From: Candidatus Latescibacterota bacterium
Lineage (GTDB): Bacteria; Latescibacterota; UBA2968; UBA8231
DNA: 64,000 nucleotides
Reading direction: 5' to 3'
Assembly (NCBI GenBank): GCA_965215195.1
Contig: CBDCDC010000002.1
Span: forward strand, 2,720,001-2,784,000
The notes beneath the pieces are model-generated. The model did no database searches. It saw only the letters and a program-made list of their open reading frames with translations, and was not told where the DNA came from. The position numbers and the translations under genes were made by a program. Positions 1 through 64,000 of the stretch are shown piece by piece (the first letter of the stretch is position 1; the number at the start of each line of letters is the position of its first letter).

Positions 1-859
1 TGAAATGCTCAAACGCCTTGCCAAAAACTGCGCCTTGCGCGTCCTGCAAATGTCGTTTCGCAAGGGTTCCGGCTACACCCACATCAAATAAGTAAAACTT
101 GGATGCGCGCGAAATGACTTGGCGGCTTTGTCGTCTCTTGAAAGGTGCGACCATGCTGCCCAAAAGCGTATCAACGAGGATCTGATAATACTCTTTCACG
201 GTCTTGGAACTGACGCCGCACTCGCGTGCGATATTGGAAAAGTTGGTCAACTCGCCGTGCGAGTATCCCAGCGCCTCAAAAAACCTGGAAAACGCTGGAA
301 TATCGCGCGTCAATCCCTCGGCAAAAACCTCTTCCTTTAGGTAATCTTGCAGATATGCGTTCAGAGAGCGGCGGTATTGCATACTGGCAAAGTGATCGGG
401 AATCAGGCCGCGATTCAAGATCGTCAAAAGATCCATATCGCCGTCGTTCAATTCATCGGTCACTAATGGAAACATTTCGTAGCGCCAAGCTCGTCCTCCG
501 AGCAAATTGGCTCGTCCCCGCTTGAGCTTGCGCGCACTGGAACCACACAGGATAAAACGCAGCCCCTTGTTTTCAATGAGCCAATGCACTTCATCTAACA
601 AGAGTGGTACGCGCTGCACTTCGTCCAAGATAATCGGCTGCGCCAGCAATGCTTCGGATTGTGTGAGTAGCTGTTCGCGCAGCAGGGCCGGCCGGCGGTT
701 GAAATCCAGCATCAAATCCGTCTTAAGAAAATCATAGACCAAACTGTTGGGAAACGCCTGTTTGAGATAGGTGGATTTACCCGTCTTGCGCGGCCCCCAC
801 AAAAAGGCCGACTGCCGCTTGGGCAAGTCCATTTCTAATCGCCGTAGATACTGAACCAT
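1..859 (-). CDS. AAA_14/DUF4143-family ATPase (runs off the window edge)
   Basis: Not in the ORF track. Manual translation from ATG at 859 (SD GGAGG): MVQYLRRLEMDLPKRQSAFLWGPRKTGKSTYL (Walker A), IILDEVQ (Walker B), CGSSARKL, KFYLFDVG. Open to base 1. Confidence 0.85.
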   Translation of the reverse strand, partial: MVQYLRRLEMDLPKRQSAFLWGPRKTGKSTYLKQAFPNSLVYDFLKTDLMLDFNRRPALLREQLLTQSEALLAQPIILDEVQRVPLLLDEVHWLIENKGLRFILCGSSARKLKRGRANLLGGRAWRYEMFPLVTDELNDGDMDLLTILNRGLIPDHFASMQYRRSLNAYLQDYLKEEVFAEGLTRDIPAFSRFFEALGYSHGELTNFSNIARECGVSSKTVKEYYQILVDTLLGSMVAPFKRRQSRQVISRASKFYLFDVGVAGTLAKRHLQDAQGAVFGKAFEHF

Positions 860-939
860 TTTGAACCTTCCTCCAAATTAGTCGAACTTTTTTGGAGTTT
901 AGTCCAAAATGGTCAAGCCGTCAAGCCGCGAGACGGCCC

Positions 940-1131
940 GTGCCGATCCAATGCGGCACGGGCCGCGACTTCGAAGATGCTGTTCTCCACGAGGCGGCAC
1001 GCCAAGCCGACGCCGATGCCTTAGTGACGCGCAACGAAAGCGATTTCAGAGCGGCGCTATTGGCGGTTTACGAACCGCGCGAATTGATCGCCATCGTCCA
1101 AGCCCGCCTTGCGGACCCACTTGATGAATGA
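940..1131 (+). pseudogene. C-terminal remnant of a PIN-domain (VapC-like) toxin
   Basis: DFEDAVLHEAARQADADALVTRNESDF matches a PIN C-terminal motif. The N-terminal xDTN motif is absent; the 5' boundary is approximate. Confidence 0.6.
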
Positions 1132-1142
1132 TCTTGCTGTAC

Positions 1143-1790
1143 CTAGGTACGGAGCAGTCGAGGCAACGCTGAAATGTCATTGATAACCGCAATTTTGGGT
1201 ACTTCGTTAAATTCAACTTTGCTCGTAGCACCTGATAGCACTGCAATAAAGGGCACCTTGGCCCGTGCGGCCGTTAACGCATCAACTTTACTGTCGCCCA
1301 CGTAAAGTACGTCACTAGCATCCATTTGCATTCTAGATATAGCGGTTGTCAAAGCGCCGGGATGTGGCTTGTGTTCGGCAACGTCTTCTCCGCCTATGAT
1401 GACGCCAAAGCGATTGGATAGTCCTTCTCTTGCTAGAATCTCCTCAATTCTATAGCGAAATTTCGTTGACACAATTCCCAGTTCAAAACCCATTTCGATC
1501 AATCGCTCAGTTGTCGCGGAGACGCTATCAAATACAGATGTTAAGTCCACCATAACCTGATCGGCCCGCTTGACAAAGTTGCTTGCGAACAAACTGACGT
1601 TCTGACCGTTTGCCTGCCCAGTCAAACGTAGAAAGGTGTCCTCCAAAGACATACCGATAGTTCGCTTAATTCGCTCGTCATCGGCTTGGGGCAGATTCAA
1701 CCTTTCCAGCGCAAAATTGACACACTCAATGATGCCTTTTGTTGAATCCGCTAGTGTAAGGTCGAAGTCAAAAATGATCGCCCGAGCCAT
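1143..1790 (-). CDS. HAD-superfamily hydrolase (phosphoglycolate phosphatase-like)
   Basis: MARAIIFDFDLTLADS (motif I), STK, KPHP, YVGDSKVD. Start moved to ATG 1790. Confidence 0.9.
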   Translation of the reverse strand: MARAIIFDFDLTLADSTKGIIECVNFALERLNLPQADDERIKRTIGMSLEDTFLRLTGQANGQNVSLFASNFVKRADQVMVDLTSVFDSVSATTERLIEMGFELGIVSTKFRYRIEEILAREGLSNRFGVIIGGEDVAEHKPHPGALTTAISRMQMDASDVLYVGDSKVDALTAARAKVPFIAVLSGATSKVEFNEVPKIAVINDISALPRLLRT

Positions 1791-2092
1791 AGCTTGTCGT
1801 GCGAATCCCTTTCTCAATACAGGGCGATGCGCCCGCTTCTGGTTGCCGACGATTAGGTAGGTGCCCGAAGTTGCGCGGGTGTGACGGCAATACACCCGCC
1901 GGTCGGTAGCGCACCGCCCGGTCCAAAAACGGCTCGGCGCTGTGTCTTACCGCGATTAGCAGAGCGGCATCGCATCGCCTAGCGCCAGCGAGTCGAGTAC
2001 GATCCGCTCGATCTCGGGGTGCTGCTCACCGCTTGAGACGCTCCAGCCACAACACCTTCACAGAGTGGACAAGCGTACGCTCTGCCTCCTTA

Positions 2093-2260
2093 GAAGCCGT
2101 CTGCTTCACCGCGCCTTTAGGCGTGACAAACCCCTGTCGGGCTGCTTTGCAAGGAGGTCCAGCGACCTCGGCATCCGGCGTTTTTCGAGGGCGAGACGCC
2201 CTCGATCCCAGCGGCTTGGAGTCAAGGCCGAGAGCGAAACCCTAGTTTTCAGACGGCTTC
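2093..2260 (+). mobile_element. MITE copy 1 (168 bp)
   Basis: TIRs GAAGCCGTCTG...CAGACGGCTTC with TTA on both sides. Shares CTGCTTCACCGCGCCTTTAGGCGTGACAAA-like sequence with the copies at 40531 and 62771. Confidence 0.8.
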
Positions 2261-3334
2261 TTAGAACACCGGAATGAACTTGTGGCACACTGGCGATGGC
2301 ACTTCCGCCTTGTGCCCGGTCGGCGTCAGCTTCCCGGTGTCCTGATCAATTTTGAACGTGAAGATGTCGTCGGTGCTGTGGTTGCCGACGATTAGGTACG
2401 TGCCCGTGGGGTCGAGGCCGAAGTTGCGCGGGTTGGCACCGCCGGTCGGCACGATCTCCACGAGTGCGAGCTGGCCGGTGTCTTGGGCGATGGCATAGAC
2501 GGCAATGGAGTCGTGACCGCGGTTGGACCCGTAGAGAAAGCGGCCAGTGGGGTGGACGTGGATGTCGGCGGTGTGGCTGACCTCGGCATAGCCTTCGGGC
2601 AGCGTCGAGATCGTCTGAGTGGTGGCGAGCGTACCGGCGTCGGCGTCGTAGTCGAAAGCCGTGATGGTGTTGCTCAGCTCGTTGATGACGTAAGCGCGTT
2701 GGCTGTCGGGGTGGAAGGCGAGGTGGCGCGGGCCGCTGCCCGGGGCGATTTCCGCCGGCGTCTGTGCGACGAGCGTCCCCTCGTCGTGGTCAATGGCGTA
2801 GATGAGCACCTTGTCGATGCCCAAGTCTGGGGCCAAGGCGTGTTTGTTGTTGGGGGACACCATAATCGAGTGGGCGTGTGGCCCCTCTTGGCGGCCCGGG
2901 TTGACCGAAGAACCCTCGTGTTGGACGAAATCCGTGGCCGCGCCGAGCGAGCCGTCTTCCCGAATCGGCAGGATGGCAACGCTGCCGCCGCCGTAGTTGG
3001 CAACCAGCGCGTACTGGCCAGCGCGATCAATGCTGATGTGACACGGGCCAGTGCCCACGGTTGATTCGGTGTTAATGTGGGTCAAGGCTCCGCTCTGCTG
3101 GTCAATGGCAAAGGCCGCAACCGCGCCGCCGGGCCGGTCGCCGACCGCGCTAACCTCGCCGATGGCATAGAGGAAGCGGCGATTGGGCGCGATGTCTAAG
3201 AAGGAGGGGTTGTCAATGCCGCCAATGCTACTTTGATGCGCGAGCGCACCGGTGGCCATGTCGAGGCGATAGACGTGAATGCCGTCGTCATCGCCGCTGG
3301 AATAGGTGCCGATATAGACGAGATAATCGCTCAT
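2261..3334 (-). CDS. pgl: 6-phosphogluconolactonase / lactonase-family beta-propeller
   Basis: YIGTY, VANYGGGS, HAHS, GPRH, GSNRGHDSI, PRNF motifs. SD GGAG precedes ATG 3334; the in-frame extension to 3415 is hydrophobic. Confidence 0.85.
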   Translation of the reverse strand: MSDYLVYIGTYSSGDDDGIHVYRLDMATGALAHQSSIGGIDNPSFLDIAPNRRFLYAIGEVSAVGDRPGGAVAAFAIDQQSGALTHINTESTVGTGPCHISIDRAGQYALVANYGGGSVAILPIREDGSLGAATDFVQHEGSSVNPGRQEGPHAHSIMVSPNNKHALAPDLGIDKVLIYAIDHDEGTLVAQTPAEIAPGSGPRHLAFHPDSQRAYVINELSNTITAFDYDADAGTLATTQTISTLPEGYAEVSHTADIHVHPTGRFLYGSNRGHDSIAVYAIAQDTGQLALVEIVPTGGANPRNFGLDPTGTYLIVGNHSTDDIFTFKIDQDTGKLTPTGHKAEVPSPVCHKFIPVF

Positions 3335-3411
3335 GGTGGAACTCCTTTGCGCTGTGAAAGCTATGGAAGGGAGGAAGAGAAGAATGAGTAGATTCCATCT
3401 CATAATACGCC

Positions 3412-3693
3412 TCATTGGCCGCCAGACACCCGAACCCTAGCGTGCTCCGGCAGAGTTTTAACGACGACTAGGGCGATGGCGTCGCAAGCGTCCGGGTGCG
3501 CGAGCACGGCGTCGGCCGAACTGGGCTTGGGAATCTCCATGCCCTCGATATGAAGTGCTAGGGCCTCGGCGGCCATTGCTCGGGCTTCCTCCAAGGTGCC
3601 GCCAGCAGTGATACAGCCGGGAAGGTCGGGGAAACTCACGCCGTAGTCGCTGTTCGGCTCCTTGTGAACTAAGCCGATATACGTTCGCTCCAT
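3412..3693 (-). CDS. hicB: HicB-family antitoxin, orphan and probably truncated
   Basis: YGVSFPDLPGCITAGGTLEEARAMAAEAL is a HicB signature. No adjacent hicA and no C-terminal DNA-binding domain. Confidence 0.8.
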   Translation of the reverse strand: MERTYIGLVHKEPNSDYGVSFPDLPGCITAGGTLEEARAMAAEALALHIEGMEIPKPSSADAVLAHPDACDAIALVVVKTLPEHARVRVSGGQ

Positions 3694-3705
3694 TTCACAG
3701 ATCGG

Positions 3706-6060
3706 CTAATAGATGACGGAAATGACACCTGTGTGCGTGTCGCGGCCCGCCTCGGCCCCCAAATCAAGGCGGTAGAGATACATGCCCGGCGCGACCACGG
3801 CCCCGGACTCGTCGCGGCCCGTCCACGTGACGCGATGGCCCGTTGCGGTCGGCATGGATTCGACCAGAGCGACTCGGCGGCCCGCTAGGTCGTAGAGCGC
3901 GAGCGCGGGGGTGGCCGCGTCTAGCTTAAAGACCACAAAGCGCATGTCGAGCGCGTCGTTGATCCCGTCGCCGTTGGGCGTGATCACGGAGGAGGCCAGT
4001 TCCAATGCGTCGATGAGCAGGCCGTGCTCAGCTAGTTCCGGGAGCATTACTACTTGGGCGCGGCGCTCGGCCGGCTCAACCGACTGCCAGAGGCCGGGCC
4101 GCTCGCTCAGCCCGAGGTCGAGGGGAAAAACCGTGGCATTGTGCAAAACCCGCGTCGTGAAACCCACCCGAATCGAGTCCTCGGTCGCGATGCGCGGCAG
4201 GGCGACCAACAGGGAATCGCCCCGCTGCTCAACGCGGGCGGGCGCGACCGGCGCAGAGCCGATGTGCAGCTCGACATCCTCGGCGGCAACCTCGCCGGGC
4301 AGGGTAAAGCGCAACAGATCAAAACCCGAGTCCTCGGCCTCCATCTGTGGCCAAAGCGTATAGGTGAAACGGGTGTCCTCGTTGGGGCTGGCTTGGCGCG
4401 GCTCAATGCGGCCCACCGCGCCCTGCAACAGCGCGTCCTCAAACTCAACCGACAGCGAACGGACCACCGGTGCCACGCTGGGGTCGTCGGTAGAGAGGAT
4501 CATCTCCAGCAGAATGAAGCGGCGCGGGCTTTCCGACTGGAATACCTCGCCCGAGAACTGATAGACGTTGCTCCACTCGCCCCAATCCTCGCCCACCACG
4601 AGCGTCGTATCGACCGGGCCGCGCAGCACCTTGGGCGAGCTCTTCCACTTCTCCTCGGTGACCTGCTCGCCGATCTTGTTGTAGAAGGTATAGACCGGCT
4701 CTAGCGAATTGCCCGAGCGCGAGCGCAGTTGCAGGCGGGTGCCCGCGGCCAGCTCGGCGTCCCAAGAGAGGTTTTTGATGACTTTCGGACGGCCATCGCC
4801 CGCAAGTTGGCCCAAGTCCACGAAGTCCGAGTGCAATACGACTTCGGCCGGATAGCCCGGGGAAAACAGCATGAATTCGGCCCATTTGACGATGCCCCAG
4901 CCGGTGTCCTTGATGCCGTGCCAGAAGAAGTAGCGCATCTTGCGCGGCTTGAACACATAGCGAATGTAAAGCAGGCGGTCGGCGTTGGGGTTGATGTGGG
5001 TCAGGAGCTCGGTGTAGTCAAACGCATCGGGCACGGGCAGATTGGAGCTGAGGCTGCGGGTGCCGTCTGAATAGAGCACGGTATGGCCCGGGCCCGTGCC
5101 ATTGATCGAGAAGCCCACCAAGCCCTCGTCGGGCCTAAAGGAATAGAGGAAGAACTCATCGACGAAAAATACCGCCCCCAGATCCACGCCAAACCACACC
5201 CCGCCCTCCTTCCAGCCGAGGCTGCCATAGGAAGAGCCGATTAGGTTGTTGGTGTTCATGTCGGCGTCGAAGAGATTTTGCGGATCGACCGAATTGACGC
5301 CGTTGACAAAGCGACCCCGCTGCATGGTGCCAATGCTGATGTTGTCGCCGATGGCGCGGATTTCGACCTCGGCCAAGGCCGCGCCTGGGGTCTGCTCTTC
5401 GGCCTCAATGCGGATGCGCTGGATCACGCGATAGTTGTTTTTGGCCACCGCGTCAATGGCCAAGCCCTCGTCGAGCTGAAGTACACTGTCGCGGGCGGCG
5501 AATCCGAGGGGGATAGCAATTTCGCTGGCCGCATTGGGCTGGGTGGTGCGGAAGAGTGGGTCCAGCAGTACCAAGTCGTCTTGCACCGAGATGCGGGTCC
5601 CGGTGCTGCCGTACACGGTAAACTGGCGGAAGGGACGCGCACCCTCCTCGTCGGGAAAAACGAGGCGTATTTCCCGAGCCAGCACGGCCCGGCCCAAGTC
5701 TATTTCAATGGCCCAGTCCTCGACCGCGTCCGCTGGATCTGGACGCCAGAAGGTCTGGAGATCCCCGTCGATGATGTGGTCTGCATCGGCTGGATTGGAG
5801 GCCGCCTCCCAGATGCCGCCGGCAACTCGCCCGCGGCTCTTGCTCTCGTAGGAAAAGCGATGAGCGTCCGCGACCGCGTTGATGTCCTTGCGGAACTTGA
5901 CGAGCTGTAGCTGGCCATTCTCGCCCACCTCGGTCAGGCCGAAGGGCACCTGCCAAGTTCCCCAAGCATCGCGGCCTTGGAAAGTCAGGATTTCGCTGCG
6001 GGCGGCCACGGCCGCAAATGCGACGCAGACGAGCGGCCAAAGAATTCGCATCGTTCCCAC
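3706..6060 (-). CDS. Secreted protein with discoidin-like region and FlgD-Ig/gliding-motility-type C-terminal domain
   Basis: N-terminal signal peptide; IDGDLQTFW...IEIDLG; C-terminal ITPNGDGIND...YDLAGR...WTGRDESG...PGMYLYR. Confidence 0.75.
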   Translation of the reverse strand: MGTMRILWPLVCVAFAAVAARSEILTFQGRDAWGTWQVPFGLTEVGENGQLQLVKFRKDINAVADAHRFSYESKSRGRVAGGIWEAASNPADADHIIDGDLQTFWRPDPADAVEDWAIEIDLGRAVLAREIRLVFPDEEGARPFRQFTVYGSTGTRISVQDDLVLLDPLFRTTQPNAASEIAIPLGFAARDSVLQLDEGLAIDAVAKNNYRVIQRIRIEAEEQTPGAALAEVEIRAIGDNISIGTMQRGRFVNGVNSVDPQNLFDADMNTNNLIGSSYGSLGWKEGGVWFGVDLGAVFFVDEFFLYSFRPDEGLVGFSINGTGPGHTVLYSDGTRSLSSNLPVPDAFDYTELLTHINPNADRLLYIRYVFKPRKMRYFFWHGIKDTGWGIVKWAEFMLFSPGYPAEVVLHSDFVDLGQLAGDGRPKVIKNLSWDAELAAGTRLQLRSRSGNSLEPVYTFYNKIGEQVTEEKWKSSPKVLRGPVDTTLVVGEDWGEWSNVYQFSGEVFQSESPRRFILLEMILSTDDPSVAPVVRSLSVEFEDALLQGAVGRIEPRQASPNEDTRFTYTLWPQMEAEDSGFDLLRFTLPGEVAAEDVELHIGSAPVAPARVEQRGDSLLVALPRIATEDSIRVGFTTRVLHNATVFPLDLGLSERPGLWQSVEPAERRAQVVMLPELAEHGLLIDALELASSVITPNGDGINDALDMRFVVFKLDAATPALALYDLAGRRVALVESMPTATGHRVTWTGRDESGAVVAPGMYLYRLDLGAEAGRDTHTGVISVIY

Positions 6061-6064
6061 TCCC

Positions 6065-8116
6065 TCAGTACGCTAGGCCCACGGGGCGGAGCACGGCAGC
6101 AGCGCGGAGCTCGGATTGCAGGGCTACGGAAATTAGGTACACGCCCGGAGGCAGGGCAGCGCCCTGTGCGTCGCGTCCGTCCCAGCGCACCGCTTGCGGA
6201 CCGGCCGTTTGCAAGCCTTGGGGCACGGCGGCTACGCGGCGTCCGTCAAGTGCATAGACCACCAGTTCGACGGGCACTTGTTCCGGCAGGCCATAGAGGG
6301 CATAGGCCACGCCCAGCTCGTCGTGAACGCCGTCGCCATTGGGCGTCAGCACGGGCGTTGAAAAGCGCAAGTCTTGCAGCAGAGCGGGTTGCTGAACCGA
6401 AGTGCTGAGGACGCGCAGGCTGTTGGTGGAAAGCAATTCGCTGGCGTCGCCAGAGACGATGGGTTGGGGCAAGGTCTCGGCCTGTGAGTCAGTGACTGTG
6501 CCCAAGAACGTGGTGGCCAGTTCAAAAACTTCTGCTGCAAAGACGATGCGCAACGGCGCGTTGTTGGCGCGGGTGACGCGCTCGGGCAGGATCACCGTTA
6601 GCCCGTCGTCCTCTTCGCGGACGGTGGCTGGATCGGTCGCTTGGCCGCCGACGAGCAACGCTTTGAACGCGGGCCGGCCCCCCGTGCGGATACGCACTTG
6701 GTCGAAGCCGCGCTGACTCCCCCCCGAAAAGGAGGCCGATAGGTCGTACGCAAACTCGACCATCGCGCCCAAGGCCACCTCCCCGAATCCATGTGCGGGC
6801 TGCGGGTCGGCGAGCGGGGCCACCTCCCCGAGAACGCGCGCCGCCAACAGGGGTGCCCGCTCGACCCACAACGAGTCCAAGCGCACAAAATCCGCAAAGC
6901 GGGTGCTGTGCAAGGTAATGAGCACCTGTATGAAGGAGCCGCTGTCGAGGTTGAGCGGCAGACCCGACTGGGTCGTGGGCGTCGACCAGAAGGTCCAGTT
7001 GTCGCTGTCATAGGTAATAGAGGCCCTCATGCCAGGCCGAGGACTGCGCTGTTCGAAGTCGCAGGAGGCGCACGTGCGGGCAAATCCGGTGCGGAGATCG
7101 TTCTCGTAGCGGTCGCGGGAGACGACCTTCTCCTTGCCGGTGACCGTGTATTCGTGATAAATGTTCGGGTCGTGGTCGCGGCCCGTGCGCACCTCAATCT
7201 CGGCGAAGGCCCGTGCATCGGGTGCCTCGACAGCCTCGCCATCGACAAAGCGCATCGGCGTGGCAGAAAAGAACAATCGGCCAAAATTTTGCTCAACCCC
7301 GAGGTTGATGATTTTGGAGCGGTACGTGGCTCGCTTGGGAAAGCCCTCGCCATAGACCTCAAACTCGCTGATGGTGCCCAAGAGCGAGCGGGCTTGATTG
7401 CCTTGGCCGCCGGACGTGCCGCTGACGCGGGTCAAGGCCGTCTCGTCGATGATGGAGAATTTGCGCGCCCAGCGGAAGAAGCGCACGTATTGCTGGTCGA
7501 AGCCAATGCGCACGTCAGGCGCAAAATTTTGCGTCGGCTCGGCGATGACCCTTGCGAGGGGCAACGGGCCTTTGACGGCGAAAATCTCGCTGTTTTCCTC
7601 TTGGATCGAGACTTGAAAGGCCGGCGTCGAATCCGTGCGCAGGGGAGTGCCATCGGAGCGGAAGCCGCCCGCAGGCGCGTGGAAGCCGAAGGTGTGCGCT
7701 GGCATAGGCACCGCTAGGTCGATGGTGAAAAACTGCTTGCCAATGCCCTCGGCTTTGGAGGAATTGTACGTGGTGCTGTCGGCATCGATGAGTGCCACGC
7801 CGTTTTCGGTCGGGTCGCCGTTGCCCTCGTTCCACTTCCAGATGCGAGGCCGCTCGCCGTCGATATAGCCCAAGTCTTTGGGCTGGCGAAAGGTCGTCCA
7901 GTTGTCGAGCAGGGAAATGATGTTGACGCCCGGCTCAACGCGCACCGGCTGGATGGCACCGGGGACGCGCTCAAAGTCAATCATAATGCTGACCGTGTCT
8001 TGGCCGGCCCAAGGCTGGCTGCCGCCGAGTTGCCAAGTAGTAACCTCGGCTTTTAGGGCTGCCGGTGCTAGGAGCGCAATACCAGCGGCGAGCGCGAAGC
8101 TGCGGATACTCAGCAT
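6065..8116 (-). CDS. Secreted protein with FlgD-Ig/gliding-motility-type C-terminal domain
   Basis: Signal peptide ending ALKA; C-terminal LTPNGDGVHD...WDGRDAQG...PGVY. Similar architecture to the adjacent gene. Confidence 0.75.
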   Translation of the reverse strand: MLSIRSFALAAGIALLAPAALKAEVTTWQLGGSQPWAGQDTVSIMIDFERVPGAIQPVRVEPGVNIISLLDNWTTFRQPKDLGYIDGERPRIWKWNEGNGDPTENGVALIDADSTTYNSSKAEGIGKQFFTIDLAVPMPAHTFGFHAPAGGFRSDGTPLRTDSTPAFQVSIQEENSEIFAVKGPLPLARVIAEPTQNFAPDVRIGFDQQYVRFFRWARKFSIIDETALTRVSGTSGGQGNQARSLLGTISEFEVYGEGFPKRATYRSKIINLGVEQNFGRLFFSATPMRFVDGEAVEAPDARAFAEIEVRTGRDHDPNIYHEYTVTGKEKVVSRDRYENDLRTGFARTCASCDFEQRSPRPGMRASITYDSDNWTFWSTPTTQSGLPLNLDSGSFIQVLITLHSTRFADFVRLDSLWVERAPLLAARVLGEVAPLADPQPAHGFGEVALGAMVEFAYDLSASFSGGSQRGFDQVRIRTGGRPAFKALLVGGQATDPATVREEDDGLTVILPERVTRANNAPLRIVFAAEVFELATTFLGTVTDSQAETLPQPIVSGDASELLSTNSLRVLSTSVQQPALLQDLRFSTPVLTPNGDGVHDELGVAYALYGLPEQVPVELVVYALDGRRVAAVPQGLQTAGPQAVRWDGRDAQGAALPPGVYLISVALQSELRAAAVLRPVGLAY

Positions 8117-8126
8117 ATCCTGTCTC

Positions 8127-8867
8127 CTAGCGGAAGTGAACGTCGGCCGCGTGGGGGATGCCGGGACCGCGCTGCATTCTCATTAGCTGGCGCTGACGCG
8201 GGCTCAAGCCATCCCACCACTCGGGCGGAAAGCCGTCGTGCGGGTCGAGCTGGAAGACCAGCATGTGCTTTCTGTAGTGGCCGAAGAGGGCGTGGCGGTT
8301 GCGGTCGCTGGTGTTGGCACCGCCGCCGTGCCAGCACTGCCCGTTGAAGACGATCACCGAGCCGGCCGGGGCGGTAGGCTGCACTTCGTGCTGGACCGCG
8401 AATCCCTCCGGGGGCGCGGCGAGTCCGCTCTTGTGCGAGCCGGGCACCACGCGAGTGCCGCCGGTCTCGGGGCTGAAGTCGTCGAGCATCCACACGGTAT
8501 TCATCATCACCGGCGTGTCCATGTTGAGCATATAGGCGGGGATGTCGCTGTGCAGGTCTTGGAAGCCGTCGCCGGGGCGGACGATGCGCGAGTTGAGGCT
8601 GCCCAAAATCAGCGAGGACTCGAGAAAGTGTTCGAGGATGGGCAAGACGCGAGGGTGGTCAATGCACTGGTGGAAGATGCGATCCATGACCGGGAGGTTG
8701 GCCACGTGGCGGGCCGAGCCGCGGTGGGTGTGTTCGGTGCCGTGCTCTTGTGCGCAGCGGATCAGAGCACGGCGCATGGCAGCGGCCGTGTCGGCGTCAA
8801 GGACGCTTTCGAGCAGGGTGAAGCCGTAGAGTTCGATTTCTTGGGTGGCTTGTTCGCGTTCGTTCAT
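8127..8867 (-). CDS. Phytanoyl-CoA dioxygenase (PhyH) family Fe/2OG oxygenase
   Basis: HSD (HxD), GGTRVVPGSH, WHGGGAN...R. SD AAGGAG precedes ATG 8867. Confidence 0.88.
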   Translation of the reverse strand: MNEREQATQEIELYGFTLLESVLDADTAAAMRRALIRCAQEHGTEHTHRGSARHVANLPVMDRIFHQCIDHPRVLPILEHFLESSLILGSLNSRIVRPGDGFQDLHSDIPAYMLNMDTPVMMNTVWMLDDFSPETGGTRVVPGSHKSGLAAPPEGFAVQHEVQPTAPAGSVIVFNGQCWHGGGANTSDRNRHALFGHYRKHMLVFQLDPHDGFPPEWWDGLSPRQRQLMRMQRGPGIPHAADVHFR

Positions 8868-9318
8868 GGAGGTCTCCTTTACAGGGGGGAGTAAGATAAA
8901 GGAGAGTGATTTAATCGTCAAACTCAGGTGGTGGATCAAACAAGCTAGGGGATTCCATACTTTATTTGCTTTGTCTCGATCCTTTTCTTTCCAGTTAAAA
9001 TCAATGTCAAACTCACTTAGTGTCTCACCATATATGACTAAAGGGAATCAAAAATAGATTTATGTCATTACTACGCATCATCGCTTGAGACGACCCACTC
9101 CAGTTACCAGCCAAAACCGCGATAGAGCTTCTGATGCTATGATATCTTCGCCTAATAGCAGAATGGGCATTGCAAAAATTGCTAAGTACACGACAGTAAA
9201 GTCACTTTGTCGCCACCGCTCTCGACGCTGTTGCTCCCGGCCTTCGGCGGCACTCTGATATTGAACTCCATGCGTTGCACTTACTAAATCGAATCGAGCC
9301 AGTCCCCGTTCACTTCCA

Positions 9319-10632
9319 CTATGGACGACGGAAACAAGTATTCACCGTTTCATATAATTCACTTGGACTATTAGGCGACGCAAATAGTGAGAAATCATGT
9401 ATAGCGTTGTGTTTGGATTTTGGATTACTCTGTGCGCGAGGAGTATCTCCGCTAAGTGAATCGAACAGCGTCTGTTGACTATAACTATCTTGGCAATGTG
9501 CATCTTTGTTTACGAAATCGCCCATAGCCTGTAGTCCTCTAGCAAAGCGTGTTAGTATCGTCTTTATTGCTTCAATGCTGTTATCTGCACCTATCCAACT
9601 GCGTTGCATTTCGTTTGCAACAGCAAGAGTTGTCCCAGAACCGGTAAAACAATCAAGCACCAAATCACCGGGGTTAGAAGAAGCGGCAATAATTCTTCTA
9701 ATTAATCTTGGATTCTTTTCAGTTGGGTAGCCAGTAATTTTTATATTCTGATTATGTGCATCACGGAACTCCAACCATATGTCCTGAACGCTAACTCCTG
9801 GGTGTTCGTCAAGATAAACTTTTCTTCTTGGATTTCCGTTCTTTGACCAGAATATTTCTCCCCTCGCGTCCATTTCATCTAGCACCTTAGGCGTGTACTG
9901 CCAGTGTTTGCCCGAGGGGGGCATTTTCCCCCTCCATGGTTTACCAGTTTCCCCCCTGCGTGTTCCCGGAGCATGAACAGGGACTTTCATATACTTCCGT
10001 CCAGTACCCTCTTCGACGTACTGATATTCTTTTTTTCTTTCTTCAGATAAAGGAACAGTTTGTTTATTCCAGATATACTTATCTGTTTTGGTATAAAAAA
10101 GTACGAAGTCTGCGATATTGCCGTATGTTTTTCGCGTATAGTTTTTAGGATTACATTTCTTCCGAACAATCATATTTCGGTAATTTTCGGCTCCAAATAC
10201 TTCATCCATGATGAGTTTCATTTCGAAGATCATTTTTTCATCTAAGTGTAAGTAAAGCGATCCTTTACTCGACAAAAGTTTATGAAGCAAAATAATTCTT
10301 TTACGTAAAAATTCAACGAATAGAGCACCAGTTAAGGTGTCTTCATAGGCTCGCGATTGCTTTCGGGAAACAAATTGGCTTTGAGTGGCAAATGGAGGAT
10401 CTATGTATATGAGGTTTATCTTACCGCATATATCAGGATCTGCCACAAGGACGCGAAGGACATCGAGATTATCGCCAAAGTACAATCGCTTACGAGATGG
10501 ATTGGAATAGAGTTTATCAAAAGAGACTACGGAATCATTGAATATTTCTTCCTCAGTCGCTTTACCTCTATAATCAAGATGCACTCTACCACCTAATAGA
10601 GTATCATTTTTTTTGGGAATACCGATCGCCAT
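9319..10632 (-). CDS. Site-specific DNA methyltransferase, beta class (N6A/N4C)
   Basis: YIDPPF catalytic motif precedes YPTEKN and LDCFTGSGTT (SAM-binding). AT-rich sequence. Confidence 0.92.
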   Translation of the reverse strand: MAIGIPKKNDTLLGGRVHLDYRGKATEEEIFNDSVVSFDKLYSNPSRKRLYFGDNLDVLRVLVADPDICGKINLIYIDPPFATQSQFVSRKQSRAYEDTLTGALFVEFLRKRIILLHKLLSSKGSLYLHLDEKMIFEMKLIMDEVFGAENYRNMIVRKKCNPKNYTRKTYGNIADFVLFYTKTDKYIWNKQTVPLSEERKKEYQYVEEGTGRKYMKVPVHAPGTRRGETGKPWRGKMPPSGKHWQYTPKVLDEMDARGEIFWSKNGNPRRKVYLDEHPGVSVQDIWLEFRDAHNQNIKITGYPTEKNPRLIRRIIAASSNPGDLVLDCFTGSGTTLAVANEMQRSWIGADNSIEAIKTILTRFARGLQAMGDFVNKDAHCQDSYSQQTLFDSLSGDTPRAQSNPKSKHNAIHDFSLFASPNSPSELYETVNTCFRRP

Positions 10633-11524
10633 ATCTAATACCTCCCCTGCAAGAATGTAACCAGTCCATAGTGATACGTTCGGGGAACATTCTGAGTGTT
10701 ACGACTTTCACTTTTCCATGCCATGAATTTTCAATATGGGCGTAATCACTCCACATTGAACCAAGAAGTAATCCTGGACCATCGTTTAAGAATATTACTT
10801 TTACGTCTATACCTTTTGACTCGACATACCCAAGGATTTCGCTTGCACAATCTCGATACTGACCCGTTCTGTCGTCTTCTTGTGCGCCACCTCTATCAGA
10901 ATCATAACGGGCCAAACCTATGGCGAGCGGGATGCCGTCCCTGATTAATACAAAATCGACTGGACGCTTCGGGTTGGGATAATCTTCAAAAATTTCGCCA
11001 AGGTTCACGTCTTTTCCGGCACGCTCTGGCCCAATAATGTCAAGTTCAGAATATCTCTCTCGGATTATCGTGAATAAACGTTCTGTCAGATCATAACCCT
11101 TCTTGCCGCGATCCTTATATTCCCAAAGAACGGCGCATAATGCCTCATCGGGCATAGGACGTGATTGGAATGCCGACTGCACTTCATTGATTGCGCGAAA
11201 TCCTTTGCCAAACTGATCGCATATATCTTGAGCAGCAGATTTCTTCTTCAGCATTTCTACTGAAGTTTCTGGACTTACGTATTTCCTAAATACTCGGCAT
11301 AGCTGTATTCGCATCCATTGCGGTGTGGTTTCAGCTATTGCAAGAAAGAGATCGGTTGAGGAATGTGAGGATTTCAACAAATGCTCAAATGTAACCAATA
11401 CAGGCTCATACCGTTTACATGCGAGCGGAAGTATATCAGGATAATACTCGCCGGTTGATAACGTGATCCATAGATAATCTTCCTCTTGATAGTCAGCGAA
11501 TGATAATTCTCTTCGTTTTGTCAA
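10604..11524 (-). CDS. Type II restriction endonuclease, resembling BstEII-family proteins
   Basis: Overlaps the MTase gene. Motifs WITL..GEYYPDIL, LWEYKDRGKKGYDLTE, RPVDF and ARYDSDRGGAQEDDRTG are recalled from BstEII-annotated proteins (not searched). Confidence 0.7.
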   Translation of the reverse strand: MTKRRELSFADYQEEDYLWITLSTGEYYPDILPLACKRYEPVLVTFEHLLKSSHSSTDLFLAIAETTPQWMRIQLCRVFRKYVSPETSVEMLKKKSAAQDICDQFGKGFRAINEVQSAFQSRPMPDEALCAVLWEYKDRGKKGYDLTERLFTIIRERYSELDIIGPERAGKDVNLGEIFEDYPNPKRPVDFVLIRDGIPLAIGLARYDSDRGGAQEDDRTGQYRDCASEILGYVESKGIDVKVIFLNDGPGLLLGSMWSDYAHIENSWHGKVKVVTLRMFPERITMDWLHSCRGGIRYGDRYSQKK

Positions 11525-11803
11525 TTTTCCCTCTCTTCAAAAAATATCTAATTGAGCAGTAAGGAAGTCAAATATACCTCTACACCTAGTACGGACGAGA
11601 GACCCCGCGCCCCAACTGCGAATTACTCGACCACGGTCAGCCCGGTGAAGATGCGGCCGTTCTTAAAGAAGTACGCCTTCGATATATCCTTGCGCTCCAC
11701 CCCGCCGCCGTGCAAAAGCCCGCCCTCGCAGCCCGCATCTGCGTCTAAGTACATTATGAAAAACGCTCTCATGTGCAAGGCATCCATCAGCAGCAAACAA
11801 AGA

Positions 11804-12523
11804 TTACACTGAATAGAGCGCATCCGCGATCATGCGCAGCGACAGGAGCGTGAGCACTATCCTGAAGACCTTGCGGAAGAGGCTTTCGGAAAGCCGGTCG
11901 CGCAAGCGCGTCCCGCACCACGAGCCAAGCGCGGCCGCGCCAATCATCCCGGCGATGAGCGGCAAGTAGGGCGCGAAGGCGAAGCCGACAAAGCCGAAGA
12001 CCAAAATTTTGCACAGGTGAGTGACGGCCATGACCGTGCCGTGGGTAATGACCAAGCGGTCCTTGGGCAAACCCGCGCCGGCTAAGAAGGCACCGCTCAG
12101 AGGTCCGGCCACGCCGACGAAGAGGGAGAGAAAGGTCTGGAGGGCACCGAAAATGGCAAAGTGGCCGGGCAGGCGAAACGCGCGTTTGGGCACGGGAATC
12201 CAGATGACGAGGAGGATGACGAGGCCGAGGTACAGAGGGAGGTTGTCAAAGCTAAAGCCACCGACTACCTGCGTTCCCACGACAGCACCGAGGACTGCGC
12301 CGCCGGAGAAGGGCCAGAAGATGCGCCATTCGATGTGGCGCAGGCCAAAAAATACGCGGCTGGCGTTGGAGGCTAGCTGCACGGTACCGTGGACGGGAAT
12401 GATGGCCGCGGCGGGCAGCAAGCCCGGCATGACCGAGATCAGCGCAATACCGCCGCCCACCCCGATGATGGCGGTAAAGGTCGAGGTCAGGAAGGAGACG
12501 CCGATCAGGAAAAGGGGCTCCAT
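11804..12523 (-). CDS. TauE/SafE (TSUP) family transporter
   Basis: GVGGG motif in TM1, about 8 hydrophobic segments, FVGVAGP. Confidence 0.85.
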   Translation of the reverse strand: MEPLFLIGVSFLTSTFTAIIGVGGGIALISVMPGLLPAAAIIPVHGTVQLASNASRVFFGLRHIEWRIFWPFSGGAVLGAVVGTQVVGGFSFDNLPLYLGLVILLVIWIPVPKRAFRLPGHFAIFGALQTFLSLFVGVAGPLSGAFLAGAGLPKDRLVITHGTVMAVTHLCKILVFGFVGFAFAPYLPLIAGMIGAAALGSWCGTRLRDRLSESLFRKVFRIVLTLLSLRMIADALYSV

Positions 12524-13558
12524 TTAGTCGGCGAGCACTTCTTGAGCATAGGCGAACAGGGCGGGGGTGCCGCCAGTGTGCAGGAAGATGGCCTCGCCGT
12601 CGAGCCTGCCGTCGCGTGCGTGGGCAACAAGGCCGGCGAGGGCCTTGCTGGTGTACACGGGATCGAGGAGAATGCCCTCCTTGCGCGCCAAGGTGCGCAA
12701 GGCATCCAAGCCGGCGGGAGTGGGGATGCCGTACCCCTCGCCGACGAAGGAATCGTCGTTGTCGAAGTCGGCCGCGCTCATGGCAACGTCGAGGCCGAGG
12801 CGGCGGGCGGCTTGGTTGGCGATGGTGGCCATGTCCTCGTGGCGACCGTCGGCACCGGGGAAAGGGCTGAAGCCGCGCACTTGGATTGGCGACTCGATGT
12901 AGGCCAAGCCTAGTGCCACGCCGGCTTGGGTAGTGTCGAGGGCGCAGAGATAGAGGTAGGACGGGTTGATGCCTTGCTCTGGGCATTGGCGGGCAATCTC
13001 CACACCCGCTTCGGCATAGGCGATGGCGTCGAGGTCGATGGTATCTTCGCGGCGCGGCCAATACACCTGTTTCCCCTGTGCGGAAAGCTCCTCGACCTTG
13101 GCTTGGATGGCGTTTTGCTGGCCGCGCTGATCGCCTTCCGCTAGGACGGTGATCTGTGCGCCGAGCAGGTGTTGTAGCAGGTTGTTGCCTTGCGATTCGG
13201 TTCGGTCGATTGCGCGCACCGGCCGGAGGAGCAGGTGCAGTTCCAAGTCCAGTTTGGCGCAGGCCGCGGCGAGTTGGCGGCAGTAGTTGGACTGCACGGC
13301 CGCGCCCGAGACGATGGTATCGGCCCCTTTGGCCAAGGCGTCGGCCAAGGCAAACTCGAACATCCGCGTCTTGTTGCCGCCAAAGGCCAGACCGGTCAGG
13401 TCGTCGCGCTTGATGTAGAGCGCAGGGCTGTCGAGGTGAGCGGTTAGGCGCGGCAGTGGCTCCAGCGGGGTGGGGCGGATTGAAGCTAGCTGGACGCGGG
13501 GTAGCTTGGCGATGGCTGCGGTGAGGGCGTTCGCTTTTACAGGGTTCATGTCGTGCAT
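12524..13558 (-). CDS. D-cysteine desulfhydrase / ACC deaminase family PLP enzyme
   Basis: KRDDLTGLAFGGNKTR, QSNYCR, LDPVYTSKA, FLHTGG. Confidence 0.9.
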   Translation of the reverse strand: MHDMNPVKANALTAAIAKLPRVQLASIRPTPLEPLPRLTAHLDSPALYIKRDDLTGLAFGGNKTRMFEFALADALAKGADTIVSGAAVQSNYCRQLAAACAKLDLELHLLLRPVRAIDRTESQGNNLLQHLLGAQITVLAEGDQRGQQNAIQAKVEELSAQGKQVYWPRREDTIDLDAIAYAEAGVEIARQCPEQGINPSYLYLCALDTTQAGVALGLAYIESPIQVRGFSPFPGADGRHEDMATIANQAARRLGLDVAMSAADFDNDDSFVGEGYGIPTPAGLDALRTLARKEGILLDPVYTSKALAGLVAHARDGRLDGEAIFLHTGGTPALFAYAQEVLAD

Positions 13559-14646
13559 TCCTTTGGCCAGCCTTGGGGCGGCAGTTGGGAGAGGCGGTTT
13601 TGGCGGTGGGACTCTTCAATGACGGCAATCTGGACGCGCACCTGTTGCGGCGTGATCTGGGGTTGGGCTTCTTCCCGCAGCACGGCGAATACGCCGTCGT
13701 AATAGGCGTTGGACATATAGGCAAACGAGTTTTGCTCGGCCTCGTTTGGAGTCCAGGACCGCTCGATCATTGCTAGCTCTTCGCGGCAATAGCTCGGGCC
13801 GGGCAGCGGACTGCGGATGAGGGTTTGCTTGGGGGCCGTTTGCGGATCGTAGTAGCGCCAAGTCAGCTCCGCAGGGCCGCCGGAAAGGCCGCCGCGCTCG
13901 CCGTGGACGGTGTACATGGGCTGCGGGAAGGGGGTACAGGAAGAGATCTCGATGTCGATGACGGGTTTGTCTTTGGTGCGCAACAGAATTTTGACGTAGT
14001 CCTCGGCATCGCCGGATGTGTTAGCGCGATCCATGGCGCAGAGGATTTGGTCCGGCATTTTGAAGTCGAGCAGACGCATGGCTTGGTCTATGGGATGCGG
14101 GCCGGTGTTGAGCAGATTGCCACCCCGGTATTCCTGTAGAGTCTGCCAGTCCCAGCGGCGGGCGAAACCGCTGAAGGAAATCGAGACTTGGACGATGCGG
14201 CCGAGGACGCCCGAATCAATGACTTGGAGCATCTTTTGGAATTGGGGCGCATTGCGCGACTGCTGAAAGGGCAGGAGCCAGCGGCCGGCCTTGTGGGCGG
14301 CCGCGATCATGGTGTCGAGTTCGGCCACGCTCCAGGCGAGGGGTTTTTCACAGATGGTGTGGTGGCCGGTGCTGAGGGAATCGATAGTGGCTTGAGGATG
14401 GAGATGGCTGGGCAGGGCGTTGACGACCAAGTCGATGTCGCCGCGGCCGAGGAGGTCGCGGTAGTCGGCGTAGGTATCGCAGCCCATTTCGCTTTCGGTG
14501 CGCTGGCGGCGGTCGTCAAGCAGGTCGGCGACCGCGACTATTTGGTACTTGTGCGGGGCGGTCTTGAAGTAGCGGCAGTGGATGTCGAGGCCGGAGCGGC
14601 CTTGGCCGAGCACGGCGACGCGGATGGGGTCTTTTTGGGTAGGCAA
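13546..14646 (-). CDS. Gfo/Idh/MocA family oxidoreductase
   Basis: IRVAVLGQGRSG, CEKP, RRWDWQT...GGNLLNTGPHPIDQ. Start set at TTG 14646 because the longer ORF overlaps the divergent cupin gene. Confidence 0.88.
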   Translation of the reverse strand: MPTQKDPIRVAVLGQGRSGLDIHCRYFKTAPHKYQIVAVADLLDDRRQRTESEMGCDTYADYRDLLGRGDIDLVVNALPSHLHPQATIDSLSTGHHTICEKPLAWSVAELDTMIAAAHKAGRWLLPFQQSRNAPQFQKMLQVIDSGVLGRIVQVSISFSGFARRWDWQTLQEYRGGNLLNTGPHPIDQAMRLLDFKMPDQILCAMDRANTSGDAEDYVKILLRTKDKPVIDIEISSCTPFPQPMYTVHGERGGLSGGPAELTWRYYDPQTAPKQTLIRSPLPGPSYCREELAMIERSWTPNEAEQNSFAYMSNAYYDGVFAVLREEAQPQITPQQVRVQIAVIEESHRQNRLSQLPPQGWPKECTT

Positions 14647-14787
14647 TGTGGGTAGCTTTGTGTAGAGATGGGCGTTTATGTTGGGGGTTGAGAGGGAAGG
14701 TGTCAAGGGTTTGTGAAGGGGGGTAGGGATGCGTAGTTTACCGTGGCAGCAGGGGTTCTTTAGTAAAAGAACAACAGAGGGAAAAGC

Positions 14788-15642
14788 ATGAATCACGTTC
14801 ATATCAGTGAGTTGGACCAAGAGGGCGCCCCGGTCTTTTCCTTTGCGAAGGTGCAGCGAGAGACGCCGTGGTTTGCATTCGACTATTGGGCATTGACACC
14901 AAGGGAAATGCGCTCGGTGGAAGGTATGGGAATAACTTGTGAACAGGGGTATGTGTTTGCGGGCGGGCCGGTGGAGTTGACTGTGCGGCAACAGCGAGTA
15001 GAAAGTGGAGAAGGAGCCGGTTTTATCGTCGAACCTACCGGGTGTGATCACGTGCTGAAAAACTTGACCGATACGTTTGTGCATGTGCTGCGCGTACGCG
15101 TTGCGATGGGGGGTTGGCGACCTGGTATTGGGCCAGTGCAAGTGCTGCGCCGGCGCGTTGCGAGGGACGTGGCTTCACGGGCGCAGCAACACCTTTGGGG
15201 CGTCGAAATAGAGGCAACGCCAGATGTGGTGCCCAAGGCCGGTACCTTTGACGCGCACAAGCTAACGTGGCGCGATGCAATCCACGGCGGCTGTGGGCAG
15301 ATCGCCACCCGGCACGTGCTCTCGCCCGATGACTTCTACAGCGACTGGACCTTTCTCGACCACGCGATCCTCGGCGCGGGGGGATCGGTGGGGTATCACT
15401 ATCACGACTTTCTCGAAGAGAGCTTTGTGGTGCTGAGAGGACGAGGGCTGATGACGATTGCCGACGAAACCTTTGCGGTGAGGCCGGGATCGGTGACTTG
15501 GCAGGGCGTTAGGCAGGGGCACGGCATGTACAATCCCGGGCCGGAGAATCTGGAGTTTGTGCGCATCGCCGTGAAACAAGCAGACAAAGAGTACACTACC
15601 ATTGACCTGCACGACGATTTGTCGGCGCGGCGACCGGGGTGA
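14788..15642 (+). CDS. Cupin-domain protein (probable bicupin)
   Basis: C-terminal HYHDFLEE...HGMYN cupin metal motifs; degenerate N-terminal cupin. Confidence 0.75.
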   Translation: MNHVHISELDQEGAPVFSFAKVQRETPWFAFDYWALTPREMRSVEGMGITCEQGYVFAGGPVELTVRQQRVESGEGAGFIVEPTGCDHVLKNLTDTFVHVLRVRVAMGGWRPGIGPVQVLRRRVARDVASRAQQHLWGVEIEATPDVVPKAGTFDAHKLTWRDAIHGGCGQIATRHVLSPDDFYSDWTFLDHAILGAGGSVGYHYHDFLEESFVVLRGRGLMTIADETFAVRPGSVTWQGVRQGHGMYNPGPENLEFVRIAVKQADKEYTTIDLHDDLSARRPG

Positions 15643-15686
15643 GCAATACTTCAGGAGAGTGATCTGTTTCTGGCTCAGGCCAAGGA

Positions 15687-15714
15687 TTGAAAATAATAAC
15701 CTTAAAGTTATATT
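15687..15714 (+). promoter_or_regulatory. Sigma-70-like promoter with an operator palindrome for the TA operon
   Basis: TTGAAA-16 nt-TATATT just before GTG 15718 with no SD (likely leaderless). Palindrome ATAAC-CTTAAA-GTTAT at 15696-15711. Confidence 0.55.
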
Positions 15715-15717
15715 GTA

Positions 15718-16068
15718 GTGACTTGGGCTGTTGGTTTTGCAGAGGAATTCAAGGTCGAATTCGATGCTTTTTCGGCGTCGATTCAGGACGAACTGTTGCT
15801 GCATGCGCGGTTGTTGGAAGAGTTTGGCCCGCAGCTTGGTCGGCCGCACGTAGATACACTGAACGGATCGGATTACGCCAATATGAAGGAGTTGCGGTTC
15901 AAAGCCGATGGCGGGGTTTGGCGAGTTGCCTTCGCCTTCGATCCGAAGCGGAATGCCATCTTGCTGGTCGCCGGTGACAAGAGCGGTACCAATCCAGCGC
16001 GATTCTATAAGCGTCTTATCGAGAAGGCGGACGGGCGTTACAAGGCGCACTTGAAACGGATGGAATAA
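15718..16068 (+). CDS. RelE/ParE-superfamily toxin (HigB2/Gp49-like)
   Basis: GPQLGRPHVDTLNGS..NMKELRF...WRVAFAFDPKRNAILLVAGDKSG. Confidence 0.9.
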   Translation: MTWAVGFAEEFKVEFDAFSASIQDELLLHARLLEEFGPQLGRPHVDTLNGSDYANMKELRFKADGGVWRVAFAFDPKRNAILLVAGDKSGTNPARFYKRLIEKADGRYKAHLKRME

Positions 16069-16071
16069 TAC

Positions 16072-16398
16072 ATGATGGTCACACTCAAAGAAGTTCTCGA
16101 CGCTCTGCCACCCAGTCGGCGTGAGGAGATCGACCGTCGATATGAGGAGTTGCTCAATGAGGTCGAGTCGCTCAAGGAGCTGCGACGGCTGTCAAAACTG
16201 TCTCAAGCCAAGATGGCCGAGGTGCTAAAGATCAGCCAGCCCGCTGTCTCCAAGATCGAAAAGCAGACGGATATGTATCTTTCCACTCTGCGCGGCTATG
16301 TGGAGGCCATGGGCGGCGAGATGGATATCGTCATTCGCCTGCCCAACCGAGGGCCGGTGAAGGTGAGATCGCTGGAGGCCATGACTGATAGTACCTAA
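16072..16398 (+). CDS. XRE-family HTH antitoxin (HigA-like)
   Basis: LKELRR..LSQAKMAEVLKISQPAVSKIEKQTDMYLSTLRGYVEAMGG, downstream of the toxin. Confidence 0.9.
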   Translation: MMVTLKEVLDALPPSRREEIDRRYEELLNEVESLKELRRLSKLSQAKMAEVLKISQPAVSKIEKQTDMYLSTLRGYVEAMGGEMDIVIRLPNRGPVKVRSLEAMTDST

Positions 16399-16451
16399 AA
16401 TTACGCACCATAGGCCAGATCAGTCCTTTCTCGCCAAAGGAGGCGTTTGCA

Positions 16452-17438
16452 ATGGCAGCAAAAAGCATGGACCAAACCAATACAGCACAGCGCATGGCCG
16501 AGGCCGCCGGCAACTTCCTCGCATCACTGGACGAGGCCGGGCGGCAGAAGGCGGTGATCGACTTTGCCGACAGCACCGAGCGCGAAAACTGGCACTACGT
16601 ACCGCGGGAGCGCGCTGGACTGCCGCTAAAGGAAATGGACGAGCGACAGCGCGAGTTAGCGCACGCGCTGGTAGTGACCGGAGTCAGCGCGTCGGGGTAC
16701 GAAAAAGTCTCGACGATCATTTCGCTGGAGCCGATACTGGCCGAGCTAGAAGGAGCGGGGCGGCGCTTCCCGCGCGACCCCGAGCTGTACTACGTGAGTA
16801 TTTTCGGCGAGATAGGTGGAGACGCGCCCTGGGGCTGGCGCTTTGAGGGCCATCACGTCTCGCTCAACCACACGGTAGTACAAGGTCGGATGCTGGGATC
16901 GACGCCGCTGTTTTTTGGCTCAAATCCCGCCGAAGTGCGCCACGGCGAGCGAGCTGGGTTGCGGGCTTTGCGGGAGGAGGAAGATCTGGGGCGGCAGCTT
17001 TTGCACGAGTTGGATGGCGAGCAGAAAGCAGTGGCCGTCGTCAATGCGGAGGCACCGCGAGACATCCTCACAACCAATGTGCCCCACGTGCGCGGCGAGG
17101 TTGCGCCGGAGGGCTTGGGCAGCGCGGACATGAGCGCAGCGCAGCGCCAAATTCTGGACGCCTTGATCGAAGTGTACGTACGGCGCTTGCCCGAAGCGGT
17201 GGCCGAAGCCGAATGGGCGCGCCTCGGAGCAGCAGATTTACGGGCCGCGCACTTTGCTTGGGCTGGCGCAGAGGAACGAGGGGGACCGCACTACTACCGG
17301 GTGCAGGGGCCGAGTTTCCTAGCCGAGTACGACAACACCCAAAACGACGCCAACCACATCCACGCGGTTTGGCGCGACCTGCACAACGATTTCGGCGAGG
17401 ATATGCTCAGGCGACACTATCGGCAGAACCATAGATAA
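16452..17438 (+). CDS. DUF3500-domain protein
   Basis: WHYVP, WGWRFEGHHVSLN, EYDNTQNDANHIHAVWRD..NDFG. Confidence 0.85.
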   Translation: MAAKSMDQTNTAQRMAEAAGNFLASLDEAGRQKAVIDFADSTERENWHYVPRERAGLPLKEMDERQRELAHALVVTGVSASGYEKVSTIISLEPILAELEGAGRRFPRDPELYYVSIFGEIGGDAPWGWRFEGHHVSLNHTVVQGRMLGSTPLFFGSNPAEVRHGERAGLRALREEEDLGRQLLHELDGEQKAVAVVNAEAPRDILTTNVPHVRGEVAPEGLGSADMSAAQRQILDALIEVYVRRLPEAVAEAEWARLGAADLRAAHFAWAGAEERGGPHYYRVQGPSFLAEYDNTQNDANHIHAVWRDLHNDFGEDMLRRHYRQNHR

Positions 17439-17454
17439 TTGTAGGAATTGCGAA

Positions 17455-19617
17455 TTGAGCAATGAACCAATTCCCAATGCTCTTGGAGAGCATTTTTTGA
17501 CCCTTACGGCCGCCTTAGGTTTACGCGCTGCGTTCTACGAACAATTGCACTGCCGCTACCAGCGCCGCGAGTTCGACAACTGGCAGGTCTGGGGCGGCAA
17601 CCTGACCATTGAAATCGACGGCCGGGTTTGCGAGCCGCCCCTCGCTAGGGCCTACATCAAACCCGGCAAAACAGCGGCCCGCGCCCGAGTGCGCTGCGAG
17701 CTTTTTGTCGCAACAGTTGATCCGCACCAAGTCCAGCCAAGGGATGTAGATGCGCGGCTGTGGACCGATGCCAGTGGGACCAACGCGTACGTAGAGATGC
17801 GGCTGCTTATAGACGAGGAAGGCGATCCCATCCTCGCCGACAACAACCTCGTCTTTGAGTCAGCAGCTTTTGCGCTTGAGCGCACCGGGGCCTTCAACTA
17901 CGCGGTGGAGTTTTCCGCCGACAGCTACGCCGAGGCCGGGCGCAAGGAATGGATCAGCCTCAACGATTTGGCCGAAAACCGCGATGGGATCATCGTCGTC
18001 AGCCCGGACTGGGTGTGCAAGGGGCCGACGGTCGCCGAAGTGTGTGTTCGCAAGGTCGGTGCGTGTGTAGCAGAGGGCCGCTTCCGCTCCGGTAGGATCG
18101 CCGACCTGACGCGGCATTTAGATGCCATTCCGGCCGATGTGATCTACCTACTGCCCTTCTTCCGCCTTGGTTTTGCGGACCTGCACACTGGCGAGGACGT
18201 GCGCAAGGGCACCCTCGGCAGCGTCTATGCGGTACAGGACTTTTTTCAGGTCGATCCCGCGCTGGTTTCGTCAGCCGAAGAAGTGGATTGGGGGGAACTG
18301 GTGGCGGAGGGTCTCGTGCTCCCAAGCGAGATGGAAGGTTTCGCCGGATTGTCGGCCGCCGCCGCGGAAAAAGCACTCGGCCGCCAAGCCTTCGTCCAGC
18401 TCGTCGGCCGCGCCGAGTTACGCGCTCTCACCCGGCGGGCGCACGCCCTCGGCAAGAAGGTCATCTTCGACTTGGTCCTGATGCAGAGCAGCCGCGACTG
18501 CCCGCTAATTGCCGAACATCCCGAATGGTATCTGCGCGATGAACGCGGTGTGCCGCAAATCCACCAGATCGCTTGGCTGGTCTATTCGGACGTGGCGCTC
18601 TTCGACTTGATCGACAATCAGTCGTTGCAGGAGTACCTGCTGGAGATTGCCCCGTATTGGATTGAGCAATGCGGGTTCGACGGAGTGCGGATCGACGCCA
18701 GCCAGACCATTGATCGGCCCTTCCTCAAAAAGCTCAAGAACCGCATTCAAGCTGCCGCGCCCGACGCCCTCGTGCTGGGCGAAACCCTGTGTCCGCTGAC
18801 CGAGGCCGTGGACGTCCCGGCCGATGCGATCTACGCGCTCTTGGTTGACTTTCACCGCGACGTCGAATACGCCCAGCCCCTCATCGATTTCCTAGAGGAG
18901 ATGAATCGGACCTTCGCATCGGGCACCGTGGCCATGGCCTACTTTGAAAATCACGACAGCCCGCGCGCCACCCAAGTGTGGCACGAGCGGTTCGAGGAAC
19001 TTTTGCGCTGCGACGAGCAGGCGCGGTCCCACTGGCAGGGCCTCATCTGTCCCATCCAGCCGGATCTGGGAAATCGGGCGTTGCTGATGGCATTGCTCAA
19101 GAACTTGCAGGCCGCCCTGATCGACTGTTCGGCTGGCTCGGCCTCTAAGTGCAATCTGACGCGAGGTTTGGAGCTGGGCAGCGAGTGGGGCGAGGAAACG
19201 CGCACTGACTTTGAAAACGAGACTCTCCTGCATTTCGACTGGGCCGAGCGCGAGCCACACGCCAGCCTAGCGAGGGCCTACGGACGTCTCTTCGCCCTGC
19301 AAAAGGAGTGGCCGGAATTTTGCGCCGGGGAGATTTACTTCCACCGCAACGAATTCGCGGGCGGCGACCCAGACGACCGCATCCTAACTTACGTGCGCTA
19401 TACCGAGCAGCGCGCGCTTTTGGTGGCGCACAACTTCGATCCGCGCACCGTGCGGCGGGCGTCCTACCGCTTCGATTACCTGCCGCAGCCGCCGACATCG
19501 CGCCAAAAGTGCTTCGACACGTACGAGGCCCTTGCGATTGAGGCTATATCTGCCAGTGAGGAGATCGCGGAGGTCAGCCTCATGCCGCTACAGACGCAGG
19601 TGTGGCGACTTTACTGA
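17455..19617 (+). CDS. GH13 (alpha-amylase family) glycoside hydrolase
   Basis: GSVYAVQDF, FDGVRIDA (nucleophile), LGET (acid/base), FENHD (stabiliser). Confidence 0.8.
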   Translation: MSNEPIPNALGEHFLTLTAALGLRAAFYEQLHCRYQRREFDNWQVWGGNLTIEIDGRVCEPPLARAYIKPGKTAARARVRCELFVATVDPHQVQPRDVDARLWTDASGTNAYVEMRLLIDEEGDPILADNNLVFESAAFALERTGAFNYAVEFSADSYAEAGRKEWISLNDLAENRDGIIVVSPDWVCKGPTVAEVCVRKVGACVAEGRFRSGRIADLTRHLDAIPADVIYLLPFFRLGFADLHTGEDVRKGTLGSVYAVQDFFQVDPALVSSAEEVDWGELVAEGLVLPSEMEGFAGLSAAAAEKALGRQAFVQLVGRAELRALTRRAHALGKKVIFDLVLMQSSRDCPLIAEHPEWYLRDERGVPQIHQIAWLVYSDVALFDLIDNQSLQEYLLEIAPYWIEQCGFDGVRIDASQTIDRPFLKKLKNRIQAAAPDALVLGETLCPLTEAVDVPADAIYALLVDFHRDVEYAQPLIDFLEEMNRTFASGTVAMAYFENHDSPRATQVWHERFEELLRCDEQARSHWQGLICPIQPDLGNRALLMALLKNLQAALIDCSAGSASKCNLTRGLELGSEWGEETRTDFENETLLHFDWAEREPHASLARAYGRLFALQKEWPEFCAGEIYFHRNEFAGGDPDDRILTYVRYTEQRALLVAHNFDPRTVRRASYRFDYLPQPPTSRQKCFDTYEALAIEAISASEEIAEVSLMPLQTQVWRLY

Positions 19618-19640
19618 ACCCAAACAAGAGGAGTACGAAC

Positions 19641-20447
19641 ATGGCAAAAATAGGCGCGATTCACTACAACTGGCCCGGCTGCGACTTAGAAGGCTTTGCC
19701 CGGCGGGCCAGCGAAATCGGCTACCAGTACTGCGAATTGCAGATCGGCGATATCTGGGATGGCGCGTCCAAAAACGGCGAGCAGACGGCCGAGGCCACGC
19801 GCGAGTTATTGGCCAAATACGGGATGCAAACCTCGGCCGTAGCGGCTGGCAACGACTTCCTGCAAGCGGACCGCCGCGACTTGGACGCGCAAATCGAGCG
19901 CTACCGCTACGTCTGCCAGATCATCCCCCTAACCGGCACCGACATTGTGCGCTCGGACGGCGGCTGGAACCGCAACGGCGACGTGCCGGAAGACCAGTGG
20001 GACGCCATGTTATTGGAGGCGTTCAAACGCTGCGCTGACTTTCTGGAGGAGTACAACGTGCGGATCGCCCTCGACAATCACGGGCTTTCCACTAACGACG
20101 GCGCCTGGCAGTTAAGCCTGATCGAGCGCGTTGGCTCGGCTCGGCTCGGCGTCAACCTCGATACCATGAACTACCGTTGGTTCGGGCACGAGTTGGACCA
20201 AATCGACCGTTTCTACGAGATTTTGGCACCGCACGTTTTTCACACCCACCTCAAGGACGGAACCGGCTCGCAGCAGAATTACAAGGGGGCGGCCTTGGGC
20301 GAGGGAGAAATCCACCTCGCCCACGCGGTCGAATGCCTCAAGGCGGCTGGGTACGACGGGGCTTGGACGGCTGAATACGAGGGGCCGGAGACCGAGGGAC
20401 AGGTGGGATACGAAAAGTGCTATCAGTGGCTGGTGGAGAACGTCTGA
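19641..20447 (+). CDS. Sugar phosphate isomerase/epimerase (xylose-isomerase-like TIM barrel)
   Basis: ALDNHG, NLDTMN, HTHLKD, YDGAWTAEYE. SD GAGGAG precedes ATG 19641. Confidence 0.85.
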   Translation: MAKIGAIHYNWPGCDLEGFARRASEIGYQYCELQIGDIWDGASKNGEQTAEATRELLAKYGMQTSAVAAGNDFLQADRRDLDAQIERYRYVCQIIPLTGTDIVRSDGGWNRNGDVPEDQWDAMLLEAFKRCADFLEEYNVRIALDNHGLSTNDGAWQLSLIERVGSARLGVNLDTMNYRWFGHELDQIDRFYEILAPHVFHTHLKDGTGSQQNYKGAALGEGEIHLAHAVECLKAAGYDGAWTAEYEGPETEGQVGYEKCYQWLVENV

Positions 20448-20459
20448 TTTCGTTTGAGA

Positions 20460-21257
20460 CTACGACCCCGTACCTTGATACGACCTGATCCCTAGCTTCC
20501 AAAACTGGTAGGTGGCCGCAAACAGCAGGGCCGCTACCAGCGGCGAGAATGTGCCCCAATGACCGTCGGCCTCGCTCTTGCCCAACAAGTACAGGGCCGG
20601 GTAATAAGCGACAAACGCATAGGGGACGATAAAGGTGAGAAACCCCTTAAGATACGGTCCGTATATGCTGAGTGGATACCGCGTCAATTCGTACAGGCCG
20701 ATTACGAGGTTGCACAGGGCGTTGGTGCGCGTAACCCAAAAGGACATTGCGCCGAAGAAGAACATGATGGAGAACCAAATCAGGTTCCCCGAGACGATGA
20801 ACACAACCACCAACAGAACCTTGAAAACATCCCACTGCATATTGACGACCCCGCTTGCGACCACCAGATAGAAGATGCCGATTATTAGGTTGCCCAAACC
20901 GAGGGGCGTATAGCGGCGGGCCACCATATAAAAAAGCGTGTTGACCGGCAGGCACAGTAGCTGATCGAACGTACCATCCCTTATAAACTCTTCCATGTAA
21001 ATGACGCTATTGGTGAAAGCGTGGTGAAAACTCATGCCGATTATGGAAAGTGCGTAGAGAAAGAATAACTCCGGGAATGTCCACCCCGCGATCTCGTCCA
21101 CATGGGTAAAAACGATCCCGATCGTCGCCAAGCCAGCGGCGGTCGTGGCGACCATGGAGACGAAAGAGAGCCAAAAGTTGGCCTTGTATTCCAACATGCT
21201 CTTCAGGTGGCTTACGAAGAGAAAGCCGTACAAGGCCGCATACCTACGCACGCTCAA
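20460..21257 (-). CDS. ABC-2 family permease (DUF990-like)
   Basis: IRDGTFDQLLCLPVN, YPLSIY, about 6 TM segments. Confidence 0.85.
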   Translation of the reverse strand: MSVRRYAALYGFLFVSHLKSMLEYKANFWLSFVSMVATTAAGLATIGIVFTHVDEIAGWTFPELFFLYALSIIGMSFHHAFTNSVIYMEEFIRDGTFDQLLCLPVNTLFYMVARRYTPLGLGNLIIGIFYLVVASGVVNMQWDVFKVLLVVVFIVSGNLIWFSIMFFFGAMSFWVTRTNALCNLVIGLYELTRYPLSIYGPYLKGFLTFIVPYAFVAYYPALYLLGKSEADGHWGTFSPLVAALLFAATYQFWKLGIRSYQGTGS

Positions 21258-22093
21258 CCTCCCAAGATGACGATCTTACGCAGTGCCTTCTTCCACAGCA
21301 ACTGTGACACGCCCAGCACCACCAAAACCCACACCAACTGCTCAGTTATCAGCAGCAACTCGTAGCTCGGCACGTGAGCAAGCAACCAGTCGTAGAGGGC
21401 ACTCTCTTGGGGCTTTATCCCGAGACAGATGGCGAGCGGGGTATAAAAACATCCCTTGAACGGCATGACGGCCAGCACGTCCCGCAGGAACGCGGGATAA
21501 AAATCCAGTGGCATAATCCCCCCAGCGCAAAACGCCATGAACACGTTTTTGAACATGTTGACGCCATAGGTCTGCATTATCCAGAACGCGACGCTACCCA
21601 AAGACAGGTCAATCAAGAAGTACGTCACAAATCCCAGCACACAGCTAAGAACCGCCAGCAGTAGGCGCGTTGGATCGAACGGGACGGATATGTCCAAGAC
21701 GTAGCCAAAGAGAATGAACACCGGCACTCCTTTGAACAACAGGTTGAATACCGCCTGCCCAACCGCAGTATATAGAACCACAAGTTGATAGCTAATGGGC
21801 TTGGTCAACTCGACGGCGATGTCGCCCTCATAGACCTTATCGCCGATCATCACGTTCACGTCTTGTCGCACGATAAAGCCGATGATCGTCGAGACCAACG
21901 TATAGGCTACCATCGAGGCGAGCGATATACCTTCTATTTCCGCTTTGCCGGCGTAAATCGCTTGCCACAGGTAGTAAAACGACAGCAAATATACGCAACT
22001 CGCAGACACGTCTGACAGGAACTGAATTCTATACGTCAGCCCTTCTTGGAACGTTACCTTTACAACCCCTACAAAGCGGCCCATATAGCTCAT
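21254..22093 (-). CDS. ABC-2 family permease
   Basis: GDIAVELTKPISY, GGIMPLDFYP; 4-bp overlaps with both neighbours. Confidence 0.85.
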   Translation of the reverse strand: MSYMGRFVGVVKVTFQEGLTYRIQFLSDVSASCVYLLSFYYLWQAIYAGKAEIEGISLASMVAYTLVSTIIGFIVRQDVNVMIGDKVYEGDIAVELTKPISYQLVVLYTAVGQAVFNLLFKGVPVFILFGYVLDISVPFDPTRLLLAVLSCVLGFVTYFLIDLSLGSVAFWIMQTYGVNMFKNVFMAFCAGGIMPLDFYPAFLRDVLAVMPFKGCFYTPLAICLGIKPQESALYDWLLAHVPSYELLLITEQLVWVLVVLGVSQLLWKKALRKIVILGG

Positions 22094-23082
22094 GCACCTG
22101 TGGGTTCTCGTCGGTACAGGCTTTTGACGATGGTGCCGATCGCCTGCTCCTGTATGACGAGATCCCGCACTTCGTTGTGTGTGGCTATCTCAGTGATCAA
22201 CCGGGTCGTCGATAGCTGGTCGCCGTCAAACTCTATTTCCAACTTATTGCCTTTGCTTTTGACGACGGCCATGTCACTCAAGCCGTCGAGATGCTGCGGG
22301 GGATGGGCTAGCTCCAAAGTCATAATCCGCGTCTTGCCATAGATGTTTTTGAGCTTTTCAAGGCTGCCGTCAAACAGCATCTGGCCTTTGTCGATGACGA
22401 TAATCCGCTCACACAATTTTTCCACATCCTCCAAGTCATGGCTGGTAAGTATGATGGAGACGCCATGCTCGCGGTTCATGTGGACGAAGAAGTCGCGGAT
22501 GTTTTCCTTGACCACGATATCCAAGCCGATCGTCGGCTCGTCGAGATAGACTATCGGGGGCTTGTGCAGCAGGGAGAGGGCGATGTTGCACAACATTTTC
22601 TGCCCCAAGCTCAAGCTGCGGGCGTTTTTCCTCAATAAGCCGCCAAGGTTCAAAATGGACTCAAACAGCGCCATCTGCTGTTGATAGAGCACGTTGGACA
22701 GGCCGTAGAGCCTGCGGTGGAGTTCAAACGACTCAATGACGGGCAGGTCCCAACGCAATTGCGAACGCTGGCCGAACACCACGCCAATGTTACGCGCATT
22801 CTCGATGCGTTGCTCGTAGGGTTCGATTCCCAAGACATCGATGCGGCCGGCCGAGGGCGTGAGAATGCCGGTCAGCAGCTTTATCGTCGTCGATTTGCCA
22901 GCACCGTTGGGGCCTAAGTACGCGACGATTTCGCCGGCCTCGATAGCGAAATTTAGATTTTGGACGGCGTGTATAGCTGAAGTCCGCGGCCAGAATAGGC
23001 TTTTGAAGGCTCCCTTTAGGCCCGGATCTTTTAGGGGGATTTTATAGGACTTGGATAGGTTACTCACCTTGATGATCGACAT
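22090..23082 (-). CDS. ABC transporter ATP-binding protein
   Basis: GPNGAGKST, VVFGQRSQL, LSLGQ, LDEPTIGLD, SHD. Confidence 0.93.
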   Translation of the reverse strand: MSIIKVSNLSKSYKIPLKDPGLKGAFKSLFWPRTSAIHAVQNLNFAIEAGEIVAYLGPNGAGKSTTIKLLTGILTPSAGRIDVLGIEPYEQRIENARNIGVVFGQRSQLRWDLPVIESFELHRRLYGLSNVLYQQQMALFESILNLGGLLRKNARSLSLGQKMLCNIALSLLHKPPIVYLDEPTIGLDIVVKENIRDFFVHMNREHGVSIILTSHDLEDVEKLCERIIVIDKGQMLFDGSLEKLKNIYGKTRIMTLELAHPPQHLDGLSDMAVVKSKGNKLEIEFDGDQLSTTRLITEIATHNEVRDLVIQEQAIGTIVKSLYRREPTGA

Positions 23083-23131
23083 TTCCCTCTCTTTTCTGGA
23101 AGTGGGAAACTTGAAAAGCGAGTAGCGCGGT

Positions 23132-25252
23132 TCAAAAGTTCGACATATAGCTAATTTTCGTCAGCAACACGCGCTCTACGGCTTCGTCCTTGGCGCGATG
23201 TTCGTTATACGCGATATAGAACCGGCTGTCGTTCACCCCGAATCTGTGGCTCAAAAGCAGGTTGAGATCGAGCGTGTCCTCGTGGAAACTGCGCTGAAAA
23301 AAGCTGCGGACGAACAGATCGCGATGGAAAAAGTACGTCGTCCGCAGCAGTAAGACGCGCTTGACTTCGTCCAATGCGCCGGACGGGAAATACTCCCACA
23401 CGGACTCCGTGCTCGAATCGAAAAAGAACCCCTTCCACAAGTTGAACCCCAGCGTCCCGGATACGCGACGGATGTCGCCCAAATACTCGTCGGCAAAGTC
23501 GTACTGATCCCGCAGTTGACCGGTGAGACGGATGCGGTATTTGCGCCCGTTGCCCGTGTCAAAGTTCGCGGTAAACGAGTCGCCGTTATACGTTTTTTGC
23601 TGCCACCGCAGTTGCCAATTCTCGTGATTGAACCACGCCCGGGAGTCGTCCCACCGCCGTACGTACACATCGACATTGCTCCACTGCCATTCCCACCCCT
23701 CTTCGCTCGTCCGCTTCTCAGCGGCGAGATCTTGACCCAAATAGATTTTTTGGATGCCGAGAAACTGAGGGCGCAGGGCGTAGCTACCGTTGACGCCGAA
23801 TTCTCGCGTCCCCACATCCGCGTCGTGGGGGATGAAGCCGATCTGATCGACGTTGAACCCCGGATCAATCCAAGACGCCCACACCCGGAAGGGCCAGCGG
23901 TCGGAATTGCGCGTCAGGCGACCGGTGTGCATGCGGTTGCGCTCGCCCACATCCGCGCCAAAGCTCATGGCCGAACTGAGAAAGAGCTGGGCGTTTTCGT
24001 CCAAGCTCCACACCAGGTCGCTGCCGACCGCTTGCTGCCCTGAGCTACCATCCTTCCCAACCGCTAACGCACCGATAGAGGAATTGACCCCCAAGTCGCG
24101 CTTGAGACGCAAGACGCCAAAATGCGGCTGGTCGCCGTCGGCTTGGCGGTTGCGCGCCGCGATCAGGCCGAGGCTATTCTTGCCGATCTTGCCCGTTACT
24201 TTGCTGCCGACATCCGGGTCGCTGATTCGGCGACTGTAAAAGAGATCCATCGGCGTAAAGAGCGTTTGCCCTTCGATGAAGAAGGGCCGCTTCTCTTTGA
24301 GGAAGAGTTCAAAGCGCGTCAGGTTGATCTGGTTTTCGTCGGCTTCGATGTGGGCAAAGTCCGGGTTGAGGGTGGCGTCTAAGGTGAGGTTGGAGGCGAT
24401 ACCGTATTTCAGGTCAAGCCCCAAGTCGCCAGCCCAACCTTCGGTGGGCTGGTCGCGCAGCTTCTCGTAGCGCCCGGTCATATAGGGCAGCGTCTCTAAG
24501 TGCAGCCCCTGTTTGATGCGGCCGAGGCCGTGGAGGTGGCCGGCTTTGGATACCTTCAACAGGTAGCGGACGTCTCTGGAGATAAACGCCCAGTTGCTGT
24601 TCTCGGTATCGGTCCGGGCGATGCGTTGGACGTTGAGGCCCCACGTGTGCTGCTCGTGTTCGGGGAACCGCAACGTCTTGAACGGGATGGCCAACTCGGC
24701 ACTCCAGCCGCGGTCGTGGAGGTGCGTCTCGGCCTGCCAGACGCCGTCCCAGTTCTGGTCGATGCCACCCCAGCCGCCCGCCCCGTCGTCTTGGACGCGA
24801 AAATCGTTCTGGATGCCATACGTATTTATATAGAAGCCGTACGCGTTTTGGTGATCGTGATAGGTGTCTAGCACGAGGCCGACTAGGTCCAGCGGCGCGA
24901 ACCGGCCATCCCGCACCACCATGCGCCCCTCTATATTGCTGGGTTCCTCGTCTATCATATCGAGGCCGATGTACAGGTGCTCGGCGTCGTAGAGGATGCG
25001 GATGAAGGTTTGGTTGGTGGCGGCGACGCCCTCATGGGGGTCTATCAAAATGAAGCCGGTCGAAGGGGTGGCGATCTGCCAGCATTCGTCGTCTAAGGCA
25101 CCATCTATTTTCGGTTGGACGTGTGTCTTGAAGGCGTGCATTTCCTTGTCGCTCTCGTGGGCCTGTGTAAATGGCGCGACGACGAGCGCGGCCCCGTAAA
25201 GTATCCACGCGAGGATGCGTTTGGTCGCGTAAGCTGTGCTGCTCACTGGCAT
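23132..25252 (-). CDS. CBM9-like/DUF5916 outer-membrane protein
   Basis: PKIDGALDD, LDTYHD, GWSAELAIPFKTLRF, TLNPDFAHIEAD, EKRPFFIEG; C-terminal Phe; signal-like N-terminus. Confidence 0.8.
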   Translation of the reverse strand: MPVSSTAYATKRILAWILYGAALVVAPFTQAHESDKEMHAFKTHVQPKIDGALDDECWQIATPSTGFILIDPHEGVAATNQTFIRILYDAEHLYIGLDMIDEEPSNIEGRMVVRDGRFAPLDLVGLVLDTYHDHQNAYGFYINTYGIQNDFRVQDDGAGGWGGIDQNWDGVWQAETHLHDRGWSAELAIPFKTLRFPEHEQHTWGLNVQRIARTDTENSNWAFISRDVRYLLKVSKAGHLHGLGRIKQGLHLETLPYMTGRYEKLRDQPTEGWAGDLGLDLKYGIASNLTLDATLNPDFAHIEADENQINLTRFELFLKEKRPFFIEGQTLFTPMDLFYSRRISDPDVGSKVTGKIGKNSLGLIAARNRQADGDQPHFGVLRLKRDLGVNSSIGALAVGKDGSSGQQAVGSDLVWSLDENAQLFLSSAMSFGADVGERNRMHTGRLTRNSDRWPFRVWASWIDPGFNVDQIGFIPHDADVGTREFGVNGSYALRPQFLGIQKIYLGQDLAAEKRTSEEGWEWQWSNVDVYVRRWDDSRAWFNHENWQLRWQQKTYNGDSFTANFDTGNGRKYRIRLTGQLRDQYDFADEYLGDIRRVSGTLGFNLWKGFFFDSSTESVWEYFPSGALDEVKRVLLLRTTYFFHRDLFVRSFFQRSFHEDTLDLNLLLSHRFGVNDSRFYIAYNEHRAKDEAVERVLLTKISYMSNF

Positions 25253-25493
25253 CGCAAAGGTCCTTCTGTTTCTAGTGGACGAACTGCAATATCCCATACA
25301 CCGATCGGTCGTAGAGATTCCTACCGCCGCCGCTAGACCAGACGATAGTAGATTTTATGCCTTCTCCGGGAAGGTCGCAGTCGTCTATCTCGAGGTTCAA
25401 CCAAGCCTCTGTTGCAGAGCGATTGGTTGGTGCTGGTCCTGTGGTTCGTTTCCGGCGAGCGGCCCTGCCGGGCGGTGGTGCTTGGGGGTGTGT

Positions 25494-26228
25494 TCAGAGC
25501 TTGATGACGGCGATGAGGATGCCGGTGATGGCGACCAAGGTGGTCATCGTCCACCTGAAATAGGTATCCATGCGCTTATTGGTCTCGTCGATGCGGTGGT
25601 GAACGGCTCCTACTTGGTTACGCAGGTCTTGGATTTGTTCGCCCAACGAGTGATTGGTTTCGTCGATGCGGTGATGCACCGCTTGGATTTGTTCGCCCAA
25701 TGAACGGTTGGTTTCGTCGATGCGGTGATGCACCGCTTGGATTTGCTCGCCCAATGAACGGTTGGTTTCGTCGATGCGGTGGTGAACCGCTCCTATCTGA
25801 CTGCGCAGGTCTTGTATTTGTTCGCCCAACGAGTGGTTGGTTTCGTCAATGCGGTGATGCACTGCTTGGATTTGCTCACCCAACGAGTGGTTGGTTTCGT
25901 CGATGCGGTGGTGAACCGCTCCTACCTGATTACGCAGGTCTTGTATTTGTTCGCCCAACGAGCGGTTGGTTTCGTCGATGCGGTGATGCACTGCTTGGAT
26001 TTGCTCACCCAACGAGTGGTTGGTTTCGTCGATGCGGTGGTGAACCGCTCCTACCTGATTACGCAGGTCTTGTATTTGTTCGCCCAACGAGCGGTTGGTC
26101 TCGTCGATGCGGTGGTGAACCGCTCCTATCTGACTACGCAGGTCTTGGATGTCTTCGCGCAGATAGCTGATGCCCCAGTGCAGCTCTTCGGGGGCGGGAC
26201 GAGGTTGAGGGTTGGAACTCGCGGTCAT
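25494..26228 (-). CDS. Membrane-anchored coiled-coil repeat protein (DUF1640/CCDC90-like)
   Basis: SD AAGGAG before ATG 26228; nine AVHHRIDETN repeats; C-terminal TM segment FRWTMTTLVAITGILIAVIKL. Confidence 0.75.
   Translation of the reverse strand: MTASSNPQPRPAPEELHWGISYLREDIQDLRSQIGAVHHRIDETNRSLGEQIQDLRNQVGAVHHRIDETNHSLGEQIQAVHHRIDETNRSLGEQIQDLRNQVGAVHHRIDETNHSLGEQIQAVHHRIDETNHSLGEQIQDLRSQIGAVHHRIDETNRSLGEQIQAVHHRIDETNRSLGEQIQAVHHRIDETNHSLGEQIQDLRNQVGAVHHRIDETNKRMDTYFRWTMTTLVAITGILIAVIKL
25577..26152 (-). repeat. Coding tandem array of 75-bp and 54-bp units
   Basis: Units IQDLRxQxGAVHHRIDETNxSLGEQ (25 aa) and IQAVHHRIDETNxSLGEQ (18 aa), near-identical at the DNA level. Confidence 0.9.
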
Positions 26229-26444
26229 GGTGGACTCCTTGAGGGCGGCAAGGTTAGGGAGTAATATGACGACGCAAGAACAGGAAAGCAACTTACATGC
26301 CAGCGCCGATCTCTGAGTAGGGACGGCGATTAGCTGGCTCGATCTGTGTGCGTTTGCACACGCGGATGAGTTCTTTTCGATACACGAGAAGTCGGCCGGC
26401 GGAGCGCACAACGGTGTCGCAAAGATCGAAGCTCAGGGCGCGGA

Positions 26445-29400
26445 TCACCGAATTTGACGAATCTGATCGATCTTCTTGTCGAGCCGCTTGGGGGAAATCG
26501 GGTGGGCGGTGCCTAGCTCTTGGGCGAAGACTGAGACGCGATATTCCTCCAGCATCCAGCGCAATTCCTCGATTTGGGCCTCTCGCCCGGGCGAATGGGT
26601 CTCCCCGGCGAGCTTTTCCAACTGACTCTGGTACACCTCGATCAACTCGGCCTTCTGCGCGTCCTTGCGCGGGTCGGTCGCAGCGCGCTCAGTGCGCACC
26701 TCGACGGCTTTGAGGTAGCGGAGCAGATGGCTAAGACGGTGGTAGGGAACGCGGGCGAGGAAGTCGTCTGGCAGCAGTCGCTCTAAGTCCGCGTCCAGCC
26801 CGCGATAGGCCCGGCTCGCAAGGCGAATTGCCCGGCGGGCTTCGAGCAGGCTATCGACCAAGGAGATGAAGCGCGGGGCCAAGCCGCGCAGCCGCAACTT
26901 GGCCTGTGCGAGCGTTGCGTCGAAATCCTCTTGGCGCAGGGGTAGGATTTGCTCGCGGTGGAAGAGATAGCGCTCGAGATGTTCAAATGCTTGGGTGCGC
27001 AACTCTAGGGAACTGCCTTGGTAGCGCACTTTGAACTGGGCCAGCTCCTTGAGTTCGCGGCGCAGCCACGCTAGCTCGTCGCGCAACGCTAAGGCACAGA
27101 GGCCGAAAAAACCCTCCTGCGAGCGGGTTTCGGCTTCGGCGCGACTTTTGTAGAGCCGCAGCGACACGCCGCCTTCGTCGCGGCGGAGGCCGGGCCATCC
27201 ATAAAGGGGCACCCCGCCCGCTTGGGTCACCTCTATTCGCTCGGGCAGGTCGCCGAAATCCCAAGTAGCTATTCCTTCCCGTTCCCACTGTTGGGCCACC
27301 TTTTTCCAAGCGTCGAGCTCGACTGGGGTGTCGTGCTGTTCGAGGCGTTGAGTCAGTTGCTGCAAATCGCGGCCGGCCGCGACGGATTGCTCGTTAGTGC
27401 CTTGGATATCGACGCGCATCTTGAGGTGGTCGGGCAGGTCGTCGGCGTTCCAGTCCGACGCTTGGATTTGGATCCAGTAGTGCTGGCGAATGTGTTCCTG
27501 CAACGACTGCAAAAAGGTGGGGTGGGTCGGTTTGAGATCCGCGGCGATGCGTTGGGCCTTTGCGGGGATCGGCACTAGTTGCTTGCGGATGGACTTGGGC
27601 AACGAGCGCAGCAGGGCGGTAATTTTTTCTTCGAGCAGGCCCGGCACCAGCCACTCGAGTATTTCTGGATCCACGGCATGGGCCAGCTTGTAGGGCACTT
27701 TGACGGTGATGCCGTCCTCGTCTTGCCCCGGGCGATAGGCGTAGCTGAGGGCTAGTTTATTGCCGTCGAGGTCAAGTGCGTCTGGGAAGGCCTGCTGCTC
27801 GAAGTCGGTGCGAGTGGTGCCGAGCAAGTCTTCCTCCTGCATCATCAGGAAGTCGTCGGCTTTGTCTTTGAGGAATCGGTTGAGGTCGGGCAGCGAGGAA
27901 ACATCGTCGAGGTGCTGGGCGTAAAAGCGGGCCGCGACCTCTTCGACGTGGACATCGGCCAAGCCGCGAGCGCGGGTCTGCCAAGTTTCGATCTTCTGAC
28001 ACAGGCGAATGTTGTGCGCGAGAAACTTGTGCGGAGTATGCACTGTCCCGGGCACCAACGCCTCGCGGATGAATATCTCGGTGGCCTCGCGGGCGTTGAT
28101 GCGGCTATAAGGGATGCGGCGGCTGAGCACTTCGAGGCCGTAGAGGGTCAGCTTTTCGCGCACCAGCACCCGTCCCGAGCGCGGGTTGAAGTAGGGCTGG
28201 TCGTAGGAAGCGCGGCACAGGTGGCTGCCTAGCTCAGCGAGCCATTCGGGCTGGATGCGAGCGACGGTGCGGGCGAACAGGCGCGAGGTTTCGACGATCT
28301 CGGCCGCGACTAGCCACCCGGGTGGCCCGCCCGTGGCCGGCTTCTTGCCCTTGTTGGGGCGGAAGAGTCCCGAGCCGGGAAAAATCATCACTTCGCGGTT
28401 GCGCGCTGCCTGATAGACATTGCCCTCCTCTTGGCGCGCCACACTCGAAAGCAGGCCGGTGAGTACCGCGCGGTGGATCGCGTCGTACCCGGCGGGTGCT
28501 CGGTTGAAGCGGAAGCCTTTTATCTCGTTCAGTGCCTCGCGGAGCTGCGCGTGGATATCGCGCCATTCGCGCATCCGCATATAGGAGAGAAAGTGCGCCT
28601 TGCAGAATTTGCGTAGCTGGTTCTGGGAGGCGCGTTCCACTTGGTCGTGATAGGCGTTCCAGATGTTGAGATAGCCTAGGAAATCGGAATTTTTGTCGTG
28701 GAACTGCCGGTGCATTTGGTCGGCCGCATCCTGCTCTTCGAGAGGCCGCTCGCGCGGATCTTGAATGCTGATGGCCGCGGCAATGACGAGCACTTCGGAC
28801 AGGGCTTGCTCCTCGCGGGCTTGGAGCAGCATCCGCGAGACCGTGGGGTCGATGGGCAGGCGCGCCATGGCGCGGCCAATGGAAGTAAGGGCGCGGTTTT
28901 CGTCGAGGGCGTTGAGCTGGCGCAGGAGTTGGAAACCGCCGGCGATAGCGGCTTTTGCCGGGGGGTCGATAAAGGGAAACGCCTCGACGTTCCCCAACTT
29001 GAGATTAATCATCCGCAGGATGACCTCGGCGAGATTGGCGCGCTGAATCTCGGGCTGGGTGTATTCGGGGCGCGAGAGAAAGTCCTGCTCCGAGTAGAGG
29101 CGAATGCACACTCCGTCGGCAACCCGCCCGCAACGCCCCTCCCGTTGGCGGGCACTGCTCTGCGAAATCGGTTCGATCGGCAGGCGCTGGGTGTGGGTGC
29201 GGGGATTGTAGCGCGACAGACGCGCCAAGCCGGTATCTACGACGTAGCGGATGCCGGGGATGGTCAGGGAAGTCTCGGCGATATTGGTGGCCAACACTAC
29301 GCGGCGGCGGTCCCCCGGGGCGAATACGCGCTGCTGCTCTCCGGCGGTTAGGCGGCCAAACAGCGGCAAAATCTCGACGCCGCGCAACTTGCGCCCTTCG

Positions 29401-30326
29401 AGCCGTTCGCGGGTCTCGCGGATGTCGCGCTCGGACGGCAGAAAGACCAAGAGGTCGCCCTGCCGCGACGCGCGCACTATTTCTTCTACCGCATTGGCGG
29501 CCGCATCCAAATACGTGTAGTCGCCGCGGTCCTGCAGCACCTCGTCGAGCGGCCAGTAGCGGACCTCGACCGGGAACATCCGGCCCGAGACCTCAATGAC
29601 GGGCGCGTCGTCAAAGGCCCGGGAGAAGGTTGCGGCGTCAATGGTGGCCGAAGTGATGACGATCTTGAGATCGGGCCGCTTGCGACGCAAAAGCCGCAGG
29701 TAGCCGAGCAAGAAGTCGATATTGAGGCTGCGCTCGTGGGCCTCATCCACGATAATGGTGTCGTATTCGAGCAAATCCGGGTCGGTTTGGGTCTCGGCCA
29801 GCAAAATGCCGTCGGTCATTACCTTGATGTAGGTCTCGGGCGCAGTCTGATCGCGGAAGCGGATTTTGCAGCCGACATCGCGGCCATAGGTCACCTTGAG
29901 CTCTTCGGCAATGCGCCGGGCGATGGAGAAAGCGGCGACGCGACGCGGCTGGGTGACCCCGATGCGAGCGGCCTCGCCTCGGCCGGCCTCTAGGCAAATT
30001 TTGGGCAATTGAGTGCTCTTGCCCGAGCCGGTCTCGCCGACGACGACCACCACCGGATGCGCCCGGATCGCCGCGAGGATTTCGTTCTTGCGGTCGCTGA
30101 TGGGCAGGGCGGGTGGGTAGGTGGGGGTCGGGCGGGTGGCGCGTAGTTTTTCGCGGCGATGGGCCGAGCGGCGGGCCTGGCCTAAGAGGCGATCAACTTC
30201 TCCCGGATCGAGGCGACCCCGACGCTTCAGACGGCGTTCGATGCGCACCCGATCCTCGAGCATACACTGCGGTAGGAGGGTTTTAAGCGCGGCGATGGGA
30301 TGGGGTTTGGTAGGCGATTGATGCAA
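26445..30326 (-). CDS. hrpA: ATP-dependent RNA helicase HrpA
   Basis: GETGSGKST, DEAH, SAT, ATNIAETSLT, QREGRCGR; C-terminal EEYRVSVFAQELGT..PIS.KR. Confidence 0.93.
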   Translation of the reverse strand: MHQSPTKPHPIAALKTLLPQCMLEDRVRIERRLKRRGRLDPGEVDRLLGQARRSAHRREKLRATRPTPTYPPALPISDRKNEILAAIRAHPVVVVVGETGSGKSTQLPKICLEAGRGEAARIGVTQPRRVAAFSIARRIAEELKVTYGRDVGCKIRFRDQTAPETYIKVMTDGILLAETQTDPDLLEYDTIIVDEAHERSLNIDFLLGYLRLLRRKRPDLKIVITSATIDAATFSRAFDDAPVIEVSGRMFPVEVRYWPLDEVLQDRGDYTYLDAAANAVEEIVRASRQGDLLVFLPSERDIRETRERLEGRKLRGVEILPLFGRLTAGEQQRVFAPGDRRRVVLATNIAETSLTIPGIRYVVDTGLARLSRYNPRTHTQRLPIEPISQSSARQREGRCGRVADGVCIRLYSEQDFLSRPEYTQPEIQRANLAEVILRMINLKLGNVEAFPFIDPPAKAAIAGGFQLLRQLNALDENRALTSIGRAMARLPIDPTVSRMLLQAREEQALSEVLVIAAAISIQDPRERPLEEQDAADQMHRQFHDKNSDFLGYLNIWNAYHDQVERASQNQLRKFCKAHFLSYMRMREWRDIHAQLREALNEIKGFRFNRAPAGYDAIHRAVLTGLLSSVARQEEGNVYQAARNREVMIFPGSGLFRPNKGKKPATGGPPGWLVAAEIVETSRLFARTVARIQPEWLAELGSHLCRASYDQPYFNPRSGRVLVREKLTLYGLEVLSRRIPYSRINAREATEIFIREALVPGTVHTPHKFLAHNIRLCQKIETWQTRARGLADVHVEEVAARFYAQHLDDVSSLPDLNRFLKDKADDFLMMQEEDLLGTTRTDFEQQAFPDALDLDGNKLALSYAYRPGQDEDGITVKVPYKLAHAVDPEILEWLVPGLLEEKITALLRSLPKSIRKQLVPIPAKAQRIAADLKPTHPTFLQSLQEHIRQHYWIQIQASDWNADDLPDHLKMRVDIQGTNEQSVAAGRDLQQLTQRLEQHDTPVELDAWKKVAQQWEREGIATWDFGDLPERIEVTQAGGVPLYGWPGLRRDEGGVSLRLYKSRAEAETRSQEGFFGLCALALRDELAWLRRELKELAQFKVRYQGSSLELRTQAFEHLERYLFHREQILPLRQEDFDATLAQAKLRLRGLAPRFISLVDSLLEARRAIRLASRAYRGLDADLERLLPDDFLARVPYHRLSHLLRYLKAVEVRTERAATDPRKDAQKAELIEVYQSQLEKLAGETHSPGREAQIEELRWMLEEYRVSVFAQELGTAHPISPKRLDKKIDQIRQIR

Positions 30327-30492
30327 AATTTACAAGAGGTTACGGCGTTTTGTGTCGGCGCACAAAATGTACGGTAGCGGTCGCATGGTGGCAAATGCGA
30401 GGGCGGGTATTACTTTTTCGTCGCCCAACTCAGGGACGACGAATGATCACCGCCGTCGATACATGTTCAGATTGGCCTCTAGCGCGGCCTAT

Positions 30493-31761
30493 TCAGGCGT
30501 CGGTGCGCCACAGGCGCGGTACCGGGCTGGTGGCTTGGCGGTCGGGCAGGTGCCAGTAGGGTTCTTCGGCTGGGATTTCTTGTAGGTGCGGGCAGGTCAT
30601 GCCGTGGCGGTCCCACACCACCTCGCCGGCGCGCAGGGTCAGGGCGCATTCGAGGCGGTGCCGGGCCTCGATACAGGCCCAGCCGCAGTCGCGAAAGTAG
30701 AAGTTGCCCTCGAGGACGCCCAGCACGGCGACATCGGCCTCAGAACCGGGCGTCAAAGTCCCCAGCTCGGGCCGGCGGATGGCGTGGGCCGGGGTGACGG
30801 TGGAGCGGTAGATCACTTCCTGTAAGGGCATGTCCATGGCCAAGCACTTGGACATGGTATCGAGCATGGAGTGGACGTGGCCGTTGATATTACCCATGTG
30901 CAGGTCGGTGCTGATCGAGTCGGGTGGGAAGCGGTCGGCGATGGCCGGTATGGCGGCGCGGTACCAAAAGCTGGCCGCTCCGTGGCCGAGGTCGAAGTGG
31001 ATGCTCTTTTGCCGCGCCTCGCGCATGTAGTCGTACACCGCGCCGTTTTCATCGACGACCGGGAACTGGCGGGCAAAGACGTGGGTGTGGATGTCGCCGG
31101 GGCGCAGGTGCTCGAGGAGGAGATCGGGATAGGAGCGCTCGGGCGGGCGCGGCCAAAAGTCAACCATCACCGGCATTTTACAGCGCTCGCCAGCCTCGAC
31201 GGCCGCGTCAACCGAGGCCCAAGGCGGATGCTCGTCGTCAAAGGGCTTGGTGGTCCAATAGTGGGCGGTTTTGATGCCGACGCACACGTCGTCGTGGGCC
31301 GCGGCCATTTCGGCCGCCTGCTGGGGGTCGAGGTTGGCGACGACTTGTTCGGGAGGGCCCATGCCTGGGGCGGCAATGTTGACATAGGCGAACATGCGGA
31401 TCGTGGAGTGGTCGATCACGGTCTCGCGGAAGTGCTCGAACTCCTCGGCACCGGCCGTGCCCGTATCGACGCAGGTCGTAACGCCCTCTTTGAGGAAGTG
31501 GGCGTCGGCGTTGAGGCTGCCCACCATTAGGCCGGGTTTGCAGGCGCGGGTATGGTACGTATGAACGTGGATGTCGAGCAGGCCCGGCACCACGACGAGA
31601 TTGCCCACGTCGATTACGCGGTGGGCGTCCGCAGGAGGAATGTCCTCTTCGACGCGGGCGATGCGGCCGTCGAGTACGCCGACGTCGCAGACGCCATCGA
31701 CATCGTTGGCAGGATCGATTACGTGGCCGCCTTTGAGCAGCATTTCGAGCTTGCGGGGCAT
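30493..31761 (-). CDS. Amidohydrolase / dihydroorotase-like metallohydrolase
   Basis: PGLLDIHVH, DTGTAG, GDIHTH, DLGHG, ISTDLH. Start set at ATG 31761. Confidence 0.88.
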   Translation of the reverse strand: MPRKLEMLLKGGHVIDPANDVDGVCDVGVLDGRIARVEEDIPPADAHRVIDVGNLVVVPGLLDIHVHTYHTRACKPGLMVGSLNADAHFLKEGVTTCVDTGTAGAEEFEHFRETVIDHSTIRMFAYVNIAAPGMGPPEQVVANLDPQQAAEMAAAHDDVCVGIKTAHYWTTKPFDDEHPPWASVDAAVEAGERCKMPVMVDFWPRPPERSYPDLLLEHLRPGDIHTHVFARQFPVVDENGAVYDYMREARQKSIHFDLGHGAASFWYRAAIPAIADRFPPDSISTDLHMGNINGHVHSMLDTMSKCLAMDMPLQEVIYRSTVTPAHAIRRPELGTLTPGSEADVAVLGVLEGNFYFRDCGWACIEARHRLECALTLRAGEVVWDRHGMTCPHLQEIPAEEPYWHLPDRQATSPVPRLWRTDA

Positions 31762-31944
31762 GGCTTTTCCGTTCCGTAGAGAGCGAAAATCACAAAATAG
31801 GCCGGGCCAAAGGGAGGGGCAAATGGGGTTGTTGACAATGGTTAGACGCTTGGAGTACAATTTATAGCTTCATATATTCATATAGAAGCCCTCTCGTACA
31901 TGCCACCAACCCCATAGGCCAGCCTCTACGCTGGTCTAAACGAC

Positions 31945-31969
31945 GGGCGACCACGAGGGTCGCCCCTAC
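31945..31969 (-). repeat. GTAG-type REP-like palindrome
   Basis: Minus strand reads GTAG-GGGCGACCC-TCGT-GGTCGCCC (tetranucleotide plus hairpin). Confidence 0.55.
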
Positions 31970-32011
31970 ATACATGACGTATTTAGACGTTTATGAGATA
32001 ATTTCTAGTAA

Positions 32012-33331
32012 ATGCGACGCCTTATCTACACACTCCTAATTTTGTCGGCCGGCAGTGCCCACGCTCAGACCGTCTATCGCGTCCACCTCAAGTTAGAGGG
32101 CATGATCGACCCGGGCGTGGCCGCCTTTGTCGAGCGCGTGATCGCCGAGGCCGACGAGACCGATGCCGACGCAATCGTCTTTGAGATCGATACCTTTGGC
32201 GGGCGCGTCGATGCGGCCACTGTGATCCGCGACGCCATCCTCGACGCCGAAACCCTGACCGTCGCCTTTATCAACAAGCGGGCGATTTCGGCCGGAGCAC
32301 TCATCTCGCTAGCCTGCGACAAGATCGTCATGACGCAAGCCTCAACCATGGGCGCAACCACCCCGGTCGATGCCACGGGCACCAAAGCCAGCGACAAGGT
32401 GACCTCCTATATGCGTGCCGAGATGCGCGCCACGGCCGAGCGCACCGGCCGCGACGTCAAAATTGCCGAGGCCATGGTAGATGAGCGCGTCGATGTGCCG
32501 GGCCTGAGCGCCGAGGCCGGCCGGCCGGCCACCCTGACCACCGAGCAGGCGCTCAACTACCAGATGGCCGACGAGACGGCCGAGACCCTAATCGAACTGT
32601 TGCGCATCTACGATCTAGGCGAGGCCGAAGTCGTGGAAGTTGAGCTCAACTGGGCCGAGCACGTCTTGCGCCTCCTGACCCACCCGATTGTCACTTCGAT
32701 TTTGCTAGCTGTGGCCATGTTCGGCTTAATCGCCGAGGTGCGCACACCCGGTTGGGGCTTGGGCGGTACGCTCGCACTGGTGGCGCTGGGGCTTTTCTTC
32801 GGCAGCCACCTGATCGTCCACTTGGCGGAGTGGCAGGAGCTGGCGCTTTTTGCTGTGGGCGCGACGCTTTTGGTCGTCGAGCTAGTGGCCATTCCGGGCT
32901 TTGGCATTGTGGGCCTGTTGGGTATCGGGGCGATGATTGCGAGCGTGGTGATTGCCCAGTTGGGCGACTTTCAATTGTGGAGTTTCGACGAAATTGCCTC
33001 GGTGATCGGGCGTCTCGCCGGCTCGATGATCGGTGCTTTTGTACTCTCGCTCATCGCGTTGCGCTCCCTGCCCAAATTCGCGGCCTTCAACCGCCTCATA
33101 CTCCACAACGAAATCAGGGCCGCCGACGGGTACACTTCCTCCTCGCGCAAGACCGACGAGGACCTGTTGGGCAAGGAGGGGGTCACGGTCAGCTACCTGC
33201 GGCCCTCGGGTATAGCCCTGTTTGAGGGCCAGCGGCTCACCGTGATCGCCGAGGGCGAATTCATCGAGGCGCAGCGGCCCGTTAAAGTAGTAGAAGCCCG
33301 CGGCAGTCGAGTGGTGGTGAAGCCACTATGA
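32012..33331 (+). CDS. nfeD: NfeD1/YqeZ-type membrane-bound serine protease
   Basis: IDTFGG, AISAGALISL (ClpP-like), TM region, C-terminal OB fold (LRPSG...VIAEGEFI). Confidence 0.88.
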   Translation: MRRLIYTLLILSAGSAHAQTVYRVHLKLEGMIDPGVAAFVERVIAEADETDADAIVFEIDTFGGRVDAATVIRDAILDAETLTVAFINKRAISAGALISLACDKIVMTQASTMGATTPVDATGTKASDKVTSYMRAEMRATAERTGRDVKIAEAMVDERVDVPGLSAEAGRPATLTTEQALNYQMADETAETLIELLRIYDLGEAEVVEVELNWAEHVLRLLTHPIVTSILLAVAMFGLIAEVRTPGWGLGGTLALVALGLFFGSHLIVHLAEWQELALFAVGATLLVVELVAIPGFGIVGLLGIGAMIASVVIAQLGDFQLWSFDEIASVIGRLAGSMIGAFVLSLIALRSLPKFAAFNRLILHNEIRAADGYTSSSRKTDEDLLGKEGVTVSYLRPSGIALFEGQRLTVIAEGEFIEAQRPVKVVEARGSRVVVKPL

Positions 33332-33837
33332 GCTTTCTAGGGGGGGAGGTGTTGGAATGGGTTTATTCGCTGGCCTTGCTAGTGCTCGGCTTTGTGCTGG
33401 TGCTCTTGGAAATTTTCGTCATCCCAGGGCTCAATATCTTCGGAATCGTTGGTTTTCTGACCGCGGTCGCCGGCATTGGTTATGCCTATGTGAATATGGG
33501 CGGCTTGGCGGCTGGCGTCGTGGCGGGCTTGGGGCTTGTGGGGACCGCCATCTTGGTGAGACAGATGCTCAAGGTCCGCGCTTGGAACCGCTTAGTGCTC
33601 AACGATGGCATGACGCGCAAGGCCGGCTACGATTCGGTCAAGCCTGGCCGCGAGGCATTGCTCGGTCAGACGGGCGAGGCCGTTACGACGCTGCGGCCAG
33701 CGGGGCGGGCGCAATTTGGCGAACGGGTAGTCGACGTAGTCAGCGAGGGTGGCTATATTGAACGCGGTGAGCAGGTCAAGGTATTGAAAGTGGCTGGCAA
33801 CAGAGTCGTGGTTCAGTCAGTTCACTCCGAGTCTTAG
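33328..33837 (+). CDS. Short NfeD-family protein
   Basis: LEIFVIPG, 3 TM segments, C-terminal LRPAG...DVVSEGGYI. Confidence 0.85.
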   Translation: MSFLGGEVLEWVYSLALLVLGFVLVLLEIFVIPGLNIFGIVGFLTAVAGIGYAYVNMGGLAAGVVAGLGLVGTAILVRQMLKVRAWNRLVLNDGMTRKAGYDSVKPGREALLGQTGEAVTTLRPAGRAQFGERVVDVVSEGGYIERGEQVKVLKVAGNRVVVQSVHSES

Positions 33838-33861
33838 TTTACTCCCTTCAAGGAGCTAATA

Positions 33862-34845
33862 ATGGAAGTCTTACCTTTGGTCTTGGTGCTTTTTGGCATC
33901 ATCATCTTTTTGTCGCTCTTCACCTATTTCATTCCGGTGGGGCTGTGGATTTCGGCCTTTTTCGCCGGAGTCAAGGTGGCAATTTTCAAGGATCTAGTGG
34001 GTATGAGGTTGCGCAAGGTGCCGCCCGGACAGATCGTCGGCCCCAAGATCAGTGCCACGAAGGCCGGGCTGGATGTCGGCTTGGAGAGCATGGAAGCCCA
34101 CTACTTGGCCGGCGGCAACGTCAACGCGGTGATTTTGGCGCTGATCTCGGCCGACAAGGCCAACATCGATCTGAGCTTTGAACGCGCGGCCAGCATCGAC
34201 TTGGCGGGCCGCGACGTGCTCGACGCGGTCAAAGTCAGCGTCAATCCCAAGGTGATCAACACGCCCCTTATTGCGGCGATTGCCAAAGACGGCATTCAAG
34301 TCAAGGCCACCTGCCGAGTGACCGTGCGCGCCAATATCGACCGCTTAGTCGGCGGCGCGGGCGAGGAGACGATCATCGCCCGGGTCGGCGAAGGGATCGT
34401 CACCACCATCGGTTCGGCTACGACGCACAAAGAGGTGCTCGAAAATCCCGATCTGATCTCCCGGCGCGTGCTGGAAAAGGGCCTCGACTCGGAGACGGCC
34501 TTTGAGATTCTCTCCATCGACATTGCCGACGTCGATGTGGGCGAAAACATCGGTGCCAAACTACAGACCGATCAGGCGGATGCCGATCTCAAAATCGCCC
34601 AAGCCAAGGCCGAGGAACGCCGGGCCATGGCCCAGGCGCGCGAGCAGGAGATGACGGCTCAAGTCGTAGAAATGGAGTCGCGAGTCAAGGAAGCCGAGGC
34701 CGAGGTGCCACGCGCAATGGCCGAGGCCTTCCGCGAGGGCAACTTGGGCATTATGGACTACTACCGCATGCGCAATATCCAAGCCGACACGGATATGCGC
34801 GACTCAATTTCCGAAAGCGGCGAGGACCGCGACCGCGATAACTAG
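33862..34845 (+). CDS. floA: Flotillin-like protein FloA (YqfA/UPF0365)
   Basis: [59 protein letters not shown]. Confidence 0.93.
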
Positions 34846-34848
34846 TCC

Positions 34849-35301
34849 ATGGAACTCCTACTCTTTCTCCTCGCCATCCTGTTCAGCGTGTTTTCGGCGC
34901 TGATGGAGCGTCGCCGGCGCCGCAAACAGCTCGAAGAGGCACAACAGCAACACGCCGAGGTCAATCCGGCCGCCCCTGTTGTCGCCGAGGAGAAGAAGGA
35001 AGAAGAGCCGTCCTTTGGGTGGCCTTTTGACGGCGATCCCTTTGAGGAGCCGGTTCCCCCAGCCGAGGCTGAGCAGGAGGCACTAGAAGCCGAGCGACAG
35101 GCACTAGAGGCCGAGCGGCGCGCTGTGGCGGCTGAGAAGCAGGCCATGGAGCGGCCAACAGAGACCAAGCCCGAGGATTCAGGCGAGGAGCGGCCGCTTC
35201 ACACCCGGAGTCGTTGGTTCCTCACCCCTCAGACAGCGCGCGACGCGATCGTCTATATGGAAATCCTCGGCAAGCCTAAGAGCGAACGAGAGGAGTGGTA
35301 A
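34849..35301 (+). CDS. Hypothetical membrane protein (YqfB positional equivalent)
   Basis: N-terminal TM, Glu-rich body, C-terminal RDAIVYMEILGKPK; follows floA. Confidence 0.65.
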   Translation: MELLLFLLAILFSVFSALMERRRRRKQLEEAQQQHAEVNPAAPVVAEEKKEEEPSFGWPFDGDPFEEPVPPAEAEQEALEAERQALEAERRAVAAEKQAMERPTETKPEDSGEERPLHTRSRWFLTPQTARDAIVYMEILGKPKSEREEW

Positions 35302-35309
35302 ATGGTATA

Positions 35310-35396
35310 GCCGGAGTGGCGGAATTGGTAGACGCGCTGGATTCAAAATCCTGTATCCACAAGGGTGTGTGGGTTCGAGTCCCACCTCCGGCACCA
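35310..35396 (+). tRNA. tRNA-Leu (CAA)
   Basis: GCCGGAG/CTCCGGC acceptor stem plus ACCA; anticodon loop TT-CAA-AA; long variable arm; GGTTCGAGTCC T-arm. Confidence 0.95.
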
Positions 35397-35434
35397 TTTA
35401 TTAATCACTGCAAGCGAAAAAGAGATAAACCGCC

Positions 35435-35593
35435 GTGACATCTCCAGAAGTAAGGCGCATCCTCGACATCGTCTCGGTACTCGTTCTGCTGATTGTCATT
35501 CCGGCGTACATCTTATCCCGCCTAAAATTCGTTCTGCTGATTGCAGTTCCAGCGGTTTACATCTGTTGCCGCCTAAAGTCGCATACTGACTAA
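35435..35593 (+). CDS. Possible 52-aa hydrophobic peptide with an internal duplication
   Basis: Manual translation from GTG: MTSPEVRRILDIVSVLVLLIVIPAYILSRLKFVLLIAVPAVYICCRLKSHTD. Confidence 0.4.
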   Translation: MTSPEVRRILDIVSVLVLLIVIPAYILSRLKFVLLIAVPAVYICCRLKSHTD

Positions 35594-35617
35594 CGCGATT
35601 CCCGTCAAATTTCGCGG

Positions 35618-35758
35618 CTACCGCACTAGCCGCTTGTCAAGCAGGTGCGGTTCAAGCGCCGCGACTTCCACCCCTTTCACATCCGAATGCGCTGGATTGA
35701 TCAGCACATTTGCTGAGGGTACGCGCAGCAGCAAGTACCGCCTTTCCGCCCGCCGCAT
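35618..35758 (-). pseudogene. RES-domain (ParT/MbcT-like) toxin remnant
   Basis: 46 aa MRRAERRYLLLRVPSANVLINPAHSDV...LDKRLVR retains only the C-terminal RES motifs. Its ATG overlaps the antitoxin stop (TGATG). Confidence 0.7.
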
Positions 35759-36093
35759 CAGGCGAATACCCTGTCCTCCATCCGGCCCAACTCATCCAAA
35801 ACCATATCTGCGCCGAAACGCGAGTAGAGCAATTCGAGCGGCTCTTTGTTGCCCAGCACCACGCAGGGTTGTTTGAGCCAACACAGGAAGTGGTCGCGGT
35901 CCTCAAAGACAGCTACCCCTCTGGCCGCGACGCTGGCGATCTGAATAAGCTCTTCGGAGACGGCCCTGGCGTCGCCGGGTCGCTGCACCGTGCGTTCGCT
36001 AATGGGCAGCAGGCGAATGAGCTGTCCCGGCGATATATCGAGATATTCCGCTAGTTTTATCAACTCCGACCGCGCAATGCCTCGATTGCTCAT
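35758..36093 (-). CDS. Xre/MbcA/ParS antitoxin, probably N-terminally truncated
   Basis: LLPISERTVQR HTH; VFEDRDHFLCWLKQP...LGNKEPLELL...FGADMVLDELGRME. Confidence 0.75.
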   Translation of the reverse strand: MSNRGIARSELIKLAEYLDISPGQLIRLLPISERTVQRPGDARAVSEELIQIASVAARGVAVFEDRDHFLCWLKQPCVVLGNKEPLELLYSRFGADMVLDELGRMEDRVFA

Positions 36094-36133
36094 TTCAATT
36101 ATGGCGACGCCTGTCTTATAACCAATGGTGCTA

Positions 36134-37351
36134 GTGTCTTTTGACAACTAAAGTTATGGATGCGATATTCATGTCGAATCTCCAGCGCGAACTGATACCT
36201 GAGGAGTCTAGATATGAAGAAATATATCGTGCGTCTCCCCGACGAAGCGCGTCAGCAGTTAGAAGCTCTGGTCAGCACAGGTCACGCCCCAGCCTACAAG
36301 ATCAAACACGCGAATATACTTTTGAAAGCCGATGCAGCAGGGCCCTGCTGGACAGATAGGGCTATTGCGGAAGCATTCGCCTGCCATAGAGTCACCGTCG
36401 AAAACGTTCGGAAACGTTTTGTAGAGCACGGGATGCAGGCGGCCTTAGAACGTAAAAAGCGCGTACAGCCGCCCCGCGAGAAGATTCTGGATGGAGCCGG
36501 TGAAGCCCGTTTGATCGCGCTGGCTTGTAGCCATCCCCCCGAAGGACGCAACCGCTGGACATTGGAGTTACTGGCCGACACGTTGGTCGAACTCAACGTG
36601 GTGGACTCCATTTCGTATCGCACGGTGGGACGGACGCTAAAAAAAACGAATTGAAGCCGCATCTGCGTACCTGTTGGGTGATTCCACCTGAACAAAATGC
36701 AGCCTTTGTAGCCTGCATGGAAGATGTTCTGGATCTGTATCATCGGCCCTACGATCCGAAAAGGCCTTGGGTGTGCATGGATGAGCAGCCCATCCAGTTG
36801 ATTGGAGAAACCCGTATCCCGCTGCCCGCACGGCCTGGACACCCCCAACGGTATGATTACGAATACGCGCACAATGGCACAGCGGTCAATTTTCTGTTTA
36901 CAGACCCCTTGGCCGGTTGGCGCAAGGTCAATGTGCGCTCACGCAAGACCGCTGTGGACTGGGCTTTTGAAATCAAAGAGCTATTGGAGGTGGATTATCC
37001 AGATGCTGAAGTGGTCTTGGTGGTGTGTGATAATCTCAACACGCACACGATTGCCGCTTTGTATGAAGCGTTTGAACCGGCCCAAGCGCGCCGGTTAGTT
37101 AGACGACTTGAGTTGCATTACACCCCCAAACATGGCAGTTGGCTCAATATCGCTGAAATTGAGTTGCGCATTTTGTCCCAGCAATGTCTAAATGCGCGCA
37201 TACCCGATGAAGAGACCTTGAAGGCGGAAACCCACGCTTGGGAACAGGCACGCAACGAAAACCAGAAAGCCGTGGACTGGCGGTTTACCACCGATGATGC
37301 GCGCATTAAACTGAAACGGCTTTACCCAAAATTTTAAGTGTCAATAGATAC
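36134..37351 (+). mobile_element. IS630-family insertion sequence
   Basis: Imperfect TIRs GTGTCTTTTGACA / TGTCAATAGATAC; TA duplicated at a CTAG site. Confidence 0.9.
36214..37337 (+). CDS. IS630 transposase (orfA HTH plus orfB DDE, joined by a probable -1 frameshift)
   Basis: orfA 36214-36654 (PPEGRNRWTL) and orfB ending 37337 (CMDE, CDNLNTH, TPKHGSWLNIAEIE). An A8 run lies at the junction (LKKT). Confidence 0.88.
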
Positions 37352-37358
37352 TAGTGGG

Positions 37359-38207
37359 CTACAAGCTAAATTCCGCGATGGACAAGCGGACGAATCCATT
37401 TTCATCGGGTTGCAACCCGTGCCACTGAACCAGCAGGTTGAAGGTGGCCATGGCAAAGCTCAGATGCGCTCTAAAGTAGGCCCAGGCTCGATGGGTCTGT
37501 CGCTTGAAGTGCCCGATGCGGGTCAGCATGGAAAAGACGGTCTCGATGACCATACGCTCGCCCCACGTTTTGCGGGGACACACTTTCAGATTGGCCGGAT
37601 CACCGGCTTTGGCATGAAAGCCTTGGTCGCTGAGGAGGATCATCTGCTCTTCGTAGCGGCCAATCATCGGGTGAAAGACCGTATCGTGGACATTGGCGGT
37701 ATTACAATCCCAATCGACGATCAAGCCCCATTGGTTGACGATCAAGCCCAGCTTGCCGCCGACGATCCAGCGGTGATTGGACCGCCCTTTCCGGCCGATA
37801 GGGTGAGCGGAGCGGCCTTCGCGTACTGGATGGATCAACTCGATGCCATAGCTATCGATCACGCCTAAAGGGGTGGGGTCCGCTCGAAAGCGATCGGTCC
37901 AGTCCGCATGGGCGGCAAACAGGCGGAACAAGCGGGTGCGCTCGGGCAGGCGCGGAAAAAAGGCGCGCCAATCGCGCGCTACCCAGCGATAAAACGCCCG
38001 TTTGCCGCCCCCTTTGAGCGCATACAGAACCGCCAAGGTCACCGTTTCGCTGGGATATAAGGCGGCTTGGGGGTGTTTGGGCACATCGCCCATCTGGTGG
38101 TCGATTCGACAGAACAGGGCTATTATAAACTCGGCCGTGGTCATGGGACGCTCCTTCGCTGAAAGGGGGGATACCCTCAGCGTAGGAACTACCTTGACCA
38201 CGGTCAA
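37359..38207 (-). CDS. IS982-like DDE transposase
   Basis: LPERTRLFR, VIDS, LSDQGF, RMVIETVFS; near-identical to 49093-49941. Confidence 0.8.
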   Translation of the reverse strand: MTVVKVVPTLRVSPLSAKERPMTTAEFIIALFCRIDHQMGDVPKHPQAALYPSETVTLAVLYALKGGGKRAFYRWVARDWRAFFPRLPERTRLFRLFAAHADWTDRFRADPTPLGVIDSYGIELIHPVREGRSAHPIGRKGRSNHRWIVGGKLGLIVNQWGLIVDWDCNTANVHDTVFHPMIGRYEEQMILLSDQGFHAKAGDPANLKVCPRKTWGERMVIETVFSMLTRIGHFKRQTHRAWAYFRAHLSFAMATFNLLVQWHGLQPDENGFVRLSIAEFSL

Positions 38208-38252
38208 CTCACTAGCACCATTGGTTTATAGAACTGACGTTACGCAGTGCCT

Positions 38253-38495
38253 CTACTCGGCGGCGTTTAACAGGGACCTAAAGGCTTCGAGGCTGGGCAC
38301 CTGTATGGCCGCCCGAAACAACTGATTGAGGCGCTGCACATCGTCAATCGCTCCAACGCGAGTGCCTAATGGATCCGACGCGGCCAGCCCAAAGCGAATC
38401 GCCAGCACGTCGAGCAGATCTTTAATGGCGCGTTCTCGACCTCCTTGCTCAATGCCCTTCTCCGTGAAATACTGCACTACCGACGATTCGTACAT
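38253..38495 (-). CDS. Stand-alone C-terminal domain of an Rpn-family (YhgA-like) protein
   Basis: MYESSVVQYFTEKGIEQG...LLDVLAIRF...IDDVQRLNQLFRAAIQVPSLEAF. SD GGAGGAG lies just upstream of ATG 38495; the nuclease domain is absent. Confidence 0.6.
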   Translation of the reverse strand: MYESSVVQYFTEKGIEQGGRERAIKDLLDVLAIRFGLAASDPLGTRVGAIDDVQRLNQLFRAAIQVPSLEAFRSLLNAAE

Positions 38496-38739
38496 AGTCT
38501 CCTCCGAGATGATGGTCATGATGGTTTCTACGTTATACACCAATCCGCTTCGCGCCAAGGCGGTGGTTCAGAGGGGCGGAGGGGGATAGGAGGTGCTGGA
38601 GTGTAGCGAAAAGGATACAGGGATGGGAAGTTGGGGACAAAAGCGGCGTTAGGAATACGACAAAATGCAGCCCACATTCTTGCCATCGGCGCGGCGGAGT
38701 GCGTATCTATATGGCAGCTCTTTGCGAGAGGAAGAGACC

Positions 38740-40530
38740 GTGAAAACGCTAAAAGGCCAAACGCGCACTGCACCGCCGCTATGGGCGGTCTTGGAGCGGC
38801 GACTGATCGACGCTATCGACGAGGCGGCACCGATCTTTTTGGAGAAGTACACCCGCCCCGGCGGGGCGCTGATCTGGATGGAAGAAAACCCCGGCGACGG
38901 GGTCTGGGCCGACGATCTGTACGAGGCATTCTTCAACTGGCCTCATTACTATGCCCTAGGCGGCAGCGAGTACACGGGCGTCAAGGCCCTAGAGGAATGG
39001 AACGCCATTACTCGGCAGCTAGAGCACGACTACGGCCGCGTCACCCGAGAGTTTATCAACGACGACGACTGGTTCCACAACGCCGAAAACTACATCTACT
39101 TCTATCACTTGGGGATGGCCGATCCGACCAACGCCGAGACGCGCCGCCGGGCGCAGCGCTTTGCCGGATTTTACTTAAACGACGACCCAGCCGTGCCCAA
39201 CTACGACCCCGAGCACCGCATCGTGCGCTCGCCTTGTAGTGGCAGCAAGGGGCCGCTCTTCCAAATGCGGCGCGGCGAAATCCGCTACGACCTCACTCAC
39301 GACCACGCCACGTTGGGGCCGGGCTCTGATTTGCCCGCCAACTGGTGGGAGGACCCCGAGACTAAACGCCGCGTTGAGGAGTGCTTTGACCAAGTGGTCA
39401 TGCAGGGCGACGTGACCGTCAACTTAGGCGTCACCGCGCTGGTGGCAACGGCCTTTCTCCACACCGGCGCGGCGCGGTATCGGGAGTGGATAGAGGAATA
39501 CGTGGGGGCTTGGATAGAGCGCACCGAGGCCAACGGCGGCATCGTCCCGGACAACATCGGCCCCAACGGCATGGTCGGCGAGATGCGTCAAGGGCAGTGG
39601 TGGGGCGGGCTGTACGGCTGGACCGGGCGCTATGGACACGGCATGATGGCCCACGCGATCACTGCGGCCGTGGAAGCCGCGCTGTTGGTCACGGGCGAGA
39701 CCCGCTACTTAGACCTGCTCCGCATGCACTTAGATGCGCTAGTTGAGCACGGCCGCGAGCAAGGGGGGCGGCTGCTCGTGCCCTACAAGCACGCGGATGA
39801 GGGTTGGACCGATTTCAACCCCATCAATCCCAATGCGCCGATTCACTTGTGGGCTGCGTCCATGGAGGAGCGGGACTGGCAGCGGCTGGAGACCTTGCGC
39901 CGAGGGGCCGAAGGCGAGTGGAGGCAAGTAGGGCAGCGCGGCCCGCGCTCGCTCGACGACCGCGCTTGGACCCGCTTCTTAGCTGGCGAGTCCCCGGATT
40001 ACCCCGAGCGCATCTTGCAGGCCAACTACCGAGAAGTCTGCGACCGCATCGCCAAGGTCATGGGCGATGAACAGGATCTCACTAAGCTCGACGTGCATTG
40101 GTGGCAGCAGGTCAACCCAGTGGTCACTGAAGCCTTGGTGCAGCTAACGACCGGCGCGCCGCAGACCATCTACTGGGGCGGGTTGGCGCAAGGGCGGGTG
40201 CGCTATTTCGACAGCGAGCAGCAGCGGCCGGGTTTGCCCGCGGACGTAGCCGCCTTGGTGACCGGCCTCAGCAGCGAGGGTGTAGAGCTGACGTTGGTCA
40301 ACTTGAGCGCGAGCCGCCTGCGGCACGTGATCGTCGGCGCTGGCAGCTTTGGCGAGCACTGCTTTGGCCGGGTGCGCGCCGGCAGTGAGGTTCTCGACGT
40401 GGATAGCACCTATTTCCAAGTCGAATTGGCACCGGCCAGCCAAGTCGAGTTGTCGCTCGCCATGCAGCGTTACAGCCAGCAGCCCAGCTTTCGCCAGCCT
40501 TGGCACGGCGAACAGATTCCATATCGCTAA
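38740..40530 (+). CDS. Hypothetical protein (aromatic-rich, possibly an alpha/alpha-toroid enzyme)
   Basis: Long GC-biased ORF (track start 38665; GTG 38740 follows GAGGAAGAG). Motifs ADDLYE..NWP, DWFH, GQWWGGLYGW. Function not recognised. Confidence 0.7.
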   Translation: MKTLKGQTRTAPPLWAVLERRLIDAIDEAAPIFLEKYTRPGGALIWMEENPGDGVWADDLYEAFFNWPHYYALGGSEYTGVKALEEWNAITRQLEHDYGRVTREFINDDDWFHNAENYIYFYHLGMADPTNAETRRRAQRFAGFYLNDDPAVPNYDPEHRIVRSPCSGSKGPLFQMRRGEIRYDLTHDHATLGPGSDLPANWWEDPETKRRVEECFDQVVMQGDVTVNLGVTALVATAFLHTGAARYREWIEEYVGAWIERTEANGGIVPDNIGPNGMVGEMRQGQWWGGLYGWTGRYGHGMMAHAITAAVEAALLVTGETRYLDLLRMHLDALVEHGREQGGRLLVPYKHADEGWTDFNPINPNAPIHLWAASMEERDWQRLETLRRGAEGEWRQVGQRGPRSLDDRAWTRFLAGESPDYPERILQANYREVCDRIAKVMGDEQDLTKLDVHWWQQVNPVVTEALVQLTTGAPQTIYWGGLAQGRVRYFDSEQQRPGLPADVAALVTGLSSEGVELTLVNLSASRLRHVIVGAGSFGEHCFGRVRAGSEVLDVDSTYFQVELAPASQVELSLAMQRYSQQPSFRQPWHGEQIPYR

Positions 40531-40682
40531 GAAGCCGTCTGAAAATTCCGGGTATCGTCCTTCACGTGCAGAAAATCGAGGGGCGCGGGCGTCTCGCCCT
40601 CGTAGAACGCTCCCTCCGAGGGCCGCTCGACCGCTGCTCAACGCTTTGTCACGCCTAAAGGCGCAGTGAAGCAGACAACTTC
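40531..40682 (-). mobile_element. MITE copy 2 (152 bp, inverted)
   Basis: GAAGCCGTCTG...CAGACAACTTC with TAA on both flanks; contains the reverse complement of the copy 1 left end. Confidence 0.8.
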
Positions 40683-40705
40683 TAACAAAATTAGGAGATG
40701 AGGCC

Positions 40706-41452
40706 ATGGACCAAGCCGACCGCGATTTTTTTGCCGCAAACGGCTATCTCAACCTAGGGCAGGTGCTGGACGACAGAGAAGCGCAATACTTCCGCGCCAT
40801 GTTCGATGGAGATATGGAAAAGTATCCCTATTTCTGGCACCGCTACGGCTACCACCAACACGCCAACTACGAGGCACTGATCACCTCGCCGCAATTCGAC
40901 GAACTGATCCGCCATCCGAAGATCTACCCGACGATCGAGGCCCTAATGGGCGGGCCGCTCTGCTTTGGCGAGATCGGGCTGCGGCTGATGCGGGCCTACG
41001 ATGGCCCGTTGCACCAAGGTTGGCACCGCGACAGGCCGCATTGGGACGAGCATCCGTTCCGCATGGACTACATCCAGCTCATGGTCTATCTGTCCGATGT
41101 AGACGAGGGAACGCATTGTTTTTCCCTGTCCCCGGAGTCGGTAAGCCAGTCGGTGCTCGAAGATAGGGAGGAGCAACTCAAGCGGGGCGGCGAGTACCAC
41201 TTGCACGGGCCGGCCGGGACCTGTGCGCTGTTTAACGTGGCAGTGCTGCACACGGCGACGACGCGGCCCACGCAAGCCGAGCGGCGGACCGCGCAGATTT
41301 ACTACGGGCATCGCAGCCGGGCACCGCTGGCGAACGATTCGACTATTCCAGCGGCGTTTTGGCGAGAGAGCGAAGATGCGGAGACGCGGGCTTTTTACGG
41401 AGTTTTGAACGAGCGCACCAAGGCGTATTTGGCGGCCTTCCCCGGCGCTTGA
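40706..41452 (+). CDS. Phytanoyl-CoA dioxygenase (PhyH) family protein
   Basis: FFAANGY, WHRD, YLSDVD, LSPES, VLHTA...RRT. Confidence 0.82.
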   Translation: MDQADRDFFAANGYLNLGQVLDDREAQYFRAMFDGDMEKYPYFWHRYGYHQHANYEALITSPQFDELIRHPKIYPTIEALMGGPLCFGEIGLRLMRAYDGPLHQGWHRDRPHWDEHPFRMDYIQLMVYLSDVDEGTHCFSLSPESVSQSVLEDREEQLKRGGEYHLHGPAGTCALFNVAVLHTATTRPTQAERRTAQIYYGHRSRAPLANDSTIPAAFWRESEDAETRAFYGVLNERTKAYLAAFPGA

Positions 41453-41465
41453 CCCATTCCCCTCC

Positions 41466-42677
41466 TTGAGGGCGGGGAGATGGCGAGATCAGGTTATTTT
41501 GCACACCCCCCTGTTGAACATCGCACTCACTGACTTAGTGGACATTGCAGTCGTCGGTCTGCTGCTTTGGGGTCTAATAGCGTGGACCCGCCGAGTGCAT
41601 ACGCGGATGGCCCTGCTCGGCTTGGCTTTTTTGGGCGTCTTCTACCTGATAGCGCAGCAATTCAAGCTGCAGCTAACAACTTGGATATTCCAAGGCTTTA
41701 TCCCGGTGCTATTAGTGGTGGTGGTGATAGTCTTTCAAGATGATTTGCGCCGACTCTTTGAGCAGATCGCCGCGCTCGGTCTGCGCCGCAAGGGTCCGAG
41801 GCTGGACGAAACCAGCATAGGGAAGCTGAGCAGGGGATTGGATAGGTTGGCGAAAAAAAAACGCGGCGCCTTGGTGGTCCTGCCGGGGCGCGAGCCGATA
41901 GAACGACATTTTTTGCAGAGTGGGGTCCCGCTGGACGCGGAGATCAGCGAAGAACTCCTCGACAGCCTTTTCGACCCGGGTTCGGCTGGACACGACGGCG
42001 CGCTGGTGATGCGCGACAATAGGCTTGTGAGCTTTGGGGTGCATTTGCCGCTTTCCGAGAATAGGGACGAGATGAAAGGGGGCGGTACGCGGCACGCGGC
42101 CGCGTTGGGCCTAGCCGAACGCAGCGATGCCCTGTGTCTGGTAGTCTCAGAGGAGCGCGGCACCATTGGGATCGCCGCGCGGGGGCAACTCGAGATTCTG
42201 AACGCTTCGGACCCGGGCAAATTGTCGAACAGGATCAGAAGCTACTTGCAGCACACAGGGCCCCAAGTGAATGCCCGCCGGGTGGAGTGGCGGCGGTTGG
42301 GGCGGCGTCTGGCGGAAGGTCTTTTGGCCTTGGCCTTGGCCTTGGGCGCGTGGCTGGTCTTGGTGCCGGGCGCAGCGGTTGAGGAAGCGGTGCTCCAAGT
42401 GCCCGTGGACGTGGAGAACATGCCCGAAGGGTATGCACTAACGGCCGTCAAACCTTCAGAGGTGGAGATCGCGGTGACCGGCCTGCGGCGGGCCTTGTTG
42501 TTGGCGAGCAATGCGGATTTCGAGGTCGTCATTGACGCCCATCTCGTCAGGTTGGGGCGGCGGACCTTTGAGGTGTCCGCCCAGTCCGTGCGCCATGCAA
42601 CCGGATTGGAGGTCACCAGCGTCAAGCCAGAGAAGGTAAAACTAACCGTGCATAAAGCGCTAGGAGATGAGCGATAG
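41466..42677 (+). CDS. Diadenylate cyclase (CdaA/DacA) fused to a C-terminal YbbR-like domain
   Basis: 3 TM segments, IVFQDDLRR, HDGA, GTRHAAA, VVSEERG, then a TM segment and VPVDVENMP...VKP.EV.I (YbbR-like). Confidence 0.85.
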   Translation: MRAGRWRDQVILHTPLLNIALTDLVDIAVVGLLLWGLIAWTRRVHTRMALLGLAFLGVFYLIAQQFKLQLTTWIFQGFIPVLLVVVVIVFQDDLRRLFEQIAALGLRRKGPRLDETSIGKLSRGLDRLAKKKRGALVVLPGREPIERHFLQSGVPLDAEISEELLDSLFDPGSAGHDGALVMRDNRLVSFGVHLPLSENRDEMKGGGTRHAAALGLAERSDALCLVVSEERGTIGIAARGQLEILNASDPGKLSNRIRSYLQHTGPQVNARRVEWRRLGRRLAEGLLALALALGAWLVLVPGAAVEEAVLQVPVDVENMPEGYALTAVKPSEVEIAVTGLRRALLLASNADFEVVIDAHLVRLGRRTFEVSAQSVRHATGLEVTSVKPEKVKLTVHKALGDER

Positions 42678-42750
42678 CGGCGAAGAACGCGCTTTGAGCG
42701 GTGCGGCGGCCCCTACAAGAGACTGCGAACCGAGGGCTGCGTAACGTCAG

Positions 42751-45700
42751 TTAGTCGGGGTTATCTGCTCTCTCTTTTTTGCGGAATGGAATGCCGAGTT
42801 TCCGCAGGCGGCTGCGCAGGGTGTTGGGATGGAGGCCGAGTAAATTAGCGGCTCCTCGGGGGCCGGAAATGACCCCATTAGTGTGGTTCAGCACACGGGT
42901 CAGGTATTGGCGCAGGTGATCCGCAAGCGGCACAATGGCGAATGCACTTTCGCGCTGGTAGGGTCGGGTCGCGCCGATGCCTTGGGCGAAGTGGTCTGGC
43001 TCGAGGGGGCCTCGACGGGCGGCGATGACGGCGCGCTGCACGGCGTGTTCCAACTGGCGCACATTGCCCGGCCAGTCGTAGGCTTGCAGGACTTCGATCC
43101 CGGCGGGGCTGATGGGCGCGACAGGCTGGTTGAGTTGAGCCGCAAGCTGCGTGGCAAAATGGTCCGCAAGAAGCGGAATGTCTTCCGGGCGTTCCCTCAG
43201 AGGGGGAATACGGAGAGCATAGCCTTCGAGCCGATAGAACAGATCGGCGCGGAAGGTTTGGTTGACGATGGCCTGTTCGAGGTTGTCGTGGGTTGCGGCG
43301 ATGACGCGGACATCAACGGGGATGGCTTGGTTGCCGCCGACTCTGTATAGCCGCTGTTCCTGTAGCACCTCCAGCAAGTTCGCCTGCACATCGAGGGCGA
43401 GATCGCCGATCTCATCGAGGAACAGAGTCCCTTGGTTGGCCCGTTCAAACTTGCCGATGTGGCGGTCGTGCGCCCCGGTATAGGCACCTCTTTCGTGGCC
43501 GAACAACTCGTTGTTGACCAGTTCGCGCCCCAGTGTGCCGCAGTTGACGGTGACAAACGGCGCGTCTCGGCGCGCACTCAACTCGTGAATCGCTTGGGCG
43601 GCAAGGCTCTTGCCGGTGCCGGTTTCGCCGAGTAAGAGCACGGTCAGGTCCGTCTCGGCCGCCTCGAGAAAATCGGCTTCCACTTGGCGCATAACGTCGC
43701 TCTGTCCTACGAACCAGCGTTGGAGTACGGCCATGCGGGCGTCGTCGGTGACCTCGAAGTGGACCCTAACTTGCTCGGAATAGGTGAGGTCCCGGTCGAC
43801 GGCTTGGAGACAGAACGCGTACGTCCCCGGCGGGAGCGGCGGGTACTCCACTTGGGTCTCGGCCGTCTGACGCCACGCCGACGTTAGGCCGTCGAGGCGA
43901 TAGCGGTAGATCAGATGAGCGGGCGGATCGAGTGGGCTGGTGCCCGCAAAGCGGATGCGGACGCTATCAGCCGTACTGGGAAAGCGGATCGCTTCTTGGT
44001 CAGCGGCGACCTCGTAGGCGGCATCGGCCTCTACGCTCACGACGACCGCCTGTGGAGATATGTGCCGGGGCGCGTACCGCACTACGCCCCCTTTGGTCGC
44101 CAGATAGAGTGCCCCGTCGCGGCCTTCCGCGAGGTCGCGGACGGTGTTGCACCAGCGGGGCTCAGGCACCTCAACGTGTTGGAAAACTTGGCCGTCGTAG
44201 CCGCATAGCCCACGGCCTTCAGTGCCCATCCACAGCCGCCCGTCGCCGGCTTGGAGGACGCTGGTGACGGTAGCGCACGGCAGCCCGTCGGCTTGGGTGA
44301 AATGACGAATTCGCCCCTCGTTTAGACACAACAAGCCTCGGTTGGTCCCTATCCACAGCCGCCCATCGGCCCCCTCATACAAGGCAAAGATCAAGCAGGC
44401 GGGCGCATCTACTTTTGCACACGTGGTGCCGTCGAAGCGGTATAGCCCGTGCCCTTCGTCCGCAGAGTTTGACCCCAACCACAGATGCCCTTGACGGCTC
44501 CAAGCGAGGGCGTCAATCTGGGTGGGAGTCGCCGAACCGAACCAGCGAACCTGCCCGTCCTCGACACAGCCCAACCCGCCTATGCGCTGATAGGCAAACC
44601 AGACCCGGCCAGATGCGTCCATCGCAAGGGCCGAAATGGAGTCCGGCGACGCGGGTTGGTGCATCAAGTCCATCTGCTGGCTGTCGCAGTCATAGCGGTA
44701 TAGGCCCGTGCCGGTGCCCCCAAACCATACGCGGTTGTCGCGATCGAGGCATAGAGCCGTGATCTTTTCGCATCCGGGGACGGCTATTCTCTCGACACTG
44801 CTCCGTTGGGTGTCAAAACGGACGAGGCCGCCTTCGGTGCTAGTCCACAAGGGGCCGGCGTCGCTCTGGGCAATGCTACTTGTCGCTGGCAGCCCTTGAT
44901 CTGAGCCGAAGACTTGCAGGCGTTGGCTGTCGTAGCAGTGCAGGCCCCTATCGCGGGTGCCTACCCACAACCGCCCGAGGCGATCGACGCACAAACCCCG
45001 CGAGAAGGACAGGTCGCCCCGGTACGCGAAATCCATTTGCTCGCCATCGCAACAGGCCAAGGCCCCCTCGTAAGAGGGCAGGTATATGGTCTCGGAACGA
45101 GGATCCTCTGCAATGGCGAGAAAGTGAGACTGGCGACTGGGCTCCAGCAGGCGGAACTCCCGGCCGTCGAAGACAAAGACGCCGACAGTGGTGGCCAGCC
45201 AAAGGGTGCCGTCGGACCGCGCCAACAAGCCCGTCACCTCGGCGTTGGGGGCTATCTCGTTAAATCGCGCATGTCTGTGAGGTGTGTCACTCATGCGGTC
45301 GTAGGAGTACAGGCTGCGGCCACCGCACCAGATCGTCCCCTGAGTGTCGATAGCTAAGGCGTAGATGCTTTCGCCGTGGAGGGGGGCGCGATCGGTTAGG
45401 GCGATGAGTCTGAGTTGCTGCCCGTCCCAATGCGCTAGCGCGGGAGACGAGTGGAGTTGCTGCTCCAACCCGAACCAGACCCCACCCTCGTCGTCGGCAC
45501 CGCCGCAAAGAAAACTGTGGGACAAACTGGCGGCCAAGGGGTGAAATCCCTCATCGTCGTACCAAGTAAGGCCGCGGTTGGTGCCCAACCACATCTGACC
45601 GGCCACATCCTCGACGATGCTATGCACTCCGTTGCCGGAAAGGCCGTCTTGGTGCGTAAAGGTCGCCACCGTCTTCTGGTCGAAGCAGGCGACGCCGTGG

Positions 45701-45816
45701 TCGCTCGTACCAATCCACATGCGGTCATGGCGGTCTTGATAGAGACACTCGATGGAGGCGTCGGGCAGTCCTTCGGCTGTAAAATGAGACCAGACCCCTG
45801 CCGTTCTGTCCCACAT
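42751..45816 (-). CDS. Sigma-54 enhancer-binding protein with Reg_prop beta-propellers and Y_Y_Y domain
   Basis: Repeated DxxGRxWIGT blades; YRYRLDG...LPPGTYAF (Y_Y_Y); [44 protein letters not shown]; Fis-type HTH. Confidence 0.9.
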
Positions 45817-45838
45817 AAACGATATCCTCCCTTAGTCA

Positions 45839-45883
45839 CGATATATGGTGAAATTGCGATATATGGTGAAATTATCCATATCG
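45839..45883. promoter_or_regulatory. Tandem 17-bp direct repeat plus inverted half-site; candidate UAS/operator
   Basis: CGATATATGGTGAAATT at 45839 and 45857, followed by CCATATCG. Confidence 0.6.
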
Positions 45884-46026
45884 TTGTTTTTCTTTAAGTT
45901 AAAGAGATTTAGGGCCGTATCCAAGCAAAAAAACACTAAATGCCGTGGTTTTTGACGATTTTCGCAAAAATGCGACAATATATCTAATTTACTATTTATA
46001 AAGGACTTACAAGAATAAGTTACTGT

Positions 46027-46042
46027 TGGCACGATAATTGCA
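46027..46042 (+). promoter_or_regulatory. Sigma-54 (-24/-12) promoter
   Basis: TGGCAC-GATAA-TTGCA matches TGGCAC-N5-TTGCW exactly and is divergent from a bEBP gene. Confidence 0.88.
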
Positions 46043-46101
46043 ATTATTGTATGTAGAGCAACGGACACTACATCGGAAAAATAGGCAACGGTAGGCTTTA
46101 G

Positions 46102-46278
46102 ATGTTGACCTCGTTTAACGCGCCGATTTGGGCCCTGCTGCTCAACGCGTTCGTACTCACCTGTTTTGTTCTGCTGGTGTTGTGGTCGGTTTTGCGTCCG
46201 GGTCGCTCGGCGGCCACCGAGGCGAGTTGGGACGCCTCGCAAGGGCTGTCATCGCTGCAGCAATTGCTAGGGGGCTAA
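46102..46278 (+). CDS. 58-aa single-TM protein, possibly a MauE/DoxX-like remnant
   Basis: Manual translation MLTSFNAPIWALLLNAFVLTCFVLLVLWSVLRPG...; stops 2 nt before the next ATG. Confidence 0.45.
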   Translation: MLTSFNAPIWALLLNAFVLTCFVLLVLWSVLRPGRSAATEASWDASQGLSSLQQLLGG

Positions 46279-46280
46279 CG

Positions 46281-46892
46281 ATGAATCGGGATAGAAAAGA
46301 CCCTGTGACGATGGCCTTTGGCGTCTTGTTGGTGGTGTTGCTGCCGACCTGTTTCCTGTTGGCAAGCCGCTATCAGTCGCTCGATGAGCGCGAGTTGCAG
46401 CCGAAGCCCTTTGTACCCGCGCCTTCCCCGGAGGTGCTGTTGGCGCAAGTGAGCCACGTTGCATCCGACAGTACGCTCCAACTCCAACAGGTATGGGCTG
46501 CCGAGCCGGAACCGACTTCTGGTTTGGTGGCCGACTACCAAGTCATGCGCGGCGACGAGGCGGTCTATCGGCTGGTGCTGTTCCGCTACGACATCGCTTG
46601 TCGTGTGTGCCGGGACGTGCTGGCTGCCGCCCTGTACGAGGGCGACACACTGGCGCAGATCCTCCTGCTCGACGAGTGGGAGGTGCGCGGCGAGCGGGTG
46701 GATACCGCACGCTTTTTGCGCCAATTCGCCGGTCGCTCGGTGGCGGAGGAACTGGCGCTTGAGTCTAATGTCGATGGAATCAGCGGGGCCACGTTTTCAA
46801 CCGGGGGCTTGGTCGAACAACTCAACACCGCGGCGGCGTGGGTGCGGGGGCATCCGCTGGAGACGCCCGCAAGCGAGGAGAAACGACTGTGA
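46281..46892 (+). CDS. Membrane-anchored FMN-binding (RnfG/NqrC-type) domain protein with CxxC
   Basis: N-terminal TM, CRVC, FLRQFAG...VDGISGATFST (covalent flavinylation motif). Confidence 0.8.
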   Translation: MNRDRKDPVTMAFGVLLVVLLPTCFLLASRYQSLDERELQPKPFVPAPSPEVLLAQVSHVASDSTLQLQQVWAAEPEPTSGLVADYQVMRGDEAVYRLVLFRYDIACRVCRDVLAAALYEGDTLAQILLLDEWEVRGERVDTARFLRQFAGRSVAEELALESNVDGISGATFSTGGLVEQLNTAAAWVRGHPLETPASEEKRL

Positions 46893-47428
46893 ACGCTCTC
46901 AGACCCAATCGCGGGGCTACGACTTTGATCGTGGCCACGGGCATCCTGTTGGGGGCCTGTACCTTCTTGGCGGCCAAGATCGTCAACCCCCCTCCCATTG
47001 ATCCGCTCGATGTGGAGTTTTGGGATTTGCTGGGTACGCAAGCGGCCGTGCTGGAATTAGAAGATCTGGCGGGCACGGGCACGGTTTCTAACGCGCAATT
47101 TGTGAACCAGCCCTATTTGCTCATTTTCGCCGACTCTGAATGCAGTGCCTGCGAGAGCATCTATCCGCACCTGCTGCGCGCCTCGCAGGTACAAGGAGTG
47201 AATGTCCTGTTCATTGCCTCGGGCGACCGGCCGGCGATGCACGACAAAATGGAGGAACACAGTTTTGCGTTCCCCGTCGCCTTTGATTCCCTGTTGACGG
47301 CGAATGCGCCTTTTGCGGTAAAGGCTTTTCCGGCCGCTGTCTTGGTGGATGCCGAAGGCAACATTGCCAAAGCCGCTACCGGCGACCAGACCGCCATAGC
47401 CGTAATACGCTTGGCTGGAAGGTCCTGA
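46889..47428 (+). CDS. TlpA/MauD-like thioredoxin-fold protein
   Basis: N-terminal TM, FADSECSAC, FPVAFD, AFPAAVLVDAEG. GTG overlaps the upstream TGA. Confidence 0.82.
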   Translation: MNALRPNRGATTLIVATGILLGACTFLAAKIVNPPPIDPLDVEFWDLLGTQAAVLELEDLAGTGTVSNAQFVNQPYLLIFADSECSACESIYPHLLRASQVQGVNVLFIASGDRPAMHDKMEEHSFAFPVAFDSLLTANAPFAVKAFPAAVLVDAEGNIAKAATGDQTAIAVIRLAGRS

Positions 47429-47443
47429 AAGGATGAATGCGCC

Positions 47444-48010
47444 ATGCAATTTGTAACGCTCTTGCGTCGTCCGGTGGTGTGGACGGTGATGGCCTGTGCC
47501 GCAGTCGTGCTCTTTTTGGCGTTGCGTCCCCCTTCGTCGGCCATCTCGCCCGTGGTCTGGACCGAGCCGTCGGCCAACCCTCTGTCCAAGGTGCTGCGAT
47601 CGGGGGATGCTGCGCCGGACTTCGCGCTGCCGGCCGTGCAGGGTGGCGTTGTAGCATTGAGTGCGTTGCAGGGAAAGTCCGCCCTGATCGCCTTTGTTAC
47701 GGCGGAATGCCCGTATTGTCAAAAATTAAACAAGCAACTCGAAGCCTTTGAACTGAATGCGGATCAACAACTCGTGTTCATCTGCACCGGGGAAGAGGGT
47801 GCGCGGAAGATTAGCGAGACCTATTCCTTTACGTACCCGGTGTTAATTGACTCGGCTGGCGCAGTCTCACAGGCGTACAAGACCCCCGGGGTGCCTACGG
47901 TGTATCAGATCGATACCGAGGGGACGGTGGTGGACTTGGTGGTGGGGTGGCCGCCGGCGTGGGAGTTTGTGCGGGGTTTTGGCCGAGTACAGCCGAGCGA
48001 AGGCTCTTGA
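47444..48010 (+). CDS. TlpA/MauD-like thiol-disulfide oxidoreductase
   Basis: N-terminal TM, GDAAPDFALP, FVTAECPYC, GVPTVYQIDTEG. Confidence 0.87.
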   Translation: MQFVTLLRRPVVWTVMACAAVVLFLALRPPSSAISPVVWTEPSANPLSKVLRSGDAAPDFALPAVQGGVVALSALQGKSALIAFVTAECPYCQKLNKQLEAFELNADQQLVFICTGEEGARKISETYSFTYPVLIDSAGAVSQAYKTPGVPTVYQIDTEGTVVDLVVGWPPAWEFVRGFGRVQPSEGS

Positions 48011-48039
48011 GGCCATTCGCTCAATGACCACTATGGCCC

Positions 48040-48138
48040 AGAAAGGAGGTGCTATCCCGTGTTCGCAGGTTTGATTCCAAGTCAGCGACCACAACGGTTC
48101 GCTGATCCTTTTTTCTATCACTCAAGGAGGATTTAGTT
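48040..48138 (+). promoter_or_regulatory. Conserved leader copy 1: strong SD, 25-aa uORF, hairpin and T-tract
   Basis: AGAAAGGAGGTG; uORF 48059-48136; hairpin TCAGCGACC-ACAAC-GGTTCGCTGA followed by TCCTTTTTT. Confidence 0.65.
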
Positions 48139-48495
48139 ATGAACTCTTTGCCTTTGTTCTTGCAGTCGGCGCTGCTGATGCCGCTGGTAGCCCCGCTGGT
48201 GGAGTTCGCCACGTCGACCAGCGGCCACGTTGAGCCGCGCCAGGGGTTGGCCTTGGGGTGGTTGGGCAGCGTGGTGGCTGGGCTGGCGGTGGTGTTCGGC
48301 ACGGCCGACCGGGCGCAGGCCGATTCCTGCTACGGGATATCCCCTGGCAGTCCCGGCACTTGGGTCTGCTCCAACGAGATGTGCGCCTTTGATCACCATG
48401 GAGACGGCCTAGCGGCGTATGACAAATACTATGTCCACAGTAGGTCTGACCATGGCTGCAGCAGCACGTCAAGGTCCTGTAGCTGTCCTCCGTGA
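48139..48495 (+). CDS. Cys-rich secreted peptide precursor (about 61-aa leader plus 57-aa 6-Cys core)
   Basis: SD AAGGAGG. Leader ...VEPRQGLALGWLGSVVAGLAVVFG..AQA is shared with the genes at 58140 and 59125; core DSCYGISPG...CSCPP. Confidence 0.8.
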   Translation: MNSLPLFLQSALLMPLVAPLVEFATSTSGHVEPRQGLALGWLGSVVAGLAVVFGTADRAQADSCYGISPGSPGTWVCSNEMCAFDHHGDGLAAYDKYYVHSRSDHGCSSTSRSCSCPP

Positions 48496-48562
48496 TCTAC
48501 CATCCGGGTATATCGCGGCTGTCCAAACAGGAGGATGGTTCTACAGTAAGTGCTGAGAGGTA

Positions 48563-48603
48563 TAGCCCATGTGGCACTCTCGGGCCGGGTGCCACATGGG
48601 CTA
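48563..48603 (+). terminator. 15-bp perfect stem-loop downstream of the peptide gene (mRNA stabiliser or partial terminator)
   Basis: TAGCCCATGTGGCAC-11 nt-GTGCCACATGGGCTA; no U-tract. Confidence 0.7.
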
Positions 48604-49074
48604 ATGGTCCTCTGTTCTACTGCGTCTATCCCTCGAATAGAGGTAGGGTGTTCGATCACCTAACACTTCTTCACTAACTCTGGAGGTGCATTATGCGCTG
48701 CTTGATCGTTGCGATTGGATTATTGGCGGCTCCGCTGGGAGTCTTGGCCATAACGTGGGATTTTGACGACGGCACTACTGGGGGCTGGACCGCCCACGAG
48801 AGCGAACTAGGCGATCTCAGGGCCATTACTCCCACCACAGTGTACAGCGAAGTCGAAGCCGGCGTCTGGCGCATTGCGCCGGTGCCGAATGGGCAGATAC
48901 CGGCCATTCGCTTGCTCTCGCCGCTGATTGGGGAAGACTCGGCTCTGTTCGACTCGATCACCCTCCGGCTGCGTATCCTCCACGATCGCCCCACCGGGGG
49001 GAACCTCCTGATGACGTGGTCCAATGCCGAGTCCCGACGCCGCAAGCAGGAAACGGGGGGCCACGAACTAAATA

Positions 49075-49959
49075 ACCAATGGTGCTAGTGGGCTACAAGC
49101 TAAATTCCGCGATGGACAACGGGACGAATCCATTTTCATCCGGTTGCAATCCATGCCACTGTGCCAGCAGGTTAAAGGCGGCCATGGCCGCGCTCAGATG
49201 CGCTCTAAAGTAGGCCCAAGCTCGATGGGTCTGTCGCTTGAACCGGCCAATGCGGGTCAGCATCGAAAAGACGGTCTCGATGACCATCCGGTCGCCCCAG
49301 GTTTTGCGGGGACACACTTTCAGATTAGCCGGATCACCTTCTTTGGCATGAAAGCCTTGGTCGCTGAGGAGGATCATCTGCTCTTCGTAGCGACCAATCA
49401 TCGGGTGAAAGACCGAATCGTGGACATTGGCCGTGTTACAATCCCAATCGACGATCAAGCCCCACTGGTTGACGATCAAGCCCAGCTTGCCGCCGACGAT
49501 CCAGCGGTGATTGGACAACCCTTTCTGGCCGATAGGGTGAGCGGAGCGGCCTTCGCGTACTGGATGGATCAACTCGATGCCATAGCTATCGATCACGCCT
49601 AAGGGGGTGGGGTCCGCTCGAAAGCGATCGGTCCAGTCCGCATGGGCGACAAACAGGCGGAACAAGCGGGTGCGTTCGGGCAGGCGCGGGAAAAAGGCGC
49701 GCCAATCGCGCACTACCCAGCGATAAAACGCCCGTTTGCCGTCCCCTTTGAGCGCATATAGAACCGCCAGGGTCACCGTTTCGCTGGGATATAAGGCGGC
49801 TTGGGGGTGTTTGGGCACATCGCCCATCTGGTTGTCGATCCGATAGAAGAGGGCTATTATAAACTCGGCCGTGGTCATGGGACGCTCCTTCGCTGGAAGG
49901 GGGGACACCCTCAGCGTAGGAACTACCTCGACCACGGTCAACTCACTAGCACCATTGGT
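49075..49959 (-). mobile_element. IS982-like element copy 2 (885 bp, intact ends)
   Basis: TIR ACCAATGGTGCTAGTG; 6-bp target duplication TAAATA. Confidence 0.9.
49093..49941 (-). CDS. IS982-like DDE transposase
   Basis: Near-identical to 37359-38207. Confidence 0.8.
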   Translation of the reverse strand: MTVVEVVPTLRVSPLPAKERPMTTAEFIIALFYRIDNQMGDVPKHPQAALYPSETVTLAVLYALKGDGKRAFYRWVVRDWRAFFPRLPERTRLFRLFVAHADWTDRFRADPTPLGVIDSYGIELIHPVREGRSAHPIGQKGLSNHRWIVGGKLGLIVNQWGLIVDWDCNTANVHDSVFHPMIGRYEEQMILLSDQGFHAKEGDPANLKVCPRKTWGDRMVIETVFSMLTRIGRFKRQTHRAWAYFRAHLSAAMAAFNLLAQWHGLQPDENGFVPLSIAEFSL

Positions 49960-51822
49960 TAAATAGCTTGTCGGGGTTTTATACGGGCCGTTATCAATAC
50001 TATCCCATCGAATGGGAAAACGTCACGATAGATATACGCGGCTTGGAAGCCGGGGCGGAAGCGAGACGACAAGAGCCGATTGCGACCATTTGGGCGGACA
50101 CGGCGATCACTTGGCAGGACACCCTCTTCCACGTGCAGCTAGACCTCAACGTAAACCGCGACCCCCAGGGTCCGGCCGATCATCCGGCCTTTGTCGAAGT
50201 CGATTGGATTCAACTGACGGGGGCTGAAGAGCTGCTGTTCGGGGAATTGCCGCCCCGGGCGGTCGCTGGGGCGGCCGGGGGGCCCGGAGCGTTATTCGCC
50301 GAGCCGCGTTTTTCTCTGCTGGGCTGGAGTATCGGTAGTCCTCCATTCTCGCAAGGTACGTTGGGCGATATAGATGGCGATGGGGATGCCGATCTGGTGG
50401 TGGTCTGGACGTACTTTGAGTCCATCAAAGTGACCGAAGGGACGTTTGATCGAACGACCCATGCAGGCTGGACGGTCGCGTCCAGCGATGGGTTGGGCGG
50501 CTTGGTCCCCACCCGAGAGGTGCTCCGCGGAGGCGAGCCCCTCATAGGCATTGCGGGGGACGACTTCAACGGGGATGGACTGCTTGATCTGGCCTTTCGT
50601 GGTGGTCGGACCCTCGAATTGTGGCTCAACCGGGGCGAGCATGGTTTTGAAACCATCCTTCAGCTATCCGATGTCTGGCTTGAAGGCCTAGCCGATGGCG
50701 ATGGCGACGGCGATGTGGACCTGTTGGTCACGGAATACGATCCCCTACGGGACGACTACGTATGGTCCGAAGTGATTATGTGGCTCAATGACGGTGCGGG
50801 CGGGTTTGCCCACCGCGATCGGTTCGTCCTCGACACCGAAGAAGAGTTCACGCCTAAGAAGCTGACGACGGGGCAACCGGTGGGCGAGGCCGTGCGCGTG
50901 TTGTGGACCGGAGGGTGCTATGCTGGAGGGGCTCGTCTGACCCAGCCATGGGCGGCCAGCGAGCCACCCCCGCTGTTTCTTGACGCCGAGCTCAATCCCT
51001 GCGACCTGCAGCTAATCACCGATCTGGATGGGGATGGGACGGTGGAGTTGATCGGGACGCCCGAGCGGAATCTATACTTCGACTTTCTTACTGGCATCAC
51101 CTACCACGGTTTGGCGCTGTGGCGGGTGGACGCTGCGGGCAGGGTGGAACGCCACACTCTGCTCGGTCCGCAGGTGATGGTGCCGGATGAGAATTATGGT
51201 GGGGTCCTTGCCCGCGACCTGACTGGTGATGGCCTGCTGGACTTGGCCGTGGTGGATGGCAACCCGGCGACGGGGCCGGCACTGATCGTCTTGGTCGGCC
51301 AGCGCGATGGGGTGCCCGTCGTCGAGGGGCGCTATCCCCTGCCGGGCGTGGGCAGCCAAGTGCTCGCCGGCGATGTCAACGGCGATGGGGCGACCGATCT
51401 GGTGGTGTTGGGCAGGAGTGTGGACGGCGGTTTGGGCGGGGCCTTCGTCTTTCTCAACCAGAGCAGTCCGATGACAGCCGTGGCCAGTGAGACCGCGATC
51501 ACGCCCTCCACCGTTGCCCTCGGCGCGAACTATCCCAATCCATTCAATCCGGCCACGACCCTCCCCGTATCGGTGGCGGCGGATGCGGGCGACGTGGCCG
51601 TAACCATCTACAACGTCTTGGGGCAGCCGGTGCGCGCGGTGTGGAACGGTCCGTTGGCGGCGGGCGAGCATCGGCTGACGTGGGATGGCCGAGACGGGCA
51701 GGGGCAATCCGTTGCCGCCGGGGTCTATCTGGTGCGGCTGCACCAAGGCGACCACACGCGCCTCCGCAAAATGGTCAAAATCGAATAGACGCCCCGAGTC
51801 TATCATCCTCAGGAGGTGCATT

Positions 51823-54015
51823 ATGCGCTGCTTGCTCATTGCGATTGGATTGTTGGCGGCTCCGCTGGGAGCTTTCGCCCTAACGTGGGATTTTGACGAG
51901 GGCACTACGTGGGGCTGGACCGCCCACGAGAGTGAATTAAACTTCGGCACTCTTAATCCCACCACGGTGTACAGCGAAGTCGAAGATGGTATCTGGCGCA
52001 TTGCGCCGGTGCCAAACGGACAGATACCGGCCATTCGCTTGCTCTCGCCGCTGATTGGGGAGGACTCGGCCTTGTTCGACCGGGTCACCCTCCGGCTGCG
52101 TATCATCCATAATCGCCCCACCGGGGGGAACCTCCTGATGGCGTGGTCCAATGGCGAATCCCGACGCCGCAAGCAGGAAGCGGGCCAACTTGGAAGCCGG
52201 TCGGAGTTTTATACGGGCCGTTATCAACTGTATCCCATCGAATGGGAAAATATCACGATAGATATTCGCGCCTTGGAAGCCGGTTTGGAAGCCAGACAAG
52301 AAGAGCCGATTGCGACCATTTGGGCGGATACCTCGATAGTTTGGCAGGACACTCTCTTCCACTTGCAATTAGACCTAAACTTGAACCATAACCCCGAGGG
52401 TCCGGCCGATCATCCTGAGTTTGTCGAAGTCGATTGGATTCAACTGACGGGGGCTGAAGAGTTGCTGTTCGGGGAATTGCAGCCCCGGGCGATCGCCAAG
52501 GCTGGGTTGCCCGGGGCGTTGTTTGCCGAACCGCGTTTTTCTGCTTTGGGTCCGGGTATCGGTAGCTTAGAATCGCAAGGTACTTTGGGCGATGTAGATG
52601 GCGATGGCGATGCCGACTTGGTGGTGGTCTGGACCCACGACACGGTCGTCAAAGTGACCGAAGGGACGTTTGAGAGGACGACCCAAGCGGGCTGGACGGT
52701 CGCGTCCAGCGACGGGTTGGGCGGCTTGGGTCCCACCCGAGAGGTGCTCCGCGGAGGCGGGCCCCTCATGGGCATTGCGGGGGACGACTTCAACGGGGAT
52801 GGACTGCTTGATCTGGCCTTTCGTGATGGTCGGACCCTCGAATTGTGGCTCAACCGGGGCGAGCATGGCTTTGAAACCATCCTCCAGCTATCCGACGTGT
52901 GGTTCGAGGGCTTAGCCGATGGCGATGGCGATGGCGATGTGGACCTGTTGGTCTGGGAGTTCGCCGACCGATTCCACCTACTAGAGTCGCAGGTGATTAT
53001 GTGGCTCAATGACGGCGCGGCCGGGTTTGCCCACCGCGATCGGTTCGTCCTCGACACCGAAGAAGACCTCCGTGCTTTCCTGCTGGCCGGGCAACCGGAG
53101 GGCGAGGCCGTGCGCCTGTTGTGGTCCCGACCGTCCTGCAAGCCTGGGGGGACTTTACGGCTGACCCAGCCGTGGGCGGCCAGCGAGCAGTCTCCGCTGT
53201 TTTTTGACGCCCCGCTCAATCCCTGCGACCTGCACCTGCTCACCGATCTGGACGGGGATGGGGCGGTGGAGTTGGTTGGGACACCCGAGCGGAATCTATA
53301 CTTCGACTTTGATGTTCTCACCACCTACCACGGTTTGGCGTTGTGGCGAGTGGACGCTGCGGGCGGGGTGGAACGCCACACTCTGCTCGGTCCGCAGGTG
53401 CTTCTGCCGGATCCGTATTTTGATGATGGGGTCCTTGCCCGCGACCTGACTGGCGATGGCCTGCTGGACTTGGCCGTAGTGGATGTCAACCCGGCGACGG
53501 GGCCGGCGCTGGTGGTGCTGGTCGGCCAGCGCGACGGGGTGCCCGTCGTCGAGGGGCGCTATCCCCTGCCGGGCGTGGGCGCCGAAGTGCTCGCCGGCGA
53601 TGTCAACGGCGATGGGGCGACCGATCTGGTGGTGTTGGGCAGGAGTGTGGAAGGGGGCGACGGCGGGGCCTTCGTCTTTCTCAACCAGAGCAGTCCGCTG
53701 ACAGCCGTGGCCAGTGAGACCGCGATCACGCCCTCCACCGTTGCCCTCGGCGCGAACTACCCCAATCCATTCAATCCGGCCACGACCCTCCCCGTATCGG
53801 TGGCGGCGGATGCGGGCGACGTGGATGTAACCATCTACAACGTCTTGGGGCAGCCGGTGCGCGAGGTGTGGAACGGTCCGTTGGCGGCGGGCGAGCATCG
53901 GCTGACGTGGGATGGCCGAGACGGGCAGGGGCAATCCGTCGCCGCCGGAGTCTATTTGTATCGGTTGCAGGTGGGCGAGCAGACACGCCTCCGCAAGATG
54001 GTCAAACTCGAATAG
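51823..54015 (+). CDS. Secreted FG-GAP/VCBS-repeat plus FlgD-Ig (T9SS-A-like) protein, copy 2
   Basis: SD AGGAGGT; signal peptide ending AFA; multiple DxDGDGxxDL loops; C-terminal NYPNPFNP...WDGRD...GVY...KMVKLE. Confidence 0.85.
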   Translation: MRCLLIAIGLLAAPLGAFALTWDFDEGTTWGWTAHESELNFGTLNPTTVYSEVEDGIWRIAPVPNGQIPAIRLLSPLIGEDSALFDRVTLRLRIIHNRPTGGNLLMAWSNGESRRRKQEAGQLGSRSEFYTGRYQLYPIEWENITIDIRALEAGLEARQEEPIATIWADTSIVWQDTLFHLQLDLNLNHNPEGPADHPEFVEVDWIQLTGAEELLFGELQPRAIAKAGLPGALFAEPRFSALGPGIGSLESQGTLGDVDGDGDADLVVVWTHDTVVKVTEGTFERTTQAGWTVASSDGLGGLGPTREVLRGGGPLMGIAGDDFNGDGLLDLAFRDGRTLELWLNRGEHGFETILQLSDVWFEGLADGDGDGDVDLLVWEFADRFHLLESQVIMWLNDGAAGFAHRDRFVLDTEEDLRAFLLAGQPEGEAVRLLWSRPSCKPGGTLRLTQPWAASEQSPLFFDAPLNPCDLHLLTDLDGDGAVELVGTPERNLYFDFDVLTTYHGLALWRVDAAGGVERHTLLGPQVLLPDPYFDDGVLARDLTGDGLLDLAVVDVNPATGPALVVLVGQRDGVPVVEGRYPLPGVGAEVLAGDVNGDGATDLVVLGRSVEGGDGGAFVFLNQSSPLTAVASETAITPSTVALGANYPNPFNPATTLPVSVAADAGDVDVTIYNVLGQPVREVWNGPLAAGEHRLTWDGRDGQGQSVAAGVYLYRLQVGEQTRLRKMVKLE

Positions 54016-54036
54016 ACACATGAACTGGGAGCGGAC

Positions 54037-54276
54037 ATGCTGGATAAATTGCGCCAACACATAGCGACTACCTTGCAGCGTTTGAGCGTCCGGCTAGAAC
54101 GAGCCGGTACGGTTGAAGGGCTGCCGCGCCACGAGTGTCCCGTATTGATCTTTTTTCACGGCTATAGCTTGGCCCATACCATACGTCCTCTAGTTGTAGG
54201 ACGAGCACTACGGGTGCGCGGCTATCCCGTAGAATTCGCGGGGGTGGGGCCTCACGCAGACCGAATCGCCGTGTAG
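54037..54276 (+). pseudogene. N-terminal fragment of a GT-B (GT1/GT28-like) glycosyltransferase
   Basis: LIFFHGYSLAHTIRPLVVGRALRVRGYPVEFAG resembles a GT-B N-terminus; truncated at 79 aa. Confidence 0.55.
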
Positions 54277-54281
54277 TAAGG

Positions 54282-54521
54282 TTGGACGCAGTGTTTGTCG
54301 ATCGCGATTTCCGCCAGCCGGCCCTCGTCGTCAACATGGGCAGAAAGAACGGTGTGCCACTGCGGGAAGGCCACTATCCACTGCAAGGGTTGGGCGGAAC
54401 GGTCATAAGCGGCGATGTGGATGGAGACGGGGACCTAGACTTGGCCGTGCTGGAAAATGCCGTGCGCGGTGGGGGCAGTGGCCTATACATCCTGTCTAAC
54501 CAAACCAAGACGGACGATTGA
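54282..54521 (+). pseudogene. C-terminal fragment of an FG-GAP protein lacking FlgD
   Basis: PALVVNMGRKNGVPLREGHYPLQGLGGTVISGDVDGDGDLDLAVL aligns with the last blade of the neighbouring paralogs. Confidence 0.65.
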
Positions 54522-54566
54522 ATAGGGGGGCGCGTGTTAGGTGCTGCCGAAAAGAGAGGGCATAAG

Positions 54567-55901
54567 ATGATAAGACGGCCATGGAAAGTCCCATTCCGAA
54601 AAAATAGAAAGCTGCAAAGCTGCTTGGCGTTGTCGCTGGCCTTGCATCTGCTGGTGATCTTCGGACTCCCGCGCCACGAGCGGGTCACTCACTTTCCCGT
54701 CCAACCGCCGATCATGGTGAAGTTTACCAAGAAGCGCCCGCTGCCGCGCACCCTCGCCCGCCGCCAACGGCCCCAGCAGCGCCCGTTGGTGCGCCGCCCC
54801 GCCCTGCAAGCGGCTCCGGTCGTAGCGATGCGGCCGGCTCCCTCGGCGACGCGCCCGCTACCGGTGTTCAAGTCGTCGGCTCTCCGACTGCCAACGGCGG
54901 CACTGCCGAATCAACTGGTGATGCCCGTGCCGGATTTCCCCGCTCGGCAGATTGGTCCATCCCTGCAGGCGGGGGCGCTGGAAGGGACGCGGCAAGGGGC
55001 CGACGAGATTGACTTGGCGTTGGAACTGCTGGATGTGGAAGCGATGGACACGGGTCAGCACCGGGCGATGGTGGTCGTCGATCCAAAAGACCGGCGTCAG
55101 CTCAAGGGCTTTCTCTATTTGTCGAGTGTCCACAGCGAAGCGCTTGAGCGCGCCGAGGCCAGCGCGGCTTCGGAGCGCAGCGGTGGGTGGTCGCGCAGCA
55201 TTGCCGAGCAGCGCATGCTGCAAGGACTCGCCGACAAAATGAGCGAGCGCACCGGCGTACATACCCAAGTGCTCGACGGCCTCGCCTTGGACGACCCGCG
55301 GCTGATGCAGGTGCCATTTCTGTTGCTGACGGTTCGGAGCCAAGTCGCCTTCACCCAAGCCGAAGCCAAAAACTTGGGACGTTATCTAACCTCGGGCGGG
55401 TTCCTCTATGCGGATATTGTCTCCCAGCCTCTCTCTCGCGCGGGCGGCTATCAACACGACTTGCCGGCGTTGCGCGATTTCATTCGCCAAGCCTTTGGGC
55501 AGATAGACTACGCCGAACACAAAGATTGGTCTTTCGTGCGGTTGCCGCCCGAGCACCCGCTCTACCATTGCTTCTACGACGTGGACTCCCTGCCGCGCGG
55601 CTTCTGGGACATCATGTTCTGGTATTGGAACACTGGGAGTCGCTTTGAATTGTCGCCCAATTACTTGGAGGGCATTGAGGTGGATGGCCGTATCGTGGGA
55701 GTTTACTCGCAGAAGTGCTACGCGGAAATGTGGGCTGGCGAGGCCGAGCGGATCCGCGAGGCGGATCGGGCTGCCGACAAAGCCGGTCGTTTTGACACGG
55801 GCGCGGATGAGTTGCCGGTCTATGACCTCGGCGTCAATATCGTGGTGTACGCGTTGACGCGGGAGGGATCACTGGCTCAACAATTCGTCGAGGCGGACTG
55901 A
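54567..55901 (+). CDS. DUF4159-domain protein with N-terminal TM and Pro/Arg-rich linker, copy 1
   Basis: SLALHLLV anchor; PFLLLT, YLTSGGFLYAD, LPPEHPLYHCFYD, LEGIEVDGR, LGVNIVVYALT. Confidence 0.78.
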   Translation: MIRRPWKVPFRKNRKLQSCLALSLALHLLVIFGLPRHERVTHFPVQPPIMVKFTKKRPLPRTLARRQRPQQRPLVRRPALQAAPVVAMRPAPSATRPLPVFKSSALRLPTAALPNQLVMPVPDFPARQIGPSLQAGALEGTRQGADEIDLALELLDVEAMDTGQHRAMVVVDPKDRRQLKGFLYLSSVHSEALERAEASAASERSGGWSRSIAEQRMLQGLADKMSERTGVHTQVLDGLALDDPRLMQVPFLLLTVRSQVAFTQAEAKNLGRYLTSGGFLYADIVSQPLSRAGGYQHDLPALRDFIRQAFGQIDYAEHKDWSFVRLPPEHPLYHCFYDVDSLPRGFWDIMFWYWNTGSRFELSPNYLEGIEVDGRIVGVYSQKCYAEMWAGEAERIREADRAADKAGRFDTGADELPVYDLGVNIVVYALTREGSLAQQFVEAD

Positions 55902-55921
55902 CCCCACTCTGGAGGTTCATT

Positions 55922-58027
55922 ATGCGCTACTTGCTCGTTGCTATTGGATTGTTGTCGGCTCCGCTTGGAGCCTTCGCTTTAACGTGGGATTTTGACGAGG
56001 GCACCACTTGGGGATGGACCGCTCAGGAGAGTCTCTTAGGCACTGACCATGGTCCCACCACGGTGTACAGCGAAGTCGAAGGCGGCGTCTGGCGCATTGC
56101 GCCGGTGCCGAGCGGGAAACGACCCGCCATTAGCTTGGTCTCGCCGCTGATAGGGGAAGATTCGGCCCTGTTCGACTGGGTCACCTTACGGCTACGGATC
56201 CTCCACGGCCACCCCACTGAGGGGGACCTCCTGATGGCATGGTCCAATGTCGAGTCCCGACGCCGCAAGCAGGAAGCGGGACGAGACGCAAACAGGGCGG
56301 GGTTTCGTACGGGCCGTTCTCAACTGTATCCCATCGAATGGGAAAACATCACCATAGAGATACGCGCCTTGGAAGCCGCGGCGGCGGCAGACCCCGAAGC
56401 AGAGATCATTTGGCAGGACACCCTCTTCCACGTCCAGCTAGACCTAAACTTAAACCCCGAACCCCAAGGTCCGGCCGATTATCCGGCTTTTGTCGAGGTG
56501 GACTGGATTCAACTAACGGGTACCGAAGAGCTGCTGTTAGGGGAATTGTCGCCCCGGGAGCACGTCGTGGCGGCTAGGTTGCCCGGGGCGTTGTTGGCTG
56601 ACCCGCGTTTTTCTACACTGGGCCAAGGTATCGGTACCCCAGGATCTCAAGGTACTTTGGGCGATGTGGATGGCGATGGGGATGCCGATTTAGTAGTGGT
56701 CCGGCGAGCGGGCTGGACCATAGCGACCAGCGATGGCTGGGGCGGTTTGGTCCCCACCCAAGAGGGTCTCCGCTCAAGCCGGGGTATTCCAAGGATTGCG
56801 GGGGGCGATTTCGACGAGGATGGGCTGCTCGATCTGGCCGTTGGTAGCGGTCTTACCCTCGAATTGTGGCTCAATCGGGGCGAGGATGGCTTTGAAACCA
56901 TCCTCCAGATATCCGATGGCTACTTCCTTGGCTTGGCCGATGGCGATGGCGACGGCGATGTGGATCTGTTGGTGGTTGAGGAGCTCGACGACCGATGGTC
57001 CAACGCGACTCTGTGGCTCAATGATGGCGCGGCCGGGTTTGCCGACCGCGATCGGTTCGTCCTCGACACCGAAGAGGAACTCGGTACTTCCCTGCTGGCA
57101 GGGCAATCGTTGGGCGAGGCCGTGCGCCTATTGTGGAACCGACCGTGCTACAAGCCGGTGGGGCCTTGGCGTCTGACCCAGCCGTGGGCGGCCAGCCCGA
57201 GCCCGCCGCCCCCGCTGTTTTTTGACGCCGCGGTCAATCCCTGCGACTTGCACCTGCTCGCCGACCTAAATGGGGATGGGGCGGTGGAGTTGGTCGGGAC
57301 GCCCGAGCGGAATCTGTTCTTCGACTTTTCTTTTAGCAACACCTACCACGGTTTGGCACTGTGGCGGGTGGACGCCTCGGGCGGGGTAGAACGCCACACC
57401 CTGCTCGGTCCGCAGGTGCTCGTGTCGGCTCCATTTCAGGGTGGGGGGGTCATTGCCAGCGACCTGACCGGCGATGGCCTTTTGGACTTGGCCGTGGTCG
57501 ATGGCAACGTGGCCACCGGGCCGGCGCTGGTAGTCTTGGTCGGCCAGCGCGATGGGGTGCCCGTCATCGAAGGGCGCTATCCCTTGCCAGGCATCGGCAA
57601 CAAAGTGCTCGCGGGCGATGTCAACGGCGATGGGGCGACCGATCTGGTCGTGCTGGCGCGGAGTGGGGGCGACGGCGGGGCCTTCGTCTTCCTCAACCAA
57701 GGCGTTCCGGCTACGGCCGTCGCGGCTGAGACGGCGACCCCGCCTACGGCCTTTGCTCTTGGTGCTAACTATCCCAACCCGTTCAATCCGGCCACGACCC
57801 TCCCCGTATCGGTGGCGGCTGGTGCGGGCGACGTGAATGTAACCATTTACAACGTCTTGGGGCAGCCGGTGCGCGAGGTGTGGAACGGTCCGCTGGCGGC
57901 GGGCGAGCATCGACTCACTTGGGATGGCCGGGACGCGCAGGGGCAAGCCGTCGCCGCCGGGGTCTATCTGGTGCGGCTGCACCAAGGCGACCACACGCTC
58001 CTCCGCAAGATGGTCAAGCTCGAATAG
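55922..58027 (+). CDS. Secreted FG-GAP/VCBS-repeat plus FlgD-Ig protein, copy 3
   Basis: Paralog of 51823-54015 with the same architecture. Confidence 0.85.
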   Translation: MRYLLVAIGLLSAPLGAFALTWDFDEGTTWGWTAQESLLGTDHGPTTVYSEVEGGVWRIAPVPSGKRPAISLVSPLIGEDSALFDWVTLRLRILHGHPTEGDLLMAWSNVESRRRKQEAGRDANRAGFRTGRSQLYPIEWENITIEIRALEAAAAADPEAEIIWQDTLFHVQLDLNLNPEPQGPADYPAFVEVDWIQLTGTEELLLGELSPREHVVAARLPGALLADPRFSTLGQGIGTPGSQGTLGDVDGDGDADLVVVRRAGWTIATSDGWGGLVPTQEGLRSSRGIPRIAGGDFDEDGLLDLAVGSGLTLELWLNRGEDGFETILQISDGYFLGLADGDGDGDVDLLVVEELDDRWSNATLWLNDGAAGFADRDRFVLDTEEELGTSLLAGQSLGEAVRLLWNRPCYKPVGPWRLTQPWAASPSPPPPLFFDAAVNPCDLHLLADLNGDGAVELVGTPERNLFFDFSFSNTYHGLALWRVDASGGVERHTLLGPQVLVSAPFQGGGVIASDLTGDGLLDLAVVDGNVATGPALVVLVGQRDGVPVIEGRYPLPGIGNKVLAGDVNGDGATDLVVLARSGGDGGAFVFLNQGVPATAVAAETATPPTAFALGANYPNPFNPATTLPVSVAAGAGDVNVTIYNVLGQPVREVWNGPLAAGEHRLTWDGRDAQGQAVAAGVYLVRLHQGDHTLLRKMVKLE

Positions 58028-58041
58028 ACGACCCTTCGGCC

Positions 58042-58139
58042 AGAAAGGAGGTGTATCCCATGCTCGCAGGTTTGATGCCCCGTCAGCAACCCCAACGGTT
58101 GGCTGATCTTTTTCCGACCCTTTTGAGGAGGAATGCATT
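58042..58139 (+). promoter_or_regulatory. Conserved leader copy 2
   Basis: AGAAAGGAGGTG; uORF 58060-58152; hairpin TCAGCAACC-CCAAC-GGTTGGCTGA followed by TCTTTTT. Confidence 0.65.
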
Positions 58140-59012
58140 ATGCCGTCTTTAAGGTTTGTTTTTCAGGCCCTGCTGGTGGAGTTCGCCCCGTCGTCGCGTG
58201 GGCACGTCGAGCCGCGTCAGGGGTTGGCGCTGGGGTGGCTGGGCAGCGTGGTGGTTGGGCTGGTGGTGGTGTTCGGCATGGCGGACGAGACGCAGGCCGA
58301 TCCCTGCTTTGGAATCGACGTGGGAAGCTATGGATTTAATATAACGCCGTATCCATGCGAGCGGCAAGACCACGAACCCGTCGAGTATTGGCAGGATCAT
58401 TATTTTCACCAGCCTAGGACTCCGGGCAATTCTGGGACTCCGAGCTGTACGTATCTGTATTCTACCTGTGGCCCCAGTACGGCCCCAGTCGTCGTGGCCG
58501 ATACGACCACTTCCCCCTGCTTTGGAATCGCCGCGGGAAGCAGAGGCTCGTACACAACGCCGTATCCATGCGAGTGGCAAAACCACGAACCCGTCGAGTA
58601 TTGGCAGGAGTATTATTCTCACCAGCCTGAGACTCCGGGCGATCCTGAGACTCCGAGATGTGCTTATCTGTATTCTACCTGTGGCCCCAGTACGGCCACG
58701 GCTATTGCGGCTGAGACGGCGGCGACGCCTACGGCCTTGGTCCTTGGTGCCAACTATCCCAACCCGTTCAATCCGGCCACGATCATCCCCGTATCGGTGG
58801 CTGCTGGCACCGGAAATGTGGACTTAATCATCTACAACGTCTTGGGGCAGCCGGTGCGTACGGTGTGGAACGGTCCGCTGGCGGCGGGCGAGCATCGGCT
58901 AACGTGGGATGGTCGAGACGCGCAGGGGCAGCCCGTCGCCGCTGGGGTCTATTTGTATCGGTTGCAGGTGGGCGACCACACGCGCCTCCGCAAGATGGTC
59001 AAACTTGATTAG
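58140..59012 (+). CDS. Conserved leader peptide plus two 4-Cys modules plus FlgD-Ig domain
   Basis: VEPRQGLALGWLG leader; two C-x16-C-x29-C-x6-C modules containing EPVEYWQ; NYPNPFNP C-terminal domain. Confidence 0.82.
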   Translation: MPSLRFVFQALLVEFAPSSRGHVEPRQGLALGWLGSVVVGLVVVFGMADETQADPCFGIDVGSYGFNITPYPCERQDHEPVEYWQDHYFHQPRTPGNSGTPSCTYLYSTCGPSTAPVVVADTTTSPCFGIAAGSRGSYTTPYPCEWQNHEPVEYWQEYYSHQPETPGDPETPRCAYLYSTCGPSTATAIAAETAATPTALVLGANYPNPFNPATIIPVSVAAGTGNVDLIIYNVLGQPVRTVWNGPLAAGEHRLTWDGRDAQGQPVAAGVYLYRLQVGDHTRLRKMVKLD

Positions 59013-59026
59013 ACGACCCTTCGGCC

Positions 59027-59124
59027 AGAAAGGAAGTGTATCTCATGCTCGCAGGCTTGATGCCCCGTCAGCAACCCCAACGGTTTGCTGATCTTTTTCC
59101 TATCCTTTTGAGGAGGAATGCATT
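59027..59124 (+). promoter_or_regulatory. Conserved leader copy 3
   Basis: AGAAAGGAAGTG; uORF 59045-59137; hairpin TCAGCAACC-CCAAC-GGTTTGCTGA followed by TCTTTTT. Confidence 0.65.
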
Positions 59125-59991
59125 ATGCGGTCTTTAAGGTTTGTTTTTCAGGCCCTGCTGGTGGAGTTCGCCATGTCGTCGCGTGGGCACGTGGAGCCGC
59201 GTCAGGGGTTGGCACTGGGGTGGTTGGGCAGCGTGGCGGCTGGGCTGGCGGTGGTGTTCGGCGCGGTGGACGAGACGCCGGCCGATCCTTGCTATGGAAT
59301 CGCCGAGGGAAGCAGTGGATCGCGCACAACGTCGTATCTCTGCGAGTGGCAAGACCACGAACCTGTCGAGTATTGGCAGGATCATTATTTCCACCATCCT
59401 GGGACTCCAAGATGTACTTATCAGTATTCTACATGTGTGGTGGCTGGGCTGGCGGTGGTGTTCGGCGCGGTGGACGAGACGCCGGCACCGGCCGATCCTT
59501 GCTATGGAATCGCCGAGGGAAGCAGAGGATCGCACAAAACGCCGTATCCCTGCGAGTGGCAAGACCATGCACCCGTTGAGTATTGGCAGGATCATTATTT
59601 TCACGATCCTGAGACTTCGGACGATTCTGGGACTCCGAGCTGTACTTATCTGTATTCTACATGCGGCCCCAGTACGGCCACGGCTATCGAGGCCGAGACG
59701 ATGGCGACGCCGACGGCCTTTGCCCTTGGTGCCAACTACCCCAATCCGTTCAATCCGGCCACGACCATCCCCGTATCGGTGGCGGATGCAGGCGCGGTGG
59801 ATGTAACGATCTACAACGTCTTGGGACAGCCGGTGCGTACGGTGTGGAATGGTCCGCTGGCGGCGGGTGTGCATCGGCTGACGTGGGATGGCCGGGACGC
59901 GCAGGGGCAGCCGGTCTCCGCCGGAGTCTATCTGGTGCGGCTGCATCAAGGCGACCACACGCGCCTCCGCAAAATGGTCAAACTCGAATAG
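59125..59991 (+). CDS. Conserved leader peptide plus two 4-Cys modules plus FlgD-Ig domain (paralog)
   Basis: Same leader. The second module is preceded by a repeat of the leader end, VVAGLAVVFGAVDETPA. Confidence 0.82.
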   Translation: MRSLRFVFQALLVEFAMSSRGHVEPRQGLALGWLGSVAAGLAVVFGAVDETPADPCYGIAEGSSGSRTTSYLCEWQDHEPVEYWQDHYFHHPGTPRCTYQYSTCVVAGLAVVFGAVDETPAPADPCYGIAEGSRGSHKTPYPCEWQDHAPVEYWQDHYFHDPETSDDSGTPSCTYLYSTCGPSTATAIEAETMATPTAFALGANYPNPFNPATTIPVSVADAGAVDVTIYNVLGQPVRTVWNGPLAAGVHRLTWDGRDAQGQPVSAGVYLVRLHQGDHTRLRKMVKLE

Positions 59992-60127
59992 ACACACGAA
60001 CTGGGAGCGGACATGCTGGAGACATTGCGTCAACACCTAGCGGCTGGCAGCGTTTCATGGAACGATTGAATGGGGAGGGCGTGGGGGCGTGGATTAGGCC
60101 CTGCCGAAAAGAGAGAGGCATAAGACG

Positions 60128-61471
60128 ATGAGACGACCGTGGAAAGTACCGTTCCGAAGCAATAGAAAGCTGCAAAGCTGCTTGGCACTGTCGCTGGCTT
60201 TGCATCTGCTGGTGATCTTCGGACTCCCGCGCCACGAGCGGGTTACTCACTTTCCCGTGCAACCGCCGATCATGGTGAAGTTTACCAAGAAGCGCCCGCT
60301 GCCGCGCACCCTCACCCGTCGGCAACGACCCCAACAGCGTCCGTTGGTGCGCCGCCCCGCCCTGCAAGCGGCCCCGGTCGTGGCGATGCGGCCGGCACCC
60401 TCGGCGTCGCGCCCGCTGCCGGTGTTCCAGACATCGGTGCTTCGGCTGCCGTCGGCATCGCTGCCGGATCGGCTGGTGTTGCCGGTGCCGGATTTCCCCG
60501 CTCGGCACATTGGTCCGCAGATGCAGGCTGGGGCACTGGAAGGGACGCGGCAGGGCGCGGACGAGATTGACTTGTCCTTGGAACTGATGGATGTGCAGGC
60601 GATGGACACCGGCCAGCATCGGGCGATGGTGGTGGTTGATCCAAAAGATCGGCGCAAGCTCAAGGGATTCCTTTATATGTCCGGCATCTACAGCCCTTCC
60701 ATTGAACGGGCTGACCGTGAACAGGCCAAGTACAGTCAATCGCGCTGGTGGAGCCAGCCGATCCGACAACGCCGCTGGGCGGAACGGCGGATGTTACAAG
60801 GGTTGGCCGATGAGATGACCGCCCAGACACAGGTTCACGTCGAAGTGCGCGATGCGGTTCGGCTCGACGATCCGCAGCTTTTGCAAGTCCCCTTCGTCCT
60901 GATGACCGTCAACACCCCCTTTGAGTTTACCGACAGCGAGGCGACCCAGCTCGGGGCGTATTTAACGTCGGGTGGCTTCCTATTTGTGGATATTGGAAAC
61001 TTTTTGCTGGACAATTACCGCGATGAGGAATTGGACATTCCGATGGTGCGTTCCTTCCTTCGCGCCAGCTTTCAAGCGGTGGGGTATCAAGAAGGGAAGG
61101 ACTGGCAGTTTAGACGCCTAGCGATAACGCATCCGCTCTATCATTGCTTTTACAATATAAACAGTCTGCCCCGGGGGATGCGCGATATGCACTCTCTAAA
61201 AAGAGAATCTCCCTCGTTAACTCCGGACTATTTGGAGGGCATCGTCGTAGGGGAGCAGTTAGTGGGGGTGTACTCGATGCGCGGCTACGCCGATTTCTGG
61301 GCGGGAATCGCCCGGCAGGAGCTAGATTTTGTTTTAGAGGATGGCATAGTCAACAGCCCGTTTCTCGCCAGTGCCGAGGAGCCGATGGTCTATAATTTGG
61401 GCGTCAATCTCTTGGTGTACGCCCTGACGCGCGAGGGGTCACTAGCCCAACAATTCGTCGAGGCGGACTGA
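60128..61471 (+). CDS. DUF4159-domain protein, copy 2
   Basis: About 180 N-terminal aa near-identical to 54567-55901; YLTSGGFL, HPLYHCFY, LGVNLLVYALT. Confidence 0.78.
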   Translation: MRRPWKVPFRSNRKLQSCLALSLALHLLVIFGLPRHERVTHFPVQPPIMVKFTKKRPLPRTLTRRQRPQQRPLVRRPALQAAPVVAMRPAPSASRPLPVFQTSVLRLPSASLPDRLVLPVPDFPARHIGPQMQAGALEGTRQGADEIDLSLELMDVQAMDTGQHRAMVVVDPKDRRKLKGFLYMSGIYSPSIERADREQAKYSQSRWWSQPIRQRRWAERRMLQGLADEMTAQTQVHVEVRDAVRLDDPQLLQVPFVLMTVNTPFEFTDSEATQLGAYLTSGGFLFVDIGNFLLDNYRDEELDIPMVRSFLRASFQAVGYQEGKDWQFRRLAITHPLYHCFYNINSLPRGMRDMHSLKRESPSLTPDYLEGIVVGEQLVGVYSMRGYADFWAGIARQELDFVLEDGIVNSPFLASAEEPMVYNLGVNLLVYALTREGSLAQQFVEAD

Positions 61472-61517
61472 GGGCTGTTGTGCCGTGGTACTATAACTGA
61501 GGAGGGCACTGCGAGGT

Positions 61518-62723
61518 ATGGAAATCATTCCGTTAATTCCCGAATGCGACGTTGCCACACAGAGGGCACGGGCCACACAAGACCGCAATATGCGCGCCCA
61601 AGTGAGGGCTTGTCTCCTGTTAGGGCGCTATTACAAGGAACAAGGGGAACTCGACAGAGCCGAAGCCCTGTATAAAAGAGTCCTTAAAAAGGGACGGCAG
61701 TGGCAAGATGACGCGCTAGAAGCCGATGCGTGTAGCGGCTTGGGGCTGATGTACCAAGTCAAGGGACGGATGGACGAGGCGGTTGACTATCTCAATAAGG
61801 CCTTTGCGATCAATAATGAACGCCGCGATGAGGAGCGTCTGGCTGTCAGCTATAGCAACAGAGGCTTTGTCGCTCATCTGCAAGGAAAAATCGCCGAGGC
61901 ACGAGAATTGCACACCCGCGCTCAGCAACTTCACGAGGCGTTGGGCAATAGGGCCTATTGGGCGGAAGAATGCGGCAACTTGGGGCAGTTGGCACTCCAG
62001 CAAAACAAACCGGAGGAAGCCGAAGCCTACTTCCAGCAGGGACTAAAAGTGTGTCAAGAACTCGGCGATCTACCGGGTATTTCCGGCCACTACCAGGGCT
62101 TGGGGCTGGCCTATCTTGGACAGCAGCGTTTAGCCGACGCCGAAGCTATCCTTAAAAAAGGCATTGCGATTGAGGAGCGGCTCCAGCGCGACGAGGGCTT
62201 GGCTCATCATTACAGTGTCTTGGGCGGCGTATATAGCCAGATGGGTCAGTTTGATGAGGCCGAAGAAATGTATCGTCGGACGCTGGCCATCTACCGAAAA
62301 TTGGGTAATAAACAGTTTGAGGCTCGCACCATGAGCGGTCTGGGGCAGATGCTGAGGACGAAAGGCGACCCGCGAGAAGCCGCGGCGTGGTTCCAGCAGG
62401 CGAGGGATCTGTTTGACGCAATTGGAGATAACAAAGGCCGGGCGGCACAAGCGGCTCTTTTGGGCGATAACTATATGGACGTTGAAAACCTTAAGGCGGC
62501 CGAGGAAGCGTATCGGCAGGCGGTGCAACTGTTTGTGAAGGTATCGGACTTGGAGGCCGTGGCCGACGTTAGAGTTCGCTTGGGGCGGGTCTATGCGTCG
62601 AATCAGGCTCCTTTTGATGCCGTACTTCAGTGGCGGCAAGCCTTGGAACTATACCGCGAACTTCAGCGAGACGACAAGGTTGAGTTCGTAGAAGAGTTGC
62701 TGCGGACGAGCGGCCGAGTGTAA
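61518..62723 (+). CDS. Tetratricopeptide-repeat protein
   Basis: About nine 40-aa TPR-like repeats (LG..Y...G..DEA...Y..AL.I); SD GAGGT. Confidence 0.88.
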   Translation: MEIIPLIPECDVATQRARATQDRNMRAQVRACLLLGRYYKEQGELDRAEALYKRVLKKGRQWQDDALEADACSGLGLMYQVKGRMDEAVDYLNKAFAINNERRDEERLAVSYSNRGFVAHLQGKIAEARELHTRAQQLHEALGNRAYWAEECGNLGQLALQQNKPEEAEAYFQQGLKVCQELGDLPGISGHYQGLGLAYLGQQRLADAEAILKKGIAIEERLQRDEGLAHHYSVLGGVYSQMGQFDEAEEMYRRTLAIYRKLGNKQFEARTMSGLGQMLRTKGDPREAAAWFQQARDLFDAIGDNKGRAAQAALLGDNYMDVENLKAAEEAYRQAVQLFVKVSDLEAVADVRVRLGRVYASNQAPFDAVLQWRQALELYRELQRDDKVEFVEELLRTSGRV

Positions 62724-62770
62724 GATGTTCAACGCGATACGACAGCGGACCGCAGCCAGACATGTCCTAA

Positions 62771-62938
62771 GAAGCGGTCTGCTTCACCGCTCCTTTAGGC
62801 GTGACAAACCCCCGGCGGATCGCGTTGAGTAGCGGTTAAGCGGCGCTCGGAGGGCGCGTCTTGCGAGGGCGAGCCGCCCTCGATCCTAGATTGTTTGCTG
62901 CACCCAAGGGACGGTTCGCGGAATTTTCAGATAGCTTC
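62771..62938 (+). mobile_element. MITE copy 3 (168 bp)
   Basis: GAAGCGGTCTG...CAGATAGCTTC with TAA on both flanks; shares CTTCACCGC.CCTTTAGGCGTGACAAACCCC and GAGGGCGAG.CGCCCTCGATCC with copy 1. Confidence 0.8.
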
Positions 62939-63212
62939 TAAAAAAAAGAACGCTCGCGTCGTATAGAGCGGGGTGGATGGTCCACCTGCGTACTCTTAGC
63001 CATTTTGTTATTGGCAGCTCCGCTTGGCACCTTGGCCTTAACGTGGGATTGCGCCGATGGCAACACTTAGGGCTGGACCGCGCAAGAGAGGGACAAGGAG
63101 ATGCACGCTTTGCCCTGACGTGCCGCTCGCTCGTTTGCCGAATGCAGCTAAAGTTTATATTTTGCTATGTTTTAAGTCCGCTACTGTTCACCTTTCATCC
63201 TCGGGAGCTACA

Positions 63213-63458
63213 ATGGCCAAGTCGATGTTTTCTCGGGAAGTCGCCCTCAAATTGGAAAGCGAAATCAATGCCTTTCAAGCCTGCCGCAGCCTGTCGCAGC
63301 GCGCACGAGACATTAACACTGAGCGCAAAGTGAGAGAAGCCGAAAGCGAAATTTCCGAGGAAGAGCAGCCCAATTCGTCGGCCAGTGCCATGGTGGACTT
63401 TGCCGAGGGGCGCATCGTCCTCGTGCCGGAAGAGGACGCGGCCCCAGACGAGATCTGA
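63213..63458 (+). CDS. Probable RNA polymerase omega subunit (RpoZ-like)
   Basis: 81 aa; NAFQACRSLSQRARDIN...AMVDFAEGRI resembles the omega N-x-Y/F...RAR...A...G-I pattern; SD GGGAG. Confidence 0.55.
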   Translation: MAKSMFSREVALKLESEINAFQACRSLSQRARDINTERKVREAESEISEEEQPNSSASAMVDFAEGRIVLVPEEDAAPDEI

Positions 63459-63552
63459 ATAGGTACGGCCCACCTACGCCTCCTCGTGGGCCTTGCTGTC
63501 TCCAACAAAAAAGCCGCAATAAGCCTGCTGCCGGCCGCGTTAGCTGAAAGGG

Positions 63553-63573
63553 GCCGCCTGTTCGGCGGTTTTT
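63553..63573 (+). terminator. Rho-independent terminator
   Basis: GCCGCC-TGTTC-GGCGGT followed by TTTT. Confidence 0.5.
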
Positions 63574-63647
63574 CGCGTTTTCTCCCCTCACTGCATAGTG
63601 CTTTCACCCTCTGCCACAGCGCCAAAACGCCCTGTAAAGGAGGCGTC

Positions 63648-64000
63648 ATGGGCCTAAAAAAAAACTGCTGTCCCCGCCGCCGCTGGGGCAAGACCGAGCT
63701 TTCCATACCCGTGATCCCATTCGGGACGCAAGGCTTTGGCGGCCACTTCGGTCCGGTCAGCGACGAAGAGGCCATGGCCCTGATGCGCCGGGCCGTTGAT
63801 CTGGGCGTCAATCACTTCGACTGCGCCCGCTGCTACGGCGACTCCCTGCGCAAGCTGGGCCGTGCGATTGGGGAAGGCGTCATCGGCCGCAGCGAGATCA
63901 TCATCAGCGGGCGCGTATGCTGTCACAGTGCCGCTGCGTGGGGTGGCTACGGCGAGGGGCGGCCCGACTACTCGGCGGCGCGGGCCTTGGCCGATGCCGA
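63648..64000 (+). CDS. Aldo/keto reductase (partial, runs off the window)
   Basis: SD AAGGAGG; RRWGKTELSIPVIPFGT...AVDLGVNHFDCARCYGDS. Confidence 0.85.
   Translation, partial: MGLKKNCCPRRRWGKTELSIPVIPFGTQGFGGHFGPVSDEEAMALMRRAVDLGVNHFDCARCYGDSLRKLGRAIGEGVIGRSEIIISGRVCCHSAAAWGGYGEGRPDYSAARALADA

Follow-up and report, generated by a model that had tools for sequence, protein, structure and literature searches.

The DNA analysed here, a window of 64,000 nucleotides from a Candidatus Latescibacterota bacterium, raises the question of whether a run of genes for thioredoxins, Cys-rich peptides and FG-GAP proteins behind a σ54-type promoter constitutes a genuine system and, if so, what it would do. 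An earlier note had described it as an unnamed, inducible pathway for exported disulfide-rich mini-proteins. All the genes it listed were found in place by Pfam and NCBIfam scans and direct reading; the same arrangement is present in 10 further assemblies and at two more loci of this genome, in support of a conserved system without a name. In the window this system, so far undescribed and restricted to one Latescibacterota family, is represented by a copy in partial decay. It combines a membrane protease of the prepilin type and a redox set of flavin protein and thioredoxins with small exported Cys-rich proteins. The host genome (95.2% complete, 2 contigs, 8.5% estimated contamination) has three such loci, all on one 4.86-Mb contig.

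At the head of the locus lies, on the minus strand (42751–45816), the gene for a σ54 enhancer-binding protein (bEBP) of 1021 aa. It carries a Reg_prop/Y_Y_Y propeller sensor, an AAA+ domain (Sigma54_activat) with GAYTGA at residue 777 and HTH_8; the absence of any hydrophobic segment suggests that the whole protein, sensor included, is cytoplasmic. It is orthologous to the bEBP of locus L016 (79% at the amino acid level). An exact match to a σ54-type −24/−12 promoter, TGGCACGATAATTGCA, follows on the plus strand at 46027–46042, the only exact one among three matches at one mismatch or fewer in the 64 kb (0.82 expected), and rpoN is present in the genome. The promoter that had been proposed is conserved, equivalent sites occurring in 9/10 type-1 loci, 56–114 nt upstream of the A24 protease gene, and at 5/5 type-2 sites examined.

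The genes downstream are all on the plus strand, and three signs of decay among them had been missed. The 58-aa hydrophobic ORF at 46102–46278, previously taken for a small transmembrane protein, is instead what remains (140 nt) of a gene for an A24 (prepilin-type) aspartyl protease; homology is limited to 46109–46248, corresponding to about residues 115–165 of the intact 372-aa protein, and both catalytic Asp motifs are deleted. It was because of this deletion that the A24 GxGD protease, the key enzyme, had been overlooked. The first FG-GAP gene is a single gene split into an N-terminal fragment (48693–49088) and a remainder encoding the propeller and a T9SS-type C-terminal domain (49968–51788) by an 889-bp IS element on the minus strand (49073–49961; DDE_Tnp_1_3 transposase by Pfam at 49093–49941), of which 20 near-full copies (≥94% identity) occur in the genome. 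Finally, comparison with locus L002 reveals a deletion scar at 54037–54506 that joins the start of a GT1-transglutaminase fusion gene (54037–54270) to the tail of an FG-GAP' gene without C-terminal domain (54318–54506), and GT2 is gone. The glycosyltransferase remnant had been correctly recognised: it comprises the first 78 codons of the fusion and shares 97% identity with the intact paralog. About 400 kb upstream, the same genome has a complete paralogous locus, and it also has a diverged third one; the window copy, now without a protease or glycosyltransferases of its own, would rely on the complete locus.

In its full form the recurring order is bEBP, A24 protease, FMN-binding protein, thioredoxins A and B, peptide, FG-GAP, GT1-transglutaminase, GT2 and TPR protein. 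The segment from protease to peptide is contiguous in 8 of the 16 fetched loci, and two more begin with the FMN gene at a contig end. Leader peptides and A24 proteins occur in the identical 5 of the family's 18 genera; among 76 family genomes 26 have both, 2 the peptide alone, 2 the protease alone and 46 neither, counts that are related by kinship and are hence not independent events. The deepest conserved core consists of two TlpA-like thioredoxins, the A24 protease and the peptide, usually with the FMN protein and its invariant CxxC added, and it persists at 25–40% identity, in shuffled order and free of FG-GAP genes, in three other genera. Genus g9 has an FMN-thioredoxin A-thioredoxin B-A24-peptide cassette amid metabolic genes, with no bEBP or σ54 site nearby and, at one locus, a CPYS thioredoxin B, and genus g18 has thioredoxin A-thioredoxin B-A24-peptide cassettes, in which no FMN gene was detected.

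The A24 proteins score 30.7–40.9 bits against Pfam PF01478 (cut-off 26.5), and T32-D33 and G92-D93-A94-K95 are invariant in the nine sequences aligned. They resemble the prepilin peptidases of type IV filaments (PilD, TadV, FlaK/PibD) in being A24 GxGD proteases with both Asp motifs, in being encoded beside their presumed substrates and in the invariant Gly of those substrates before a hydrophobic helix. In type IV filament systems, as described in PMC4471445 and PMC13705601, the peptidase belongs to a core set with an ATPase and a platform protein. In contrast, the present genome yielded no match to T2SSE (assembly ATPase), T2SSF (platform) or N_methyl (pilin), and T2SSE exceeds its cut-off in just 4 of 28 A24-positive genomes; the genome's only two A24 genes both lie within these loci and the protease is left without that alternative client. 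The cargo also differs, being a hypervariable Cys-rich mini-protein, at times with a T9SS sorting domain.

The free peptide of the window (48139–48495) is a precursor of 118 aa with 6 Cys, composed of a 61-aa leader and a 57-aa core. The leader is near-invariant, with LVEFATSTSGHVEPRQGLALGW followed by a Gly-rich hydrophobic helix and AQA, and positions S26, S28, G29, R34, G36, L37, G40, W41, S44 and G48 are invariant in both leader types, although G36 is substituted in some distant members. Leaders are 91.7% identical in amino acids between genomes while fourfold degenerate sites differ at 0.32, a pattern indicating strong purifying selection, whereas the cores are only 35% identical; a similar division is familiar from prochlorosin-type RiPP precursors and conotoxin superfamilies. 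No RiPP-modifying enzyme family was found in Pfam scans of the loci. Only 78 matches to the leader profile occur among 1,835,955,588 representative proteins. Several sequence features set the leader apart from canonical class III signals: it has no Glu5, the hydrophobic tract begins 7 residues past G29, an Arg is usual five residues past G29, an AxA follows the helix, and type-1 leaders measure 29–36 aa. The number of Cys is even in 111 of 117 cores, and (A/T/G)QA precedes the core in 111 of 117, the AxA site being also kept in most of 16 distant members. The core is modelled as a three-stranded sheet (pLDDT 79–96) which, with the even Cys count, supports the earlier proposal that these are probably exported disulfide-rich mini-proteins. 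In Pfam and NCBIfam the peptide has no match, to a characterised enzyme subunit or otherwise, and structure searches returned nothing significant (best Foldseek E-value 1.7; best VIA Z-score 3.4).

The redox set begins with a membrane-anchored, RnfG/NqrC-like FMN-binding protein (46281–46892) with a CRVC motif (C107, C110) and a flavinylation motif (DGISGAT, T171). Its Pfam FMN_bind score of 19.2 bits falls under the 22-bit cut-off, but the model (pLDDT 84.7) has only RnfG or NqrC among its top 14 PDB matches, and the CxxC and DG(I/L)(S/T)GAT do not vary across 37 sequences with identities as low as 30%; the genome also encodes ApbE, which would flavinylate the protein as formerly suggested. 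The protein shares with ApbE-flavinylated RnfG/NqrC the single-anchor FMN_bind fold and [S/T]GA[S/T] motif, and its coupling to thioredoxin-like proteins recalls the hybrid clusters (DsbD-DUF3570-thioredoxin-DUF4266) predicted by Meheust et al. 2021 (PMC8238504), although the locus is without Rnf or Nqr partners, DsbD, DUF3570 and DUF4266. It further differs from RnfG/NqrC in having its own invariant CxxC and in being encoded in a predicted operon together with a protease and Cys-rich substrates.

Thioredoxins A (46838–47428, CSAC; true start probably downstream of 46838) and B (47444–48010, CPYC) are membrane-anchored, TlpA/ResA-like AhpC-TSA/Redoxin proteins. A PedC/BrcD match in NCBIfam was negligible (17.1 bits, cut-off 120). 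The analogy with MauD, which the earlier note had invoked, does not extend to family membership (32.6 and 29.0 bits against an equivalog cut-off of 188.6); as in MauD/MauE maturation of MauA, membrane-anchored TlpA-like redoxins stand beside a small Cys-rich exported protein, and MauE, MauA and MauB were searched for and not found. The combination of flavin, CxxC and thioredoxin fold proposed here for making disulfides is likewise that of QSOX/Erv sulfhydryl oxidases, from which the present set differs in its predicted covalent FMN on an RnfG-like fold, as opposed to FAD on the Erv fold, with no relation in sequence or fold. Neither DsbB nor VKOR was detected in the genome, which encodes a DsbD_TM gene. 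TlpA/ResA-type proteins are usually reductants, which, together with the DsbD_TM gene, counts against the oxidative direction of the pathway proposed below.

The remaining genes of the window are FG-GAP protein 2 (51823–54015), with a Sec signal, an N-terminal domain of no assigned family, FG-GAP repeats and a FlgD_ig/Por_Secre_tail C-terminal domain like its two companions; DUF4159 protein 1 (54534–55901), with an N-terminal membrane anchor and a Pro/Arg-rich linker; FG-GAP protein 3 (55922–58027, Pfam); two fusions of leader, two 4-Cys modules and sorting domain (58140–59012, TIGR04183 34.2 bits against a cut-off of 23; and 59125–59991, with the leader helix partly duplicated before module 2); DUF4159 protein 2 (60128–61471, Pfam); and a TPR protein (61518–62723) in the same relative place as in related loci, at 80–82% identity to those of L006, L010 and L018 and 33–36% to those of L007, L008, L011, L013, L015, L016 and L017. 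The FG-GAP proteins and fused peptides exceed the TIGR04183 cut-off and the genome encodes PorU (628 bits) and SprA (SprA_N), in agreement with T9SS export of the forms with a type A C-terminal domain; the free peptides lack a sorting domain, and T9SS accounts for no core gene. These FG-GAP/T9SS proteins, the DUF4159, glycosyltransferase and TPR genes and σ54 control were seen only in the window's genus, g1. Of the proposal that FG-GAP proteins are partners of the peptides, what stands is adjacency, at 34 of 40 free peptide genes; in three further genera with the core such adjacency was not found.

From gene content, conservation and predicted folds we infer, with confidence slightly better than even, a lineage-restricted pathway dedicated to processing and oxidative folding of exported disulfide-rich mini-proteins. 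The leader would insert the precursor in the inner membrane, N-terminus inside and Cys-rich core outside, and the dedicated A24 intramembrane aspartyl protease would cleave it on the cytoplasmic side, following an invariant Gly (G29 of SxSG or G36 of RxG). The two thioredoxins would form or shuffle the core's 2–4 disulfides, with the flavinylated FMN protein and its CxxC as partner and the flavin as electron sink. A cut at the AxA would free the folded core of 47–63 aa; free forms would be periplasmic or secreted and the fusions would exit via T9SS. In g1, the peptide genes stand in front of genes for FG-GAP propeller T9SS cargo, DUF4159, two glycosyltransferases and a TPR protein are additional members, and the σ54 promoter with its cytoplasmic propeller-sensor bEBP would drive the operon.

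The conserved AxA weighs against this pathway, since signal peptidase I could suffice to free the core, and the A24 protease might then serve another purpose. One alternative, which we consider unlikely, builds on it: signal peptidase I frees the core, the A24 protease cuts the leftover leader in the membrane, and the freed invariant N-terminal fragment acts as a cytoplasmic signal, e.g. for the bEBP propeller, which would face the cytoplasm. Conservation towards the N-terminus of the leader does exceed what export alone needs, and the leader's Gly/Ser-rich helix (G36, G40, S44, G48, G54) is of the kind that GxGD proteases favour in substrates. However, we know of no A24-family enzyme acting as a signal-peptide peptidase with feedback, window-type and L001-type bEBPs are just 31% identical yet serve the same leader, and the g9 cassette manages without a bEBP or σ54 site. 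A pilin-like arrangement, in which the A24 protease removes the leader and the helix stays as an anchor or a filament/array interface without known ATPase or platform, would suit the adjoining protease gene and the layout of invariant Gly, 19-residue hydrophobic helix and small disulfide beta-sheet head (cf. the lollipop layout in PMC4471445). It is very unlikely given the missing filament machinery and Glu5, the AxA beyond the helix, and the sorting domain of the fused forms, which needs a soluble periplasmic intermediate.

That the locus is a loose cluster, an ordinary expansion of T9SS FG-GAP adhesins beside general envelope redox genes, in which the peptides are merely small, secreted via a long Sec signal and served by no dedicated pathway, is highly improbable. 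The genome does hold at least 29 FG-GAP paralogs, 19 DUF4159 and 51 C-terminal-domain matches, tandem duplication alone yields repeated adjacency, and the peptide ORFs are kept despite the decay of the window copy; against this stand the reordered, FG-GAP-free core of the three other genera, the peptide/A24 co-occurrence, the rarity of the leader and the selection on it. As to function, defensin- or glycocin-like peptides with antimicrobial or competitive action, with the large secreted neighbours serving immunity, delivery or display, are a doubtful possibility. Multi-copy arrays in which a conserved leader precedes hypervariable cores would fit, as would the presence together of a Cys peptide with a leader, a pair of thioredoxin-fold oxidoreductases, a glycosyltransferase and a protease to remove the leader, the logic of the sublancin cluster (sunA-sunT-bdbA-sunS-bdbB); PedC and BrcD are likewise bacteriocin oxidoreductases. 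Unlike in sublancin-type clusters, the leader is of a membrane-inserting Sec type, not double-glycine, the protease is A24 and not a C39-ABC exporter, regulation is by σ54 and the cores are beta-sheet proteins; moreover, Pfam scans of the loci revealed neither an exporter of the ABC or C39 kind nor a small immunity gene, the structure searches found no significant match, and the minimal cassettes are without glycosyltransferases. An antimicrobial function is compatible with the maturation pathway that we favour.

The earlier note described a gene set at 42751-62723, and Pfam and NCBIfam scans, combined with direct reading, confirmed that all of the listed genes are present. A σ54 enhancer-binding protein (bEBP) of 1021 aa (42751-45816, minus strand; Reg_prop, Y_Y_Y, Sigma54_activat and HTH_8) is encoded divergently from an exact σ54-type site, TGGCACGATAATTGCA, at 46027-46042, and the plus-strand genes lie downstream from this site. 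The first of them are a hydrophobic ORF of 58 aa and genes for an FMN_bind-like protein bearing CRVC and GISGAT motifs, for two membrane-anchored AhpC-TSA/Redoxin proteins, TrxA and TrxB, and for a 118-aa peptide with six cysteines. Further plus-strand genes encode three FG-GAP proteins ending in FlgD_ig/Por_Secre_tail, two DUF4159 proteins, two proteins combining a leader with two 4-Cys modules and a sorting domain, a glycosyltransferase remnant and a TPR protein. The remainder of the window carries unrelated housekeeping genes.

The window locus is, by its sequence, a decayed paralog of a larger system, as judged from the relic of an A24 protease gene, a gene split by an insertion sequence (IS) and a deletion scar. 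The 58-aa ORF can be ruled out as a working small membrane protein and is the gene relic: it aligns with approximately residues 115-165 and the C-terminal tail of an intact 372-aa A24 protein and it carries neither catalytic Asp motif. Compared with the orthologous locus L016, which shows 82% DNA identity to the window from the bEBP gene through the promoter, the A24 remnant is a 140-nt internal fragment (46109-46248), and about 390 and 617 nt have been deleted on its two sides. An 889-bp IS (49073-49961) interrupts FG-GAP gene 1 near codon 124, while 78 codons from the start of a GT1-transglutaminase gene, together with the end of an FG-GAP' gene, persist in the scar at 54037-54506. Contigs of four runs were compared over 45800-50300, and the joint 49052>49970 has 20 other letters and matches the IS-free paralogs, such that it is uninformative on an empty site. 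The genome carries 20 near-full copies of the IS at ≥94% identity, nine of them at ≥99%, and the element is therefore probably active; two copies of this IS, which has a DDE_Tnp_1_3 transposase, fall within the window (49073-49961 and 37359-38207, the latter given as the transposase ORF on the minus strand).

The same genome contains the locus in an intact and larger form (L001/L002) about 400 kb upstream of the window (C2:2720001-2784000), and the window is 91.8% identical to L001 in DNA over 46268-48600. This region comprises a bEBP gene and a σ54-like site, genes for the 372-aa Peptidase_A24 protein, the FMN protein, TrxA and TrxB, three peptide and FG-GAP gene pairs, a GT1-transglutaminase fusion, a second glycosyltransferase (GT2), and additional FG-GAP and DUF4159 genes. 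An HMM of the peptide family detected three more free copies, spaced at about 2.85 kb, around C2:2365276-2371316. A third and diverged locus, termed type-2, is located at about C2:2144399-2193195, with 36-40% identity between its A24, FMN and thioredoxin genes and their type-1 counterparts. Its TrxB gene is apparently split (L020:15211-15552 and L020:13811-14116), so that this locus may also be partly decayed. What looks like a fourth, decayed locus is found on the other contig, where a stop-containing A24 fragment (C1:685299-685511) lies beside FG-GAP (C1:685564-687774) and DUF4159 (C1:687884-689239) genes. Moreover, trios of GT1-transglutaminase, GT2 and TPR genes with no peptide match nearby are present at C1:797259-802275, C2:2271518-2276251 and C2:4361591-4366551, and this trio is therefore a module of wider use.

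The distribution of the system was examined by a peptide-alignment scan covering one genome per species, genome scanning being based on two peptide patterns only. The alignment scan yielded 16 loci in 10 assemblies, all titled as Latescibacterota MAGs except for one labelled Gemmatimonadota. The order A24-FMN-TrxA-TrxB-peptide is contiguous in eight of these loci and two more start at the FMN gene at a contig end; most of the 16 continue with FG-GAP, GT1-transglutaminase, GT2 and TPR genes, and type-2 loci of three other genomes contain the same parts in a changed order. The peptide profile matched 28 of 168 genomes of the phylum, all within one family, and there were no matches among 92 genomes from 13 other Latescibacterota families. 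The A24 profile likewise matched 28 of the 76 genomes of the peptide-bearing family, and both are found in the same five of 18 genera; peptide and A24 occur together in 26 genomes, each occurs alone in two and neither in 46, although these counts do not represent independent events because the genomes are kin.

Outside the genus of the window genome, rearranged forms are found in three genera of the family. In g9 the order is FMN-TrxA-TrxB-A24-peptide, amid metabolic genes and away from any σ54 site or bEBP, in g18 it is TrxA-TrxB-A24-peptide, and in g8 it is FMN-TrxA-TrxB-peptide, with A24 genes elsewhere in the same genome about 1.5 kb from other peptide matches. From this persistence, the deepest core consists of the thioredoxin pair, A24 and the peptide, and the FMN protein is common. 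The genus of the window genome was the only one in which FG-GAP, DUF4159, glycosyltransferases, the TPR protein or σ54 control were observed. Downstream from the peptide gene, g9 and g18 have two paralogous genes for secreted proteins of about 300-340 aa, other than FG-GAP, that share the motif DGSVEDW...GEP(S/T)L (L034:10771-12691 and L036:10861-12939); the one paralog scanned, L034:10771-11661, had no Pfam match. In the TrxB ortholog of one g9 genome (L034, about 8470-9038) CPYS replaces CPYC, with loss of the resolving Cys.

Among 5.8 billion proteins, 182 relatives of the peptide were detected, of 64-207 aa, and a leader-only profile matched 78 of 1,835,955,588 representative proteins, nearly all of which are 49-137 aa long and carry the leader N-terminally. 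Of two distant leader peptide sets prepared for a metagenome scan, A7 contained no conserved stretch and A8 yielded no relative. Residues S26, S28, G29, R34, G36, L37, G40, W41, S44 and G48 of the precursor are identical across both leader types, and 16 distant members likewise show no variation at G29. When genomes are compared, the canonical leader (43 aa) has 91.7% protein identity, whereas its 4-fold degenerate sites diverge at 0.32, comparable to 0.25-0.31 for neighbouring enzymes. This implies that conservation acts on the protein and does not reflect recent DNA exchange, and gene conversion is ruled out as the source of the leader identity. The cores are only 35% identical between genomes and are probably under diversifying selection. 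Among 117 members with the leader motif, the first 55 residues lack Cys, (A/T/G)QA immediately precedes the core in 111, and the cores, of 47-63 aa, carry four Cys (29 members), six (64), eight (18) or an odd number (6). In AlphaFold2 models (pLDDT 79-96) the core forms an antiparallel sheet of three strands. Foldseek found nothing in the PDB at an E-value ≤0.001 (best 1.7; laterosporulin probability 0.15), a wide VIA-align search yielded no related solved fold (best Z-score 3.4), and the peptide has no Pfam or NCBIfam match. A RiPP cluster is ruled out, given that the leader is a membrane-inserting signal and that no modifying-enzyme family is present: leader-recognising enzymes of the rSAM, LanM and YcaO types were absent from Pfam scans of the window locus, L001 and L002.

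A few unusual members were also encountered. In the second fused gene of the window (59125-59991), part of the leader helix (VVAGLAVVFGAVDETPA) is repeated ahead of the second Cys module, which suggests recombination at the leader/core boundary. P0127, a representative protein of 174 aa, has the C-terminal half of an A24 protease joined directly to a leader (…ALREGVKFATSTSGHVEPRQ…) and would be either a gene-fusing deletion or an assembly chimera, while L018:9965-10333 encodes a normal leader and a core lacking the Cys pattern, and is probably frameshifted.

A24 peptidases are characterised by a pair of catalytic Asp residues, of which the second belongs to a GxGD-type motif. YTDIxxRxIPN (D33) and GFWxxGDAKL (D93) are invariant in nine sequences, including a 41%-identical type-2 member, and both Asp motifs recur in the g9 and g18 copies. 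The PF01478 gathering cut-off of 26.5 bits is exceeded by the intact paralog P0121 (30.7), in the genome search (33.5 and 36.7) and by the g9 ortholog (40.9); most homologs bear a precomputed PF01478 assignment and one is named "A24 family peptidase" by NCBI. The intact protein has about eight hydrophobic segments, and phmmer produced no match to PDB sequences. Only two A24 genes occur in the genome, and the intact loci account for both; T2SSF, T2SSE and N_methyl had no match in this genome (95.2% complete, two contigs), while control genomes do match. Among the 28 A24-positive genomes, T2SSE exceeded its cut-off in four and had no match above it in the other 24. We know of no bacterial prepilin-type peptidase outside type IV filament systems, and if these leaders are cut by the A24 protein, this would represent the first such case known and would widen the presumed roles of the enzyme family.

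The window FMN protein scores 19.2 bits against PF04205, below the cut-off of 22, and homologs at about 40% identity bear precomputed PF04205. Its model (pLDDT 84.7) gave only RnfG or NqrC among the top 14 Foldseek PDB rows (best E-value 3.8e-5), and 37 sequences, with identities as low as 30%, retain RxDIxCxxCRD and DG(I/L)(S/T)GAT without exception. The flavinylation motif is defined as [S/T]GA[S/T] in the section concerned of PMC8238504, and an ApbE gene lies elsewhere in the genome (273.9 bits); with the fold, the motif and ApbE, the protein is classed as RnfG/NqrC-like and is predicted to be flavinylated. TrxA and TrxB score 34.6 and 61.4 bits for AhpC-TSA/Redoxin (cut-off 26), and CSAC and CPYC were read from their sequences, but both fall below the ResA, MauD and DsbE equivalog cut-offs; the MauD-type precedent raised in the earlier note does not extend to membership, which is ruled out by TIGR02661 scores of 32.6 and 29.0 bits against 188.6. 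The genome search found no DsbB or VKOR, and one DsbD_TM gene. The available parts of Meheust et al. (PMC8238504) predict other flavin/thioredoxin hybrids, not the FMN-TrxA-TrxB set. An FMN-CxxC protein with two thioredoxins and no detectable DsbB/VKOR is a testable candidate for a new form of periplasmic disulfide generation.

In the genus of the window genome, an FG-GAP gene lies within 700 nt downstream from 34 of 40 distinct free peptide genes (from 46 genes, four were excluded for closeness to a locus end, and the two fused forms were tallied separately). The FG-GAP proteins are moderately variable and have a Sec signal together with a C-terminal TIGR04183 domain. This domain reaches 36.0 and 34.2 bits in window proteins (cut-off 23), the latter in the fused peptide form at 58140-59012, and the genome encodes PorU (628.6 bits, over cut-off) and SprA_N, a combination that places the proteins with this domain as predicted T9SS type A cargo. 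Complex prediction for FG-GAP residues 20-645 with the upstream peptide core 56-108, run without control pairs, gave scores of 0.00 and 0.01. The σ54-type sites precede the first gene in nine of ten type-1 loci and at five of five type-2 sites; with the -24 GG/-12 GC promoter, the AAA+ bEBP, which carries GAYTGA, and rpoN in the genome, a σ54-dependent operon is predicted. The propeller sensor should be cytoplasmic because the bEBPs lack a hydrophobic segment. The glycosyltransferases of the loci are generic, and full-text searches turned up DUF4159 in a single paper, a Pfam database article.

On balance, these genes probably constitute a dedicated processing and oxidative-folding pathway for mini-proteins, in which every step is inferred. 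The leader would insert in the inner membrane with its N-terminus inside and the core outside, the A24 protein would cut after G29 or G36, the two invariant or near-invariant leader glycines, disulfides would be formed by the thioredoxins and the FMN-CxxC protein, AxA would be the release point of the core, and the forms with sorting domains would leave via the T9SS. The mini-proteins themselves may serve in competition, adhesion or host interaction. For the A24 step the main rival, which we consider unlikely, is a signal-peptide-peptidase-like role yielding a released leader fragment. A pilin-like anchor is less probable again. Like class III signals, the leader has an invariant Gly and a hydrophobic tract, which spans 19 residues and follows G36, but those signals are described, in the pertinent part of PMC4471445, as hydrophilic leaders that comprise 6-26 aa, terminate in Gly and directly precede some 21 hydrophobic residues including Glu5, whereas type-1 leaders are of 29-36 aa, lack Glu5, have W41 five residues after G36 and usually Arg five residues after G29, and show a conserved AxA behind the helix. 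In the same part of that source the peptidase belongs to a fixed core with pilins, ATPase and platform protein, and likewise to a core set with ATPase and platform protein in the corresponding part of PMC13705601, and this genome lacks the co-occurring components that define type IV filament systems. A loose cluster with no dedicated pathway is the least probable reading: the co-occurrence counts come from related genomes, but survival of the core through rearrangement at low identity is more telling than those counts.

A more far-reaching version of the dedicated pathway, which we regard as rather doubtful in its entirety, joins the protease and redox sides. The A24 enzyme would have been recruited from filaments to a stand-alone role in maturation and signalling, cutting the invariant Gly-rich signal-anchor of hypervariable Cys-rich mini-proteins, and the freed leader fragment in the cytoplasm may feed back on the propeller-sensor σ54 activator. 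The putatively flavinylated RnfG-like CxxC protein would replace the missing DsbB/VKOR as periplasmic disulfide generator, as a bacterial counterpart of QSOX/Erv chemistry.

Full-text literature searches yielded no account of the gene set, and the earlier note did not recognise it as a named system. A near-invariant leader joined to a hypervariable 4/6/8-Cys sheet core, in multi-copy arrays paired with large surface proteins, represents an unexplored pool of stable mini-proteins, and the invariant leader provides a simple handle with which to find and express them. Elsewhere in the window, a 305-aa coiled-coil protein is encoded at 25494-26411 (minus strand), and a σ54-like site with one mismatch, TGGCATGTAAGTTGCT, lies at 26287-26302 (minus strand) inside the 5' part of its reading frame.
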